64,000 nucleotides of DNA from Monocercomonoides exilis PA203 (lineage: Eukaryota; Protista; Preaxostyla): assembly GCA_001643675.2 (NCBI GenBank), contig LSRY02000009.1, forward strand, positions 372,001-436,000, written 5' to 3'. A program made the position numbers and the translations under genes. Below, one piece after another: positions 1 through 64,000 of this stretch. Below the pieces are notes generated by a model. The model saw only the letters and a program-made list of their open reading frames with translations. It was not told where the DNA came from and did no database searches. Positions within the stretch are counted from its first letter, which is position 1. Each line of letters starts with the position of its first letter.

Positions 1-602
1 TCGAGTGGAATTGCTATTAGTCAAAAAAAACGAAAATTTTTTTAAAAATGTTTCAGAAAAAACAAATTCAAACGTTCTTTCTTTTGTAACGATGGTGATA
101 GCAAATCTATAACATCTCCCTCTCTTATAATGCATCTGTTACCCTTTCCAAGCTGAATCAGACGTTTGAAAAATGAACAACAAATCTCATAATTTCTTAA
201 AAAATACAATTTTCAAACTTTCTTTTTGTTCAAGTATGTTCCATTTGTGCTGATTTCACAACAAAAATACACAGAAATTATCAAATATAATAACCAGAAA
301 TTAATTTGATTAAATATGAAAAAGCCGAACCTCAGATCCTCCAAAAACGCTGTTTGATTGTTCAAAGAATCCAATGTTCTAAAAATTCTACAATGGCGAG
401 AACTAATCCGCTGATCATCTACTGTAATTGTACACTCTTTATGGCGTCCAATGTACAATTCTGGTTGAACTATATCGTAGTTAAGAAGTTTTGGATTGCT
501 CGTTCTAAGTGATCCCCAATGAAGAGGTTTTGTAACCTCAGTTTCGAGGTCATCTTCCATAGATTGTGTTGAGCTATGTTCCGTAGGGTCATATGAATCC
601 AT
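1..602 (-). CDS. FHA-domain protein, 5' part; continues beyond the window (FHA at the N-terminus is typical of Chk2/Rad53-like kinases, but no kinase domain is visible here)
   Basis: The spliced reading IGRHKEC...ISSRHCRIF...LEDL|STNGTYLNKKK|LGKGNRCIIREGDVIDL contains the FHA motifs GR, SxxH and STNGT. GT-AG introns at 330-250 and 218-153, with another near 74-15. Confidence 0.8.
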
Positions 603-734
603 TGTCTTTTATTGCAGGGTTGTTTTCTGTTTAAAACAATATAATGGCTTAGATCTTTATAAAGTTTTGAACACAAATAATTAATAAAACAATATGATTA
701 AAAGTGAAATGGAAAGAAAAGGAAAAAGTTTCTA

Positions 735-1267
735 TTAATTTGTTGCACGTGCTATTCCGTCAAAATAATACTCTGGTTGAGTAGGAGAATAAACAACGAC
801 TGGCTTATGTTTCGACGTGAATGAAAGAGAATGTGAAGTGAAAACTGGATATGACAAAGGTAAGGGAGTAGAAACGCTGTATTTTAAGTCTGGTTGACGC
901 TGTGTGGAACATGAAATGTTAAGCGCTTGCTTTGTTTTCCTTTTTTGTTTCTTAACAATTTGTTGTGGGCGATTCGATGATTTCTTTTTAGATGATGTTT
1001 GCATTCTCACTGGAAGCGTCTTAGGTCTTGTATAGTAATGTTTGAGTTTTTCTTTCAAAATTCTCTCTTCTTCCATAGCTGCTTCCAATTCTTTTGCATA
1101 TGGAATAAATCGTTCAGCGTTATCCTTATATGAATTTATACGGAAAATAAAAAATATGAGATCAAGAAAATATCAATTAGAACATATATACCCAAGCTGT
1201 TGGCCCTTTACTAGGTGGAGAAGTTGTATATTTTGCTGTGTAAAGTATTTGAGCATTTGTAATGGAA
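735..1267 (-). CDS. Hypothetical protein, multi-exon, 5' end uncertain
   Basis: ORF 735-1088 extends upstream (DNAERFIPYAKELEAAMEEE) and joins, via a GT-AG intron, an exon reading SITNAQILYTAKYTTSPPSKGPTAW. No recognisable domain. Confidence 0.5.
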
Positions 1268-1447
1268 CTTAAAAAATATGACATAAATAATAGAAAATTG
1301 AATAAATCTAATTAAAATCTTCACACTTCATTTTATGCTAAGATATATAAAACAACAATTAAAGAGTTAATAACGCAATATAAACTGTTGAAAGAAAAAA
1401 ATAATAAAGGGCAAAGAAAAAATTAAAACTGAACAAAGTTTAGATAT

Positions 1448-2717
1448 TTATGTATTATCACTTAACACATATTTTGTTGGTTCGTCTTTCTTTTTCATAA
1501 TGCTTTCGATGGCTTTATCCTTGTTTCTATCATTTTGAAGATAATATTGTGTTGCAAGTGACAATGATGTATCTGTTTCTTTTTTAATCTCTCTAATTTT
1601 CAATTCATCTTTGATTGTAATTTTTAGGCATTCATTTCGAATTTGAGCAGGTTGTTTCGGAGCTTCTTTTTGCGAAGTGTTATGAATGGTCGAAATGGAA
1701 GTTAAAGTTTGTGGTTGGGATTGTGATTGGGATTGTGATTGAGTTTTATGCTGAGTTTGAGGTTGAGTTTGAGGTGTGGATTCAAAATCTTCCGATTGAT
1801 CGGAAGTTGGTGCAGTAGATGGCTTATCCGATGAAGAAGCCTCGTTGTCTCTTTGTGAATTGTTTGCAACCCATTCTTTCAAACTTTGTTTGGATGCTTT
1901 GAGGTTAAAAAACGCTTGTGCACATTTGATTGTAGAAAGCCCAGTTTTTTCTTTCATCCATCTTATCTTTGCTTCCTCTTCCATCGTAAAAATGGATCTT
2001 GATTGAGGTTCATGAATAATTGGAACTTCTTGCTTCTTTTTTGAAACAGTTTGATTTATAAATTTGCTAATCTCACATTCGGTCTCATCCATTTCAATTC
2101 CATCGATAAGCATTGATAAAAAAGCATTTTGATATTGCGAAATCTCTTTGGCTAATGCTGGAACAGAAGATAAAATGAAATCCAAAATTATTTGAAGAGA
2201 TTCGGGAAACTTTTGAACAACACTTTGTAAATTTTGTAGTTGATGATGATGGCATAACATGTGAAGAAAAGGAGGAAGTTGTGATGCTTTCCAATGATAT
2301 GATGAAGTGACGAGAGTTGTGCTTGATGGAAGAAAGTGGCATTTTGACGCCGTAGCTCCTGAAAACGGATGCTTTGTGAATGATTCTTTTTGTTTGGGGG
2401 CAGTTGCCTGTAAACGCTCAACTAACTTTGGGGATTCTTTTTGAAGCTCAGAAAGAAGAACAAATGAAATTGGTGCAGATAAGTCCTGGAAATTTTTTTT
2501 AAAATAAATTCTGATATAACGCAGCAATTCACACTTCTAATGCGTTTTTCAGTTGAATGTCTTCCCTTATTATTTGATGGTCTGTAACCAAAACGAACAA
2601 TTCTGGAGAATATCCTATGGCCTCAGCCAAAAGAACTTTTATTTCCTTAATGTATGAGTTCGGATCAAGATCAATGCGAATTAAATTATCGCGAGATGTT
2701 TTAAAACGAAAAATCAT
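1448..2717 (-). CDS. Rad23-like ubiquitin receptor (UBL, XPC-binding/STI1, two UBA-like domains)
   Basis: Exon 1 (2717-2535) reads as a ubiquitin-like fold (MIFRFKT...IKEIKVLLAEAIG). Intron 2534-2486. LCHHHQLQNLQSVVQKFPESLQIILDFILSSVPALAKEISQYQNAFLSML matches the Rad23 XPC-binding pattern. Two UBA-like segments: EEAKIRWMKEKTG..CAQAF and DELKIREIKKET..ATQYYLQNDRNKDKAI. Confidence 0.7.
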
Positions 2718-3039
2718 CCTACAAGAGGAGATTTATATTTTTTTATGAGAATTAAACAATAACTTGGGAAAGATCAATCATTTTGAAACAATTATTCGAG
2801 TTTATATTTCACTATTTGAATCAATCTCTCCCAAATTTTTATCGTTCGTTTGTTGCATTTTTCTTAAGCTTTTTGTCTTTAAATAACAAATTAAAACTCT
2901 CAGAATATAGCATGTTTTTAAAAAATTGATAGTCAACACATGTGGAATAAAGGAAAAAAACGGTACCACATCAAATGTTGCATTACTCTCGAAGACATTA
3001 ACAAGAAGTGTGACATGGGGAGAAATAATCAGCATCCAG

Positions 3040-4841
3040 TTATTGCTTAGACAAAAGATAATCAGCGCCCTTTTCGTCGTATTCCTTCTTCGTTAGCCAG
3101 AATGTGGGGTCTTTGTCTCCAACCTCAGCCAGGACAGACCCTCCAGAGAACACAAAGTACTTCCTTCTGGGCGGGTCCTCGATCTGAATCTGGATGGACG
3201 TCGGGTGCGACTTGCTGGCTTCTGCTGCCGGCATCTTCATCACCTTCGTCATGTACAGCATCTCCAGCTCCTTCTGCAGCCTGGTGGGGAAGCCAGGGAA
3301 CATTGTGGTGCCTCCGCTGAGCACAATGGAGCTGTACAGCTGCTTCCGGAGATCGACATCGGCGTCGTTGATGCAGCTGAACACCTGCTTGGCCACACCG
3401 TCTGCCTCAATGTCAAGCAGACGCGGCTGGAACAGACACTCGGGCGCCATAAAACGCTCACGCCCGATTTTAATTATACGACCATCAGGAAGCTATATAT
3501 ATATATACGTGCATAGCAATAAAGAAGTTGTGGAAGAAAGAAAGAATTAATAGAAAAAAAAAAGAAAAAGAAAAAGAAAAAGAAAAAGAAAAAGAAAAAA
3601 GAAAAAAGAAAAGAAGAAGAAGAATAATAATAATAATAAGAAGAAGAAGAAGAAGAAGAAGAAGAAAAAGAGAGAGAGAGAGAGAGAAGGAAGGAAGGAA
3701 GGAATAAAGGAAGGTGGAAATATAGAGTTATATGAGGATTATCATAAAATGTTTGCGGAAAAAAAATGTTCAAAAGCACAATTATCGAAACCAAATATAA
3801 ATAGATAAGGAAAACCTCATATGTTTCGTCGAGCGTTGTTGTTTCAGAAGCCAATTGCTCTTCCAGGCGAAGATCAAGTCCGACGTAGCAATATTTCTCT
3901 TTAATTTGGCCAACTGTTTCAAAATCAGCTGTACGATTGAATGCATAGCTGGTTGGAAAAAAAAGAAGAATAAATATTCAATTGCATCGAAAATAAAAAT
4001 CACTTCAATAAAGCAAAAAGTTGGCAAACCCTCTTAGCCTAAGCAGTTCAATGAGATGCTTGGTGACATCACGTCCTGCAATATCTAATCTCTTTATGCA
4101 ATGATTTAACCCATAAGATTGGAACACTGGAATGATATGGGTAACACCATCTCCAGAGTCCAGCACAACACCAGTCATAAGACCTTGGGCATATAAAGTC
4201 AGCAAAGCTTGAGTTGCAACATGAACCGCTTGAAAGCCATAACGTTCGAACATTGTTTCAAGCATTTTCTTTCTGTTTTCTCGTGGATTCATTGCAGCTT
4301 CAGTTAAAAGAATTTTGTATTCTTTTGGATCAACTTTAAGTCTTTCGTAGAATGTATAATCCCAAAGATGGTACATATCTTCCCAATTTCTTATAATTCC
4401 ATTAACAATCGGATAAGAGATTTGAAGCATTGATCGAAGAGCAGCGCATTCAGATCCGCACATAACATCCTGTTTCAAATAAAAAAGTTAATGACAAAAA
4501 GCATGTAAGGAATTAAATAATTGGTAATAAATTGAATAATCGGGGAAAATATATAATGATTTATCAAATAATAGAAAAAGAAAAAGTTGCAAGCCTTGAG
4601 TTTAATGTTATCAATCATTTCATCAGAACGAATCATTGGACGTCCAACCATAGAATGAAAAATATGGCTTGGAATTTTTTCTCCAACAAAGCCGCATTTC
4701 ACATACTAGAAATTACAAAAGCAATTTGAGTAGATTAACAATCAGTCAATAATCACCATAAATTAAACGAAATTGAATCTCTCAATAATTACATTCACAT
4801 ACGCCTGTTCCCTGATCTACAACTACTATCTTCTTCTCCAT
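3040..4841 (-). CDS. ARP2: Actin-related protein 2 (Arp2/3 complex), 5 exons
   Basis: Exons 4841-4803, 4705-4595, 4469-4030, 3948-3816 and 3492-3040 give [14 protein letters not shown]...MVGRPMIR...[20 protein letters not shown]...[15 protein letters not shown]...IEDPPRRK, which are Arp2-diagnostic motifs. Intron 2 is GC-AG. Confidence 0.95.
3553..3702. repeat. Compound microsatellite in Arp2 intron 4: (GAAAAA)n, (AAT)n, (GAA)n, (GA)n, (GGAA)n
   Basis: Directly visible simple repeats. Confidence 0.9.
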
Positions 4842-5497
4842 CTGATTATTGTGATCAATCGATCTGACCCATTTTAGGATGTGAATTGACAAAAATTTGG
4901 AATACAACTTTCATGATCATCTGACTCAACATGAAAGTGTGCAAATAAAAAAGATAAGTATTTGTTTTAATAGCGCATTTGGTTATTTGTATCATTAAAA
5001 TGTTTATGATAACTGTGGTTGAAAACCATCCAAAAAAAAAAAAAAAAATGAAAATTCTAATAAAAAAAAAAAAAATTTAGTCAGAAAAAAGAAAAGAAGA
5101 AAAAGAAAAAGAACGAATATTGATATATTTGAAATCCAAAGGTTAAAAATTAGATTCATGAAAAATGAGTATATGTGTAATTTATTATTGAAAAACTTCT
5201 TTGATTGTTTTTTTGATACAAACGGGTTATTATTCAATAAATTAAAACTTTAAGTGGTGTGTGAATTATTAAAATGCTTTATTTGTTTGGTCGAGTTATA
5301 TTTTTATTTCAGTCAATCGAATCATAATTGTTTCAAAAGCCGATGTTTGTTTAAAATGCAAAACACGATTATTTCTTTCAAGAATTTTCAATTAATTGTT
5401 TTCATATAATTAACTTCAAACCTTATTTTCGAATAATAATCTTTGTAAAAAAGAATATATTGTTGCAAAAATAATAATTAGCCCATTTGAAAAATAT

Positions 5498-6281
5498 TTT
5501 GCATACACCATTTATTATTCAAAGTTGTTAAACTAATTATTCAAAATTGTTAAACTTTTTATTCGAAATTGGAAAACTTCTTATTCAAAATTAATAAAAT
5601 TCAGTATTTTTTAACAAAAATTTTATTGTGATAAATTGGTTTTTGGCTGAATGTTAGAAAGTGATTAAAATATAATATTTTTTCATTATTAATAAAAAGG
5701 TTGAAAAATTGAACCTCTAAAATTATTATTTGTGAATAAACATGAAAATTTCTGTTTTTTCAGAAAAAAATCATCATTCATGAAATCGGATAATTTTTCA
5801 AATGAATTCATTTCCTATTGTTAGATTGTGAATGATTAAATCGAAAATTTTTAAAACACAAAAATTCAAGTGCTGGGAACAACAAAAAACAAATGAAGAA
5901 TTATTATTGAATTCAAATGGATAATTTCAAATTTGACAAATTTTTGTTTCCAGCACTTGAATTTTTATGTTATAAAAATTTTCGATTTAATCATTCACAA
6001 TCTAACAATAGGAAATGAATTCATTTGAAAAATTATCCGATTTCATGGATGATGATTTTTTTCTGAAAAAACAGAAATTTTCATGTTTATTCACAAATAA
6101 TAATTTTAGAGGTTCAATTTTTCAACCTTTTTATTAATAATGAAAAAATATTATATTTTAATCACTTTCTAACATTCAGCCAAAAACCGATTTTACAAGA
6201 AAAATATTTTCGAAAAAAACTCAATTTAATAAATTTTGAATAAGAAGTTTTATTAATTTGTATCATTAATGGTGTTGCAAA
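5498..6281. mobile_element. Foldback/MITE-like element (~780 bp) with long inverted arms and subterminal ~21-22-bp tandem repeats
   Basis: 5637-5882 is a near-perfect reverse complement of 5943-6188. A diverged inverted repeat continues out to TTTGCATACACCATT (5498) / AATGGTGTTGCAAA (6281). The unit TTATTCAAAATTGTTAAACT occurs about 4x in the left arm and 2x in the right. Confidence 0.8.
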
Positions 6282-6535
6282 CAGGTACCGTTTATTCTAC
6301 ATAAGTTTGTTTTGTGACATGAAAAGTTAAATAAAAATTCAGGACATAAAACAAAATACTTGACAAGATCGTTTTTTCAATAATTTCAAGAGGAATAGTT
6401 CCGATAATTTTCCACAAAATATTTTCAAAATTATCAAAACTCATTTGGTTGTGGGAGTATCTTTTTCACGCAGGCTGAATATTTCAATAAATTATTATTT
6501 TAATTTCAAAGAAATCGGAATTGGAGATTCTTGAA

Positions 6536-6575
<40 letters not shown>

Positions 6576-6630
6576 TTTTTTTTGTGAAAAAATTCAGTTG
6601 ACACGAAAATGAAAGATTCGTTCATCAAAT

Positions 6631-6897
6631 GGGGGAAAATATGAACTTTCAAGCTTTTTATGCACAAAGAACATAAAAATTAATTCTCTCATAACTTTTT
6701 CAATCATTTTCAGATTTCTTAATAAGTTGGCTTTTCTTATCAACAAACAGGTATCGTTTAAATCACAACATGTTGTTTTGTGTTATCACATGTATTTCAA
6801 TAAATGAACCCATTTTTTCCATATTTTTTATCACAAAAAATCAATAAAAAGTGCATTATATTCCAATGTGAAAGCTTGAAGTCAAATGTTTTTCCCA
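6631..6897 (+). mobile_element. MITE family I copy (~267 bp, GGG...CCC ends, probable AAAT TSD)
   Basis: Homologous to 25109-25374, 24667-24933 and 31664-32178 (core ACTTTCAAGCTTTTTATGC). Imperfect TIRs. AAAT flanks both sides if the terminal C has mutated to A. Confidence 0.7.
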
Positions 6898-7455
6898 AAA
6901 TGAGTTGGTATAGATAAGATATGTTTTATATAAATATCAAATTTATTCTTTAACCGCTTATTTAGAAAACGATCCTACACAGTTTTTTTTGCACGTACTG
7001 TTTATTCGAACACAAAAAAATGAACCGCTTTTATTTTTCTTTTTTTGATACAAAAAAAGTCAAGATAGCAATTTTTTCAATAAAAAAGTTTGAAGTTCCA
7101 CATTTCGTCCCAAGCGAAAAAAAAGTGAAGAACAAAATCAGAAACTTTGAACAAATGATTTAAATTTCGAACAAGTTTCATCGTTTTTTTCAAATTATTT
7201 TTTTTCAGATAAATTCAAATAAAGTTTGTTAATAGCGAAAAAACGTTCACTAACAACATAATCTCTATATTAGAAAAAAAATTTGACATGTTTGCTGCGT
7301 CAAAAAATATTTCATAATCAATTGATAAATCAAATATTCAAACATTTCTATAACAAAAAAAAATTTCGCAGAGAATTAATTTGGGAAATACGATATATTT
7401 ATTTGTTTAACGGAAGATTTGTTAAATTTATAAAACAAATAATTTTTATCCAATT

Positions 7456-7633
7456 GGGACAAAATTCATTCATTTATGAAAAATTCAATAATTTGTTTCT
7501 AGCTTTTTCTGTAATCGTTTGATTAATATTCTGACATTATCGTGCAATATTGAATGCAATAAAACAAAAAATCGTTAAAAATCTTTCAAAAAACTGCAGT
7601 GAACAATATTCATAAAACATAAAATATTATCCC
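7456..7633. mobile_element. Degenerate short MITE (family J), GGG...CCC ends
   Basis: The start GGGACAAAATTCATTCATTTATGAA pairs imperfectly with the end TTCATAAAACATAAAATATTATCCC. A similar start occurs at ~43078. Confidence 0.35.
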
Positions 7634-7637
7634 AATA

Positions 7638-8031
7638 CAGATATCGCATAAAATACCGGACATCGCACAAAATACCGGACAAGATCGATTTCACAACAAC
7701 CGAAAGAGGAAAAATTCTGTAAAATTTCCTCGAAATATATCTCATCAATACAAACTCATTTGATATACTAAACCTTCAAAATATCTTCATTTGTGCTCAG
7801 AGAAAATTATATTTAAAATCTCGGAGAAACTCAAAATCCTATTTTTCCAAATTGTTAAAAAAAGTATTCTGAACATAAATGAAGCTATTTTGAAGGTTTA
7901 GTATATCAAATGAATTTGTATTGATGAGATATATTTTGAGGAAAATTGTCAGAAATATTCCTCTTGCAGTTTTTATGAAATCGATCTTGTCCGGTATTTT
8001 GTGCGATGTCCGGTATTTTTTGCGATATCTG
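7638..8031. mobile_element. Tc1/mariner-type MITE (394 bp; TA TSD; CAG...CTG ends; ~160-bp TIRs)
   Basis: TA|CAGATATCGCA...TGCGATATCTG|TA. Each TIR has two tandem 19-bp ATCGCAYAAAATACCGGAC motifs. Arms are 7638-7800 and 7870-8031. Confidence 0.85.
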
Positions 8032-8066
8032 TATGAATAATTTGATCAAAACACTCCTGTCAATAT

Positions 8067-8322
8067 GGGTGATTATTTATGAAATCATATCTTTTTTCGG
8101 TGTGTTGATTTTTCAAAGATTATTTGTTTTTTGAAAGAAAATTTTTATTCAAAAGAGAAAAAGCATGACAATTGTTTTCAAAACAAATAGTTTTTCCGAA
8201 TCAAAAATTAAAATGTATTCAATTAGCCTTTTCACTTTCCGATTTTTTTTTTATTTGTATTCTTGAAATTTTTTGTACCAAAATTTTTGTATGAAAAAAT
8301 TTGATTTCAAAAATAATCACCC
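8067..8322. mobile_element. MITE family G (256 bp; ATAT TSD)
   Basis: ATAT|GGGTGATTATTTATGAAATCA ... TGATTTCAAAAATAATCACCC|ATAT. Confidence 0.75.
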
Positions 8323-8497
8323 ATATAGTTAAAATAATAAATTTTCAGTTTTCTATATTATATCCAGTAAAAAACACTAAAGCACAAATGGAAGTTTGAA
8401 CGCTCATATGGCAATTATGAATGCTAGACTGAATTATCATTTTATTATTTTTAAAATCATGCTACATGAGATAAGAAAAATTTTGTAAAAAGTGCAG

Positions 8498-9979
8498 ATG
8501 CATCCCGAACGCCGCATATTTATGGGGGAACAATGGAATAGCGTTTCAGAAAGTTTCTCCAGTTTGCAAATACTGTTTCTATTGGATTTTTTAACGATGC
8601 ATCTTTTATTTTTATTTTTACAGAATTGTTTTCTGAACTAGAAAATCGCAGCGAGGATGCACAGAAACAAAAAGATATTGAAATGAATGGACTAGTTGAG
8701 GAAATGAAGGAAGATGAATTTGATTCGATTTTTTCAACAATTTTTTTCAACGAAATGGTCAAAATGGTTGAAGAAAAGAAATTATCATTAGATAATGCAA
8801 TTTTGTTGTTGAAACAGACTGGATATTGCAAATCACTGAAAAGATTTTCTCTTTTTTCTTTTGATAATTCATTGCTGCGTGAAAGAATCGAAGAAATAGA
8901 TGTTGAAGAATACGAGAAAAAAGAAGAAAAGAATGAAACGCTTTTGACTGATCTTTCCGATTGCTATCTTTTGTTGAATGATGAATGCACAATGGATGAT
9001 TTGCTTTCAATTTTCGTACCTTGCCTTTTGAAAGTTGTTTTGAAAAAAGAGGAAAACGAAGAAACGCAAAAAGAAGTGGAAACGGCATTTCTGGCGTTGA
9101 GTAACACAATGACTTTGGAGGCATGCAAAACATTTTGCTTTATCTGTTGATTTTTTATATCAATTTTTAAACAGAAAATAGAAAAAGGGCTGTACGCAAA
9201 TGAGATTAAAGAAATTATCAAATGTCATCAGGAACATCGCAATCTTACTCAGCTGGCATATCAGTCTGCATAGTCATTTGCAATCAATAGATTACGCTAC
9301 GAAAGAAAATTGGCCAACGCTGTTGCGGATGAGTTACAATTAGAAAGAGAGATGGAAAACGAAATACTTAACGAGCTGCATTTTGTAAAGGAAGCAAAAG
9401 AAGAATTGAAGAAATTTCTGGGAGGCATGGACTGGAATGGCAAGAAAAGGAAAACAAAAAAGGAGAAAAAGAAAAGGAAGAAGAGTTGATATTGATGAGG
9501 TGGCTGCAAATGTTGGACTGTTATTTTTATGCGTTCCAACAGGAAAATGAAGATCATATTGAGCTTGTTGGAAGCATTGTGCAAGTATTTCGATTGGCAA
9601 AGGATAATTACAAAAATATTTACAACCAATGCATTTTTCTGCTTGTATCAATGGCGAAGAACAATGCAGTGAAGGTAGATGACTTGTTGAAAGGCGGGGT
9701 GGTTGATGCCATTTTGGAGGAAGCCGCCATTTCGAATGTGAATAGGTTGAACTTCGAGAATATGTTGATACTTTTCAGAGAAATTACAAAAAACTGAATG
9801 GAAAGATGGAAAAAGATGAAGATGAAGCAAGACGAAAAGGATTGAAAAGACGATTATTCGAAAGGATGGAAGAAGAAGGATACGAAGACATTAACATCGA
9901 AAAATATGTTATTCTTCATAAAATGAAAAAAAAGCATGGCTACTCAAAGATTCTATCCGATTACCTTGTATCTGTTTAG
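8498..9979 (+). pseudogene. Pseudogene of the lineage-specific helical 'LFSELE...MEEEGYED' gene family
   Basis: Same 3-exon structure as the paralogs at 17494 and 22046 (introns 8562-8623 and 9121-9174). In-frame TAG at 9271 where both paralogs have TGG (YQSAW). Frameshifts near 9480 and 9790. Confidence 0.8.
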
Positions 9980-10151
9980 TTCTCATAAGAGATTCATTTT
10001 TCTGTGTGCTTTATTCAAAACTGAGTTAAAATGCTATTTCTGGATTTCCATTGTTGATATCTACTTCTTCATTTGCTTTACAAATCAAATTCTTCTAGTA
10101 AATCTTCAATTCCACTTCATTTCTTTCAATTCATTTGTTTGAACATATTTA

Positions 10152-11151
10152 GGGTGATTTATAAACCCGAACATTTTCATAAACCCGGTTATTTTTTTTG
10201 TTCGTTGAAACAGAGTAAATACAACATGAAAATACAAAAAACAAACTTTTATATGTTTATTTTACTATTTAATGAAAGTACTAAAATTTTTTTGTTTCAA
10301 TTTTTGTTTTTGATGAAGATCAAAGGAATTTTTAATTTATTTTTGATCATTTGTTTTGTTCGTTTTGAATCAACTTTCATTTTTTGTTTGTTTTTAATTA
10401 CAAGGTCATAAAACATACATAATGAAGTTTTACTGTTCGAAATGTTTTATGTTTTTATCTATTTTTTCTATTGTTTTTCACATTTCATCGTTTTTGACAA
10501 AAAGTGTGAAAAAATGAAATTTTCTGAACTTATATTTGATTTGAAGAATCACTGATTACGATGTCATGTAAATAAGCTAACAATGCATTGATATTCTTCA
10601 TTATTAGTCATTTTAAATTTATTTGTAAACAAAATTAGTATTTTTATCATTTTCAATATTTGATGAGTGTAATGAAAACAACAACATTTCACAAATTTTT
10701 AACCCGGTATATGCTTTATGCAAACCTTTTTCTTTTCATGCACATCATATTTAATATGTAAAAAATATTGTACAACTCTCAATTTTCATTTTTTCATATT
10801 TTTTGTCAAAAACGATGAAATGTGAAAAACAATCGAAAAAATTAGAAAAAACAAAAAATATTTGAAACAATAAAACTTCGTTATGTATATTTAATGACAT
10901 TATACCTAAAAATTGACAGAAAAAGAAAGATAGTCCGAAACGGACAAAACAAATGATCAAAAATAAATTAAAAATTCCTTTGATCTTCATCAAAAACAAA
11001 AATTGAAACAAAAAAATTTTAGTACTTTCATTAAATAGTAAAATAAACATATAAAAGTTTGTTTTTTGTATTTTCATGTTGTATTTACTCTGTTTCAACG
11101 AACAAAAAAAATAACCGGGTTTATGAAAATGTTCGGGTTTATAAATCACCC
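10152..11151 (+). mobile_element. Foldback element family A, copy 1 (1000 bp; TA-flanked; ~370-bp arms)
   Basis: TA|GGGTGATTTATAAACCCG...CGGGTTTATAAATCACCC|TA. Near-identical copies at 13051 and 32307. Confidence 0.9.
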
Positions 11152-11611
11152 TATTAATTTACGGATTTGGATACATTGCCAAATATCCAGCAATCTTCTT
11201 CAAACACAGTGTCGTCAGATTTGAAAATGAAAGAAAAAAAAGAATCAAAAAAAAAAAAGAGAGAGAGAGAGACTATTCCTGAAACAACTGATGATGTTGA
11301 CGAACTTAACGATAGAAAACTGCCAGCTTACCTTCATCATTTCTTCCTTTATTTTCAATATCTTCTTTCTTCTTCTTCTTCTTCTTCTTCTTCTTCTTCT
11401 TCTTCTTCACATTCACACATATCTGAGAAATCATCATCTTCTTCACTGGTTCTTCCTTTCTGCTTTCAAATTTGATGAGATTCCAGATAATTAGAGAATA
11501 CTGAGGAAACCGGGGGAAGTGCACAAAGCTAAGCCAAAGAATAGAGAAGATGATAAAAGAGATGAGATATGAACGAGCGAGCAATGAACAAAGAGGAGAA
11601 CTTATTGCATA
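11152..11611 (+). repeat. Spacer S (460 bp), present three times: here, inverted at 12594-13050, and at 14051-14513
   Basis: The copies match except for one (TCT) unit (460/457/463 bp), which the 102/101/103-aa ORFs mirror. Confidence 0.9.
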
Positions 11612-12593
11612 GGGTTACACTTTTACTCTGACCTATATTTTTACCCCCACCCTTTTTTTTGTGGAGCTGGCTACAGCTTAATACAAGCTTGTAGCCAACA
11701 AAAAATAACTAGAAATGTTTATTTTAATAAATTTAAGTTATACAGAAAAAATTTTTTAACGAAAAATTTTTAACTTTGAGATCTCGGTATTTTTTAATTT
11801 TATTTTTTGATCATAAAATTGATGGTCTTTCCATGAATATAACATTCTGGAAGTTTTAAGCTACATCAACATTACACCTCATATCCTTTTTATTGTTTTT
11901 ATAACTTTTCACATTTCACAAATTTCTTTTTCACCTGTTTTCTCATTTCATCGACTTTTCGAAAAAATGAAATTATGTAAAGAACGGTGAATTTTAAGAA
12001 AAAATTTTTATATTATCCCAAATATATATTAAAATGTTAATTACGAAGATATTCAAAAAAGTTTTGCAAATTTGATTTCAAACAGAAAAATGAAAAACAT
12101 CAATTTCGGAATATTTGATTTTTTCAGCCAGTAACATTTTTTCTACAAAAAATTATATGTGTGTCCAACAATATATTGAGTTTAAAATGAGATGCAGCTC
12201 ACAAAATTTAAAAATTGTTTTTTTACACTAAATAATTTCATTTTTTCGAAAAGTCGATGAAATGAGAAAACAGGTGAAAAAGAAATTTGTGAAATGTGAA
12301 AAGTTATAAAAACAATAAAAAGGATATGAGGTGTAATGTTGATGTAGCTTAAAACTTCCAGAATGTTATATTCATGGAAAGACCATCAATTTTATGATCA
12401 AAAATAAAATTAAAAAATACCGAGATCTCAAAGTTAAAAATTTTTCGTTAAAAATTTTTTCTGTATAACTTAAATTTATTAAAATAAACATTTCTAGTTA
12501 TTTTTGTTGGCTACAAGCTTGTATTAAGCTGTAGCCAGCTCCACAAAAAAAAGGGTGGGGGTAAAAATATAGGTCAGAGTAAAAGTGTAACCC
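11612..12593 (-). mobile_element. Foldback element family B, copy 1 (982 bp; core inverted relative to copy 2)
   Basis: TA|GGGTTACACTTTTACTCTGACC...GGTCAGAGTAAAAGTGTAACCC|TA. Arms ~365 bp, unique core ~255 bp. Confidence 0.9.
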
Positions 12594-13050
12594 TATGCAA
12601 TAAGTTCTCCTCTTTGTTCATTGCTCGCTCGTTCATATCTCATCTCTTTTATCATCTTCTCTATTCTTTGGCTTAGCTTTGTGCACTTCCCCCGGTTTCC
12701 TCAGTATTCTCTAATTATCTGGAATCTCATCAAATTTGAAAGCAGAAAGGAAGAACCAGTGAAGAAGATGATGATTTCTCAGATATGTGTGAATGTGAAG
12801 AAGAAGAAGAAGAAGAAGAAGAAGAAGAAGAAGAAAGAAGATATTGAAAATAAAGGAAGAAATGATGAAGGTAAGCTGGCAGTTTTCTATCGTTAAGTTC
12901 GTCAACATCATCAGTTGTTTCAGGAATAGTCTCTCTCTCTCTCTTTTTTTTTTTTGATTCTTTTTTTTCTTTCATTTTCAAATCTGACGACACTGTGTTT
13001 GAAGAAGATTGCTGGATATTTGGCAATGTATCCAAATCCGTAAATTAATA

Positions 13051-14050
13051 GGGTGATTTATAAACCCGAACATTTTCATAAACCCGGTTATTTTTTTTGT
13101 TCGTTGAAACAGAGTAAATACAACATGAAAATACAAAAAACAAACTTTTATATGTTTATTTTACTATTTAATGAAAGTACTAAAATTTTTTTGTTTCAAT
13201 TTTTGTTTTTGATGAAGATCAAAGGAATTTTTAATTTATTTTTGATCATTTGTTTTGTTCGTTTTGAATCAACTTTCATTTTTTGTTTGTTTTTAATTAC
13301 AAGGTCATAAAACATACATAATGAAGTTTTACTGTTCGAAATGTTTTATGTTTTTATCTATTTTTTCTATTGTTTTTCACATTTCATCGTTTTTGACAAA
13401 AAGTGTGAAAAAATGAAATTTTCTGAACTTATATTTGATTTGAAGAATCACTGATTACGATGTCATGTAAATAAGCTAACAATGCATTGATATTCTTCAT
13501 TATTAGTCATTTTAAATTTATTTGTAAACAAAATTAGTATTTTTATCATTTTCAATATTTGATGAGTGTAATGAAAACAACAACATTTCACAAATTTTTA
13601 ACCCGGTATATGCTTTATGCAAACCTTTTTCTTTTCATGCACATCATATTTAATATGTAAAAAATATTGTACAACTCTCAATTTTCATTTTTTCATATTT
13701 TTTGTCAAAAACGATGAAATGTGAAAAACAATCGAAAAAATTAGAAAAAACAAAAAATATTTGAAACAATAAAACTTCGTTATGTATATTTAATGACATT
13801 ATACCTAAAAATTGACAGAAAAAGAAAGATAGTCCGAAACGGACAAAACAAATGATCAAAAATAAATTAAAAATTCCTTTGATCTTCATCAAAAACAAAA
13901 ATTGAAACAAAAAAATTTTAGTACTTTCATTAAATAGTAAAATAAACATATAAAAGTTTGTTTTTTGTATTTTCATGTTGTATTTACTCTGTTTCAACGA
14001 ACAAAAAAAATAACCGGGTTTATGAAAATGTTCGGGTTTATAAATCACCC
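13051..14050 (+). mobile_element. Foldback element family A, copy 2 (1000 bp)
   Basis: Same orientation and apparently the same sequence as 10152-11151. Confidence 0.9.
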
Positions 14051-14513
14051 TATTAATTTACGGATTTGGATACATTGCCAAATATCCAGCAATCTTCTTC
14101 AAACACAGTGTCGTCAGATTTGAAAATGAAAGAAAAAAAAGAATCAAAAAAAAAAAAGAGAGAGAGAGAGACTATTCCTGAAACAACTGATGATGTTGAC
14201 GAACTTAACGATAGAAAACTGCCAGCTTACCTTCATCATTTCTTCCTTTATTTTCAATATCTTCTTTCTTCTTCTTCTTCTTCTTCTTCTTCTTCTTCTT
14301 CTTCTTCTTCACATTCACACATATCTGAGAAATCATCATCTTCTTCACTGGTTCTTCCTTTCTGCTTTCAAATTTGATGAGATTCCAGATAATTAGAGAA
14401 TACTGAGGAAACCGGGGGAAGTGCACAAAGCTAAGCCAAAGAATAGAGAAGATGATAAAAGAGATGAGATATGAACGAGCGAGCAATGAACAAAGAGGAG
14501 AACTTATTGCATA

Positions 14514-15498
14514 GGGTTACACTTTTACTCTGACCTATATTTTTACCCCCACCCTTTTTTTTGTGGAGCTGGCTACAGCTTAATACAAGCTTGTAGCCAA
14601 CAAAAAATAACTAGAAATGTTTATTTTAATAAATTTAAGTTATACAGAAAAAATTTTTTAACGAAAAATTTTTAACTTTGAGATCTCGGTATTTTTTAAT
14701 TTTATTTTTTGATCATAAAATTGATGGTCTTTCCATGAATATAACATTCTGGAAGTTTTAAGCTACATCAACATTACACCTCATATCCTTTTTATTGTTT
14801 TTATAACTTTTCACATTTCACAAATTTCTTTTTCACCTGTTTTCTCATTTCATCGACTTTTCGAAAAAATGAAATTATTTAGTGTAAAAAAACAATTTTT
14901 AAATTTTGTGAGCTGCATCTCATTTTAAACTCAATATATTGTTGGACACACATATAATTTTTTGTAGAAAAAATGTTACTGGCTGAAAAAATCAAATATT
15001 CCGAAATTGATGTTTTTCATTTTTCTGTTTGAAATCAAATTTGCAAAACTTTTTTGAATATCTTCGTAATTAACATTTTAATATATATTTGGGATAATAT
15101 AAAAATTTTTTCTTAAAATTCACCGTTCTTTACATAATTTCATTTTTTCGAAAAGTCGATGAAATGAGAAAACAGGTGAAAAAGAAATTTGTGAAATGTG
15201 AAAAGTTATAAAAACAATAAAAAGGATATGAGGTGTAATGTTGATGTAGCTTAAAACTTCCAGAATGTTATATTCATGGAAAGACCATCAATTTTATGAT
15301 CAAAAAATAAAATTAAAAAATACCGAGATCTCAAAGTTAAAAATTTTTCGTTAAAAAATTTTTTCTGTATAACTTAAATTTATTAAAATAAACATTTCTA
15401 GTTATTTTTTGTTGGCTACAAGCTTGTATTAAGCTGTAGCCAGCTCCACAAAAAAAAGGGTGGGGGTAAAAATATAGGTCAGAGTAAAAGTGTAACCC
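14514..15498 (+). mobile_element. Foldback element family B, copy 2 (985 bp; TA-flanked)
   Basis: Same termini as 11612-12593. The core is the reverse complement of the core in copy 1. Confidence 0.9.
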
Positions 15499-17100
15499 TA
15501 CATAATTCCGAAATAACTGAAATTAGCGGCATTTCATTGAATGAACAGAAGATAAGCGCAGAAGTTAAATTTGAAGTGAAATGAAATGAAGAAGCTACTA
15601 TAAGGGTGAAACAAAAATCATCAAACACAATTGAGAATAAGAAGAAGATTATGAAGATACAAAATGCCATCCAATAGCCTGCTTCTGCTCTTCAACTTCG
15701 AATATCCTTCAAATGAAGTTGTTTCAGATTGGATTAGAGAGAAAATAGTTGTTCTATCAGAACATGACGATAATTCTCCAAACAAAAACTCGATGAAGAT
15801 GAAGAAGCTGTTACAGATGCATTTCTGTGAAAGTGACTTGTCTCTCTTTTCGGTTGGACTGATTTCCTTGTCTTCTCTGTGTAATTTTTTTATTTTTTGC
15901 CATCTACTCCTTGTTTCATTCATCTGCGTTGAGTAAAAGGTTATTAACATTTTCCAATAAAAGAATCTCCAAAAGCGATGTCTTTTCGAGCAATGCTCAA
16001 AAAGAATGGACTTTGTGCAAATTCACTCAATATACACTCATTTGGTATCCCAAAGAAGGAAGAAGACGAAGACGATGCTGAAGAAGATTGCCAAATACGG
16101 ATGAAAGCAATAAAATATGAAGAAGAAGATGAGCAGATATTGCGAATAAAATTCCTCTCTCTGTCGGAGTGGCTTGTGGTAAAATTGAGCCAAATGAGAA
16201 GAAGTCAGCTGTATTTCCAGCAGAATATTCAGCAAAACGAGAATCACCAAAATTAACAGTGCTATCAGAAAAAACATTTTTTGTGTTGAATGAAACAGTC
16301 ATTGGCCATTGAAATGTTTCTGTTGCAATTGGCGCGCAATTAGATTGAATGATGTTGACGCATGTGAAATTTTCGACTGATGAATTTTCACAACGTTTTC
16401 CTGTCGATTCAGCTGAACATGAAATAATGAGATGTTAATTTTTCCATTTTCTTGCCTTTTCAATCGATTTGATTGAAATTACAAGCAAAAAATGAAAGCC
16501 CTTCTCTAAAAAGTTGTCATTCACCATCCAAATCGAAGTTCTAAGAATTGGTCCATCTTTGTTGCATCTGTAGAAAATTTATTTCTTCTCATTCTTCACA
16601 TGAATTATCAAATTTCTCATTCTTTCAAAGTCCCTACAAATAAAAAAAAAAGAACAATCACTTCAAAAAAAGAACAACAGCAAACCTTCAGAACGTTGCT
16701 TAAGTCATTTTCGTTTTTATTCTTTTGAACAAAGCTCATTTTCCTCAAATAAAAATTCATTATTCCTTCGGTTTTAAATTGTTTCATCATCTAATTCGCT
16801 TAATCACCTTTTAAGATGTCATTTCTCCTTCAAAGGAGTCGACTTTTGACTTTTCGAGGAAAAGAAATACCATTATTATCTTTTCAATTCCATCATTTAT
16901 CATCGAAAAATTAAACAAAATCCAACGGTCATCCAATATCTTCTTCTTGAACAGAAGATACTGCACAAACTTTCCTCACTTGAAATTCCACTCTGAAAAG
17001 CAAAGATTGGCCAATAAAACAATTTGTCAGATTCTTGGAATAAATAAATGATTCAGTGGAAATATCTTCAGAATAAATAGGATTTAAAAAGGATAAACAT
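15499..17100 (-). pseudogene. Decayed coding-like sequence (possible membrane/surface protein remnant), interrupted by element B
   Basis: Several short minus-strand ORFs with hydrophobic stretches and no continuous frame. It appears to continue into spacer S. Confidence 0.3.
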
Positions 17101-17493
17101 TCATATTATTTTCTTTTGCAATTAAATTTTTGCTCCTTCGTGGCAGACTAAATACAAAAAAATTCCAATTAAAAATTTCAAAGCACATAAAATGTTATCA
17201 TTGCCTGTTATCGCCACAGGTTATAATTGAAGGCATTCCTCAAAAATATTTCATTCATCATTCTTTTATTTTAACAGGGAATATTTCCGTCTTCGATAAT
17301 TTTTTGTTCATAATATCCATAACAGCAAACAAAAGAAGATAAAGTTTTTTTTTTCTTCTTCTCAATCCTTTGTTAAAGATTCTTGCTCTAAAAACATGGT
17401 GTGAACGCACATATTTTAAAGGCAATTTTTGAGTTTTTATTTTTCATCTGTTTCATTTATCCAAACATATGCGAATTCAATGTGAATGGCAAA

Positions 17494-19118
17494 ATGAAAT
17501 TGTTTTCTGGTTGCGATGCGTTTTTGAAAATTCAGTTGAATGACACATCAAAAAGAGTTACAGGTTTGTTATTGTTGTTGTATTTGAAACATGTTTGTTA
17601 CAATTTTTATCTTTTTTATTGAAGAATTGTTTTCTGAACTGGAAGATTGCGATGAAGAAGAACAGAAACAGAAAATCGAAGAAATGAATGAACAAATGGA
17701 AGAAATGAATAAGGATAAATTTGAGTCTGTATTTTCAGAAGAATTGTTCAACAAAATTCACCAAATGATTGAAGAAGAGAAACTTTCGATGCGAAATGCA
17801 ATTTTGTTGCTGAAACACATTGGATATTGCAATGTTCTGAAAAGCATTTGGATTTGTAGTTTTGAAAAATCTTTGTTGAACAAAAGATTTGAGAAGATGA
17901 TTATTGAAGAAGAAAAGAAAAAAGAAGAAAAGGATGAAAAGCATTTAGCTGATCTTTATGAATGCTTCATACCTTTGAGCTTCGATTTCGCACAAGGATT
18001 AATTTTAATGTGTGTATTTTGTCTTCTGAAAGTTGCATTGAAGAAAGAAGAAGAAGAGGAAACGCAAAAAGAAGTGGAAATGGCATTACTGGCTTTGAGT
18101 TCAATTCAATGTGTATGAGCATTTCAATTTCCTTTTTGGTATTTTTGATTTTTTCCTAATTTCTAAGGATGTGAAAAATGAGCTGTATGCGAATGGAATC
18201 AAAGAAATCATCCAATATCACCAGAAATGCGGCAATCTCACTCGTCTTGCGTATCAGTCTGCTTGGCTGTTTTTGATTTTTCGATCTTTTTACGATGAGG
18301 ATTTGGTAGCGGCCATTGTTAATGAACTTCATTTTGTGGAAGATGCAAGAAGAGAAATTGAAGATCTGTCAAAATGTGTGGATAGGAAGAGAAAAGAAGA
18401 AGAAAATGAAAAAAGAAGAAAAGAAACAAAAGAAGAGCTTCTTTTGATTCGATGGCTGCAAACGTTGATGGATTATTTTTTCGATTTCGAATTATGGAAT
18501 GAAGACTATTCTGTGATTATTGAAAGCATTGCAAGAGTATATGGAGAGGCAAGTGATCATAACAGAGAAATTCGCAAACAGTGCATTTATTTTTTTAAAC
18601 ATGCAGCAGAAAATTTTAATGTGAAAGTTGATGCTTTGCTGAGAGGCGGAGCTGTTGATGCTGTTTTGGAAGAGATTCATCAACAAACATTGGTCGATAC
18701 AATTTCACGTTATGCCCTGATATTTTGTGTGATTATTTCAGAAAGACTGAAAAAAGAGGAGGAAGAAGAGGAGGATGACGAAATAGAAGAAGAGAAGGTT
18801 GAAGAGGAGGAAGAAGAAGAGGAAGAGGAGAGAGACGAAGAGAAGGTTGAAGAGGAGGAAGAAGAAGAGGAAGAAGAGAGAGACGAAGAGAAGGTTGAAG
18901 AGGAGGAAGAAGAGGAGGAAGAAGAGAGAGACGAAGCGAAAAAAGATGAAATGGAAGAAGAGAAAAGAAAAGGGTTGAAAAGAAAAGTGCTTGAAAAGAT
19001 GGAAGAAGAAGGATACGAAGATGCCATCACAAGCTATCGTGGAATATTTTCTTTTCTTGGCAGAAAATATCTTTGTGGATTACCGTTGAATATTTCAGAT
19101 TATTTTGTGAGTATTTGA
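17494..19118 (+). CDS. Lineage-specific helical-repeat-like protein ('LFSELE...MEEEGYED' family), 3 exons
   Basis: Exons 17494-17563, 17625-18112 and 18168-19118 join in frame through GT-AG introns. Shares LFSELE, NLTRLxYQSAW and KMEEEGYED with the other two copies. Confidence 0.8.
18789..18932 (+). repeat. 48-bp coding tandem repeat x3 ([16 protein letters not shown])
   Basis: Units start at 18789, 18837 and 18885. Confidence 0.85.
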
Positions 19119-19699
19119 GGAAATGAGATTCGTTACAAATTGTGTCTCGGAAGTTCAATTTTTGATTTCTTTCTCTTTTTTCTTTCTTTTTCTTTCTTTC
19201 CTTTTTTCTCGCTCTCTCTGGTTTAATTTTAATTTTATTATTTTAATAATTTTTGTTATTTATTTTTCGATTCTTTTTTTATAAGATGGAGTTGGAATAG
19301 ATTGATTTATTCGAATGAAAATAGCTTTTACAAATTATCAATATTTATTTTTCATTAATACCTTTTATTGGAATAAAAAAAATTGATTGGAATGAAGACA
19401 GTCTTTTCAGAATAATTCTTAAAAAATTTATTTTCTAATATGTTTCAAGAAAATACATTTTTTTGTCAGTAAGTGCATTTGTTAATGAATCAGATATATT
19501 TGTTTTTAAAAACAAAACCAAAAAAAAAAAAAAAAACTTTAGATGAATAATTTACAAGATTTTTAGTTTATTTTTGATTAATAATTGCTGAAAAATCATG
19601 TTCTTCTTTTAATTACAACAAAAGCAATCGAAATAGAAAAGCACTTGGTGATAAAATATTATTGTTCCTTTCACAATGTTTGTTAATTCTTTTTTGTTA

Positions 19700-21250
19700 T
19701 TTTTTCACAATATTTTTCACATTTTCGATCAAACAGGTCGAAAAAAAATTTCAAACAATAACAAATCACAAAATGAACTTCATTTGGCTGAAATTGTTCC
19801 AGATGTCTGATTATGCATGTTATTCGCCCCTCCGCTTGAAACTCTATCAGTTGCAGATGATGATGTTCCAGTTGTTTTTGAGTCATTCAATTCACACCAA
19901 GAGAAGGGATTCGCCTGATCGTCTGCTATCTGCTGTTTCCCTTTTTGCGATTCCTTGCACTTCCATTGGCTGCAGCATTTCGAGAGCGATAGAACCCAAT
20001 GAATGAATTGTTTGAGGAGGAAAATGAAGGCATGTTCGACAAAGCAGCGGAGCTTGGGCTGAATGTGCAGAGGGACTTCTGTGTGAGTGAAGAGGAGTGG
20101 GCGGCAGGAGGCGACGGTGCGAGGGGCTTAAGTGGAGAGCCAACAAGAACAGAAGGGGCAGACAATTGGGTGTGGAGCAAGGGAGAAAAAGGAGGAGTAG
20201 CAAATGTTGAGGAGGCTGTGATGTTTTGAGTGTGCAGCTGGGCAGATGAGAGTGCGCTGTTGAACAAGCAGAATGTCTGCTGCAATTCGTCTTCATCATC
20301 ACCTCCTACTTCTCTTCTCCTGTCCCTCCTCCTCCTTTCAGTTGCCGCCTGTTCTTGTCGTGGTTCGAAAGTGCAATTTGCGGTGTGCAAAACTCGTAGT
20401 GCATGTTCGACTTCGTCTTTGGCTCTTCCTGCTGTCTCCATTTCTTCTGCTCTTCGATCAATTTGCTTCTGAAATCCACCTTCTTTGCCTCTTCCACTTG
20501 AACTCGTATTCCTCTCTGCTCCTTGGCGGTGTAATAAATTTAGTGGATGAACGCAACGTGCCTAGGAGCTCCTTCCCCCTCTCTCTTCCATTCACCCCAT
20601 TCAGCACAGCCTGCGCACAGAAGCCATATGAAATGCTGAAGCAGAGTGGGATGTGCCACTGTGGAAGAGTTAAGCAGTTCAAATGCATATCCAGAAAAAC
20701 TGCACAATGCATTGATGGATGACAACAAAGAAGAGAAAAATGAAAAAGGAGGAGGAGGAGAAGAAGAAGAAAAGGAAGAAGAGGAGGAGGTAGAGGAGGA
20801 AGAGGAGGAAGAGGAGGAAGAGTATAATGGACAAGATAAAAAAAAATTAGAATAGCATTTGTTGTGGAGGCGCACATGAAAACAATGATGGCGAAGAAGA
20901 AGATGAAGACGATGCAAAAGGTGATGAAGAAGTCGTTATTGAAATCTTTAATGTTGGATGTCTTCAAACAGAAGATATTTTCAACATCACAACCTCATCT
21001 GCTCGTGTGGGTAACGCTTCGATGGCATAAGGCTGAAGACAAAGGACAAATGACTATTATCCATTTTGCCTGTCATTTGCCTCTTGCTTCCTGTATCACA
21101 CCAAGCTGCCTGATTTTCTCGTATTTTAGGCTCTTCAGCCAAGCAATGAAAAGCAGTTCCATTGTTATTCCCAGCGCATAATATCAACGCCTTGTCCATC
21201 TCATCCCAAGAGAGTCGCCTTGTTCTGTTCCAACTTCTGCCAATCTCCTG
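19700..21250 (-). pseudogene. Degenerate GC-richer coding-like region, probably a pseudogene
   Basis: Overlapping broken ORFs (19926-20441, 20458-20967) with coding-like composition. No recognisable domain. Confidence 0.3.
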
Positions 21251-22045
21251 TTTCAGTCATTTACACCAACCTTTCCAACAATTTTCTTTTTGATGACACC
21301 CTCTCCATATTCTAAAAAGGACTCTCTTTTCATAGAAACTGATCATTCTATCTTTCTGTCTTTGGCGTCTTCTAATCCTGTGAATTTCCCTTCAATTAAT
21401 ATTCGTTTTTCATTGTATTTCCACATATTTCGCTTTGAGTCAACAATAATAGGTGAATATTTTTGTAAATAAAAAAGCAACCAGAATCAAACGCATGATA
21501 TTTATGAGGTAATATTTGGATCTCTCCATTGTTGTCTGCCCTGAAAAGAAAGGATTGGCCATTTCAATAATTCGTGATATTTCCGGACTTTGAAAAGGAT
21601 TCAGATGGAAATACTTTTTAAAAAATAGGACAATAAAAGAATGCAAACAATAAGTTTAAAACGTTCAATAACTTTTGTTGTTGAGATTGCTTGACCGCTC
21701 AAATGTGAAAAAAATAGTGCATCAATAAATCAAAAAGAATATATCATCTCACGGAAGCGCAAAGTCACCGGAATTAATTGAATAAAGAATGAAATAGAGT
21801 TTTATTGCTCAATCTTTCATTTTAACAAGAAATATTTTCGTTCAAAGAAAACAATTCGATCATAACCTCCATAATAGCAAACCGAATAAAAAATAAAACG
21901 TTGTTTCTCTTCTTAATACATTGCCAAAAATGCAAACACAAGAAGAAACTGTGTGAACGCACATATTTTAAAGGCAATTTTTGAGTTTTTATTTTTCATC
22001 TGTTTCATTTATCCAAACATATGCGAATTCAATGTGAATGGCAAA

Positions 22046-23503
22046 ATGAAATTGTTTTCTGGTTGCGATGCGTTTTTGAAAATTCAGTTGAATGACACAT
22101 CAAAAAGAGTTACAGGTTTGTTATTGTTGTTGTATTTGAATCATGATTGTTACAATTTTTATCTTTTTTATTGAAGAATTGTTTTCTGAACTGGAAGATT
22201 GCGATGAAGAAGAACAGAAACAGAAAATTGTTGAAATGAACGGACTCGTGGACTACATGAATGAAGACGAATACAAATCTGTTTTCACGATTGAGCTATT
22301 CAATAAAATAGATAAAATGATTGGAGAAAAACGAATTAATTTGAAAGCTGCAATTCATCTGTTGAAGCACATTGGCTATTGCAAGAAATTTAAAAACTTT
22401 CATTGCTATAGCTCTTTCCATTCTCTGCTGCCTAAAAGAATCGAGGAGATGATTGTTAAAGAAGAAGAGAAAAAAGAAGAAAAGAATGAAAGGCTTCTCG
22501 TCGATCTTTGCGAATGCTATGTAATGACATACCAGTGCATAATTCCAGACAGATTGATTGTGATTTGTTTGCCTTGCCTTTTGAATGCTGCTTCTAACAA
22601 AATGGAAAACGAAGAAACACGAAATGAAGTCGAAATGGTTCTTTTTTCTTTGAGTTTGATTGAAACGACAATGGTTTGAAATTACTTTTTCTTTATTTGC
22701 TTGGAGTTGCATTTATTTATTTTTATTAGAGAGTGAATACAGATATTTACCTGAATGAAATAATAGAAATCATTGAATATCACAAGGAACATCGGAATTT
22801 GACACGACTTGGTTATCAATCTGCTTGGAAGTTCCTCGTTCTAAGACTTCAGCGAGAAGGAGAATTTGAAGATGTCATTTTGAATGAGTTTCATTTTGTG
22901 AAAGAAGCAACAAGAGAATTGGATGAGCTGAGGGAATGTGTGAATTGGAAGAGAAAAGGAGGGAAGGAGAAAGAGGCGAGGAGAAGCGAAGCGAAAGAAG
23001 TGAACGTCATAATGGAATGGCTCAGAATGGTAATGGCTTATTTTCGTGAACGTCTATTTTTGGATGAAGAACATATTGAGCTGATTCGTTGCATTGTCAC
23101 TCTGTGCAGAGCAGCAAGAGAATATGAAAAAGAAATTGTTGGTGTCAGCTTTTTTGTTTTTAAAACAGTGGCAAAAATAAAACCAGTCTGTGTGGTTTGT
23201 TTGACGAAGAGTGGAGCAGCGAATGTTGTTTTGGAGGAAATTCAGCAAGCAACTTTGGAACACGACATGGCACATTATCATTTGAGATTCTTTTTGAAAT
23301 TATCAAAAACATTGAAATGGAAGATGGTTGATGAAATGGAAGAAGCGAAAAGAAAGGCAATAAAAATGGAGATGTTTGAAAAGATGGAAGAGGAAGGATA
23401 CGAAGATTGCATTGAGAGTTTTCATAAGATCTTTGATTTTCTGGATAGAAAATACTATGATGGTTTATCGTTGAATATTTCAGATTATTTTGTGAATGCT
23501 TGA
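22046..23503 (+). CDS. Lineage-specific helical-repeat-like protein ('LFSELE...MEEEGYED' family), 3 exons
   Basis: Exons 22046-22115, 22177-22673 and 22730-23503 are in frame. Paralog of 17494-19118. Confidence 0.8.
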
Positions 23504-24666
23504 GAAATGAGTAGAATGGGACTTTGTAACTCAAAATTTTTATTTTTTCTTTTTTCATCATTTCGCAAAATAGAAAACAAATACTCATTTGAATCTTTTA
23601 TGAAAGACTTTTTATTTTTTTAATTTTATAAAAATTTAACATATCAATAAAAGAAATTGGGAAAGAAAGAAAGTTGGAATTTTGTTTCGATTGTTTAACT
23701 TTCATCTTTTTTTTTTATAATCATTCCGCAAAGGAATAATTAACTCAGAAGTTCCATTGAAAAAGTTGAAAAAAATAGTCATGCGTATTCATCGTATTCA
23801 GGAGTATTTTCTCTTTTCTTATAAACAGGTCTGTGTTCTTCTGTTTCCTCCCAAATATCACCAAATTCAATTTAATTTGATTGAATCGTAGTTGAAAATC
23901 AAAACCTTGAGAACAAAAAGATGATTTTCAAGATGAATGTGAAAGCAAAGAAAAAATACAAAATCTTTGCAATTCGATGATCATTTGTCAGTTCACGACC
24001 ACAAATATTAACTTCCACTTTTCATCTATTTAATTGTATCTCCTTCCAATGTGAATCGACAAACAGAAATAATGGGGGGAAAATGACCACTGCCAGATAT
24101 TAATATGATGGAGAAAAAAATGTCTCGAAGAATAAAAAGGAGATTAAGAAATAGGGTGTATATTTTATCTTGACCTCAAAATTTTATCTCATCCCTGTTT
24201 TTTTGAAACATATTTTTGCTTTTTTGATTTGTGAAAAGGCTAAAAACAAAAACAAAATAAATAGACTTTCTAATATTTTTGTTTTTAAGAATTCTGTTAA
24301 AAATTTTTTTGAAATTTTTATTTTCAAAAAAATATTCAAAATTTTTATTATTTTAGGGGACAGATCAAAGATTTTCTGGTAATGAAGCCAATATTTCATA
24401 ATGAGCGTTGAAAGCCACAGCATCACAATTCTTCACTCCTATATTATTATTTTCACTTGTTTTTAACATAATCAATATAATTTTTTATCTTTTTTTCTCA
24501 TTTCACTGTTTTTGCTTAAAACACGATTTTCGGAACAAATATGAATTTGTGTAAATTATTAAGCACATAAAAAATAAAAACAAGGCGTTATTTATTGTAT
24601 ATTTTTATTTAATTCTGAAAAGAAAAAGAATTGGACAAGAATTTGAAGCGAAATGGAAGAACATAT

Positions 24667-24933
24667 GGAGCTAAATATTTCACTAAAGGCATTTTTATTT
24701 AATAATTATGCACTTTTCAATGACTATTTGAGATTAAAAAACACAAAAAAATGGTTCTTTTATTTGACATTCGTGAAATGTTGGAAAACTTTATGTTTTA
24801 ATTTCAACGATGCCTGTTAACTGATATGAAAATCAAAATTATTAAGAAATCTGAGAAAGCGATGAAAAGTTATGGGCGAAACAATTTTTTCATGCTTTGT
24901 GCATATAAAGCTTGAAAGTCCGTATTTTCACCC
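24667..24933 (-). mobile_element. MITE family I copy (267 bp; ATAT TSD)
   Basis: Reverse-complement homolog of 25109-25374. ATAT|GGAG...TCACCC|ATAT. Confidence 0.75.
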
Positions 24934-25108
24934 ATATGAAAATTTTGATCTGAGAATTGTTCGTCATATACAAATATTTTATTGTTTTTCCTTTGAGATA
25001 TCATTTCATTTCAAATTAGTTTTATTTCATATCATTAAATTTTCAAACAAATGGATGCATGTCTCTGAAATAATGCTTTCTGAAAAAATGTGTGAAATGA
25101 GAAAAAGT

Positions 25109-25374
25109 GGGGAAAAATACGGACTTTCAAGCTTTTTATGCACAAAGCATGAAAAAATTGCTTCGCTCATAACTTTGTTTCGCTTTCTCTGATTTTCAAA
25201 TAATTGGATTTGCATATCAGGGATCAGATATCATTGATTTCACAACATAAAGTTTAGTGACATTTCACGAATGTCGAAAAATGGAATCATTTTTATTGTG
25301 TTTTTTATAAAAAAGAATATATTAAAAGTGCATTATTTTTTATTGAAAATGCTTGAAAAGAAATATTTTTCCCC
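25109..25374 (+). mobile_element. MITE family I copy (266 bp; AAGT TSD)
   Basis: AAGT|GGGGAAAAATACGGACTTTCAAGC...AAATATTTTTCCCC|AAGT. Confidence 0.8.
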
Positions 25375-27289
25375 AAGTGTAAAAAAAAACAAGTTGAGAA
25401 TGTTTAAACAAGTTCAGCTTATAGAAAAGAAACGATGTATTTTGATATGAAAGTTTATAACTTCTTATAAAAAACATTCACTTGAAAAGCAGCAAGTCAA
25501 TGATCAAAACATAAAATTATTATAATCCTCAATCTTTTAGAAAAACAAGAAATATTGGAAAAAAAATTCAGAATAAGGAAATTAAAACATTTCAAACATT
25601 TCTAATTATTTTTTATTTCTCACAAGCTTGTGTATCGCTGAAAGCATAACAAAAAAGAAAAAGGTCTTGATAAAGAAAAAAGGTCAAGATAAAATCAGAG
25701 CCCTAGTTGTTCTCAACTTTGTTTTAGTAATTAATTTCGAATCTTTTCCTGTTTGTTTCTAAAGGAACACAAATCAAACTCCCACAAAATCCCTTCATTT
25801 TGTTTGGATGATGCTTCTCTTATCATCCTCTCTTGAAATTATCCTATGAAGACAAATGCAAGAATTTTCTAATATTAGGGTGAAAATTTTTGAAAAATCA
25901 CTTTTTTTTAGCCTGATCAAACCCACAATATATTAAATTTTGTTTTTCGTTTTCCGTAATTATTTCTAAAAAGTAATATTCGCTTGTTTTTTCTTTTTAT
26001 TAGCATTGAAAGTTTTTAATTTTTCAAATTTCATTATGAAAATCAAATATATTTTATTATAATTGAAGCTTTTTAAATATTTTCTTGTTATTTAACAAGA
26101 ACTCGCACAATTTGAATTTTTCCTTTTTTATTTCGCAATACAATGAACTTATTTTATTTTTTATTCAACTTGTCACAATTAATGCAAAGATAAATCAGTT
26201 ATGAATATGAATATATTTTATGTTAGTATCAAATCTGTTGATTTTGTGTTTTTTGATCTTGCAGGTTTTGAAACTATGAAACTTTCAATGCTTTTATAAA
26301 TGAATGGAAATAATTAATTATGAACTTTTTTGCGTTTAAAACTGGAGAACAATTGATCATAGTAGAATATTATAGCGAAAATGTTAATTGTTTATGATCA
26401 ATAAGTTGTGTTAGTTTTTTTCTTTTAGGAAATAAACAAAAAAGAAAAAGAAAAGGATTTCTGAACATATTTTTCGAACTATCATCATATGAAAATGTCG
26501 GCTGCTTATTTTATTTTAACTTTCTTCATCACATATAAACTTATTCAAAGAAGAAAGAATGTTCCATCTTTTTCAGAAGTTCGAAAACATCGAGCGCTTC
26601 TTGCATTTAAAAAGTTCAAGTTGAAATGTAGACGCTGTGTTTGTGAAGCAGATCGAGCTGCTGGAAGGCAAGAGAATATATTTCACAAAGAGTCTTGTAA
26701 CCATAGTAGTGCGGCATTCTTCTCTTCTTTAAGCGCCTTTGGTATTCTTCGTATGCTTCACAATATAGAAAGCAGAGAAGCAAAGGGAAGAAGGCAGCAG
26801 AGGAGGAAGAGAAGGAGAACAAGAAGGAGCAGCACGAGGAGGTGAAGCATGAGATGAAGAAGAGGCATTAGGAGATCTCTATGTTGATGCAAAAATATTC
26901 GACAACGGGCGGATGTTGAAGTGGACGAGATGGCTTGCTGAGAACCTGCTGGAAAATTACAAGATAATTCGGATGAACCAGAGGAACATTCTGGAGCTGA
27001 GAACTACATACAATGCAGCAGCTTTAACGCTGCTGGAGCAATTTATCGAGATGATGGAGAAGAAGGAGCTGATCAATGCAGAGATTTAGAAGGAATAGAA
27101 GTTTCAGAAACAGCATAGTGAAGTGGTGAGTGGGAGCTGAGGAGGGTCGCAGGCCATTTTGGTGTTTCCGTTTGCCACACTTTCTTTGTTGGCCTCAGCA
27201 TAGGATTGAATCATTCTTTCTTTGACTTTGTTGATTCTGCAGTTGAGGCTGTGTGAAAAGTGCTAGGAGAAGATTGCAGCGATTATTAA

Positions 27290-28660
27290 AAATGGAAATG
27301 CTGTGGGATTTGGGCCAGATCTGAATGGGAAGGGGGTTGTTGCAAAAGTGTGGAGCGGGGTGAGTGTTGCGAGAAAAATAAACAGCGTTGGCGGAGGAGG
27401 TGGTGGAAGAGTATATGCAACGGTTCAGCAGAAGATAAACAAGATGGAGAAGGAAAATAAAGATGCTGATGGAGCTGTTGAAAGTGCACTTGCTAACGAT
27501 CTGAGAGCAGAAGGCGCTGTTCAAGGAGGTGATTGAGAAGCGGCACACAGCGCTTGCGCAAAAGAAGCAGGATTGAAAGAAAATGAAGGAGTCGTATGAA
27601 GAAACATTGCAGCGACTGCGTAGGCATACGAAGGATAAATGAAGCAGAGGAGAAAGGTGCAGATGCACCTTCTTTGCTGGAAGTTTCGACTGCAACGAAG
27701 TGGCTGATGAGCACAGTGTTTGGGTAGCAAGAAAAGATGGAGTATAAAAAGGCGCGTATGCTTCAGAAACCGCTCACTTTGTTGTCGTCTGTGCAGATGC
27801 AGCTGGTGCCGATGCCGCTGAAGACAGGGCTGCAGCCATTGCAGGTGTGGATGCTGTCGACGATCTGGTGGATATATGGAGATAATAATGCAGTAGACCT
27901 GGGTAGGGAAATCGTTGGGTGGGAGGTGGAAACGCTTCCGAGATAGGGGTTTGGGGATTTTGTGTGTATATGACCGTGGGAGAAGAAGGCGGTTCAGAAG
28001 AAAAGCGACGTAGTGCAGTGAGAGTTTATTCGTAGTGGAACGGTTGCAAGAACTTTGCAGAAATGAGACTGTTTGGGAAGTCTATGCGAAAGAAGTTCTA
28101 TTCTGAAAAACTGTTGTTCCTTCTGTACTTATACGCATTACTTGAAGGAAATACAGAGAAGAAGATCAAGATGTTTTTTTTCGGAGTTTGTGAATCTGCA
28201 GTCGGAGAAGAGGGAGATAGACTTGTTTGTGTTTCTGCGACTTCTGCTGAACTTCTATAGGGAAGAAGCAGCAACGCGGAAGGAGGTGATAAAAGCTCTG
28301 TATGATGTTATATTTTGTTGCGATAAATCGATTTCTTCGAATTCTTCATCAGGGGCATCTTGCAAAGGAGTCTCGCAAGATGAAATGGAATCTCTTCCGT
28401 GTGTGCCATCCAAATACGCTTCATGCATTGCGGTAGTGGATCTTCTTGGTTGCATTTTGATTGTCTGGGTGCTGTTTTCCATGATATGCGTCTGGGCCGG
28501 AGGTGCGCCAGCACTACAACTTCTTCACTGTGTAATTGCGGTTGCAGAATATGTGCGATGCAGTAAACAGTGCATCTCCTATATTTTGGTCAGAGAACAG
28601 TGCGATTGTGAAAACGGCTTGCTAGTTCTCGACGACCTGGTGATGGTGCTTTCGGTGGTA
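27290..28660 (+). pseudogene. Decayed coiled-coil/helical protein fragment
   Basis: GC-richer coding-like sequence broken by many stops and frameshifts (ORF pieces 27303-27536, 27737-27946, 28073-28663). Confidence 0.35.
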
Positions 28661-28999
28661 TAAGCTGGGGGAGTACTGAAACTGCGAGCGGAGGCTGTGC
28701 AGCTGGAAGTGTGGTGGAAAGAACGGCGGTGGACGTTGTTCCGGATGGTGCGACTGTTGTTGGAGCTTGAAGGGATGGAGGAGAAAGAAGAGGCAGAGGA
28801 AAAAGGAAGAGGGAGAAAGGATGTTGATATGAATGAGGTGAAAAGCGGTTATCCAACACCGCAAAGTGTGTTTTGAGAAAATATTCAAAGAGAACCAGAT
28901 GAAGCTGCAAAAGCAATGGCGCCTCCGGCTGCTGAAGAGCGTGCACTGCAGATGCTGAAGCTTGTGGAGTCGGAGAAATAGATAGAGATTTTTACAATG

Positions 29000-30400
29000 A
29001 ATTGGCTTTCAGAATAGGTGAATTTCTTCATATGAAAGAAAAAGTTTGATGAAATGTTATTCGATTCGTGAAGATAACAGTGTTAAGAAAATGTGAAAGG
29101 AATGTAAATGAGAAGAAGAAGTAGACGTTAAAAGTCAGATGGGGAATTCATGCCTTTTGGAGCAGGAATAAGCGCAGAGGTGATCGTCAACAATGAAGCG
29201 ATTGGAGAGATTGCGACATTGGAAAGAGATGATTGAAATGATTTCAATTTCACTTTGGATGCTGTGGTTGAGTTGGAGTCGCTGCGAATGTGAACAATGC
29301 ATCTTTCTATTAACTCAATGGAACTTTTGTTTACGTTCACAATGCTGTATCTTTCTCAGATTTACATCGAGATAGTATCTGATAACTATCTCCTTCCGTG
29401 CAACGACGGCATTGCAACTTTGCATATGCGCACTTCCTCGTCTTATTCTGATCCTTTTGAATCTGTTCGGCTTCTGGCTTCTTTGAGTGGAAAGTGTTGA
29501 TCTTCCTCGATTCCTCAACCAATATCTACTGTTGCAGAGCATCGTCTCATTTATCATCTGCTTCGACTGTGGATTCTGCGCATTTGTCGATTTCTTTCTT
29601 CATCAATTGTCTTTAAAATGACGAGTTATTGTCCTTTTAAATTTTTTACATATCCATTCAGAAAGTGGAAAAGAATTTTCTTGTGTGACATTTATGAAAA
29701 TAACGAAGTTTCAGAGATAGCCTTAACTCTTTTCACACTTTCCACCTGAAATATCTCGTTGTGAATATCAGCTCTGCGAAAAATGCTGTTTCCGATAATT
29801 GTCAATTTTCAGCAAAAATGTTCAGTTTGTTTATATTCATCTCTCCTATTCCGATCACCTCAAATAGCTTTGAATCTCGCTTATTTGCTTTCGTAAAGTG
29901 ATGACCAAGAAAAACGCTATGATTAACAATGTGCTTGTCGAGACAGAAAATAGAGACAACCAAGCTGTCTCCAATTCCGTTTTGACTGTTGTACTCATAT
30001 AGTTTTGGCCGTGCATTGAAAAGGAATTTATTCCACAGTCCACATTTTTGGTTTTGATTATCGTACCACTGAATATCTCGATATCAGTTACAAATTCTGG
30101 AATCATTTGAACAAAAAAACGTCTGAAGGCGTAACATGGATAGCTTTCGTTTTTTCCACACACATATGTATCAATGACACTCCGCTTTGTTTCAATCGAA
30201 GAAGCAAATCTCACTCTTCCAAAATCGTTACGAAGCCATTCACTTTGATCAACAATTTTCGTATAATTTGTGCTGACTCTGTCTTTTGTTTGTCTGGTTA
30301 AATAGAAGCTTGGATCAAAGTTGTTTTCTGAAGAATTGTAAAGATAAATATCCTGTCTGTTTTGTAATATGTACTATTGTGAAAAAAGCAGTTATAAAAC
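29000..30400 (-). pseudogene. Decayed fragment of a surface-protein-like gene
   Basis: ORF 29855-30214 contains a D-x3-CG-x5-PC motif followed by S/T-rich beta-type sequence. The flanking frames are broken. Confidence 0.35.
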
Positions 30401-31663
30401 AATGTTCCACTATTATTTGAATTTATATATATTGGAAAACTGAGCCGCTTCCACGCATTGAATTACAATAATAAAATAAACAATTTGAAATCACTATTTT
30501 GTCCACGGGTTCCCAAAGAATAATTGCTTCCAGCACCATAAGAAGAACTTCTTCATCTACAGTTATCGAAAAACGAATTAACTCTGCATTCTTTCTGCCT
30601 ATAACTTAAGGATGTTCAAAGGATAATTGCTTCATTGATGTTCTGGAGATTGCTTAAGAATTTAATGATGCTTCTTTTGTCATTCGGTTGAATGAACAAA
30701 CACAATATTAATTTGATCAAAAAATGTAATAAAAACTGGATGTTTCAAGAAATTTGATATGATGTCCTAAATGAGTTCATACAATAATATTCATCTTGAA
30801 TAAATATATTTTTCTTAAGGAAGTTTGAAAGTGAAGAATCAAACAAATTTATAATGGATCGATTTTTTGATCTGAGGTGATTTTTCAAAAATTTTCTCCC
30901 ATTTGGTTGGTTTTTTGGGGTTTTGAGAATGATATTGATGGAAATATGTACCAAAATCAATGTGCAGTAATCATTATTATTTAATTGCCACGTGAAATAA
31001 TTCTTTTAATTCAGAAACGTGATTTCTGTTTATTATTATTATGGAAAAATATTGGTCTAATTTTTTGATTCAAAAATTTGAAAAAAAAATGATTTATCTG
31101 TAAAACAAACGGAAAAAAAATATTTTTTGTCAAAAAAGAAAAACGAACTTATTTCTATTCATTTATTCGGCATGACCTTCGATCATGGCATCTTACTGAT
31201 AAACCCCAAAACTTATTCAAAAATAATCTAATTTGGCCTTTTATTTTTCTAATATCTCTTTATTACTGTTTAAACTGTAATTGATTTTGAAGGAACAAAT
31301 CCATCATATGTTCTCACAAAAATTTAAAACGGTGGAGAATGCAGTTTTTAAAGGTTATAATAAAATTGCATTGTTTCTGAAACTAATAAATGATAATTTG
31401 CAATCAGGAAACAAATTTATTTGATTTAAAAGGCCTGGAACGTCTGTCATTGTGTTTTCATCAACATCAAAAAATATCATTTTTATTTTCTCATTTTTAA
31501 TAGGACAAAAGTAAAATTTAAGAAATCTTTAAATAAATGAATGAGGATCGTGGATGTGCTTCAGACCCTAAAGTATTTTAAATGTTGAAATTCATGCAAT
31601 TCATTTTTTCTTATTTCAACATTCTCATTTCATTATCTGCACAAAAAAAAAAAAAAAATAAAT

Positions 31664-32178
31664 GGGTGAAAATTCGGACTTTCAAGCTTTTTATGCTTTG
31701 TGCATAAAAAGCTTGTTTCACTTATAACATTATTAAACTTAAGTCAGATTACAAAATAAATATGATTTTTATATCCGGTATCATGCATCATTGATGAAAT
31801 GACAAAATGGTTTGTGACCTCACATGTTTTTCAAAAAATATATGGGTGATTCTTTTTGAAAAGTCACAAATGTTTAATTTTCAAATATATCAAAAATTTC
31901 ATATCTTGATCAAATTTCGGTTCCCGCTCATGCAATTTCACAGGAATGTGTTAAATAGCATTATCAAATTATGTCCTCCGCTTTGGTAAAGTTACATGAG
32001 CGGGAACCGAAATTTGATCAAGATATGATATTTTTGATTTATTTGTTAATTAAACATTTGTGACTTTTCAAAAAGAATCACCCATATATTTTTTTTTTTC
32101 AAAAATTTTGATCACAAAAAGTTCATCTAAGTTGCATAATATTTCAATGAAAATGCCTGAACTCAAATATTTTGTCCC
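31664..32178 (+). mobile_element. MITE family I copy (AAAT TSD) split by nested MITE H
   Basis: AAAT|GGGTGAAAATTCGGACTTTCAAGC ... AAATATTTTGTCCC|AAAT. The 3' part (32088-32178) aligns with 6810-6897. Confidence 0.75.
31844..32083. mobile_element. MITE family H (240 bp; ~90-bp TIRs; ATAT TSD)
   Basis: ATAT|GGGTGATTCTTTTTGAAAAGTCAC...TTCCCGCTCATG / CATGAGCGGGAA...GTGACTTTTCAAAAAGAATCACCC|ATAT. Confidence 0.85.
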
Positions 32179-32306
32179 AAATTAACAATTTGAAAGATTA
32201 ATATAGGGAATGATCGATCAGATGCCATGATCGGCAGTTATGCCATTTATTCTTTTTATACTTATTTCACCAGTCTATGGATTTTTTTGTTTTTAAAATA
32301 TTATTT

Positions 32307-33306
32307 GGGTGATTTATAAACCCGAACATTTTCATAAACCCGGTTATTTTTTTTGTTCGTTGAAACAGAGTAAATACAACATGAAAATACAAAAAACAAA
32401 CTTTTATATGTTTATTTTACTATTTAATGAAAGTACTAAAATTTTTTTGTTTCAATTTTTGTTTTTGATGAAGATCAAAGGAATTTTTAATTTATTTTTG
32501 ATCATTTGTTTTGTCCGTTTCGGACTATCTTTCTTTTTCTGTCAATTTTTAGGTATAATGTCATTAAATATACATAACGAAGTTTTATTGTTTCAAATAT
32601 TTTTTGTTTTTTCTAATTTTTTCGATTGTTTTTCACATTTCATCGTTTTTGACAAAAAATATGAAAAAATGAAAATTGAGAGTTGTACAATATTTTTTAC
32701 ATATTAAATATGATGTGCATGAAAAGAAAAAGGTTTGCATAAAGCATATACCGGGTTAAAAATTTGTGAAATGTTGTTGTTTTCATTACACTCATCAAAT
32801 ATTGAAAATGATAAAAATACTAATTTTGTTTACAAATAAATTTAAAATGACTAATAATGAAGAATATCAATGCATTGTTAGCTTATTTACATGACATCGT
32901 AATCAGTGATTCTTCAAATCAAATATAAGTTCAGAAAATTTCATTTTTTCACACTTTTTGTCAAAAACGATGAAATGTGAAAAACAATCGAAAAAATTAG
33001 AAAAAACAAAAAATATTTGAAACAATAAAACTTCGTTATGTATATTTAATGACATTATACCTAAAAATTGACAGAAAAAGAAAGATAGTCCGAAACGGAC
33101 AAAACAAATGATCAAAAATAAATTAAAAATTCCTTTGATCTTCATCAAAAACAAAAATTGAAACAAAAAAATTTTAGTACTTTCATTAAATAGTAAAATA
33201 AACATATAAAAGTTTGTTTTTTGTATTTTCATGTTGTATTTACTCTGTTTCAACGAACAAAAAAAATAACCGGGTTTATGAAAATGTTCGGGTTTATAAA
33301 TCACCC
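32307..33306 (-). mobile_element. Foldback element family A, copy 3 (1000 bp; arms homogenised)
   Basis: Same termini as copies 1 and 2, with the core in opposite orientation. Left flank is TT, right flank is TA. Confidence 0.9.
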
Positions 33307-33646
33307 TACAGCTTGTTTTGAATTTTCTTCTCTCCAATAGATCAAGATTATAATTTTGTAAAATGACAAATTTGTTCAACGCCAAGTCGATATTCAATTT
33401 TTTGATGAAATAAAATTATTTTGAATGATATTCTTTCAAACGTTTGAACAAATATAATTTTGTGAAGAAAAAAAACAATTATTTGCATATCACAGTACAA
33501 AAGAAAAGCGTTTGCTTTCATTTTTGATTTTATGAATGTGTGAAGTAATATTTGAAACGTTTTGTTCAAACTTCGTTAAAAAAACATATGAAGCAAACCT
33601 TTTTTCAATTTATCTTACGATAAAGGTTATGGATCAATAGAAAAAC

Positions 33647-36600
33647 ATGAGTTCAACGCCTTCTGCATCACAATTTGTTTATACACCAGAAACCGAAGAG
33701 AATCTGTGTGTTTTGTGTTACACCCCAATTGAGACATATTCAGTTGGTTTGCTATTTGTTGAGATTCAACATAATGCGTCATTTTTTTGACATTTTTCAT
33801 TGTAACTCAATAATGGATGATTGCAAATTATTTCCTGAAAATAAATGTAATTTTTAGGAGCATGCAACCACACTGATTGTTGTGCAGTGTGCACATATCG
33901 ACTGAGGAAGTTTATGAAACAGATAAATTGCCCAACATGTCGAGCCGAATTAAAGGCTGTCGTATTTACGAAAAATAAAGAAAAGCGCTTTGAAGTTTGT
34001 TATTTGTGAATTCATTTTACGGAAATATTTTATTTTTGTTTAAAACAACAGGAATATTCTGTTTCTTCATTTAAACCTGATGCAATTGACAAAGTGACGG
34101 GAATCTTCTATGAAGACACCGATTTGCAAGATCAAATCGATGAATGGAACAGTCCAACTTGTTCGATCTGCAAGGAAGTTTTCCCAACTATTCAATTACT
34201 TCAAGTTCATTTACGAAAAAATCATGGAAAAGAATTTTGGTATTAAAAATATAAATGATTTTTATTCATTTTCTGTTTGCGCATGCATTCTTAATATAAT
34301 AGTTTATTATGCTTAGAAAAAAGGCCGTTGTTTCTTTACGAACAACGATTATATACTCCGTTTGAGCTTCGTCAACACAACGATGGAAAACTGCAAAATG
34401 ATGCATCAGGAAATCATCCAATGTGCAAATTTTGCAACTCTTACTTTTTTGACACAGATGACTTCAGAAAGCACATGATCAGCGAGCACGAAAAGTGCTT
34501 TTTGTGCGAACGCAGAGGGGTATGCACAAACTTTTCATTGTTATTATTATTTTAATAATTAATGCGTATGCATAATAAATTTTCGATTATTGAAAAAATC
34601 AAAAAAAACACTATTTCTGCTTCAACATTTTGATGTTGTTATGATTTTTTGCAATGCTGCAATCATATCAATCAAACAATTAACCAAACAAACAAACATA
34701 TTCAAATATAAATATTCTGAATTCTGTTCTTCTTCTTCTTTAATCTTTACCGTTTTTTTTCCTTCACGATTTCCCTTTTCAACGCCTGCAGCTGCGAGAC
34801 GAGTTCTACATGTCGTACATGCAGCTGCAGATGCATTTCCGGCAGGCGCATCACCTGTGCACCCACCCCGACTGCCTGGCTGAGCGCTACATCGTCTTCG
34901 ACACTGCCCTCGAGCTGGTCTCCCACCGAATGGCACGCCACGGCACAGGCGAAGACGGCAGCAGCGGTGTTGGAGTTGGCGGGATGAGGAAGGGCAGGAG
35001 AGGAGAGGTGGTGATCGATATGGCGCTCCTCAGGGCTGCCGAGATGGAGGAGGAAGAGGAGAGGAGGAGGAAGAGGAGAGAAGGAGGCGAAGGAAGAGGA
35101 GGAGGGCAGAGCGGGCAGCGGGAAATAGAGCCGTCGCTGCTGTCGTCGCTGGAGTCTGATTATTCCGGTGTCGCAGGGAGAGAGGCAAGACAGGGAAACG
35201 AAGGGATTAAGAAGCTGTTCATGGATCCGTCAAAAGTGGATGTGAACTCGTTTCCTTCGCTTTCGACGCTGAACAAGAGAGAAGAGCCAGAGGAAGACGA
35301 GAACTCGTTCTGGGGCAGCAAAGGCGGGGCGAGGAGAGAAGGGCGGGAGAAGAAGAAAGGAGAGAGAAAAACAGGAGCGAGGCTTATACAGCAGGGGCAG
35401 CAAGGGCAGCAGTATTCACAGACAGCGTGGGGCAATGCAGCAGGAACAGCTGCTCTGGGAATGGGGGTGTCGAATATGAGGGCGATGTTGGATGATGAGA
35501 GAATGTTTCCTACACTGGGCGGAGGGAAAGCGAGAGAGAGAGACAGAGAAATGGCTGACTTGATGATGGAGCTTGTGAACAAGAAGGGGAAGAAGAGCAA
35601 AGCAGGAGCAGCAGGAAAGGGGAGCGAAGGGAAGAAGAAGAAAAAGAGTGGCGGGAGAGACGGGAGAAAAGGGAGGGGCAGAGGCTATGACGATGAAGAG
35701 GATGAGGAAGACTTTGAAATCAGCAGTGTCAACCTCGGCAGCAGCAGCAACCGCCGATTGGGTGGGTACTCACTCATGCCGATGATACAAGTGAAGTACG
35801 AGAACAGGAAGGCGCCAATGGCTCTTCTGCAGGCCAGCTCAGCTGCCAACAGCAGCGCCCAGGCGAAGAAGAAGAAGCAGCAGCAGAGGCAGAGGCAGGC
35901 TGAGGAGCAGCACCAGATGATGCTGAATGCAATGCTAGGCCCCTCTCGCTCATTCAAAGGAGACGATTCGCTCTTCCCTTCTCTCCCTGGCACAGCTGAT
36001 GCGCCGCTTCCACCAGTGAACTATCCGTCGCTGGCAGAGGCTGCAAGGGAGCAGAAGACAAAAGGAGGGAAGAAGGGGAAGAAGGGGAAAGGAGGAGCAG
36101 GAGCCAATGAAGGGCAGCAGAATGGAAAGAAGCAGCCACAACAGAATCAAAACCAGAATCAGAAAAAGAAGCAGAATCAGAAGCAGCCGCAGCATCTGAC
36201 ACCATTTGACTTCCCATCGCTGCCACTGGGTGCATCTCAGCACTCACAGGCAGTGAAACAGACATCCAGCCAGTTAAATCAGACAAATCAGTCAATTCAA
36301 TCAAAGAAACAACAACAGCAGCAATCAAAACAAGCTGTTCTGAATCAAAGCTCGAAGAAGAAGCAGCAGCAGACCAAGCAGAATGAAGCTAAGCCCACTG
36401 CACCTCGGTTTGTGGATGCAGGAAGAGCGCCACCTCCTCAGATTCTGCAGAGGATGATGAAGAAAGACGATGCAAACAATGTTAGCAATGCCAGTGTTAA
36501 TGCTAATGGTAGTTTGAGCTCTTCAAAGAGGAGCAGCAGCATCTATGTGGATGAAGAGGAAAGAAAATACTTTGCGCAGAAGGAGTTTGACATGTCATTG

Positions 36601-38538
36601 ACGAAGTCTGCGCAGCGGAGGCTGATTGCAGAAGGGCTGGAGAGGAGCCGAGAAAGAGAGATGGCAGCGACGGTTGGAGTGAAGATTGTGTCTGCTGCTG
36701 AAAGGAAACCAAAACAGAGCAAACAGAACCAGCAACAAGGGAGTGAGCAGAAGATGACATTGGAGGCAGATGCATTTCCTACGTTGCCTGTTGGAAGCGG
36801 TAAAAAGGGCAAAGATAAAAGCAAGCAATCAGAACAAGGGCACAAAGAGAGTGGCAAACAAGGCAAGAAGCAGCAGAATCAGCAGGAATTGCAGTATCCA
36901 CAAGCAAATCAGCATATTAGGTTCCAATGGAATCCTGAGTCTGAGTCACAATTTGAGAAGAAGAAGAGGCAGAGGCAGAAGGAGAAAGAGAGAGAAGAGA
37001 GAGAAGCGAAAGAAAAAAAGGAGAAATTGGCAAGATTGGCTGGGATGCCTATTGATGGGCCGTCTGTGGAGGCGATTATCTCAGAAATGGCAATGAAGAC
37101 ACAGGAAGAAGAGGAGAGAGAGAGAGAAAGGCAGAAGAAGGAGAAGGAGAAGGAGGAGAAGAAGAGGAGAAAGGAAGCTCAAAGGAATGCTCCTGTGCAG
37201 AAAGTGAAAATTTTGAAGAGGAACAGACAGGAAGAGGCAGAAACGAAGGAGGCAAAGGAAGAAGAGAAGAAGAAAGCTAAAGAGGAAGAAGAAGTGAAGA
37301 AGGTGAACGATGCCGAGGAAGAAGAGGAGGAGGAAGAAGAGGAAGAAGAAGAGGAAGAGGAAGAAGAAGAGGAGGAGGAGGAAGAAGAAGAGGAAGAGGA
37401 AGAAAACGACAGACGTCTCAACACACCACCGTTGGAAGAGCCATCATTTGCTCCGATTGGTTCTCTTGACATGCAATCGACATTTGCTCCTGTTCCTCGT
37501 TCGCCTCGTGTTGCTCTGTCAGAACTGACACAGTCGCCTGAGAAAGCAGAGCTGACTGCCAAATACGAAGCATTCATGGCACAGAGGAACAAAGCAGGCA
37601 GAATAGAAGGGAAAAAGGAGAAGGAGAAGGAGAAGGAGAAGGAGAAAGAAGAAATTGAAGAGGAAGAAGTGAAAGATGTTGAAGAAGCTGAAGAAGGAGA
37701 AGGAGAAGAAGGTGCAGTTTTGATGCCACCTCCAGGGCTTGAGGAGATGGATTATGAAGACAACGAAGAAGAAGAAGAAGGTAATGAAGAAGAGGAAGAA
37801 GAAGAGGAGGAACAACAGCAGCAGCGTTTCCAGCGTCCCTCTGATCCTCTTCCAACATTCACATCTTTCTCTTCTTTCTCTTCTCAATCTTCTTCTTCAT
37901 CTTCCTCTTCTCCATTCACTTACACCCCATCTTCATCATCCACAGGTCTTCCAATGACTTCATCATCTTCTTATTCCTCCTCCTCATCTGCTTCTTCTTC
38001 TTCTTCTTCTTCTTCTTCTTCCTATCTTGCCCCACTCACAATGCAGCAAGAGAGGAACTTGCTGCTTATCTCTAAGCTAAGAGCAATCCTCTTTGAGAAA
38101 GTGGGGGCACTTGCTGTGGTTGACTCTGGAGAATATGAAGAAGAAGAAGAGGAAGAAGACGATGATGAAGAAAGAGAAGGAATCGATGAAGAAGAGGCGA
38201 AAAGAAAGAGAGAAGCAAAAGCCGCAGCAAAAGCCGCAGCCAAACACTCGAGCACGTCAGTTGTGGATGTGGATGCAGAAGTGGAGGAGCTGTTTGACTC
38301 GTTCCGAGGGCTCTCAGCTGATCTGCGGGAGCATCTGATTGCGCCAGCTGAATATTTTGCATCTTTCATGCAGCTCTTTGGGAAGGAAGGGCTGTATGAG
38401 TGCTGGGATGATATGATTGATTTGCTGCCGGATTTGGCGCTGCAGGAGGAGCTGCAGAAGGAGAGGAAGAGATGGTTGATGAAGGAGAAGGAGAGGCTGA
38501 GGGCACTGGAGGAGGAGGAGGAGGATGATGAGGAAGAG

Positions 38539-38570
<32 letters not shown>

Positions 38571-39984
38571 AGAAGAGGAAGAGGAGGAAGAGGAAGAAGA
38601 AGGCAAAGAAGGAGAAGAGAATGCAACAGAAGAAATGAAAAAATCAACACATTCAGTGAAGAAAGAAGGCCAAACAGAAAATGCTGAAGCATCAAATGAA
38701 GAGAAGCAGCAACAACAAGAGGAGTTGAAGCAGTCGAACAAATCACTCAAGAAATCGAAGAAAGAACAAACAGAAGAAGAAGCAGTTGGCTCTTCTTCTT
38801 CTTCTTCTTTATCATCAAGCAAGAAGGAGAAGAAAGCCAGCACAGCCAGTGAAGATGGAAGTGAACAAACACAAACACAAACACAAACACAAAAGACAAC
38901 TGCAGAAAAGAAGAAGAAGAAGAAGGCGAAGAAGAGTGGAGGAGAAGGAGAAAGAGGAGAAGGAGAAAGAGAAGCAAATGAGAAACCGAAAGTGAAGTTG
39001 AGCCACGCTGAGAAGAGGAAGCTGAAAAGAGAGCAAGAAGAGAAAGAGAAAGAAGACGAAAGGGCGTGGAAGATTGACTTTGCTAAGTATGCACCAGCTG
39101 TTGTGGCATCTGCAATTCCGAAGGGAGCTATGCCAGACCTGGGAAGAGGAGGAAGAGAAGAAGGAACACATTCAGAAAGAAAGCCAGCTCCTCGTTTCCC
39201 AGCAGCTAATTCTTACATGTCATCTTCAAATACTTCATCTTCGTCGTCGTCGTCGTCATCATCATCTTCTTCTTCTTCTCGCTCATCCAAGCATCCATTT
39301 GCTCCAACCTCACAAGGCTTCTCTTCTGCATTCCCTTCTTTCCCACCCCCTCCTCCAGCTGGCACTGCTCAATCACAGAACAAACAGACACAACAAAAAC
39401 AGACACAACAGAATAAACAGCAGCAGAATAAACAAACACAACGACAACAAAAACAGTCTCAACAACAATCTCAACAAAAGCAGCAGAAGCAGAAGAAGCA
39501 AGGAGCATCATCTTCTTCCTCTTCTTCCTCTCTCTCTGCCCATCTGAAGTTCATCCCCACCAGCAATGTGGCTCCTCCTCGTTTTCTCTCTGGACAAACA
39601 TCATCACCTTCAGCTGGGAGTGCTGCTAATTCTGATGCTTTTTCTTCTCTTCAATCAAAAACACAAAAGTCTTCTTCTCCTGCTAATTTAACATCATCTT
39701 CACTTTCTTCTTCCTCTCCATCTCCTTCTTCTTCTTCTTCCTTCCCTTCATTGAATGCATTGAATGACCAGCAGAAGGGCTCAAAGAAGGCAAAGAGATT
39801 TGCCGGCGATGATTTTCCCTCTCTCGGCGGATCAACCTCAACTCAGCCAAAATCACAGCAATCCAATCAAACACAGCAAAATAAACAGAAAAAAGGGAAA
39901 AAAGATAAAAAACAAGAAAAAGTTGACAACTCCATCTCGATTGGAGAAGGGCTGATATCTGTGATGGTCACTAAGAATCGTTAA
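33647..39984 (+). CDS. ZNF598: ZNF598/Hel2-like RING E3 ubiquitin ligase (ribosome quality control), ~1,900 aa, 5 exons
   Basis: Spliced N-terminal RING CVLC...GACNHTDCCAVC...CPTCR, then C2H2-like fingers (CSIC..HLRKNH; FCLLCLEKRPLFLYEQ; HPMCKFC..HMISEHEKCFLC; HFRQAHHLCTHPDC). Many FPSL motifs and a PPPGL. C-terminal RNLLLISKLR...FRGLSADLREHLIAPAEYF...LLPD resembles the ZNF598 helical domain. Confidence 0.88.
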
Positions 39985-40070
39985 ACACTTCAACAAATGA
40001 AGTTTTTACTTCTTTGGAGCTGAAAAGATAATATATGTAAATGTATTCTTTAACCAAAAAAAAATAAGTA

Positions 40071-41130
40071 GGGTGGTTTTTTTATCCGGACATTTTTTTT
40101 ATCCGGACAAAAATTTAAATTTTAAATATCTCAACAAATATTCAATATTAATTTCCAGCAATTTGCACAGTTGTATGTTAGCATAAATGACATCGATTCA
40201 TATACAAATTTTTAACAGCAGTGTTGTATTTTTTTTGAAATAAATAATTTTTATTTTTGAAAATCCGACTTTTGATGAATTTTTCTATTTAAATAAAATG
40301 AGTTGGTTCATCTTTTATATACACAACTTATTTTTTCCATGATATAAACAATTCTGGTTATTTTTTATTTTCGGCAATTTGCTCGTTTAGACTGAATGGA
40401 AATTTGTCATTTTTGAAAAATCATTGTCAATGGGACACCTTAAAAAATATTTTTCATTAAATGCAGGAGCATCTAACTGAAACTAACACTTGCAGTTATA
40501 AATATAATTGTTATATATTATTTCCACAAAATTGTAATCGAAAATTATTCTACAATTATTTCATAATATTAACATTAATTGAATTTCTTTGAAATTGAAC
40601 ATTTATAATCATCTGAATTTTAAACAAATGAAGCTTTTGAAATCCCTACTGAATCATTATTAAATATTACGTAGTAGTAATTTTAAATAACTATTATATT
40701 TATAACTGCAAGTGTTAGTTTCAGTTAGATGCTCCTGCATTTAATGAAAAATATTTTTTAAGGTGTCCCATTGACAATGATTTTTCAAAAATGACAAATT
40801 TCCATTCAGTCTAAACGAGCAAATTGCCGAAAATAAAAAATAACCAGAATTGTTTATATCATGGAAAAAATAAGTTGTGTATATAAAAGATGAACCAACT
40901 CATTTTATTTAAATAGAAAAATTCATCAAAAGTCGGATTTTCAAAAATAAAAATTATTTATTTCAAAAAAAATACAACACTGCTGTTAAAAATTTGTATA
41001 TGAATCGATGTCATTTATGCTAACATACAACTGTGCAAATTGCTGGAAATTAATATTGAATATTTGTTGAGATATTTAAAATTTAAATTTTTGTCCGGAT
41101 AAAAAAAATGTCCGGATAAAAAAACCACCC
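40071..41130. mobile_element. Foldback element family C (1060 bp; ~440-bp apparently perfect arms; TA-flanked)
   Basis: TA|GGGTGGTTTTTTTATCCGGACATTTTTTTTATCCGGACA...TGTCCGGATAAAAAAACCACCC|TA. Core ~40511-40690. Confidence 0.9.
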
Positions 41131-41305
41131 TACTTATTTTGTCTTTATTAAATTATTCAATTTTTGAATTATATAACATGTAGCACATACAATTTAATGT
41201 GGAATGTTTTTTTATTTACAGTATTGAATTATTTTACGTGTATCAAAAAAGGAAAGATAATGATCAAAAAAAACTTCTAAGCAACCATTATCATTTAATT
41301 TAAAT

Positions 41306-42711
41306 ATGAGCTTGACAAAAGAGCAAATTGACGAACTTCTTGCACACGCATGGGAAGCGGAAAGAATTGGAGATAAAGTAGAATCGGCAAGAATTTACAG
41401 GGAAGCGTTGAAAGAGCTTGCTATTTTCCGTGATTCATCTCCAAAAGAAGACTTTGAGCAACTTAATAGTCTGTAAATTCGACATAGCTAACAATTTTAA
41501 TCGAAAGTTTTATTAATAACTGTGCTTTTTAGAATTATTTACCGAAATTTCAACGCATACCGATGAATTAATTCGTGAAGCTGAACTTGCATTTCCAGGG
41601 TCAACATCTTCTCTTCCTCCTGCTGTTCATCATCCTTTGCCTACAAAAGGAATTGCATTTAATGAAGCTCAGATGTCATCGGAAGAAGTTCCGATAGCTT
41701 CAAATGCAGGAGCTTTTGAGTCTGAAGAAAAAATGTCTGCAGTGCCCGTTGCAGATGAGAAAGGAGTTAATGAATCTTCTGCTTCATCTCAATCAAAAGA
41801 AGTGGCAGCCCAACCAAATCCAGATCAGAAAAAAGTGTGAAAAAAAATTTTTTTCAAAAAATTTGGAGATTTGTCTTTGATAATATTTGATTTCACAAAT
41901 TCTTTAGACAATTCCTGATCAACTAAAACATATTGGAGAGGAAATCAAAACCGGAGTTGTGACAGCAGGAAAGGCAGCGTCAAGTGCAATTTCTAATGTG
42001 AACCAAAAATTCCAAATTTCAGCTCGTCTTACAACTTTTGCGAACATTACAAAAGCCAAAATCAATGAAGTGGATAACAAATATAAAATAAGCTCGACAA
42101 TAAAAGAAACAGCCGAAAAAGGCGCGCAGAAAGTGCAAGAAACAAACAAAAAATACCAAATAACATCATCAATCAAAGAAGGCGCAAAGAAGATTGGAGA
42201 GGAGCTGTCATCTGTAGCAGCTGCGGTGAAAGTGAAAATCCTTCCTCCGCCCGATGGGAGGCAGGTTGAGCGGTCGTACTATGCCGGCGAAGTGCCCTTG
42301 AGTGAAGACGCCAAAGCCGATTCCTCTGGAGTTCTGACCACACCTGCCACATCTCCATCCAGCTCAGGTTTCTCCTTTGTCACCCGGAAGCCTGATGCAG
42401 TTCCGTGTGAGATTCCTGACAGCAGTGTGAGCCATCCGCAGAATAACACAGCACAGCCAGCAGCTTTCGCTGATTCATCTACACAGAATGTGAGTTATGG
42501 AGCAGCTGGCAGCTCAGCAACGCCTTCCTCCTCATCTTCCTCTTCTTCTTCTTCTTCTTCTTCAGGCTCGACTGCTGTTGTGTATGCCCTGCCTTCGAGC
42601 GATGCTGAGCTCTCTGCCAATCAGAACGCGGGCACAGACTATCAGCCTCCATCGTATGAATCACAGGGATATTCTGCGAATTCAGAGGGAGACAGCACAA
42701 AAACAGAATAA
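41306..42711 (+). CDS. Hypothetical protein with an N-terminal MIT-like three-helix domain, 3 exons
   Basis: Exons 41306-41468, 41533-41834 and 41908-42711 are in frame. IDELLAHAWEAERIGDKVESARIYREALKEL fits the MIT pattern. Three repeats of (N/D)xKYxIS/T. Confidence 0.6.
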
Positions 42712-43273
42712 AATATAAATAAAAAATAAAAAAAATTATTTTCTTTTCTTTTTTTTAAGCAAGAGTGAAAGGTGGAATGAAAGATAAAACATTGTCAGAA
42801 AAAGTCTCTCTGCTCCACTGCAACGAAGGACATGCACATCATTTGAATATTGTTATTTTTAATAACAAATCTTATGTTTAGAATTCGGAGAGCTTTAATT
42901 ATTTTTTCTTCATAAGTTTTTTGGTAACAAGTGATATTTTGGCTGAAGAGTTTGTGAGTTATGATTCATTTTGAAATCGTCTGCGTTTCATTTTAATGTC
43001 ATTTCATCTTTTTGATGAATAATTATTAGTTTTTTGCGGAAACTAAGGAACGAGAATGGTGCAGATTTTTTGCATTTGGGGAAAAATTCTACCATTTATG
43101 AAAAAATCTCCGATTTGCTCCAAACTTTTTCTTCTGTCATTTCATTATGAATCTTTCATTCTCATTCTAAAAAATACAGAAAAAAATAAAAAATTAGAAA
43201 AATATAAGAAAGAATGATGTGAAACAAAATTTTGAAATCCAAAAAGACGTGTCATATTTTAGTTCAGAAAGTG

Positions 43274-43304
<31 letters not shown>

Positions 43305-43410
43305 GGATAAACCCTCCTCAGAGATAGAATACCTGCGTATCGAATAACAGTCAAGCCATTACTCGAGCACTACAAACGATAATAACGAAATTGTTTTCGG
43401 AAATAATATA

Positions 43411-44389
43411 GGGTCATATTTTTATTAGTACCCCGTTTTTTATTAGATCCTAAATTTTTTTTCTCAAATTGCTTCATATAGAAGCTTATACGCAATGAGT
43501 ATAATTTTAAAACAAATAATATATTATTATAAGGTTGTATACCAAATATTTTTGAAAATCATTTCTTTAGATAAAAGATCTGAATTTTTTAAGATTTATT
43601 TTTTGATCAATGTTTTGCTCGTTTCTCCATGAGTTTTTGAAACCGAGTGTTTTCCTTGTTGGCATTGTTTTTGAACTTTTCTTTTTAACATTTTTGATTA
43701 TTTTATAACATGAAAAACTCTTTTTTTTCACTAGTTTTCACACCTCTCCTTTTTTTCGTAAATCGATAATATCAATAAAGGAAATTGTTTTTAATAAGAT
43801 TGCTTGTTTTTCAACGATGCATTATCTCATGTAATGTTATATATTTAAGCTTTCTTTGAAATTTATGTGTGTATGAAAAATAAAACGAGAGATACAAAAT
43901 ATCATCTTTTTCATTTTCTGATATAAATACTTTTTAATTCAATTTTTCATCACATTTATTATTTGACATACTAATTTGCAAATCATGCACGTATGATTAA
44001 TTCAAAAAATAACAACATATTACTTCAAAATTTCAGTTTTACGAAAAAAAGGAGAGGTGTGAAAACTAGTGAAAAAAAAGAGTTTTTCATGTTATAAAAT
44101 AATCAAAAATGTTAAAAAGAAAAGTTCAAAAACAATGCCAACAAGGAAAACACTCGGTTTCAAAAACTCATGGAGAAACGAGCAAAACATTGATCAAAAA
44201 ATAAATCTTAAAAAATTCAGATCTTTTATCTAAAGAAATGATTTTCAAAAATATTTGGTATACAACCTTATAATAATATATTATTTGTTTTAAAATTATA
44301 CTCATTGCGTATAAGCTTCTATATGAAGCAATTTGAGAAAAAAAATTTAGGATCTAATAAAAAACGGGGTACTAATAAAAATATGACCC
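43411..44389. mobile_element. Foldback element family D (979 bp; ~350-bp arms; TA-flanked)
   Basis: TA|GGGTCATATTTTTATTAGTACCCCG...CGGGGTACTAATAAAAATATGACCC|TA. Arms are 43411-43762 and 44038-44389. Confidence 0.9.
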
Positions 44390-44588
44390 TATTTGTCAAA
44401 CAATGTTAAAGAATCTTATTTGAAAGAATCAGATTTGATAAGATGAAAATTAAATTTATTTTAATTATCAACTATTGTTTATTGATATAATTTCATTCGA
44501 TTTTTGTTCTGAAATAAAAATCAAACAATTTCTTCATAAAAAATTTATTATTGCTTATCGATCATAACCAAATTTATAAAAAAGGTTT

Positions 44589-45900
44589 ATGATGATTGAA
44601 AACAAAGAAATCTGTAAATATAGAGTGTGTTATGATGATACTGTATCAAAGACTCCCAGCATCAATGGACGAATGGCTATTTTGATGGGAACTATTTTGA
44701 ATAAATATAACATTTTATGGAGAGAGGACTCAACAATTGGAGAAGAATATCATGCAATAAACAGAATTTTTCAAGAAGGGAAATTGACATTAGAAAGAGA
44801 TGATATTCGGACATTTGATGCAATTTGTTATTTATTGGACGATAGTTTTACAATATTCCACTATTCGTCAAGATATGAACAATCAACAAGGAAAAAATGG
44901 GAAAAGGTTCGTGGAACGAAAGATGAGACAAGAGTTATTCACAGCTTGAATTATTTGAATGAAAGGTCCAATAAAATTTGTGAATATTGCGAAAAAAAGA
45001 ATGCTATTTTACAGGACTTATTGTCTGAAAAAGAAAAGAATGACTCAATGAAAAGGAGGAATCAGTCTGTTGCGATGAAGTGAATTTTTTGTTGGAATCG
45101 AATATTGCTGCAACATGTAATATAGAAACTGTGAACGAAGACTAGTGATGCAAACAGATAATTTGAGCCAATCAATTCGGAAATGAAAAGTACCACTTAC
45201 CAATAACCGACTCTAAACACAGTTGTTCATTGTTGCAACCAATTTGGGGGGAAGAAAAAATCAAGATTTATCGAATGAACATTTCCTTGCAGTTATATGT
45301 AAATAGAACATTGATTTCTTCAAGAATGAATTACGGAACAAAACATTTTTTTGGGGACTTCAGAAATCAGTGAGCGAATTGGGTATCACTTGTATTGAAA
45401 TAGAAAAATACCTGAATGCTCTAAGTTCATGAATATGGAAAAATTTTTTTATCATTGTCTTGAGAAATTATTAAGACCTTTTACATAGAAACAATTTCAG
45501 AATCATGAATCATTGAGAACATTCTTTTTCTTTAAAGCGAGATGATGGCTGCACGTGAGAAATCGAAAAATTTCTGGATATTGGCATTATTATTTGTTTA
45601 AACGATGTTAGAAACACACGCAAATCTTTCGATAGAGGATTTTATTATCGTATTTCAACAACACATTTCTCATTTCAATGTTAATAGCAACATGAATATC
45701 TATTCAAAGAAAGTGATGATTGATTGAATCGTAAGCCATTCTATGTGCAGAATATTTTCTTTTCAGTGCACGATTTTCACTGAAAAATAATCTGTATTCC
45801 CACTATCCTTCAATCAAAAGCTGCAAATCAATGGCTCAGCACATTTCAGAGCAACTCGCACAATATGTTTGCAATCACGATTGACAATCAAATTGTTATT
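44589..45900 (+). pseudogene. Intronless 164-aa ORF plus decayed downstream coding-like sequence (possible transposase relic)
   Basis: ORF 44589-45083 has a CxxC (CEYC). The following ~800 bp reads as stop-interrupted coding sequence. Confidence 0.3.
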
Positions 45901-46357
45901 GAAGGCATCTTTAGGTCAAATATCATTCCTTGAAACAAAGAGTTAAAGTTTCAAACATGAATTTTTGACTTTTTTTCCATCCTTATTTCCCAAACAAGGG
46001 AATAATTTGGCAATCTTGACTAATTTCTCAACACAAAAAGAATAAAGGAAAGAAAGAAAATAGTATATTGAAAATGGAATTTTTTCCAATAAAATTGTAA
46101 ACAAATTGATTAATAAATACAGTTTTCGTTTCATGGAAAAAATTTTTGATCAACACTCTTATGATTGTGCGATTTCAAAAAGACCATCCAATATACTGCA
46201 AATTTTTCATATTTATGAAAAAAAAAAAAAAATTTGCTCCAAACTTTTTATGAAGTCATTTCATGATAAGTCAAGTTTTCTCATTCTATTAAAATTTAAA
46301 AATTTCAAAAAAGAGAAAGTATTTATCTCACTGATCGTAATATTTACTTTTTCAACT

Positions 46358-47290
46358 ATGTTGCTGTATCTTCTTGCTATTCTTTCTTGCATCAACTCTT
46401 GGTGCGAAGAGAATTCCAATAAAGAGAATGACACAAAGCAGGAGTCTTCAAAAGAGCAAAACCAGACAGAACATCCCGGAGATGCAAAGAATGCCACAGC
46501 ATCTGAAACAGACAAAAAATCAAATAATGAAACAGAAAAAGCTAAAGCAACAAAAGAGAAGAAGCCAAAAATAGAAATTGAAGTTTTGGAAGAACCTGAA
46601 ATTTGTGATATGACAACTGGAGTTGCAGATAAACTTTTGGTTTGCTTCTTTGTGAAACATTCTATTTTTTCAATTAACAATCTTCTTTTATCATTTATAA
46701 TCAAAATTTTGCTTGTGAATCTTTCAGATTCATTATGTTGCTCGCTTTGGTAAAAAAAGGAAGGAATTCGATAACACTTATAAGCGCAAAGTACCAATTA
46801 AAGTCCATCTTGGAGAAGGAAGAGTTATTAAAGGACTTGAACAGGTTCTTGGCTTTTTTTCCTTTGCTTATCGTTGTTGTTTTTTGACTGTATTTTTTGA
46901 ACGTTTCTTAGGGACTTTATGATATGTGCGTTGGAGAAAAAAGAAGGATAACAATTCCTTCTGAACTTGGATATGGAGTTAAAGGAGTTAGAGGCCTTAT
47001 TCCTCGTTTGCATTTATTTTTATCTTCACGTTCTTATTTGTTGTTTTTTGATTTCAGCAAATGTTACGTTGGAATATGACGTTGAATTGATTTCATTTAA
47101 GAATAAACCACTTCCAGAAGGACCAATGACAGCAGAACAGCGCCTTGAAAGGAAAAAAGAACAGATAAGAGAGCAGCGTCGTAAGGAAAGAGCAATTAAG
47201 AAAGAACTTGAAAAAGTTTACAAACAGGAAAAAGAAAGAAAGGAAGAGAAAATATTAACTAACGAAGGAAAAGCAAGGACCGATTTGTGA
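46358..47290 (+). CDS. ER-type FKBP peptidyl-prolyl cis-trans isomerase (FKBP2-like), 4 exons
   Basis: Signal peptide MLLYLLAILSCINSWC. Spliced IHYVARF...EFDNTYKRKVPIKVHLGEGRVIKGLEQGLYDMCVGEKRRITIPSELGYG...NVTLEYDVELI is an FKBP domain. C-terminal RTDL is a KDEL-like retention signal. Confidence 0.9.
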
Positions 47291-47551
47291 GATAATTCAA
47301 AGTGATTCTCAAGTTTTTATTTTTTTTTCTTTTTTGGTGCTCGTTTGTGTGCCAAATTTTTTTCACATTTTCTTTTTTGTATCATTTTGCGTGAACCGAC
47401 ATAAACATTCCACACTTGTTTTCATCAACAAATCCTCAAGTCTATTTTTGAAAAAAAAAAATGAAAAAAATGTTATTTAATAAAAAAATTACAACTTTTT
47501 GCCAAGTGTTCAATGAAATATACAATATATATAAAGAAAGAAATAATCACT

Positions 47552-49639
47552 CTACCAACTCACATCTACATATCTCATCGCACTCATTTCCTTTGCCTTC
47601 ACTTCCACAAGTCCATATTCCCTCACAGCAACCACCGCCCCTTTATCTCCACAACGCACTCCAATGTAAAAATCCACATTTCTGGCGACAGGCAGATCCA
47701 CAACCCGATAGCCCTGGTCCTTCCCATTCACAAACACACGCATCGACGCTGGCATTGGCTGTGCAGGCATGTAAATATTCCCATTCGCTGTTCCATGAGC
47801 ACCCAATGCTTGTGCAGCAGCTGAGCCAACAGGGGGCTGATACAGACACTCCGGACTGAGCATCGTCCTGTGTGGCTGTGTGCTCATCCTCAGATCAATC
47901 TCCAGCCCCACAATCATCTGCTGCTCTGGCCATGCATTGCCCTGGATGAGGTTCCTGCTTTCGTGCACAAGTGAGCCGTTCTGCTGCAAGCGCAGACCGT
48001 CTTTGAAGTTGCCAATGGGCTTTGTGTCAGAAACAGAGGAGGCAGAAGAAGAGCTGCTGCCAGAGCCAGACGAATTTGGAACAGCCTGCAGAAAGACAGC
48101 CCACTTCTGGAGAGACGGCACAGCACTCACACATTCTTTGAAATGGGCAGAGTCTGAATAGAACGACGGGGATGAGGGAACAGGAGATGGAGGAGAAAAA
48201 GAAGGAGAAGGAGAATGAAAATGTGGAGGGGGTGGTGGAAGATAAGGGGTTCCATAAGGAGATCCATAAGGGGTGCCATAGGGAGTACCATAAGGAGTAG
48301 TTCTGCCCATCATCTGAGAGACAGACGGAGAACTTGAGGGAGAAAAAGACTGCAAAACTAGTGGAGAAAGGGAAGGCGGTTCGGGGATGAAGAACTGGAA
48401 TTCCACATAGTAGATATATCCACACACGAGTTTCGGGTGCAGAACAATGTTGCGTGTGGGCGGCTGGATCCACTCTGCCAATGAGAGTGCGTTCCACAGA
48501 GAAAACGGGCTGGCCGAAGACCTGTCGAAGGAAAGCTTACGAGAAGCCTCTAAATAAAGAGAATTGTCTTGGCCGAAACTGTTCATTGGGGCGAAAGCTG
48601 ACGGGTAAGAAGTATTAGGTGGATAAGCTCGCAGAGGATTGCAGCAAAATACTTCTTTTGGAGCATTATAATAAAAGGAGCAATTGAGTGTGCAGACTTT
48701 TTGGGGATATCTTTGATAAGCTGTTGATGGGTGAGTTAAAGTGAAAATGACAGAATCCTTCAGTGGAGAACTAATCGAAGACAGCTTAAAGAACTGATAA
48801 GGAGAAGAGACTGGCTCAGAATTAGTTGTGACTGGCTTTGCTGTGGGCTTTGCTATGGGCTTTGTTGGCTGTTTCTGAACTAATGGAAATTGACTTCTAG
48901 CGATATCTTCTCCATTTGATTCAGAAGATTCATCTTTTTCATCAGAAATGAAAGACTTCAAATAAGAAGGAATAATATCATTAAGAACGTTATCATCGTT
49001 AGCCTTCGACTCAAGTTGTTCTAATTTTTTTGGATTTGCTAATAATTCAAATTCCCTAAAAGGGTCAAATTTGGAACGTGTATTCCACGGTGTAAATTTC
49101 TTTTGCTCATTTATTGGCTTTACAAATGCAGGCTTAACCGATTGAACGTATGCGTCTTGTCGTAAATGAGAAGGGGATGGCACTGAATTCGGAAACTGTT
49201 GAGAAATAGATGTCAGCTGCGTTGTGGAAGATTCTAGTGGAAATTGTGGTCTTGAAGCAGAATAAGTCCTTTTTGTTTCTTCAATAAATGAATCGTTTTG
49301 ATATCTCATTGTTGGGCTTGCTCTGTAACTTTCAGTTTTTGGTGAAACATATGACACTGTTGAAGGGCTTGAAAAATTTGTTCTATTGGAGCTGTATGAA
49401 CTTGACTTAAATTCCAAATAGTCACTAAGGCCTCCCCCTCTTTGCTCAAAACCTTTCACTTTCGAAACTGTTTCATCAGCAAGAAAATTTCTTCTTGCAG
49501 GAGGCTGAGCAACAAAAGATTGCGAAGGAATTGCTTTATTATCAAATGATAAATAAGAACGAAATGATTGCTGAGGAGAAGGGGTTGTGGAAGGATATTC
49601 ATTATTATATTTTGTTGAACTAAAATACGGATAGCTCAT
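47552..49639 (-). CDS. Hypothetical S/P-rich protein (695 aa) with a possible C-terminal SPRY-like beta domain
   Basis: Uninterrupted ORF. PYG(T/S) tetrapeptide repeats. C-terminal VGLEIDL...MRVFVNGKDQGY...FYIGV resembles SPRY-like strands. Confidence 0.7.
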   Translation of the reverse strand: MSYPYFSSTKYNNEYPSTTPSPQQSFRSYLSFDNKAIPSQSFVAQPPARRNFLADETVSKVKGFEQRGGGLSDYLEFKSSSYSSNRTNFSSPSTVSYVSPKTESYRASPTMRYQNDSFIEETKRTYSASRPQFPLESSTTQLTSISQQFPNSVPSPSHLRQDAYVQSVKPAFVKPINEQKKFTPWNTRSKFDPFREFELLANPKKLEQLESKANDDNVLNDIIPSYLKSFISDEKDESSESNGEDIARSQFPLVQKQPTKPIAKPTAKPVTTNSEPVSSPYQFFKLSSISSPLKDSVIFTLTHPSTAYQRYPQKVCTLNCSFYYNAPKEVFCCNPLRAYPPNTSYPSAFAPMNSFGQDNSLYLEASRKLSFDRSSASPFSLWNALSLAEWIQPPTRNIVLHPKLVCGYIYYVEFQFFIPEPPSLSPLVLQSFSPSSSPSVSQMMGRTTPYGTPYGTPYGSPYGTPYLPPPPPHFHSPSPSFSPPSPVPSSPSFYSDSAHFKECVSAVPSLQKWAVFLQAVPNSSGSGSSSSSASSVSDTKPIGNFKDGLRLQQNGSLVHESRNLIQGNAWPEQQMIVGLEIDLRMSTQPHRTMLSPECLYQPPVGSAAAQALGAHGTANGNIYMPAQPMPASMRVFVNGKDQGYRVVDLPVARNVDFYIGVRCGDKGAVVAVREYGLVEVKAKEMSAMRYVDVSW

Positions 49640-49734
49640 TTTTCAAGTTTAATTTTATTTAATTTCAGCATATATTTAATAAATATTGGTTATGTTTAAT
49701 CAGGTAATGGATCAGATCATTGAATTAATTTATT
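49640..49734. promoter_or_regulatory. Probable bidirectional promoter (95 bp between divergent ATGs)
   Basis: Head-to-head start codons at 49639 (-) and 49735 (+). Confidence 0.45.
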
Positions 49735-52093
49735 ATGTATTCTCCAACCGATAAGCAAGTGCAATATGAAAGCACTCCTCTGGTTAAGAAAAAAACTGAT
49801 AATCGCTTCGATATCGTGGAGATTGTGATGATTGCCGTTCTTATTGTGTTGACACTTTGCTCTGTTATAGTTTCTGGTATTTCTATTAAAGTTAAAAAGG
49901 GCAATCAAGCATATCCAATTATTCCAATGAAACCAACACCTTCTGATGCTGTGCCGCGAAAATTTGCTGTTTCTTATACACCTCCTATGACGTTGCAAGA
50001 AGATAGAGGAACATGCTGGTATTTGATTTAATTAAAAATTTATAACAAATTATTCTTTTATTTTTTTGTTTTTGAAAAGGTCGCAAGCTATTGTTGGAAT
50101 GCTACAGCATTCTTACAGAAAAAATGGAATAGAAAAAAAATTTTTATCTGATGAACAATATGTTCCTTTCTCAATTCAGGGATATTCAATTTCAATAATC
50201 CGAGAATGTCAAAAGGAAGAAAATATGCACATATGTCGAGGCCTGCAGAATGGACCTGTTATTGATTCAACTTCTGATGGAGAGATTCCTTGGGTTTGTT
50301 GATAAAAATATTAAATGAATTTATTAATTCATATTTTTGAAATGAAAACTTGTTATTTGAAGTTGAAATACTTACCAAATCTCTACACGAAACTTTATCC
50401 ACTTTCTTTGTGCCCGTATCTTCCCACAGATGAAGAGGAATGGACATGCCCAGATTTAGAAGAGGCAGTTAAAAAAGACTTAAACCCAATTCGTTTTAAT
50501 ATCACGAATATGATAACCAGCTATGATGTTGAAGAGACAAAGAAACTTTTGCGGGAGAAAAATGTTGGATTGGGAATTTCAGTGCTTGTTTGGGGAAGTA
50601 AGTATTATATACCATGTCCAGCGAATGATGGAGATGATGATAAAGATTATTCGCCAATATGCAAAGCCGTTAATAATAAAGTGAGCTGCCCGCCGACAAT
50701 CACAAAGAAGAAAGACAGCGACAGATGCGTTGCTCTTGACCAGCCAGGCTACACGGGCGATGGCGAGTGGTATCTGAACACTCGATTTGAGATGGAAGGG
50801 GGACACGCCATGCAGATTGTAGCATACAACGACGGCTGGCGCACGCAGAATGGAGAGCTTGGCGGGTTTGTGATCAAGAACAGTTGGCACGACCAGATCT
50901 ACGAGTGGAACTACGGAAGCCGGAGCGGGAGGGGTGCGCGGGGGTCTCACAGCATCCCCTATTGGATGAGTGAGTATTCGACATGGGACGAGCGGATGGT
51001 GTGTCCGAACGTGCATCTGCCGGAGAACTGGGTCAGCTGCAGCACAATCGAGGCAGGACCGACTGCGCTTTCGAACGGAGCGGGAGAAGAACTAGCGAAT
51101 AGCACGAATCCTGAGGCAGCTAAGTACTCATTGAAGCCGAAGATGAGCGCAGCGATGAAGAAAGATGTGGAGAAGATTATGAAGCGCTATGCCCGAAAAT
51201 CGAATGAGGATCCAAAGACACCTGTGGACCAGTGCCTGAAAGGGAACTTCATGAAGGAGATGTTTGATGTGCTGAAGCAGCCGTTCGAGTTCGAGTGCAA
51301 TCCGAAGACAGCTGATATATATGGATGTGATAATGCCAAGTATAGATACTTTGTGGACAAAATCACATTCAATGAGAATGGATTGGCGACTGGCTATTTT
51401 GTGGGAGTGGAGAAAGCAGATGAGACAAAGTACGCAGACTTCATTGTGAGGGATGTGCCACCGTCGATTCTGGGTGAAGTGCTGAAGCCAGTGGCTGAGC
51501 AGACTGAGGAGAACGATCCAGATAACTGCGGATATTACTTCATGTGTGTTGATTAGCGGTGATTTGTTGTGTTGTTTTTGCTTGATTTGGAATTGTGAAA
51601 TTATGAATTTATTCCCCCCCCCCCAAAAAAAAAAAATAATTATGATAATTGAAATTTTCTTTTTTATTATTCTTCCGTTAACTAATTCTGTTTCGTCACG
51701 AATTATTTGGATCTATTTTTTTGAATTTATCCATTTATGTTTTTCCTTCTTTCTTCATCATTTCTTTTTTCATGTTTTATTTTATTTTATTTTATTTATT
51801 TCTTCTTTCTTTCTTCTTCATTTATTTATTTATTTTATTTTATTTTTCCTTTTCAATACAGTCCATATGACATCCTCCAAAAATCCAACCATGGCGGCAC
51901 CACCTGGTCATCAACCTACTTCGACATCGACTGGGAGGACAGCAGCTATCTCATCAACAAGGACAAATACCCCAAATATGACTATCAATACCTCGAGAAC
52001 TCTGTGCGCAAGCAGAAACGCCACGAATTCGATGGCCCTCTCCCGAATGCAAAGAGACCGAGCAAAAGACGCCAAAGAGGAAGTGATTTGTGA
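49735..52093 (+). CDS. Papain-family (C1A) cysteine protease with an N-terminal membrane anchor, 4 exons
   Basis: Exons 49735-50018, 50080-50293, 50363-51543 and 51862-52093. Catalytic motifs QEDRGTCW, GGHAMQIVAY and FVIKNSW. Hydrophobic segment IVEIVMIAVLIVLTLCSVIVSGISI. Confidence 0.82.
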
Positions 52094-53214
52094 GTTAGGT
52101 GAAGTGAAAAATAAATAAATAAAGATTTTTCTTTTTGTTGATCCAAATGATTGATGAGGTTTTTCTTTTTAATTTAATTTATTTTTTTATTAAAAAAAAA
52201 TGAATAAACAAATTGTCATATTTTGTACAACTTGAATCTTCTTATGAGGTTGTTTGTTATCATTCAGCATCTTTTCAACACACTTTGACATCATTCCACT
52301 TCTTTTCTAACTTTCACACTTTCTTTCTTTTGTCCATGTTTGCTAAAAATACAATGTGTTTTTAATTTCTTCTTCTGATATCTTCACAATTAATAAGAGA
52401 AATCTTCTTTCCTTTCCTTTCCTTTGTTTTTTTAACGATTTTTATTTTATTCCTTGTCAGGCAGGGGCTTATTTACATATCTCCACTTTTCTTTTTCTTT
52501 CTTTATTTTTTTCTGTCTCTTCCTTATCATTCCTACAGCTTCTGCTTGAGAGTTGCTAAAGTTCTTTGAGTCTTTCATTCTTTCTTGTTTGTTTTTTTCT
52601 TTTTATCATTTAGCTTTTATTTATTCCACCATCCTTTTTAACAAATAATGCTTTCCTGTTCAACAAAATCTTGAAATAAAAATTAAAATTAATAAAATAA
52701 AATAAAATAAATATTAAATGAAGAGCTTATCAGTTTCAAACAAAATTGTTATCCACTTTTCATATTTTAAATTTTTGAATTTAGGATTAAAATGAAACAT
52801 TATTTTGGAAATTGAATTACACAAAAAAATGAAAAAAGGAAAAAAAGGAAAAAAAAAACGAGAAAAAAAATATTAAAGAAAATTAAACGAACATTAAAAG
52901 AAAAGGAGAAGTTTAAAGAAAAAAGAAAGAAAGTTACGATATTTGTAAAAAATTAGCCTGATTAACACAAGTGTTCTACACAAGCACCACTAAAAACATC
53001 ATCAACTGCAAAGCTTACAAAGAACTCCTTCCAAAAAGAGAAGAACAATATCAGTCAGATATCAATCTATAAAACGCAAAAAGAAAAAAGAAAATAGATA
53101 AAGTATCCAAGTTAATAAACTTAAAACTAATACTCGCTTATTTTCTTTATTTTTATAGAATAGAAACAATTAATACATAAAAAATTAAACTTTTATTGAA
53201 TAAACCACACTTTT

Positions 53215-55140
53215 TTATTTTCTTCTCCCAACTTCTCTATCTGTTTTCGGTGCTCCTCTTCCCACACCTGCACCCTTTCCACTTCCTCCTCTTCCACCTC
53301 CTCCTCTTCCTTCTCCTCCTCTTCCTCCTCCTCTCCCTTTGCTGCTTTCATCTGCTCTGCCTCCTTCTCGTGCTGATAACTGACCACCACCACCTCCTCT
53401 TCCACCACCACCACCTCCTCCTCTTCCCCTCGCAAATGGCGAAGACGTCACAATCGACAACTGAAATGCTGATGATTGCTCTTGTTGTTGTTGCTGCTGT
53501 TGTTGTTTCTGTTGTTGATTCTGTTTCTGTTGCTGTTGTTCTCTTTGTGACTCGTCCCTCTGCTGCAGCACTTGCTTCGTCAGCCACAGCTTCTTCCTCT
53601 GCTCCTCTATTTCTCTGTTGATCCTGTCCATCTGCTCTTCAATCGTCTGGTTCTTGTACTGCCTGTGCGACTGCGGAGCAGCTGAAGCTGAAGCTGATCC
53701 AGAAACAGAAGCAGAAGCAGAAGCAGAGGAAGAAATTGTGTTGTCTTCTTCTTTTCCTTCTTCTGCCTTTGAAGAGTCTTTTCCTTTCCCCTTTGCACTT
53801 CCTCTTCCTCTTCCTCTTCCACGTGAACCATCTTTCTTCGTATCATCAGCCAAACTTGCACTGCTTCGTGTTAGTTCTCCTTCTCCTTCTCCTTCCTCTT
53901 TCCTCTCCTTCTCGCTTCTCCTCTGCCTCCTTCTTTTTGTCCTCCCCATTTTGGGGCTGGCGCCTTCATCGTTGTTTGCTCCTTCGTTTTCTGTTGCTTC
54001 TACTGCCGCTGCTGCCCTCTGTTTTTGTTCCTGTTCTTTCTTCTTCTTCTTTTCGGTGGCTCGCTTCTGCCTCGCCTGCTCCAGCTCCATCATAAATGCC
54101 TCATGCTCTTCTTTCTCTGCTTTGTGCTCTTCTTCTTCTTCTTCTTTCTCTTCTTTCTCCTTCTCTTTCTCTTTCTCTCTTCTCTTCTTCTCTTCTTTGC
54201 TTAATGGTTCATTGGCAACTTTCCCTCCTTTTTGCTTCGATTGTTCTGCTTGCATCTTTTCTCCTTCCTTTTTCGTTGATTTATTCACTTCTCCATTCTT
54301 CGGGCTTGTTGTAGCTATGCTTTCAGCTTCTTGTACCACTTCGCTTTCCATCTTGCTCTGTTCCATTTCTTTCTTCTTTGCCATTCTTCTTCTTCTCCTT
54401 CGCATCGATGGAGAATCTGTTGCTTTTGTGTCTGTTGTTTGTTGCAGCACATTCATCTGACTGTTTTGGGCGTCTGTGGAAGAAGAAGAAGAGGAAGGGG
54501 AAGATGTGGAGGAAGAGGAAGAAGAAGCAGGGTTATCTGTAAATGCCTGCTTAATGTGTTCGCTTTTTGCTTCTTCTTCTTCTTCTTCTTCTTCTTCTTC
54601 ATTTGTGGTATCATATTGTGTCTCATTCTTCTTCTTCTTCTTCACATCAGAAACACTTTCACTTTTAGATTCCTCAATTTCATTATCTTTCTCAATCATC
54701 CCTTTCCTTATGCTTCCTCCTCCTCCTCCTCCTCTTCTAACGTCTCTTTGCTTTGCTGGGCTTTCCATCACTTTCTTATCTGTTTGCTTCACATTCACTT
54801 TCTCTCTTCCATTGCTCTTCCTCTGATTATCTTTGCTATTATTACAATTGTTATTACTATTTCTATTACTGATGCTACTGAAATCGCTTCCACTTCCTTT
54901 TCCTCCCATCAGAAGTGCCTGTGATGCCTTTGTTGATCCCAAATCAGAGTCGCTTGCACTCCTCAACAGCCCCCTCCTCTGCTGCACCATCTTCTTCGAT
55001 GCTCCTTTCTCTCCTTCTCCTTCTCCTTCTCCTTCTTTTCCCATCTTCTCTTTCTTCCTCCCACCTTCTCCTCCATCCTTCATCAGCCTCGCTGTCTCTG
55101 CAATATGCACAGATCCTTCTCCTTCTCCTCCTTCTTCTCC

Positions 55141-55180
<40 letters not shown>

Positions 55181-56629
55181 CTGCTGATTTCCTCATCATT
55201 CAATTGTTCTGCTATCTCATCCATTGCTGACTGAAGATTCAGTTTTTGAATAGCAGCTCCTCTTTCTCCTCTTTCTCCTCTTTTCCTCTTCTGTTCTGCT
55301 TGTTGGCTCAGCATCGCATTCTGCCTGATGACAAGATTCGGGTTTGGTTGCCGTTCAAACGGAGACTTCTGCTTTTGCTGCTGTGAATGGAATTGCTTCA
55401 AGGGAGAATTGGAAGAGGAAGAGGAAGAAGAAGAAGAAGAGGAGGAGGAGGAGGAGGAGGAAGGAGGTGCAAACAGATTGGCGGGTGGTTTCTTTTCTCT
55501 TGCGGAGACAGAGCGAGGAGGATGGGGCTTTGAAGCATAGTTGATTTTGGTGGCGGAAAGAGAAGTAGCAATGGAGGAAGGGTTGGCTGTGGAAACTGTG
55601 CTAAGAGGAGAAGAAGAAGAAGAAGGTTGAGTAATAGAATCAGAAGCAGATGAAGATGAAGAAGTATTAGAAGAAGAAGAAGATGCAATCAGTGCCTTTG
55701 TCGTAACAAGCGCTGTTGCAGGAGAAGCAGCATCAGACTGAATTGCAGAGCCAACAGAAGAAAGATGAGCAGGCGGAGAAGAAAGAGAATGGCCGACGTG
55801 TTTTTTGAACTGGGAATTGTATGAGTTGCTGTATGAGTTGCATGAGTTCTGTGCTTTGGCGTCTTTTGGTGAATGGGAAAGAGAAGAAAGAGAAGAAGAG
55901 GAAGAAGAGGAAGAAGAGGAAGAAGAGGGGGAGGAAGAAGAATGAGAAGGAGAAGATTGAGTGATTCCAATTCCTCTGACAGAAAGAGGAGGAGCAAAAG
56001 CAGAAGAAAGAGGGATGGAAGGAGGAGACAGAAGGGTTTGCTCTGTTTTCTTGTTCCATTGCTTCTCTTTGGATAAGCTGTAGTTGATGGAAGAACGACG
56101 AGAAGGAGAAGAAGAATTAGAATTCGAAGAAGAAGAAGAATTAGAAGGAACAGTTGGCCTGTCAGTGAGTGATTGAGATGTTCCAGTGATTAGAAAAGAA
56201 GAAATAGGAACAAGTGCTTTAGATGATGCATGGTTGGCAGGGTTAAATGAACGAGGAGAGGAAAGAGAAGAATAATTAGGTTGATTCGAAGAGGAAGAAG
56301 AAGAAGAGGAGGAAGAAGAAGAAGAAGAAGAACTTATCTTTTTCGCAGGAGAGATCGAAAACTGCTTTCTTCTATCAGGAGGAGGGGAATGATGCAATGG
56401 AGAAGTGGAGAAAGAATGGTGTGTTCCAGATGGAGTAGAGAATTGTGTGTGTGCATGAGCAGATGGGGTTGAAGGAGAAGAGGGAGAGGAAGAAGAAGAA
56501 GAAGATGATGATGATGATGATTGTTGAATTGGTTGGTAAGAAGAAGAAGAAGAAGAAGAAATATTAAGAGAACGAGCAGGAGAAGGAGAAGAAGAGGAAG
56601 AAGAGGAAGAAGAGGAAGAAGAGAAAATG

Positions 56630-56661
<32 letters not shown>

Positions 56662-57193
56662 AGTTGGAGTAATAGCAACAGAAGAGGAGGAGGAAGAAGG
56701 AGGAGGGATGGCAGTTGAGACAACAACAGGAACAGGAAGAGAAGGATGAGCAGAATAAAATGAGAGAGAACGAGAATGAGAAGAAGAGGAGGAGGAAGAA
56801 GAAGAAGAAGAAGTAATGGAAGATGGAGAAGAAGAGGAAGAAAAAGCAGCAGCAGCAGAAGAAGAAGAAGAAGGTATAGAAAAGAGAGATTTGTTGTTTG
56901 CTATCCCTTTTCGTGGCTGAATCTGATTGTCATTTTGAGCAAGTGACTTCGAATTAGCAGCTGGCTTCTTGAATTTCGAATTAAACCCTTCTTTTTCTTC
57001 ATTTGCATTCATTTTCGCTATCATCATCGTCTTCTTTTGCTGCTGCTGCTGCTGCTGTTTCTGCTTATCTGTTTGCTTCTCATTCATTTTATTTCTGATG
57101 TTCTTATAGTTCAATTGATTTTGGTCGTGATTTGGCTTCTTTGGCTGAGGAGACAAGAAAGAAGAATGAAGATTGATGTTATTATTGTGTGGA

Positions 57194-57224
<31 letters not shown>

Positions 57225-57840
57225 AATGAGAAGAAGAAGAATGAGAAAAGGAAGAAGAAGAAGAAGAAGAAGAAGAAGAAGAAGGTTGTGGAGAAATAGA
57301 GCGAAGAGGAGGAAGAGGAAGAGAATTTTTGGAAGAAGAAGAAGATGAGGAGGAGGAGGAGGAAGAAGAAGGAAAAGGAGAAGGAGATAAATGATTACGT
57401 GCTTGAGAAGAAGAAGAGGAAGAAGAGGAAGATGATGATGATGAAATGATGTTGTGTGTGTTTTGTGTGAATTGAGAAGGAGAAGTGATGCGAAGTGGAG
57501 GCAGTTTTGATGAATTGGATGGATCTTTCTGTGGAACAGAAGAAGAAGAAGAAGAAAGAGAAGAAGAAGATGATGATGATGATGAATTTGTTTTCATTAC
57601 ATTATCTTTCTTCTTCTTTTTGTTCTGATTTGATGATGATGAGGAGGAGGAGGAAAAGGAGGAAGAGGAAGAAGAAGAAGAAGAAGTTTTAGAAGAGGAG
57701 GAAGAAGAAGAAGATGATGATGATATTGGAGAAATAGCAGGAGGAGCAATGCTAACAAGAAACGTGTCTGTACCTTCATCATTATCGATTGGAATAACTG
57801 GCTCTTCTGAAAGAGAAGAAGGAGTTGGATGTTGTGGAAG

Positions 57841-57873
<33 letters not shown>

Positions 57874-59100
57874 AACAGGTTTCAATGAATTAATCTTGCA
57901 TTTATTTCTTTTTTGTTCTTCTTCTCCTTCTCCTTCTCCTCTTCTTCCTCCTCCTCCTTCTTCTTCTTCTTTACCATTGTTCTTCCCTTCTGCCTCTTTA
58001 ATATCCAATGGTTGTTCTAATCCAGATGATAATGTGGATGAAGAAGGCACTTCTGTCAGTTGTTGAGGCTGTTGAAGAGAAGAAGAAGAAGAAGAAGAAG
58101 AAGAAGAAGAAGGGGGAAGAGAAAGAGGAGAAGAGGAAGAGGAAGAGGAAGAAGAAGATGATGATGATGATGATGAAAGAAGAATAGGTGGCATTGAAGC
58201 GCATCGAGATGTTGGAGCATTCAACATAACATCTTCTTCTTCCTCTTCTTCAGCATCTTCCTCTTCTTCTCCTTCTCCATTGTTGTTGTTTTTGTTTCTT
58301 TTGCTCTGCTTCATCTTCATCTCTGGTATCACCGAAGCTGAAGCACTTCTTTCAATACCCAATGAATGAGAAAGAGAAGAAGGAGAAGGAGATAGAGAAA
58401 GAGAAGAAGAAGAAGAAGAATGTTTGGCATTAGCATCATTAGCAGACACAGTACAGACAGACGCAATGATGCCAGCGAATGCTGTGTGAACAGCAGGAGG
58501 AGAAGAGATTTCGAGGTTGGAGTGGAGAGGAGGGGCTGAGGAGATGAGTGGGGGTTGAGAAGAAGAAGAGGAGGAGGAGGAAGAAGAGGAAGAAGAGGAG
58601 GAGGAGGAGGAAGAAAAAGAAGAAGGAAGATTCATTTGATTCAAATTGTGAGGCTTGAGAGCAACAGGATTGGCTACAGGGATGGGGTGGTTGAAAGGGT
58701 GCATGTCAACAGATTGGACAGCATTGAATGGTGTGAATGAGGAAGAAGAGGAAGAGGAAGAAGAAGAAGACACTTTATTGTCTCCTTCCCCTTCTTCATC
58801 ACTGAAAACTTGCTTGTTCTCTTCATTTCCCCTTATCTGCTTCGTTTCTTTTCCTTCCCTTCCTTCCCTCCCTTCCCTTCCCTTCTTCTTCTTCTTCTTC
58901 TTCTTCTCCATCTCTTCTGCCTGCACCAGCTGAGCAGTCAATGAAATAGCTACTTTTCCCAACAATTGCCTCTCCACCTGTTGCATAGCAATGAAACGAT
59001 GGAGTTCCAGGTTGTGTTTGATTAAGGCAGCATTGTCTGCTTTTGACTGGGAGAGCTGGAAGCGGAGGAGAGAAGGAGAAGAAGAAGAAAGAGAAGAAGG

Positions 59101-59136
<36 letters not shown>

Positions 59137-60013
59137 AGCGGAAGCTACCATCTGCCCTATGCATTGGCTGATTACTTCGTTCGTTTTGTGTCTGAGCGTT
59201 TCCTTCAGCTTCTCATTGGCAGCATTCGCTTCCTCCACCTCTTTCTTCTCTTTCTTCAATGAAGATATCTTGTTTTCTATGATTGCCAGCTGTTCTTGCA
59301 GTTCTGTTTTGGAAATGTTACTAAATTCTTTCTTAAACTGGGAAATGGTGTTATCTTGTGATGATGATGATGATGATGATGGAGAAGAAGAAGAAGAAGA
59401 AGAGAATTTCGCCATCGCTTCCTTCACCCCCGTCTTCCTCCTCTCCATCTCGTTCTCTCTCTCACATATGTTCTTCATCTTCTCCTCTATCCTGACTGCT
59501 TCATTGAATGCATTTGCTATTTCTTCACTCAGCCACGCGACGTCTGTTTGCAGCGAAGGAGGAAGAACAAGAGAAGAAGAAGGAAGAAAAGAAGTCAACG
59601 AAAGAGGAGAAGAAGAGCCATCGACACATTGAGACGGGTTGAGAAGGAGATGGCAGGTGGAATCAGAAGGGAAGGAAGAATTAGCTTTGGATGAAGAAGA
59701 AGAAGAAGAAGCAGAAGAAGAGGAAGAAGAAGAGGAAATTGAATTTTGATTAGGAAATGTTTGTTTTTGCATCTGCTTCATATTCTGTTCCATTTGCTTG
59801 TTATTCTCCTTCTCTTTCTCCTCTTTCTCCTCTTTCTCCTCTTTCTCCTCTTTCTCCTCTTTCTCCTTCTTCTGTATGTTGTATTCATTCACAATCTCAT
59901 TCAATCTTTCTGTGCTGCGTGTCACTTCTTCATCAAGCAGAGTGGTGCTGATGAGCAGAAGATGCTCGATGGCTCTGATCTCAGCTGGGGTGGAGAGGGT
60001 GATGGAGGAAGAA

Positions 60014-60048
<35 letters not shown>

Positions 60049-63048
60049 AGAAGAAGAAGAAGAGGAAGAGGAAGAAGAAGATGGAGAGGAAGAAGAAGAA
60101 GAAGAAGAATTAGAATAAGAAGCAACAGAATTAGGATTGCAATTTACATTCGTGTTCTGAAGTGACGAATATTGCAGTGATTCAGGTGAGATGGATGCTT
60201 GTGCAGTGTGGAAGGCAGACAAGAGCACCCTTTCAAACTCTTTTCCTCGCTGTGCAATCAAAGCAGTTGTGAGCATTTCTCTATCTTCATTCAATTTTGT
60301 GTTAGTTTCTTCTTCTTCTTCCTCCTCCTCCTCCTCCTCTTCCTCTTCTTCTTCTTCCTCCTCTTTCTTCTTCTTTGCTTTCTTTTGTTTCTCCTTCACT
60401 TTCTCCCTCAATTCTTCTTCTTCTTCTTTTCTTCTTCTTCCTCCTCCTCCTCTTCCTTCTCTTCCTCCTTTCTCGTTCACGTTCACATTCACATTCCACA
60501 CAAAAGACGAACCATTTCTTGCAATATCCACCAGCTGTGTGGCCATTGCATGGGCAGAAGAAGCAAGAAGAAGCAGGGAAGAAGGAGGAAGAGCGGAAGG
60601 AAGGGGGAAATGAGTGAAGGGACGTGTTGGGGAATGAATGATTGAAGAAGAAGAAGAAGAGGAAGAGGAAGAAGAAGCATATGATGATGTTATCACACCA
60701 TTAGCTCCATTTGATCGAGAAGGCGAAGAAAATTTTGTTTTTGCTTTGTTTTTGTTTGGTGAAGTGAAAGGTGAATGACGTGAAGGAGAAAGAGAAGGTG
60801 AATGAGAAGATGAAGATGAAGATGAAGATGAAGTGTGCTGTTTGGAAGGAGAAAGACGAAAATTGCGAGGAAGAGGAGAGGAAAAGGGGGAGAAAGAAGA
60901 AGAAGATGATGATGATGATGATGATGTGGATGGTGATAGAGTTGAATAAGAGAGAAGAATCGCTTGTGAATGAGAAGGAAGACAGCAAGTGAGAGGGATG
61001 AAGGGAGAACAATGAGCGCTATGTTGCTGTTGTTGTTGTTGAGAAAGAAGAAGAAGGGAATTGGAAGAAGAAGATGATGATTTGCTTAGTTCTTCATTCC
61101 ACGATGAAGGAAATGGAGAAGAAGAAGAAGATGATGATGATGATGAAATGTTTGTTTGTTTTCCTGGTTCCATTGCACCAGAAGAAGAAGAAGAAGAAGA
61201 ATCCAACCCCTTCCCACCTCCTCCTTTCCCCTCCTCCATCTTCCTCTTCAGCTCCGCTATTTCCCTCTGCAGTTCGAGAATTGTGTCTTTGTACTGAGAA
61301 ATGTGTGTCTCCACCGACACTTTGTTCTTCACCAGTGTTCTTGTGATGTTCTTCGCCCTGGCTGCGTATTTGAGGGTGTTGTGTGTCTCCTCATAGAACA
61401 GCGCAGACGGCGACACATTGGCAATCATCACTGTCTTCGTGTTGCCTCCCAAAGAATCCTTCAGAAGACGAGTAAGTTTGCTGTCTCTGTATGGAATGTG
61501 GATTTTTTCTGCTTCCTTCAGCGCTCCTCCGGACAGCAAGGCAGGGAGCGGTGGGGAAGCGGAGGAGGGGGGAATGGAGGAAGGAGATTGAGGAGGGGTT
61601 GTGACAGAAGAAGAAGAAAAAGAAGAAGAAGAAGAAGAGGATTCTTTTGAAGATTTTGCTTTATCTGTCTCTTGTGATGTCGAAGACTGCTGAAGTGGTG
61701 ATTGCATCTTCCCTCCTTCTCCCATCCCTTTCTTCTCTTTCTCCTTCTCCTTCATTTTCTCCTTCGCCTTCTGTGCTGCCTGCATGCTCTGCTCCTGTGC
61801 CGACAGCATCGCCATCCTCTGTGCCTGCGCCTGTGCACTCAGCGCATTGATGCAGTTTCCCAGAGCCAGCAGCGACTTGTTGATGTTCGCCCCTTCGATC
61901 ATCCGTATCCCCCTGTTCTCTGACCCCTGTGCCCGCTCTGAGCCTGCCAGGTCGATCATGCTCAGCTTCGCATGCGTCACATTCGTCACCACGCCGGGTG
62001 TGTTGTCCCGCGCCTCCAGCGACAGCTGCAGGATCGCGTGCGACCGCGACGACACCTCGTTCCGCTCTGTCGACGCCATCTTGCGCCGCGCATTGCCTTC
62101 CCTAATCAGCTCCTCCATCTGCCCTAGCTGCGTCACCGTCACCTCTGTCAGCCCAGGAATAAATACCCCTTTTTCCGGATCTTCCCGGATAAACAGCTGC
62201 TTCGCCTCGGGACGACGCTGGCTGCTTTTCCCTTTCGGCACATCGGCTCTCTGTGATGGCGAGTCTGAGCTGTTGAAAGGAGATGGGGAAGGGGATCGTG
62301 CTTTGCGGGAATAGCTTCCTATTTGCAGAGAAAACGATGCAGGAGTCGGAGATGTGCTCATTGACCGAATGTCCGAGCGCGGCTCCATTTCATCACGAGA
62401 AGGTACAAGCAGATCTTTTATGGTTTCGTTGTAAATCTCCAAAAAGGAAAGTGTAAGCTTGAATATTTGCTTGTCACTCCTTTGCTCCATTAGATGAAAA
62501 AACAACTCCCCAGTAAATGAATATAATCCTTTCACATCTGAAGGAACAGATGGAAGAAGATGACCCATCATCGTGAATGTTTTTCCAGCGCCTGTCATGC
62601 CATAACAAAAGCAGGTCGTGTTAAATCCATCGAATGTTGCTTCAACCAATGGGTAAACAGTCTTTCTGAACACCTATATTTAAAAAATATTTTAGAAAAA
62701 ATTTAAATTAAACAGCAATCGCTATTTTGAGTATATTCAAACCTCGAAATTTGTTGTATCTCCATCAAAGGCTTGATCAAATTCATACATTCGTTCTTCA
62801 CGTGTTCGTTCAATCTTTGAGTCTATTCCCTCAAATGGATCTTGTAAAAAAACAAGATTGTCCTGAATTCTAAGGATTGAACTTCGACTATAACGACTGT
62901 TTATATGTTTTTCATTTTCCAACAGTGGACGGCTTCTCACAACAACTGTGAGATGTGTCTCTTCCGTTTGATCTTGATTGTCTTTATTCAAGTTCAATGT
63001 TGGGTTGTTAATCTCTTTAACTGATATGCTTTCGTCTTTTTCAATCAT
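53215..63048 (-). CDS. Kinesin-8 (KIF18/KIF19-like), ~3,250 aa with an N-terminal motor and a huge low-complexity tail, 2 exons
   Basis: VVVRSRP, YEFD, intron 62742-62674, P-loop YGMTGAGKT, NEVSSRSH, IDLAGSER, EGANINKSLLALGNCINAL, HIPYRDSKLTRLLKDSLGGN, YEETHNTLKYAARAKNI and a neck VETHISQY typical of kinesin-8. Confidence 0.9.
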
Positions 63049-63218
63049 AATGCGTGAAAACAGACAAGGAAAAATTTACCCAACTGTCGAGAGATATTAT
63101 TGTGGTTTCATTTTTTTTTCTTTTTTCAAAACTGCATTAAATTTTTGTAGCTTGTGCAATTTATGTATGCATGAAAATGACTAACAACAATAAACAATTG
63201 TGATCAAACCGCAATAGC

Positions 63219-64000
63219 ATGAAAATGGAGTCAAGACCAATTGCAACTAATACTTCGGCTATGACGCTTGGAAACGTTAAAATGCCATTTTGGTATCGTG
63301 CGCTGTCGTTTTTTACTTCGAAAAGAATGAAGTTAATTCTTCGGATTTGCTCAATTGTGGTTCAGTCACTTTTTATCGTGGGAGTTGGATTTTTGAGCAT
63401 ATTTTTGGGAATAACATCGAAAATTTTGAAGGTAAATTATCAATCTGCTGTAACTGCATGTTTAATAAGGTATATTTTTTATTTTTTTCTTCAGTTATTG
63501 TGGATTTTCAAATTAAAAATAAATAAATATCTGAAAGTATATTGGCTGTACTGTTGATATTGTTGGAGCTCAGACTTAAGCCGATTCGCAAAACATTTCC
63601 ATACCTTCTTGTTCCTCAGTATCGGGATGGCTTGATAATATTGTTTGTTTTTGTAATTTTAAAATGAAAAAAATAAATCTGATGTTTTATTTTTGATTTA
63701 TTGCAATCAGAATGTCTTTTCTATCTATGTCTGTGTATGAAGCTTATTCAATTTACTCTTGGATTGGCTATGTTATTGGTGGTGTAATCCTTGCTTTTTC
63801 AATCATTCGTCTGGTAATTGAATCTCTTGATTCGCCAGATCCAAATTTGCAGTATACACTTTATTTGGAGGCAAAGAAAAATATGGAAGAGGCAATGGCA
63901 TCGAATCCGCCAAATGCTGTGCAAAGTTCTTCTTCTTTTATGCAACCATCATCAGCAACTCCTGAAGCACGATCATCAAATGCAAATTCGGAATCATTTT
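63219..64000 (+). CDS. Small multi-pass membrane protein, possibly COPI-associated/TVP15-like; runs off the window
   Basis: Spliced frame ...ILRICSIVVQSLFIVGVGFLSIF...|ILAVLLILLELRLKPIRKTFPYLLVPQYRDGLIIL|MSFLSM...IGGVILAFSIIRL gives about 4 TM segments with an E-x8-F-x-(F/Y)L pattern. Confidence 0.5.

Follow-up and report, generated by a model that had tools for sequence, protein, structure and literature searches.

Non-autonomous one-kilobase elements of Monocercomonoides exilis are probably passengers of a GGG-ended DD35D pogo clade

The 1-kb elements in a 64,000-nucleotide stretch of Monocercomonoides exilis PA203 DNA (contig LSRY02000009.1, positions 372,001 to 436,000; hereafter the window) are very probably large, MITE-like, non-autonomous passengers of one DD35D pogo clade with GGG...CCC ends, a reading that takes in the copying between their arms, the swapping of their ends, and their size. 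In this genome, GGG...CCC ends and TA flanks are common to two classes of element, non-coding ones of ~1.0 kb and transposase-encoding ones of ~2.0 kb. Because their ends are those of 2-kb pogo elements, the 1-kb elements are a known kind of element and not a new transposon class; the original prediction had suggested a novel class, whereas the partners belong to a described superfamily. The relevant features of the window are as follows.

10152-11151, + strand: A1, non-autonomous foldback of 1000 bp with 371-bp arms, a 258-bp core, and TA flanks
11152-11611, + strand: spacer S, copy 1, part of an inverted triplication, TA flanks included
11612-12593, - strand: B1, 982 bp, inverted copy of B2
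12594-13050, - strand: spacer S, copy 2, inverted
13051-14050, + strand: A2, 1000 bp, identical to A1
14051-14513, + strand: spacer S, copy 3
14514-15498, + strand: B2, 985-bp non-autonomous foldback of family B
24154-25703, strand not given: E, 1550 bp, a 1-kb non-autonomous element with asymmetric ends and two MITEs inside
24668-24935: first MITE nested in E, ~270 bp, with a 4-bp ATAT duplication, from a different, short GG-ended group
25109-25375: second MITE nested in E, ~270 bp, with a 4-bp AAGT duplication
32307-33306, - strand: A3, 1000 bp, recent sister of A1, arms 99.2% identical, TT on the left and TA on the right
40071-41130, strand not given: C, 1060-bp foldback whose body belongs to a second, unrelated lineage
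43411-44389, strand not given: D, 979-bp foldback, its 352-bp arms matching perfectly around a 275-bp core

The element positions and lengths first reported hold on recheck, as does most of the shared architecture. All of the window elements A to E have GGG ends (the right end of E reads GGGC), TA lies on either side of each with the sole exception of the TT to the left of A3, and the arms and cores of the A to D copies in the window remeasure at 352-447 bp and 166-275 bp, respectively. The paired motifs inside each end generally start 17-19 bp apart, as had been described, except at the right end of E, where the spacing is 13 bp. Folding of D gives z = -67 relative to shuffled sequences. E had been presented as a foldback with two nested MITEs; the MITEs are confirmed, but E lacks a foldback structure, because its two halves scarcely align (score 51, controls reaching 40 at most). 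Without both MITEs, E measures 1007 bp instead of the 1009 bp originally given, and its copies in the genome are mostly 1009-1011 bp. A 132-aa open reading frame in A, which begins inside the TIR and is without support, was treated as spurious.

We searched the M. exilis genome by end motifs, and the size data accordingly describe end-motif matches and omit truncated or diverged copies. Among the 108 paired A-D ends, 64 span 888-1065 bp, 29 span 2009-2058 bp, and none falls below 880 bp; family B has at least 16 paired copies across the genome, mostly of 982-992 bp. Reversed-pattern controls returned 0-1 matches, compared with 42-212 for the real patterns, which excludes chance. The anticipated narrow class near 1 kb is thus present, accompanied by the 2.0-kb class. 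The 1-kb elements are multi-copy, uniform in length, and located at independent insertion sites. Since 888-1065 bp exceeds the strict MITE size limit (under about 800 bp), we file them as large MITE-like non-autonomous elements, and part of the 35% of the M. exilis genome recorded as unclassified repeats (PMC8767320) is now classified.

The 2.0-kb elements encode a two-exon DD35D DDE_1 transposase (pogo, IS630-Tc1-mariner), the exons having been found by reference search and the full-length proteins being database entries. End types A, C, D, and E each also bound such elements, with which the 1-kb elements share the terminal 26-57 bp, including the family-specific motif pair noted earlier, and the TA flanks. 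The C ends match 2.04-kb DD35D elements (L062-L065), the D ends match 2.01-kb DD35D elements (L066-L070), and the 2.0-kb partner of E encodes P0015, with E-ended 2-kb pairs enclosing P0015 and PF03184 matches. DDE_1 (PF03184) matches lie above the cut-off (E = 1.9e-14 and 3.8e-15), and the A, A2, C, C2, D, F, and P0015 proteins all have a triad spacing of 35. The partners therefore have the DDE_1 domain, DDxD triad, and TA duplication of the pogo superfamily, in which TAA and TAAA duplications also occur. In a tree built without named reference families, the GGG-ended transposases form one clade with support of 99/99, and the top matches of an AlphaFold model of the transposase are Mos1 transpososomes. 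A Pfam search of the partner transposases gave no match to an N-terminal HTH DNA-binding domain of the HTH_psq, HTH_Tnp_Tc5, or CENP-B type; the model has a helical N-terminus, ~400 columns align to Mos1, and distant homologs carry PF05225. A PDB sequence search gave no match. Homologs beyond M. exilis are 23-33% identical, and two metagenome proteins reach ~51%. Autonomous copies have open frames and reach 99.6% identity to one another, in keeping with the diversified, recently active DNA-transposon group that had been proposed.

By analogy with Tc1/mariner biochemistry, the transposase would bind the motif pair, excise the element, and paste it into TA, duplicating the TA, and the family-specific motif would decide which transposase moves which passenger. 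The four transposase/end pairs, with their different predicted binding motifs, form a set for tests of binding specificity and also suit testing of the size constraint of 0.9-1 kb long suspected for ITm passengers. The 1-kb elements of types A, C, D, and E lack coding capacity and have their TIR and TSD in common with an autonomous element; no such partner turned up for B, which counts against the pogo-passenger reading. The nine long or unpaired B-end loci that we read (L071-L079) proved in every case to be non-coding copies of B, some of which carry nested insertions, and a looser end pattern and the P0010 map gave no B-ended 2-kb element.

Behind the shared ends lie two old body lineages, one comprising A, Ac, B, D, and E and the other C; for D and E, the bodies of one copy each were sequence-checked. 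The families had been thought to differ in internal sequence, which holds only in part: the arms of A, B, D, and E, like those of Ac, are distantly but colinearly homologous in a profile search. The same body is also found with the ends of different families. We lean slightly toward a length of ~1 kb being favored for transposition, with the foldback shape probably not required, as the asymmetric E indicates. Our fuller account is offered tentatively: one ancient 1-kb passenger lineage, derived from none of the autonomous elements, may have run through the whole GGG-ended pogo radiation (transposases down to 45% identity), with arm-to-arm copying retuning both ends together and a ~1-kb end-pairing optimum fixing the size. 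Such passengers would have outlasted the radiation of the transposases by adjusting their ends or exchanging them for others.

It is quite plausible, if short of probable, that the 1-kb length instead reflects inheritance without selection, the two founders having been ~1 kb by chance and indels being rare. The homology of the A, Ac, B, D, and E arms leaves only two independent origins, and A copies that are 15% apart differ in length by only a few bp, both as inheritance would have it. The unrelated body C, however, is also 1.04-1.06 kb, and in the other lineage, length has been kept despite divergence almost past detection, while E lost its symmetry. Moreover, the 240-270-bp MITEs of this genome carry other ends and 4-bp duplications, and mariner passengers in Drosophila (PMC4161770) and Rhodnius (PMC4678618), for which a size constraint has been proposed, independently converge on 900-970 bp. 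Those mariner passengers are likewise non-coding and confined to a narrow size range near 1 kb, and some of the lineages have long arms. Unlike the M. exilis bodies, which match their partner in the terminal 26-57 bp only, they are fully homologous to 1.3-kb autonomous parents, and one M. exilis body lineage is spread over transposases just 45% identical. The M. exilis class, constant in size, with arms that copy each other and a long ancestry of its own, is a useful natural test of why passengers of this kind hold to a single length.

We consider it rather unlikely, though less so for a very ancient origin, that the 1-kb elements are old, decayed deletion or rearrangement derivatives of autonomous elements in which the 5' end was copied onto the 3' end. 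Drosophila mariner MITEs arose by just such copying (PMC4161770), and the 350-370-bp arms are close in length to the 345-bp autonomous leader. Yet neither arms nor cores have an nhmmer or tblastn match to the autonomous interiors, although this leader is their best-conserved part (86-92% among the A and C families). An Rfam search of the leader returned chance matches only.

Within individual copies, the arms evolve in concert. They are at least 98% identical in 34 of 45 copies, compared with ~10% difference between copies, and 10 of 17 A copies carry 17-30 copy-private changes common to both arms. The left and right arms of A1 are unlike in one tract (element positions 209-318), and A3 equals A1 apart from this tract, where it carries the version of the other arm. 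Template switching or arm-to-arm conversion would overwrite one arm with the other and would sometimes run on into the flank; the flanks are inverted in some foldback copies, over ~10 bp in C.

Foldbacks also lie at the centers of inverted duplications and of the triplication at 10152-15498. Because A1 equals A2, B1 matches B2 perfectly in reverse complement (0 mismatches), and spacer S is present three times (+,-,+), these elements represent one inverted triplication and not separate insertions; the A and B copies originally counted do exist, but they are not independent, and the counts are inflated. A double template switch would produce the order A-S-B'-S'-A-S-B, the first switch being centered in B1 and the second in A2, necessarily within arm positions 1-208. 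DUP-TRP/INV-DUP and ODIRA inverted triplications by template switching (PMC11293582, PMC10766183) are alike in that both A-S-B'-S'-A-S-B junctions lie within inverted repeats; here, transposon arms serve as the inverted repeats, and just 5.3 kb is involved. The elements also seed inverted duplications and a triplication and shape local genome structure.

It is improbable that the near-perfect arms, inverted flanks, and triplication are artifacts of Nanopore assembly and polishing. This Nanopore assembly went through ten rounds of Pilon polishing (PMC8767320), in which some differences between arms could have been lost, and the three S spacers differ by indels in a simple repeat only. An artifact is difficult to reconcile with the private changes present in both arms or with the 110-bp divergent tract that A1 retains and its sister A3 lacks. 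In addition, a 2016 contig covers the B core plus 32 bp of each identical arm before it breaks off, which is what a de Bruijn graph should give when the arms are identical in the reads, and the spacer contig has ~3x the depth of its unique flanks in run X2, a depth that, as the tool warns, is no copy number.

Of 51 insertion sites, 40 read TA..TA, in support of the proposal that TA is duplicated. At two paralogous empty sites, the best alignment has a single TA, although these paralogs are diverged (71-76% identical) and the score margins small, which weighs against the pogo-passenger reading. Target duplications are 2 bp only, sites in AT-rich repeats apart. Given the partner transposases, the tallied duplications, and the empty sites, we reject the idea that TA belongs to the element ends. 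A Mutator/Foldback-type or other non-ITm origin, with an atypical TA duplication and a different transposase, is very improbable and already largely refuted. In its favor, MULE and Foldback elements likewise have long arms and GGG-like termini, the 1-kb bodies show no match to the interiors of pogo elements, and no partner was found for B. Against it, four of the five end types have DD35D DDE_1 elements delimited by the identical terminal 26-57 bp with the motif pair, no 8-11-bp duplications occur among the insertion sites tallied, and no MULE transposase lies between the same ends, the 2-kb elements read or mapped encoding DDE_1. Because the partners are DD35D pogo-type, in which TA is the standard target duplication (PMC7386202), the TA duplication is ordinary, and the Mutator/Foldback link once suggested is unneeded.

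In the literature consulted, neither these families nor GGG ends are described, and there is no account of Monocercomonoides mariner/pogo elements. The original prediction was to be refuted if the partners fell in a family already described with these ends; this is nearly the case, as the superfamily is described, although we met no description of the families and their GGG ends. Pogo ends mostly start with CAG, CCG, or ACG. Galileo belongs to the P superfamily, not pogo, and the target of Tc4 is TNA; to our knowledge, neither Tc4/Tc6 nor Galileo has GGG ends or such a 1-kb class. Foldback structure is nevertheless shared with Drosophila Galileo (PMC4168063), which promotes rearrangements, and with C. 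elegans Tc4/Tc6. The pogo Fot/Fot-like and Passer subfamilies (Gao et al. 2020, PMC7386202) resemble the partners in DDE_1, DD35D, TA duplication, TIRs of ~30-45 bp, and 2-kb length; they differ from them in that the M. exilis elements have GGG termini (unmentioned there), no Pfam HTH detected, and one intron. The supplements of that study that were consulted do not name Monocercomonoides (PMC7386202). The present findings add a GGG-ended DD35D pogo clade, with members apparently intact and recently active and with relatives in metagenomes. Bogo and BogoMITE of Blepharisma (PMC9942856) likewise pair a protist DD35D pogo with a non-autonomous partner of narrow length and shared TIR, but they have a TAA duplication, CTC ends, and a 389-bp MITE without long arms.

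The eight GGG...CCC elements of the window were recovered where the original prediction had placed them, with TA flanks apart from TT on the left side of A3; the arms of families A-D measure 352-447 bp, and the terminal motif pair has a spacing of 17-19 bp. The A and B copies of one cluster had been counted as separate elements, but A2 is identical to A1, B1 and B2 are exact reverse complements of each other, and a ~460-bp spacer (S) between A and B elements is present three times, in orientations +, -, +. We therefore read this cluster as a single rearrangement:

10152-15498, inverted triplication of an ancestral A-S-B

Element E had been described as a foldback as well; its two halves barely align, so that it is not one. 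Two MITEs of ~270 bp are nested in it, each with a 4-bp duplication, and E without both measures 1007 bp. The view that the families have different internal sequences holds for C, whose body was separate from the others in profile searches, but not for the arms of A, B, and D or the right-hand part of E, whose homologous stretches lie at corresponding distances from the ends (B to E, 4e-16; A to B, 5e-5; B to D, 1.5e-4; shuffled sequences, ≤8 bits; D and E bodies represented by one copy each).

Searches of the genome (82.3 Mb in 101 contigs) with the terminal motifs returned 42 to 212 matches per motif, against 0-1 for reversed controls. The paired A-D ends fall into two size classes, 888-1065 bp (64 of 108) and 2009-2058 bp (29 of 108); the remaining 15 are of other sizes, those read held nested insertions or internal duplications, and no pair among the 108 was shorter than 880 bp. 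Among the matches listed, E ends paired at 989-1011 bp in 13 cases and at 1994-2026 bp in 11. The search for long transposase-encoding copies succeeded for A, C, and D ends: these 2-kb elements have TA flanks, TIRs of ~30-45 bp, and terminal 26-57 bp in common with the 1-kb elements, and their transposase, encoded in two exons, has a DDE_1 domain and the triad DD35D. The transposase P0015 has matches inside the E-ended 2-kb pairs, two of them without stops; genome searches found no B-ended autonomous partner. The best structural matches of the AlphaFold model of transposase P0003 (pLDDT 78) are Mos1 transpososomes. Autonomous copies reach 99.6% identity and have therefore been recently active.

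One clade of our tree (99/99) unites the GGG-ended transposases with two metagenome proteins; DD35D families from M. exilis with C-beginning ends stand apart from it (100/99). We conclude that a pogo clade with GGG ends very probably has the 1-kb elements as its non-autonomous partners. Few IS630-Tc1-mariner elements are known to have GGG ends. Fot/Fot-like elements combine DD35D with TA, TAA, or TAAA duplications, and Passer combines DD35D with TA (Gao et al., PMC7386202). Our literature search found no publication that treats pogo or mariner elements of M. exilis. A further GGG-ended autonomous family (F) lies at L077:1-1933, and P0010 and P0016 represent other families of the clade. The genome holds 732 candidate places for PF03184, and loci L036-L060 carry more DD35D families of 2.2-2.8 kb with ends starting CCCTTG, CCATCG, or CAATG.

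In Drosophila, the lengths of mariner passengers concentrate at 900-970 bp, long TIRs are present in seven of them, and their size has been proposed to be constrained (PMC4161770); Rhodnius passengers follow the same 900-970-bp pattern (PMC4678618). Whereas those passengers are homologous to their parents along the whole length, the M. exilis 1-kb elements are not. Bogo/BogoMITE is a DD35D pair in a protist in which the MITE is short (PMC9942856). For the M. exilis elements, we lean slightly toward selection on length.

No match between arms or cores and autonomous interiors was found with nhmmer or tblastn. Bodies and ends also occur in swapped combinations: five loci (L092, L096, and L098-L100) carry A-type bodies, 72-77% identical to A, with C-type ends (Ac copies), and L022 carries a C-type body, 79-82% identical to C bodies, with A-type ends. 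Because A and C transposases are only ~41% identical at fourfold-degenerate sites, far below the 75-79% of these body pairs, the sequence comparison favors later end exchange over strict co-divergence. Autonomous left ends are themselves mosaics of A-family and C-family sequence, and the transposases spanned by the A, B, D, and E bodies are 45% identical.

Copies of A diverge by ~11%, yet in 10 of 17 the two arms are 99-100% identical, with 17-30 copy-private changes present in both. The same pattern is seen in 12/16 B copies, 7/7 C-type bodies, and 5/5 Ac copies, and the evidence that arms evolve in concert within copies is good. All 28 positions that differ between A1 and A3 lie inside one 110-bp arm tract, and several copies have inverted flanks reaching from 45 to at least 150 bp. 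Switching between both arms during replication or repair would be the simplest common cause. Such a switch would overwrite one arm and could continue into flanking DNA, leaving inverted flanks; a double switch, the second limited to arm positions 1-208, could produce the triplication. Three observations argue against a polishing artefact: A1 keeps its private arm tract, a 2016 contig stops 32 bp inside each B arm, and spacer depth is 221-243 against 67-81 in unique flanks (sequencing run X2; contig depth is a rough guide, and all runs come from one sample).

TA flanks both sides at 40 of 51 distinct insertion sites. Two empty-site paralogues (L070 versus L046 and L023 versus L004) align without gaps and reach their highest score with a single TA retained; being just 71-76% identical, they support TA duplication without being conclusive. 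Unlike this class, the 240-270-bp GG-ended MITEs of the window are flanked by duplications of 4 bp, mostly AWWT (ATAT, ATTT, AAAT, and one AAGT), and are a different group. Related pieces lie at ~6630-6900 and 31663-31839. These MITEs and two palindromic elements with other ends are as follows:

8067-8322, short GG-ended MITE
31844-32083, short GG-ended MITE
24668-24935, short GG-ended MITE
25109-25375, short GG-ended MITE
5573-6251, palindromic element of ~680 bp
7635-8034, palindromic element of ~400 bp with a tandem motif pair, starting TA/CAGAT

Nesting is common: loci L021, L020, L080, and L083 hold a hAT element in an A copy, a Harbinger-like element in an autonomous copy, two mutually inverted Merlin-like frames in a C copy, and a B copy whose TA also belongs to a C-copy end.

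In the autonomous elements, the 5' leader contains a hairpin:

L012:338-432, G+C-rich nested hairpin directly after a TATA-like box
L011, L014, L018, L061-L063, L066, L070, L077, equivalents of this hairpin

Leader identity is 86-92% among the A and C families, where synonymous sites are near saturation. The hairpin (folding z = -5.7; no match in Rfam) has two-sided changes at 7 of 20 pairs, in just 2-3 independent lineages, and may be a regulatory RNA structure.

Other genes of the window, the Arp2-like and kinesin-like ones named from sequence reading alone, are:

~3040-4478, minus strand, Arp2-like gene
8604-9721, 17605-19127, and 22157-23511, three paralogues from an expanded M. exilis family of acidic helical proteins
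34810-39984, plus strand, serine-/glutamate-rich ORF, 1724-aa protein
53215-62673, minus strand, serine-/glutamate-rich ORF, kinesin-like motor of 3152 aa
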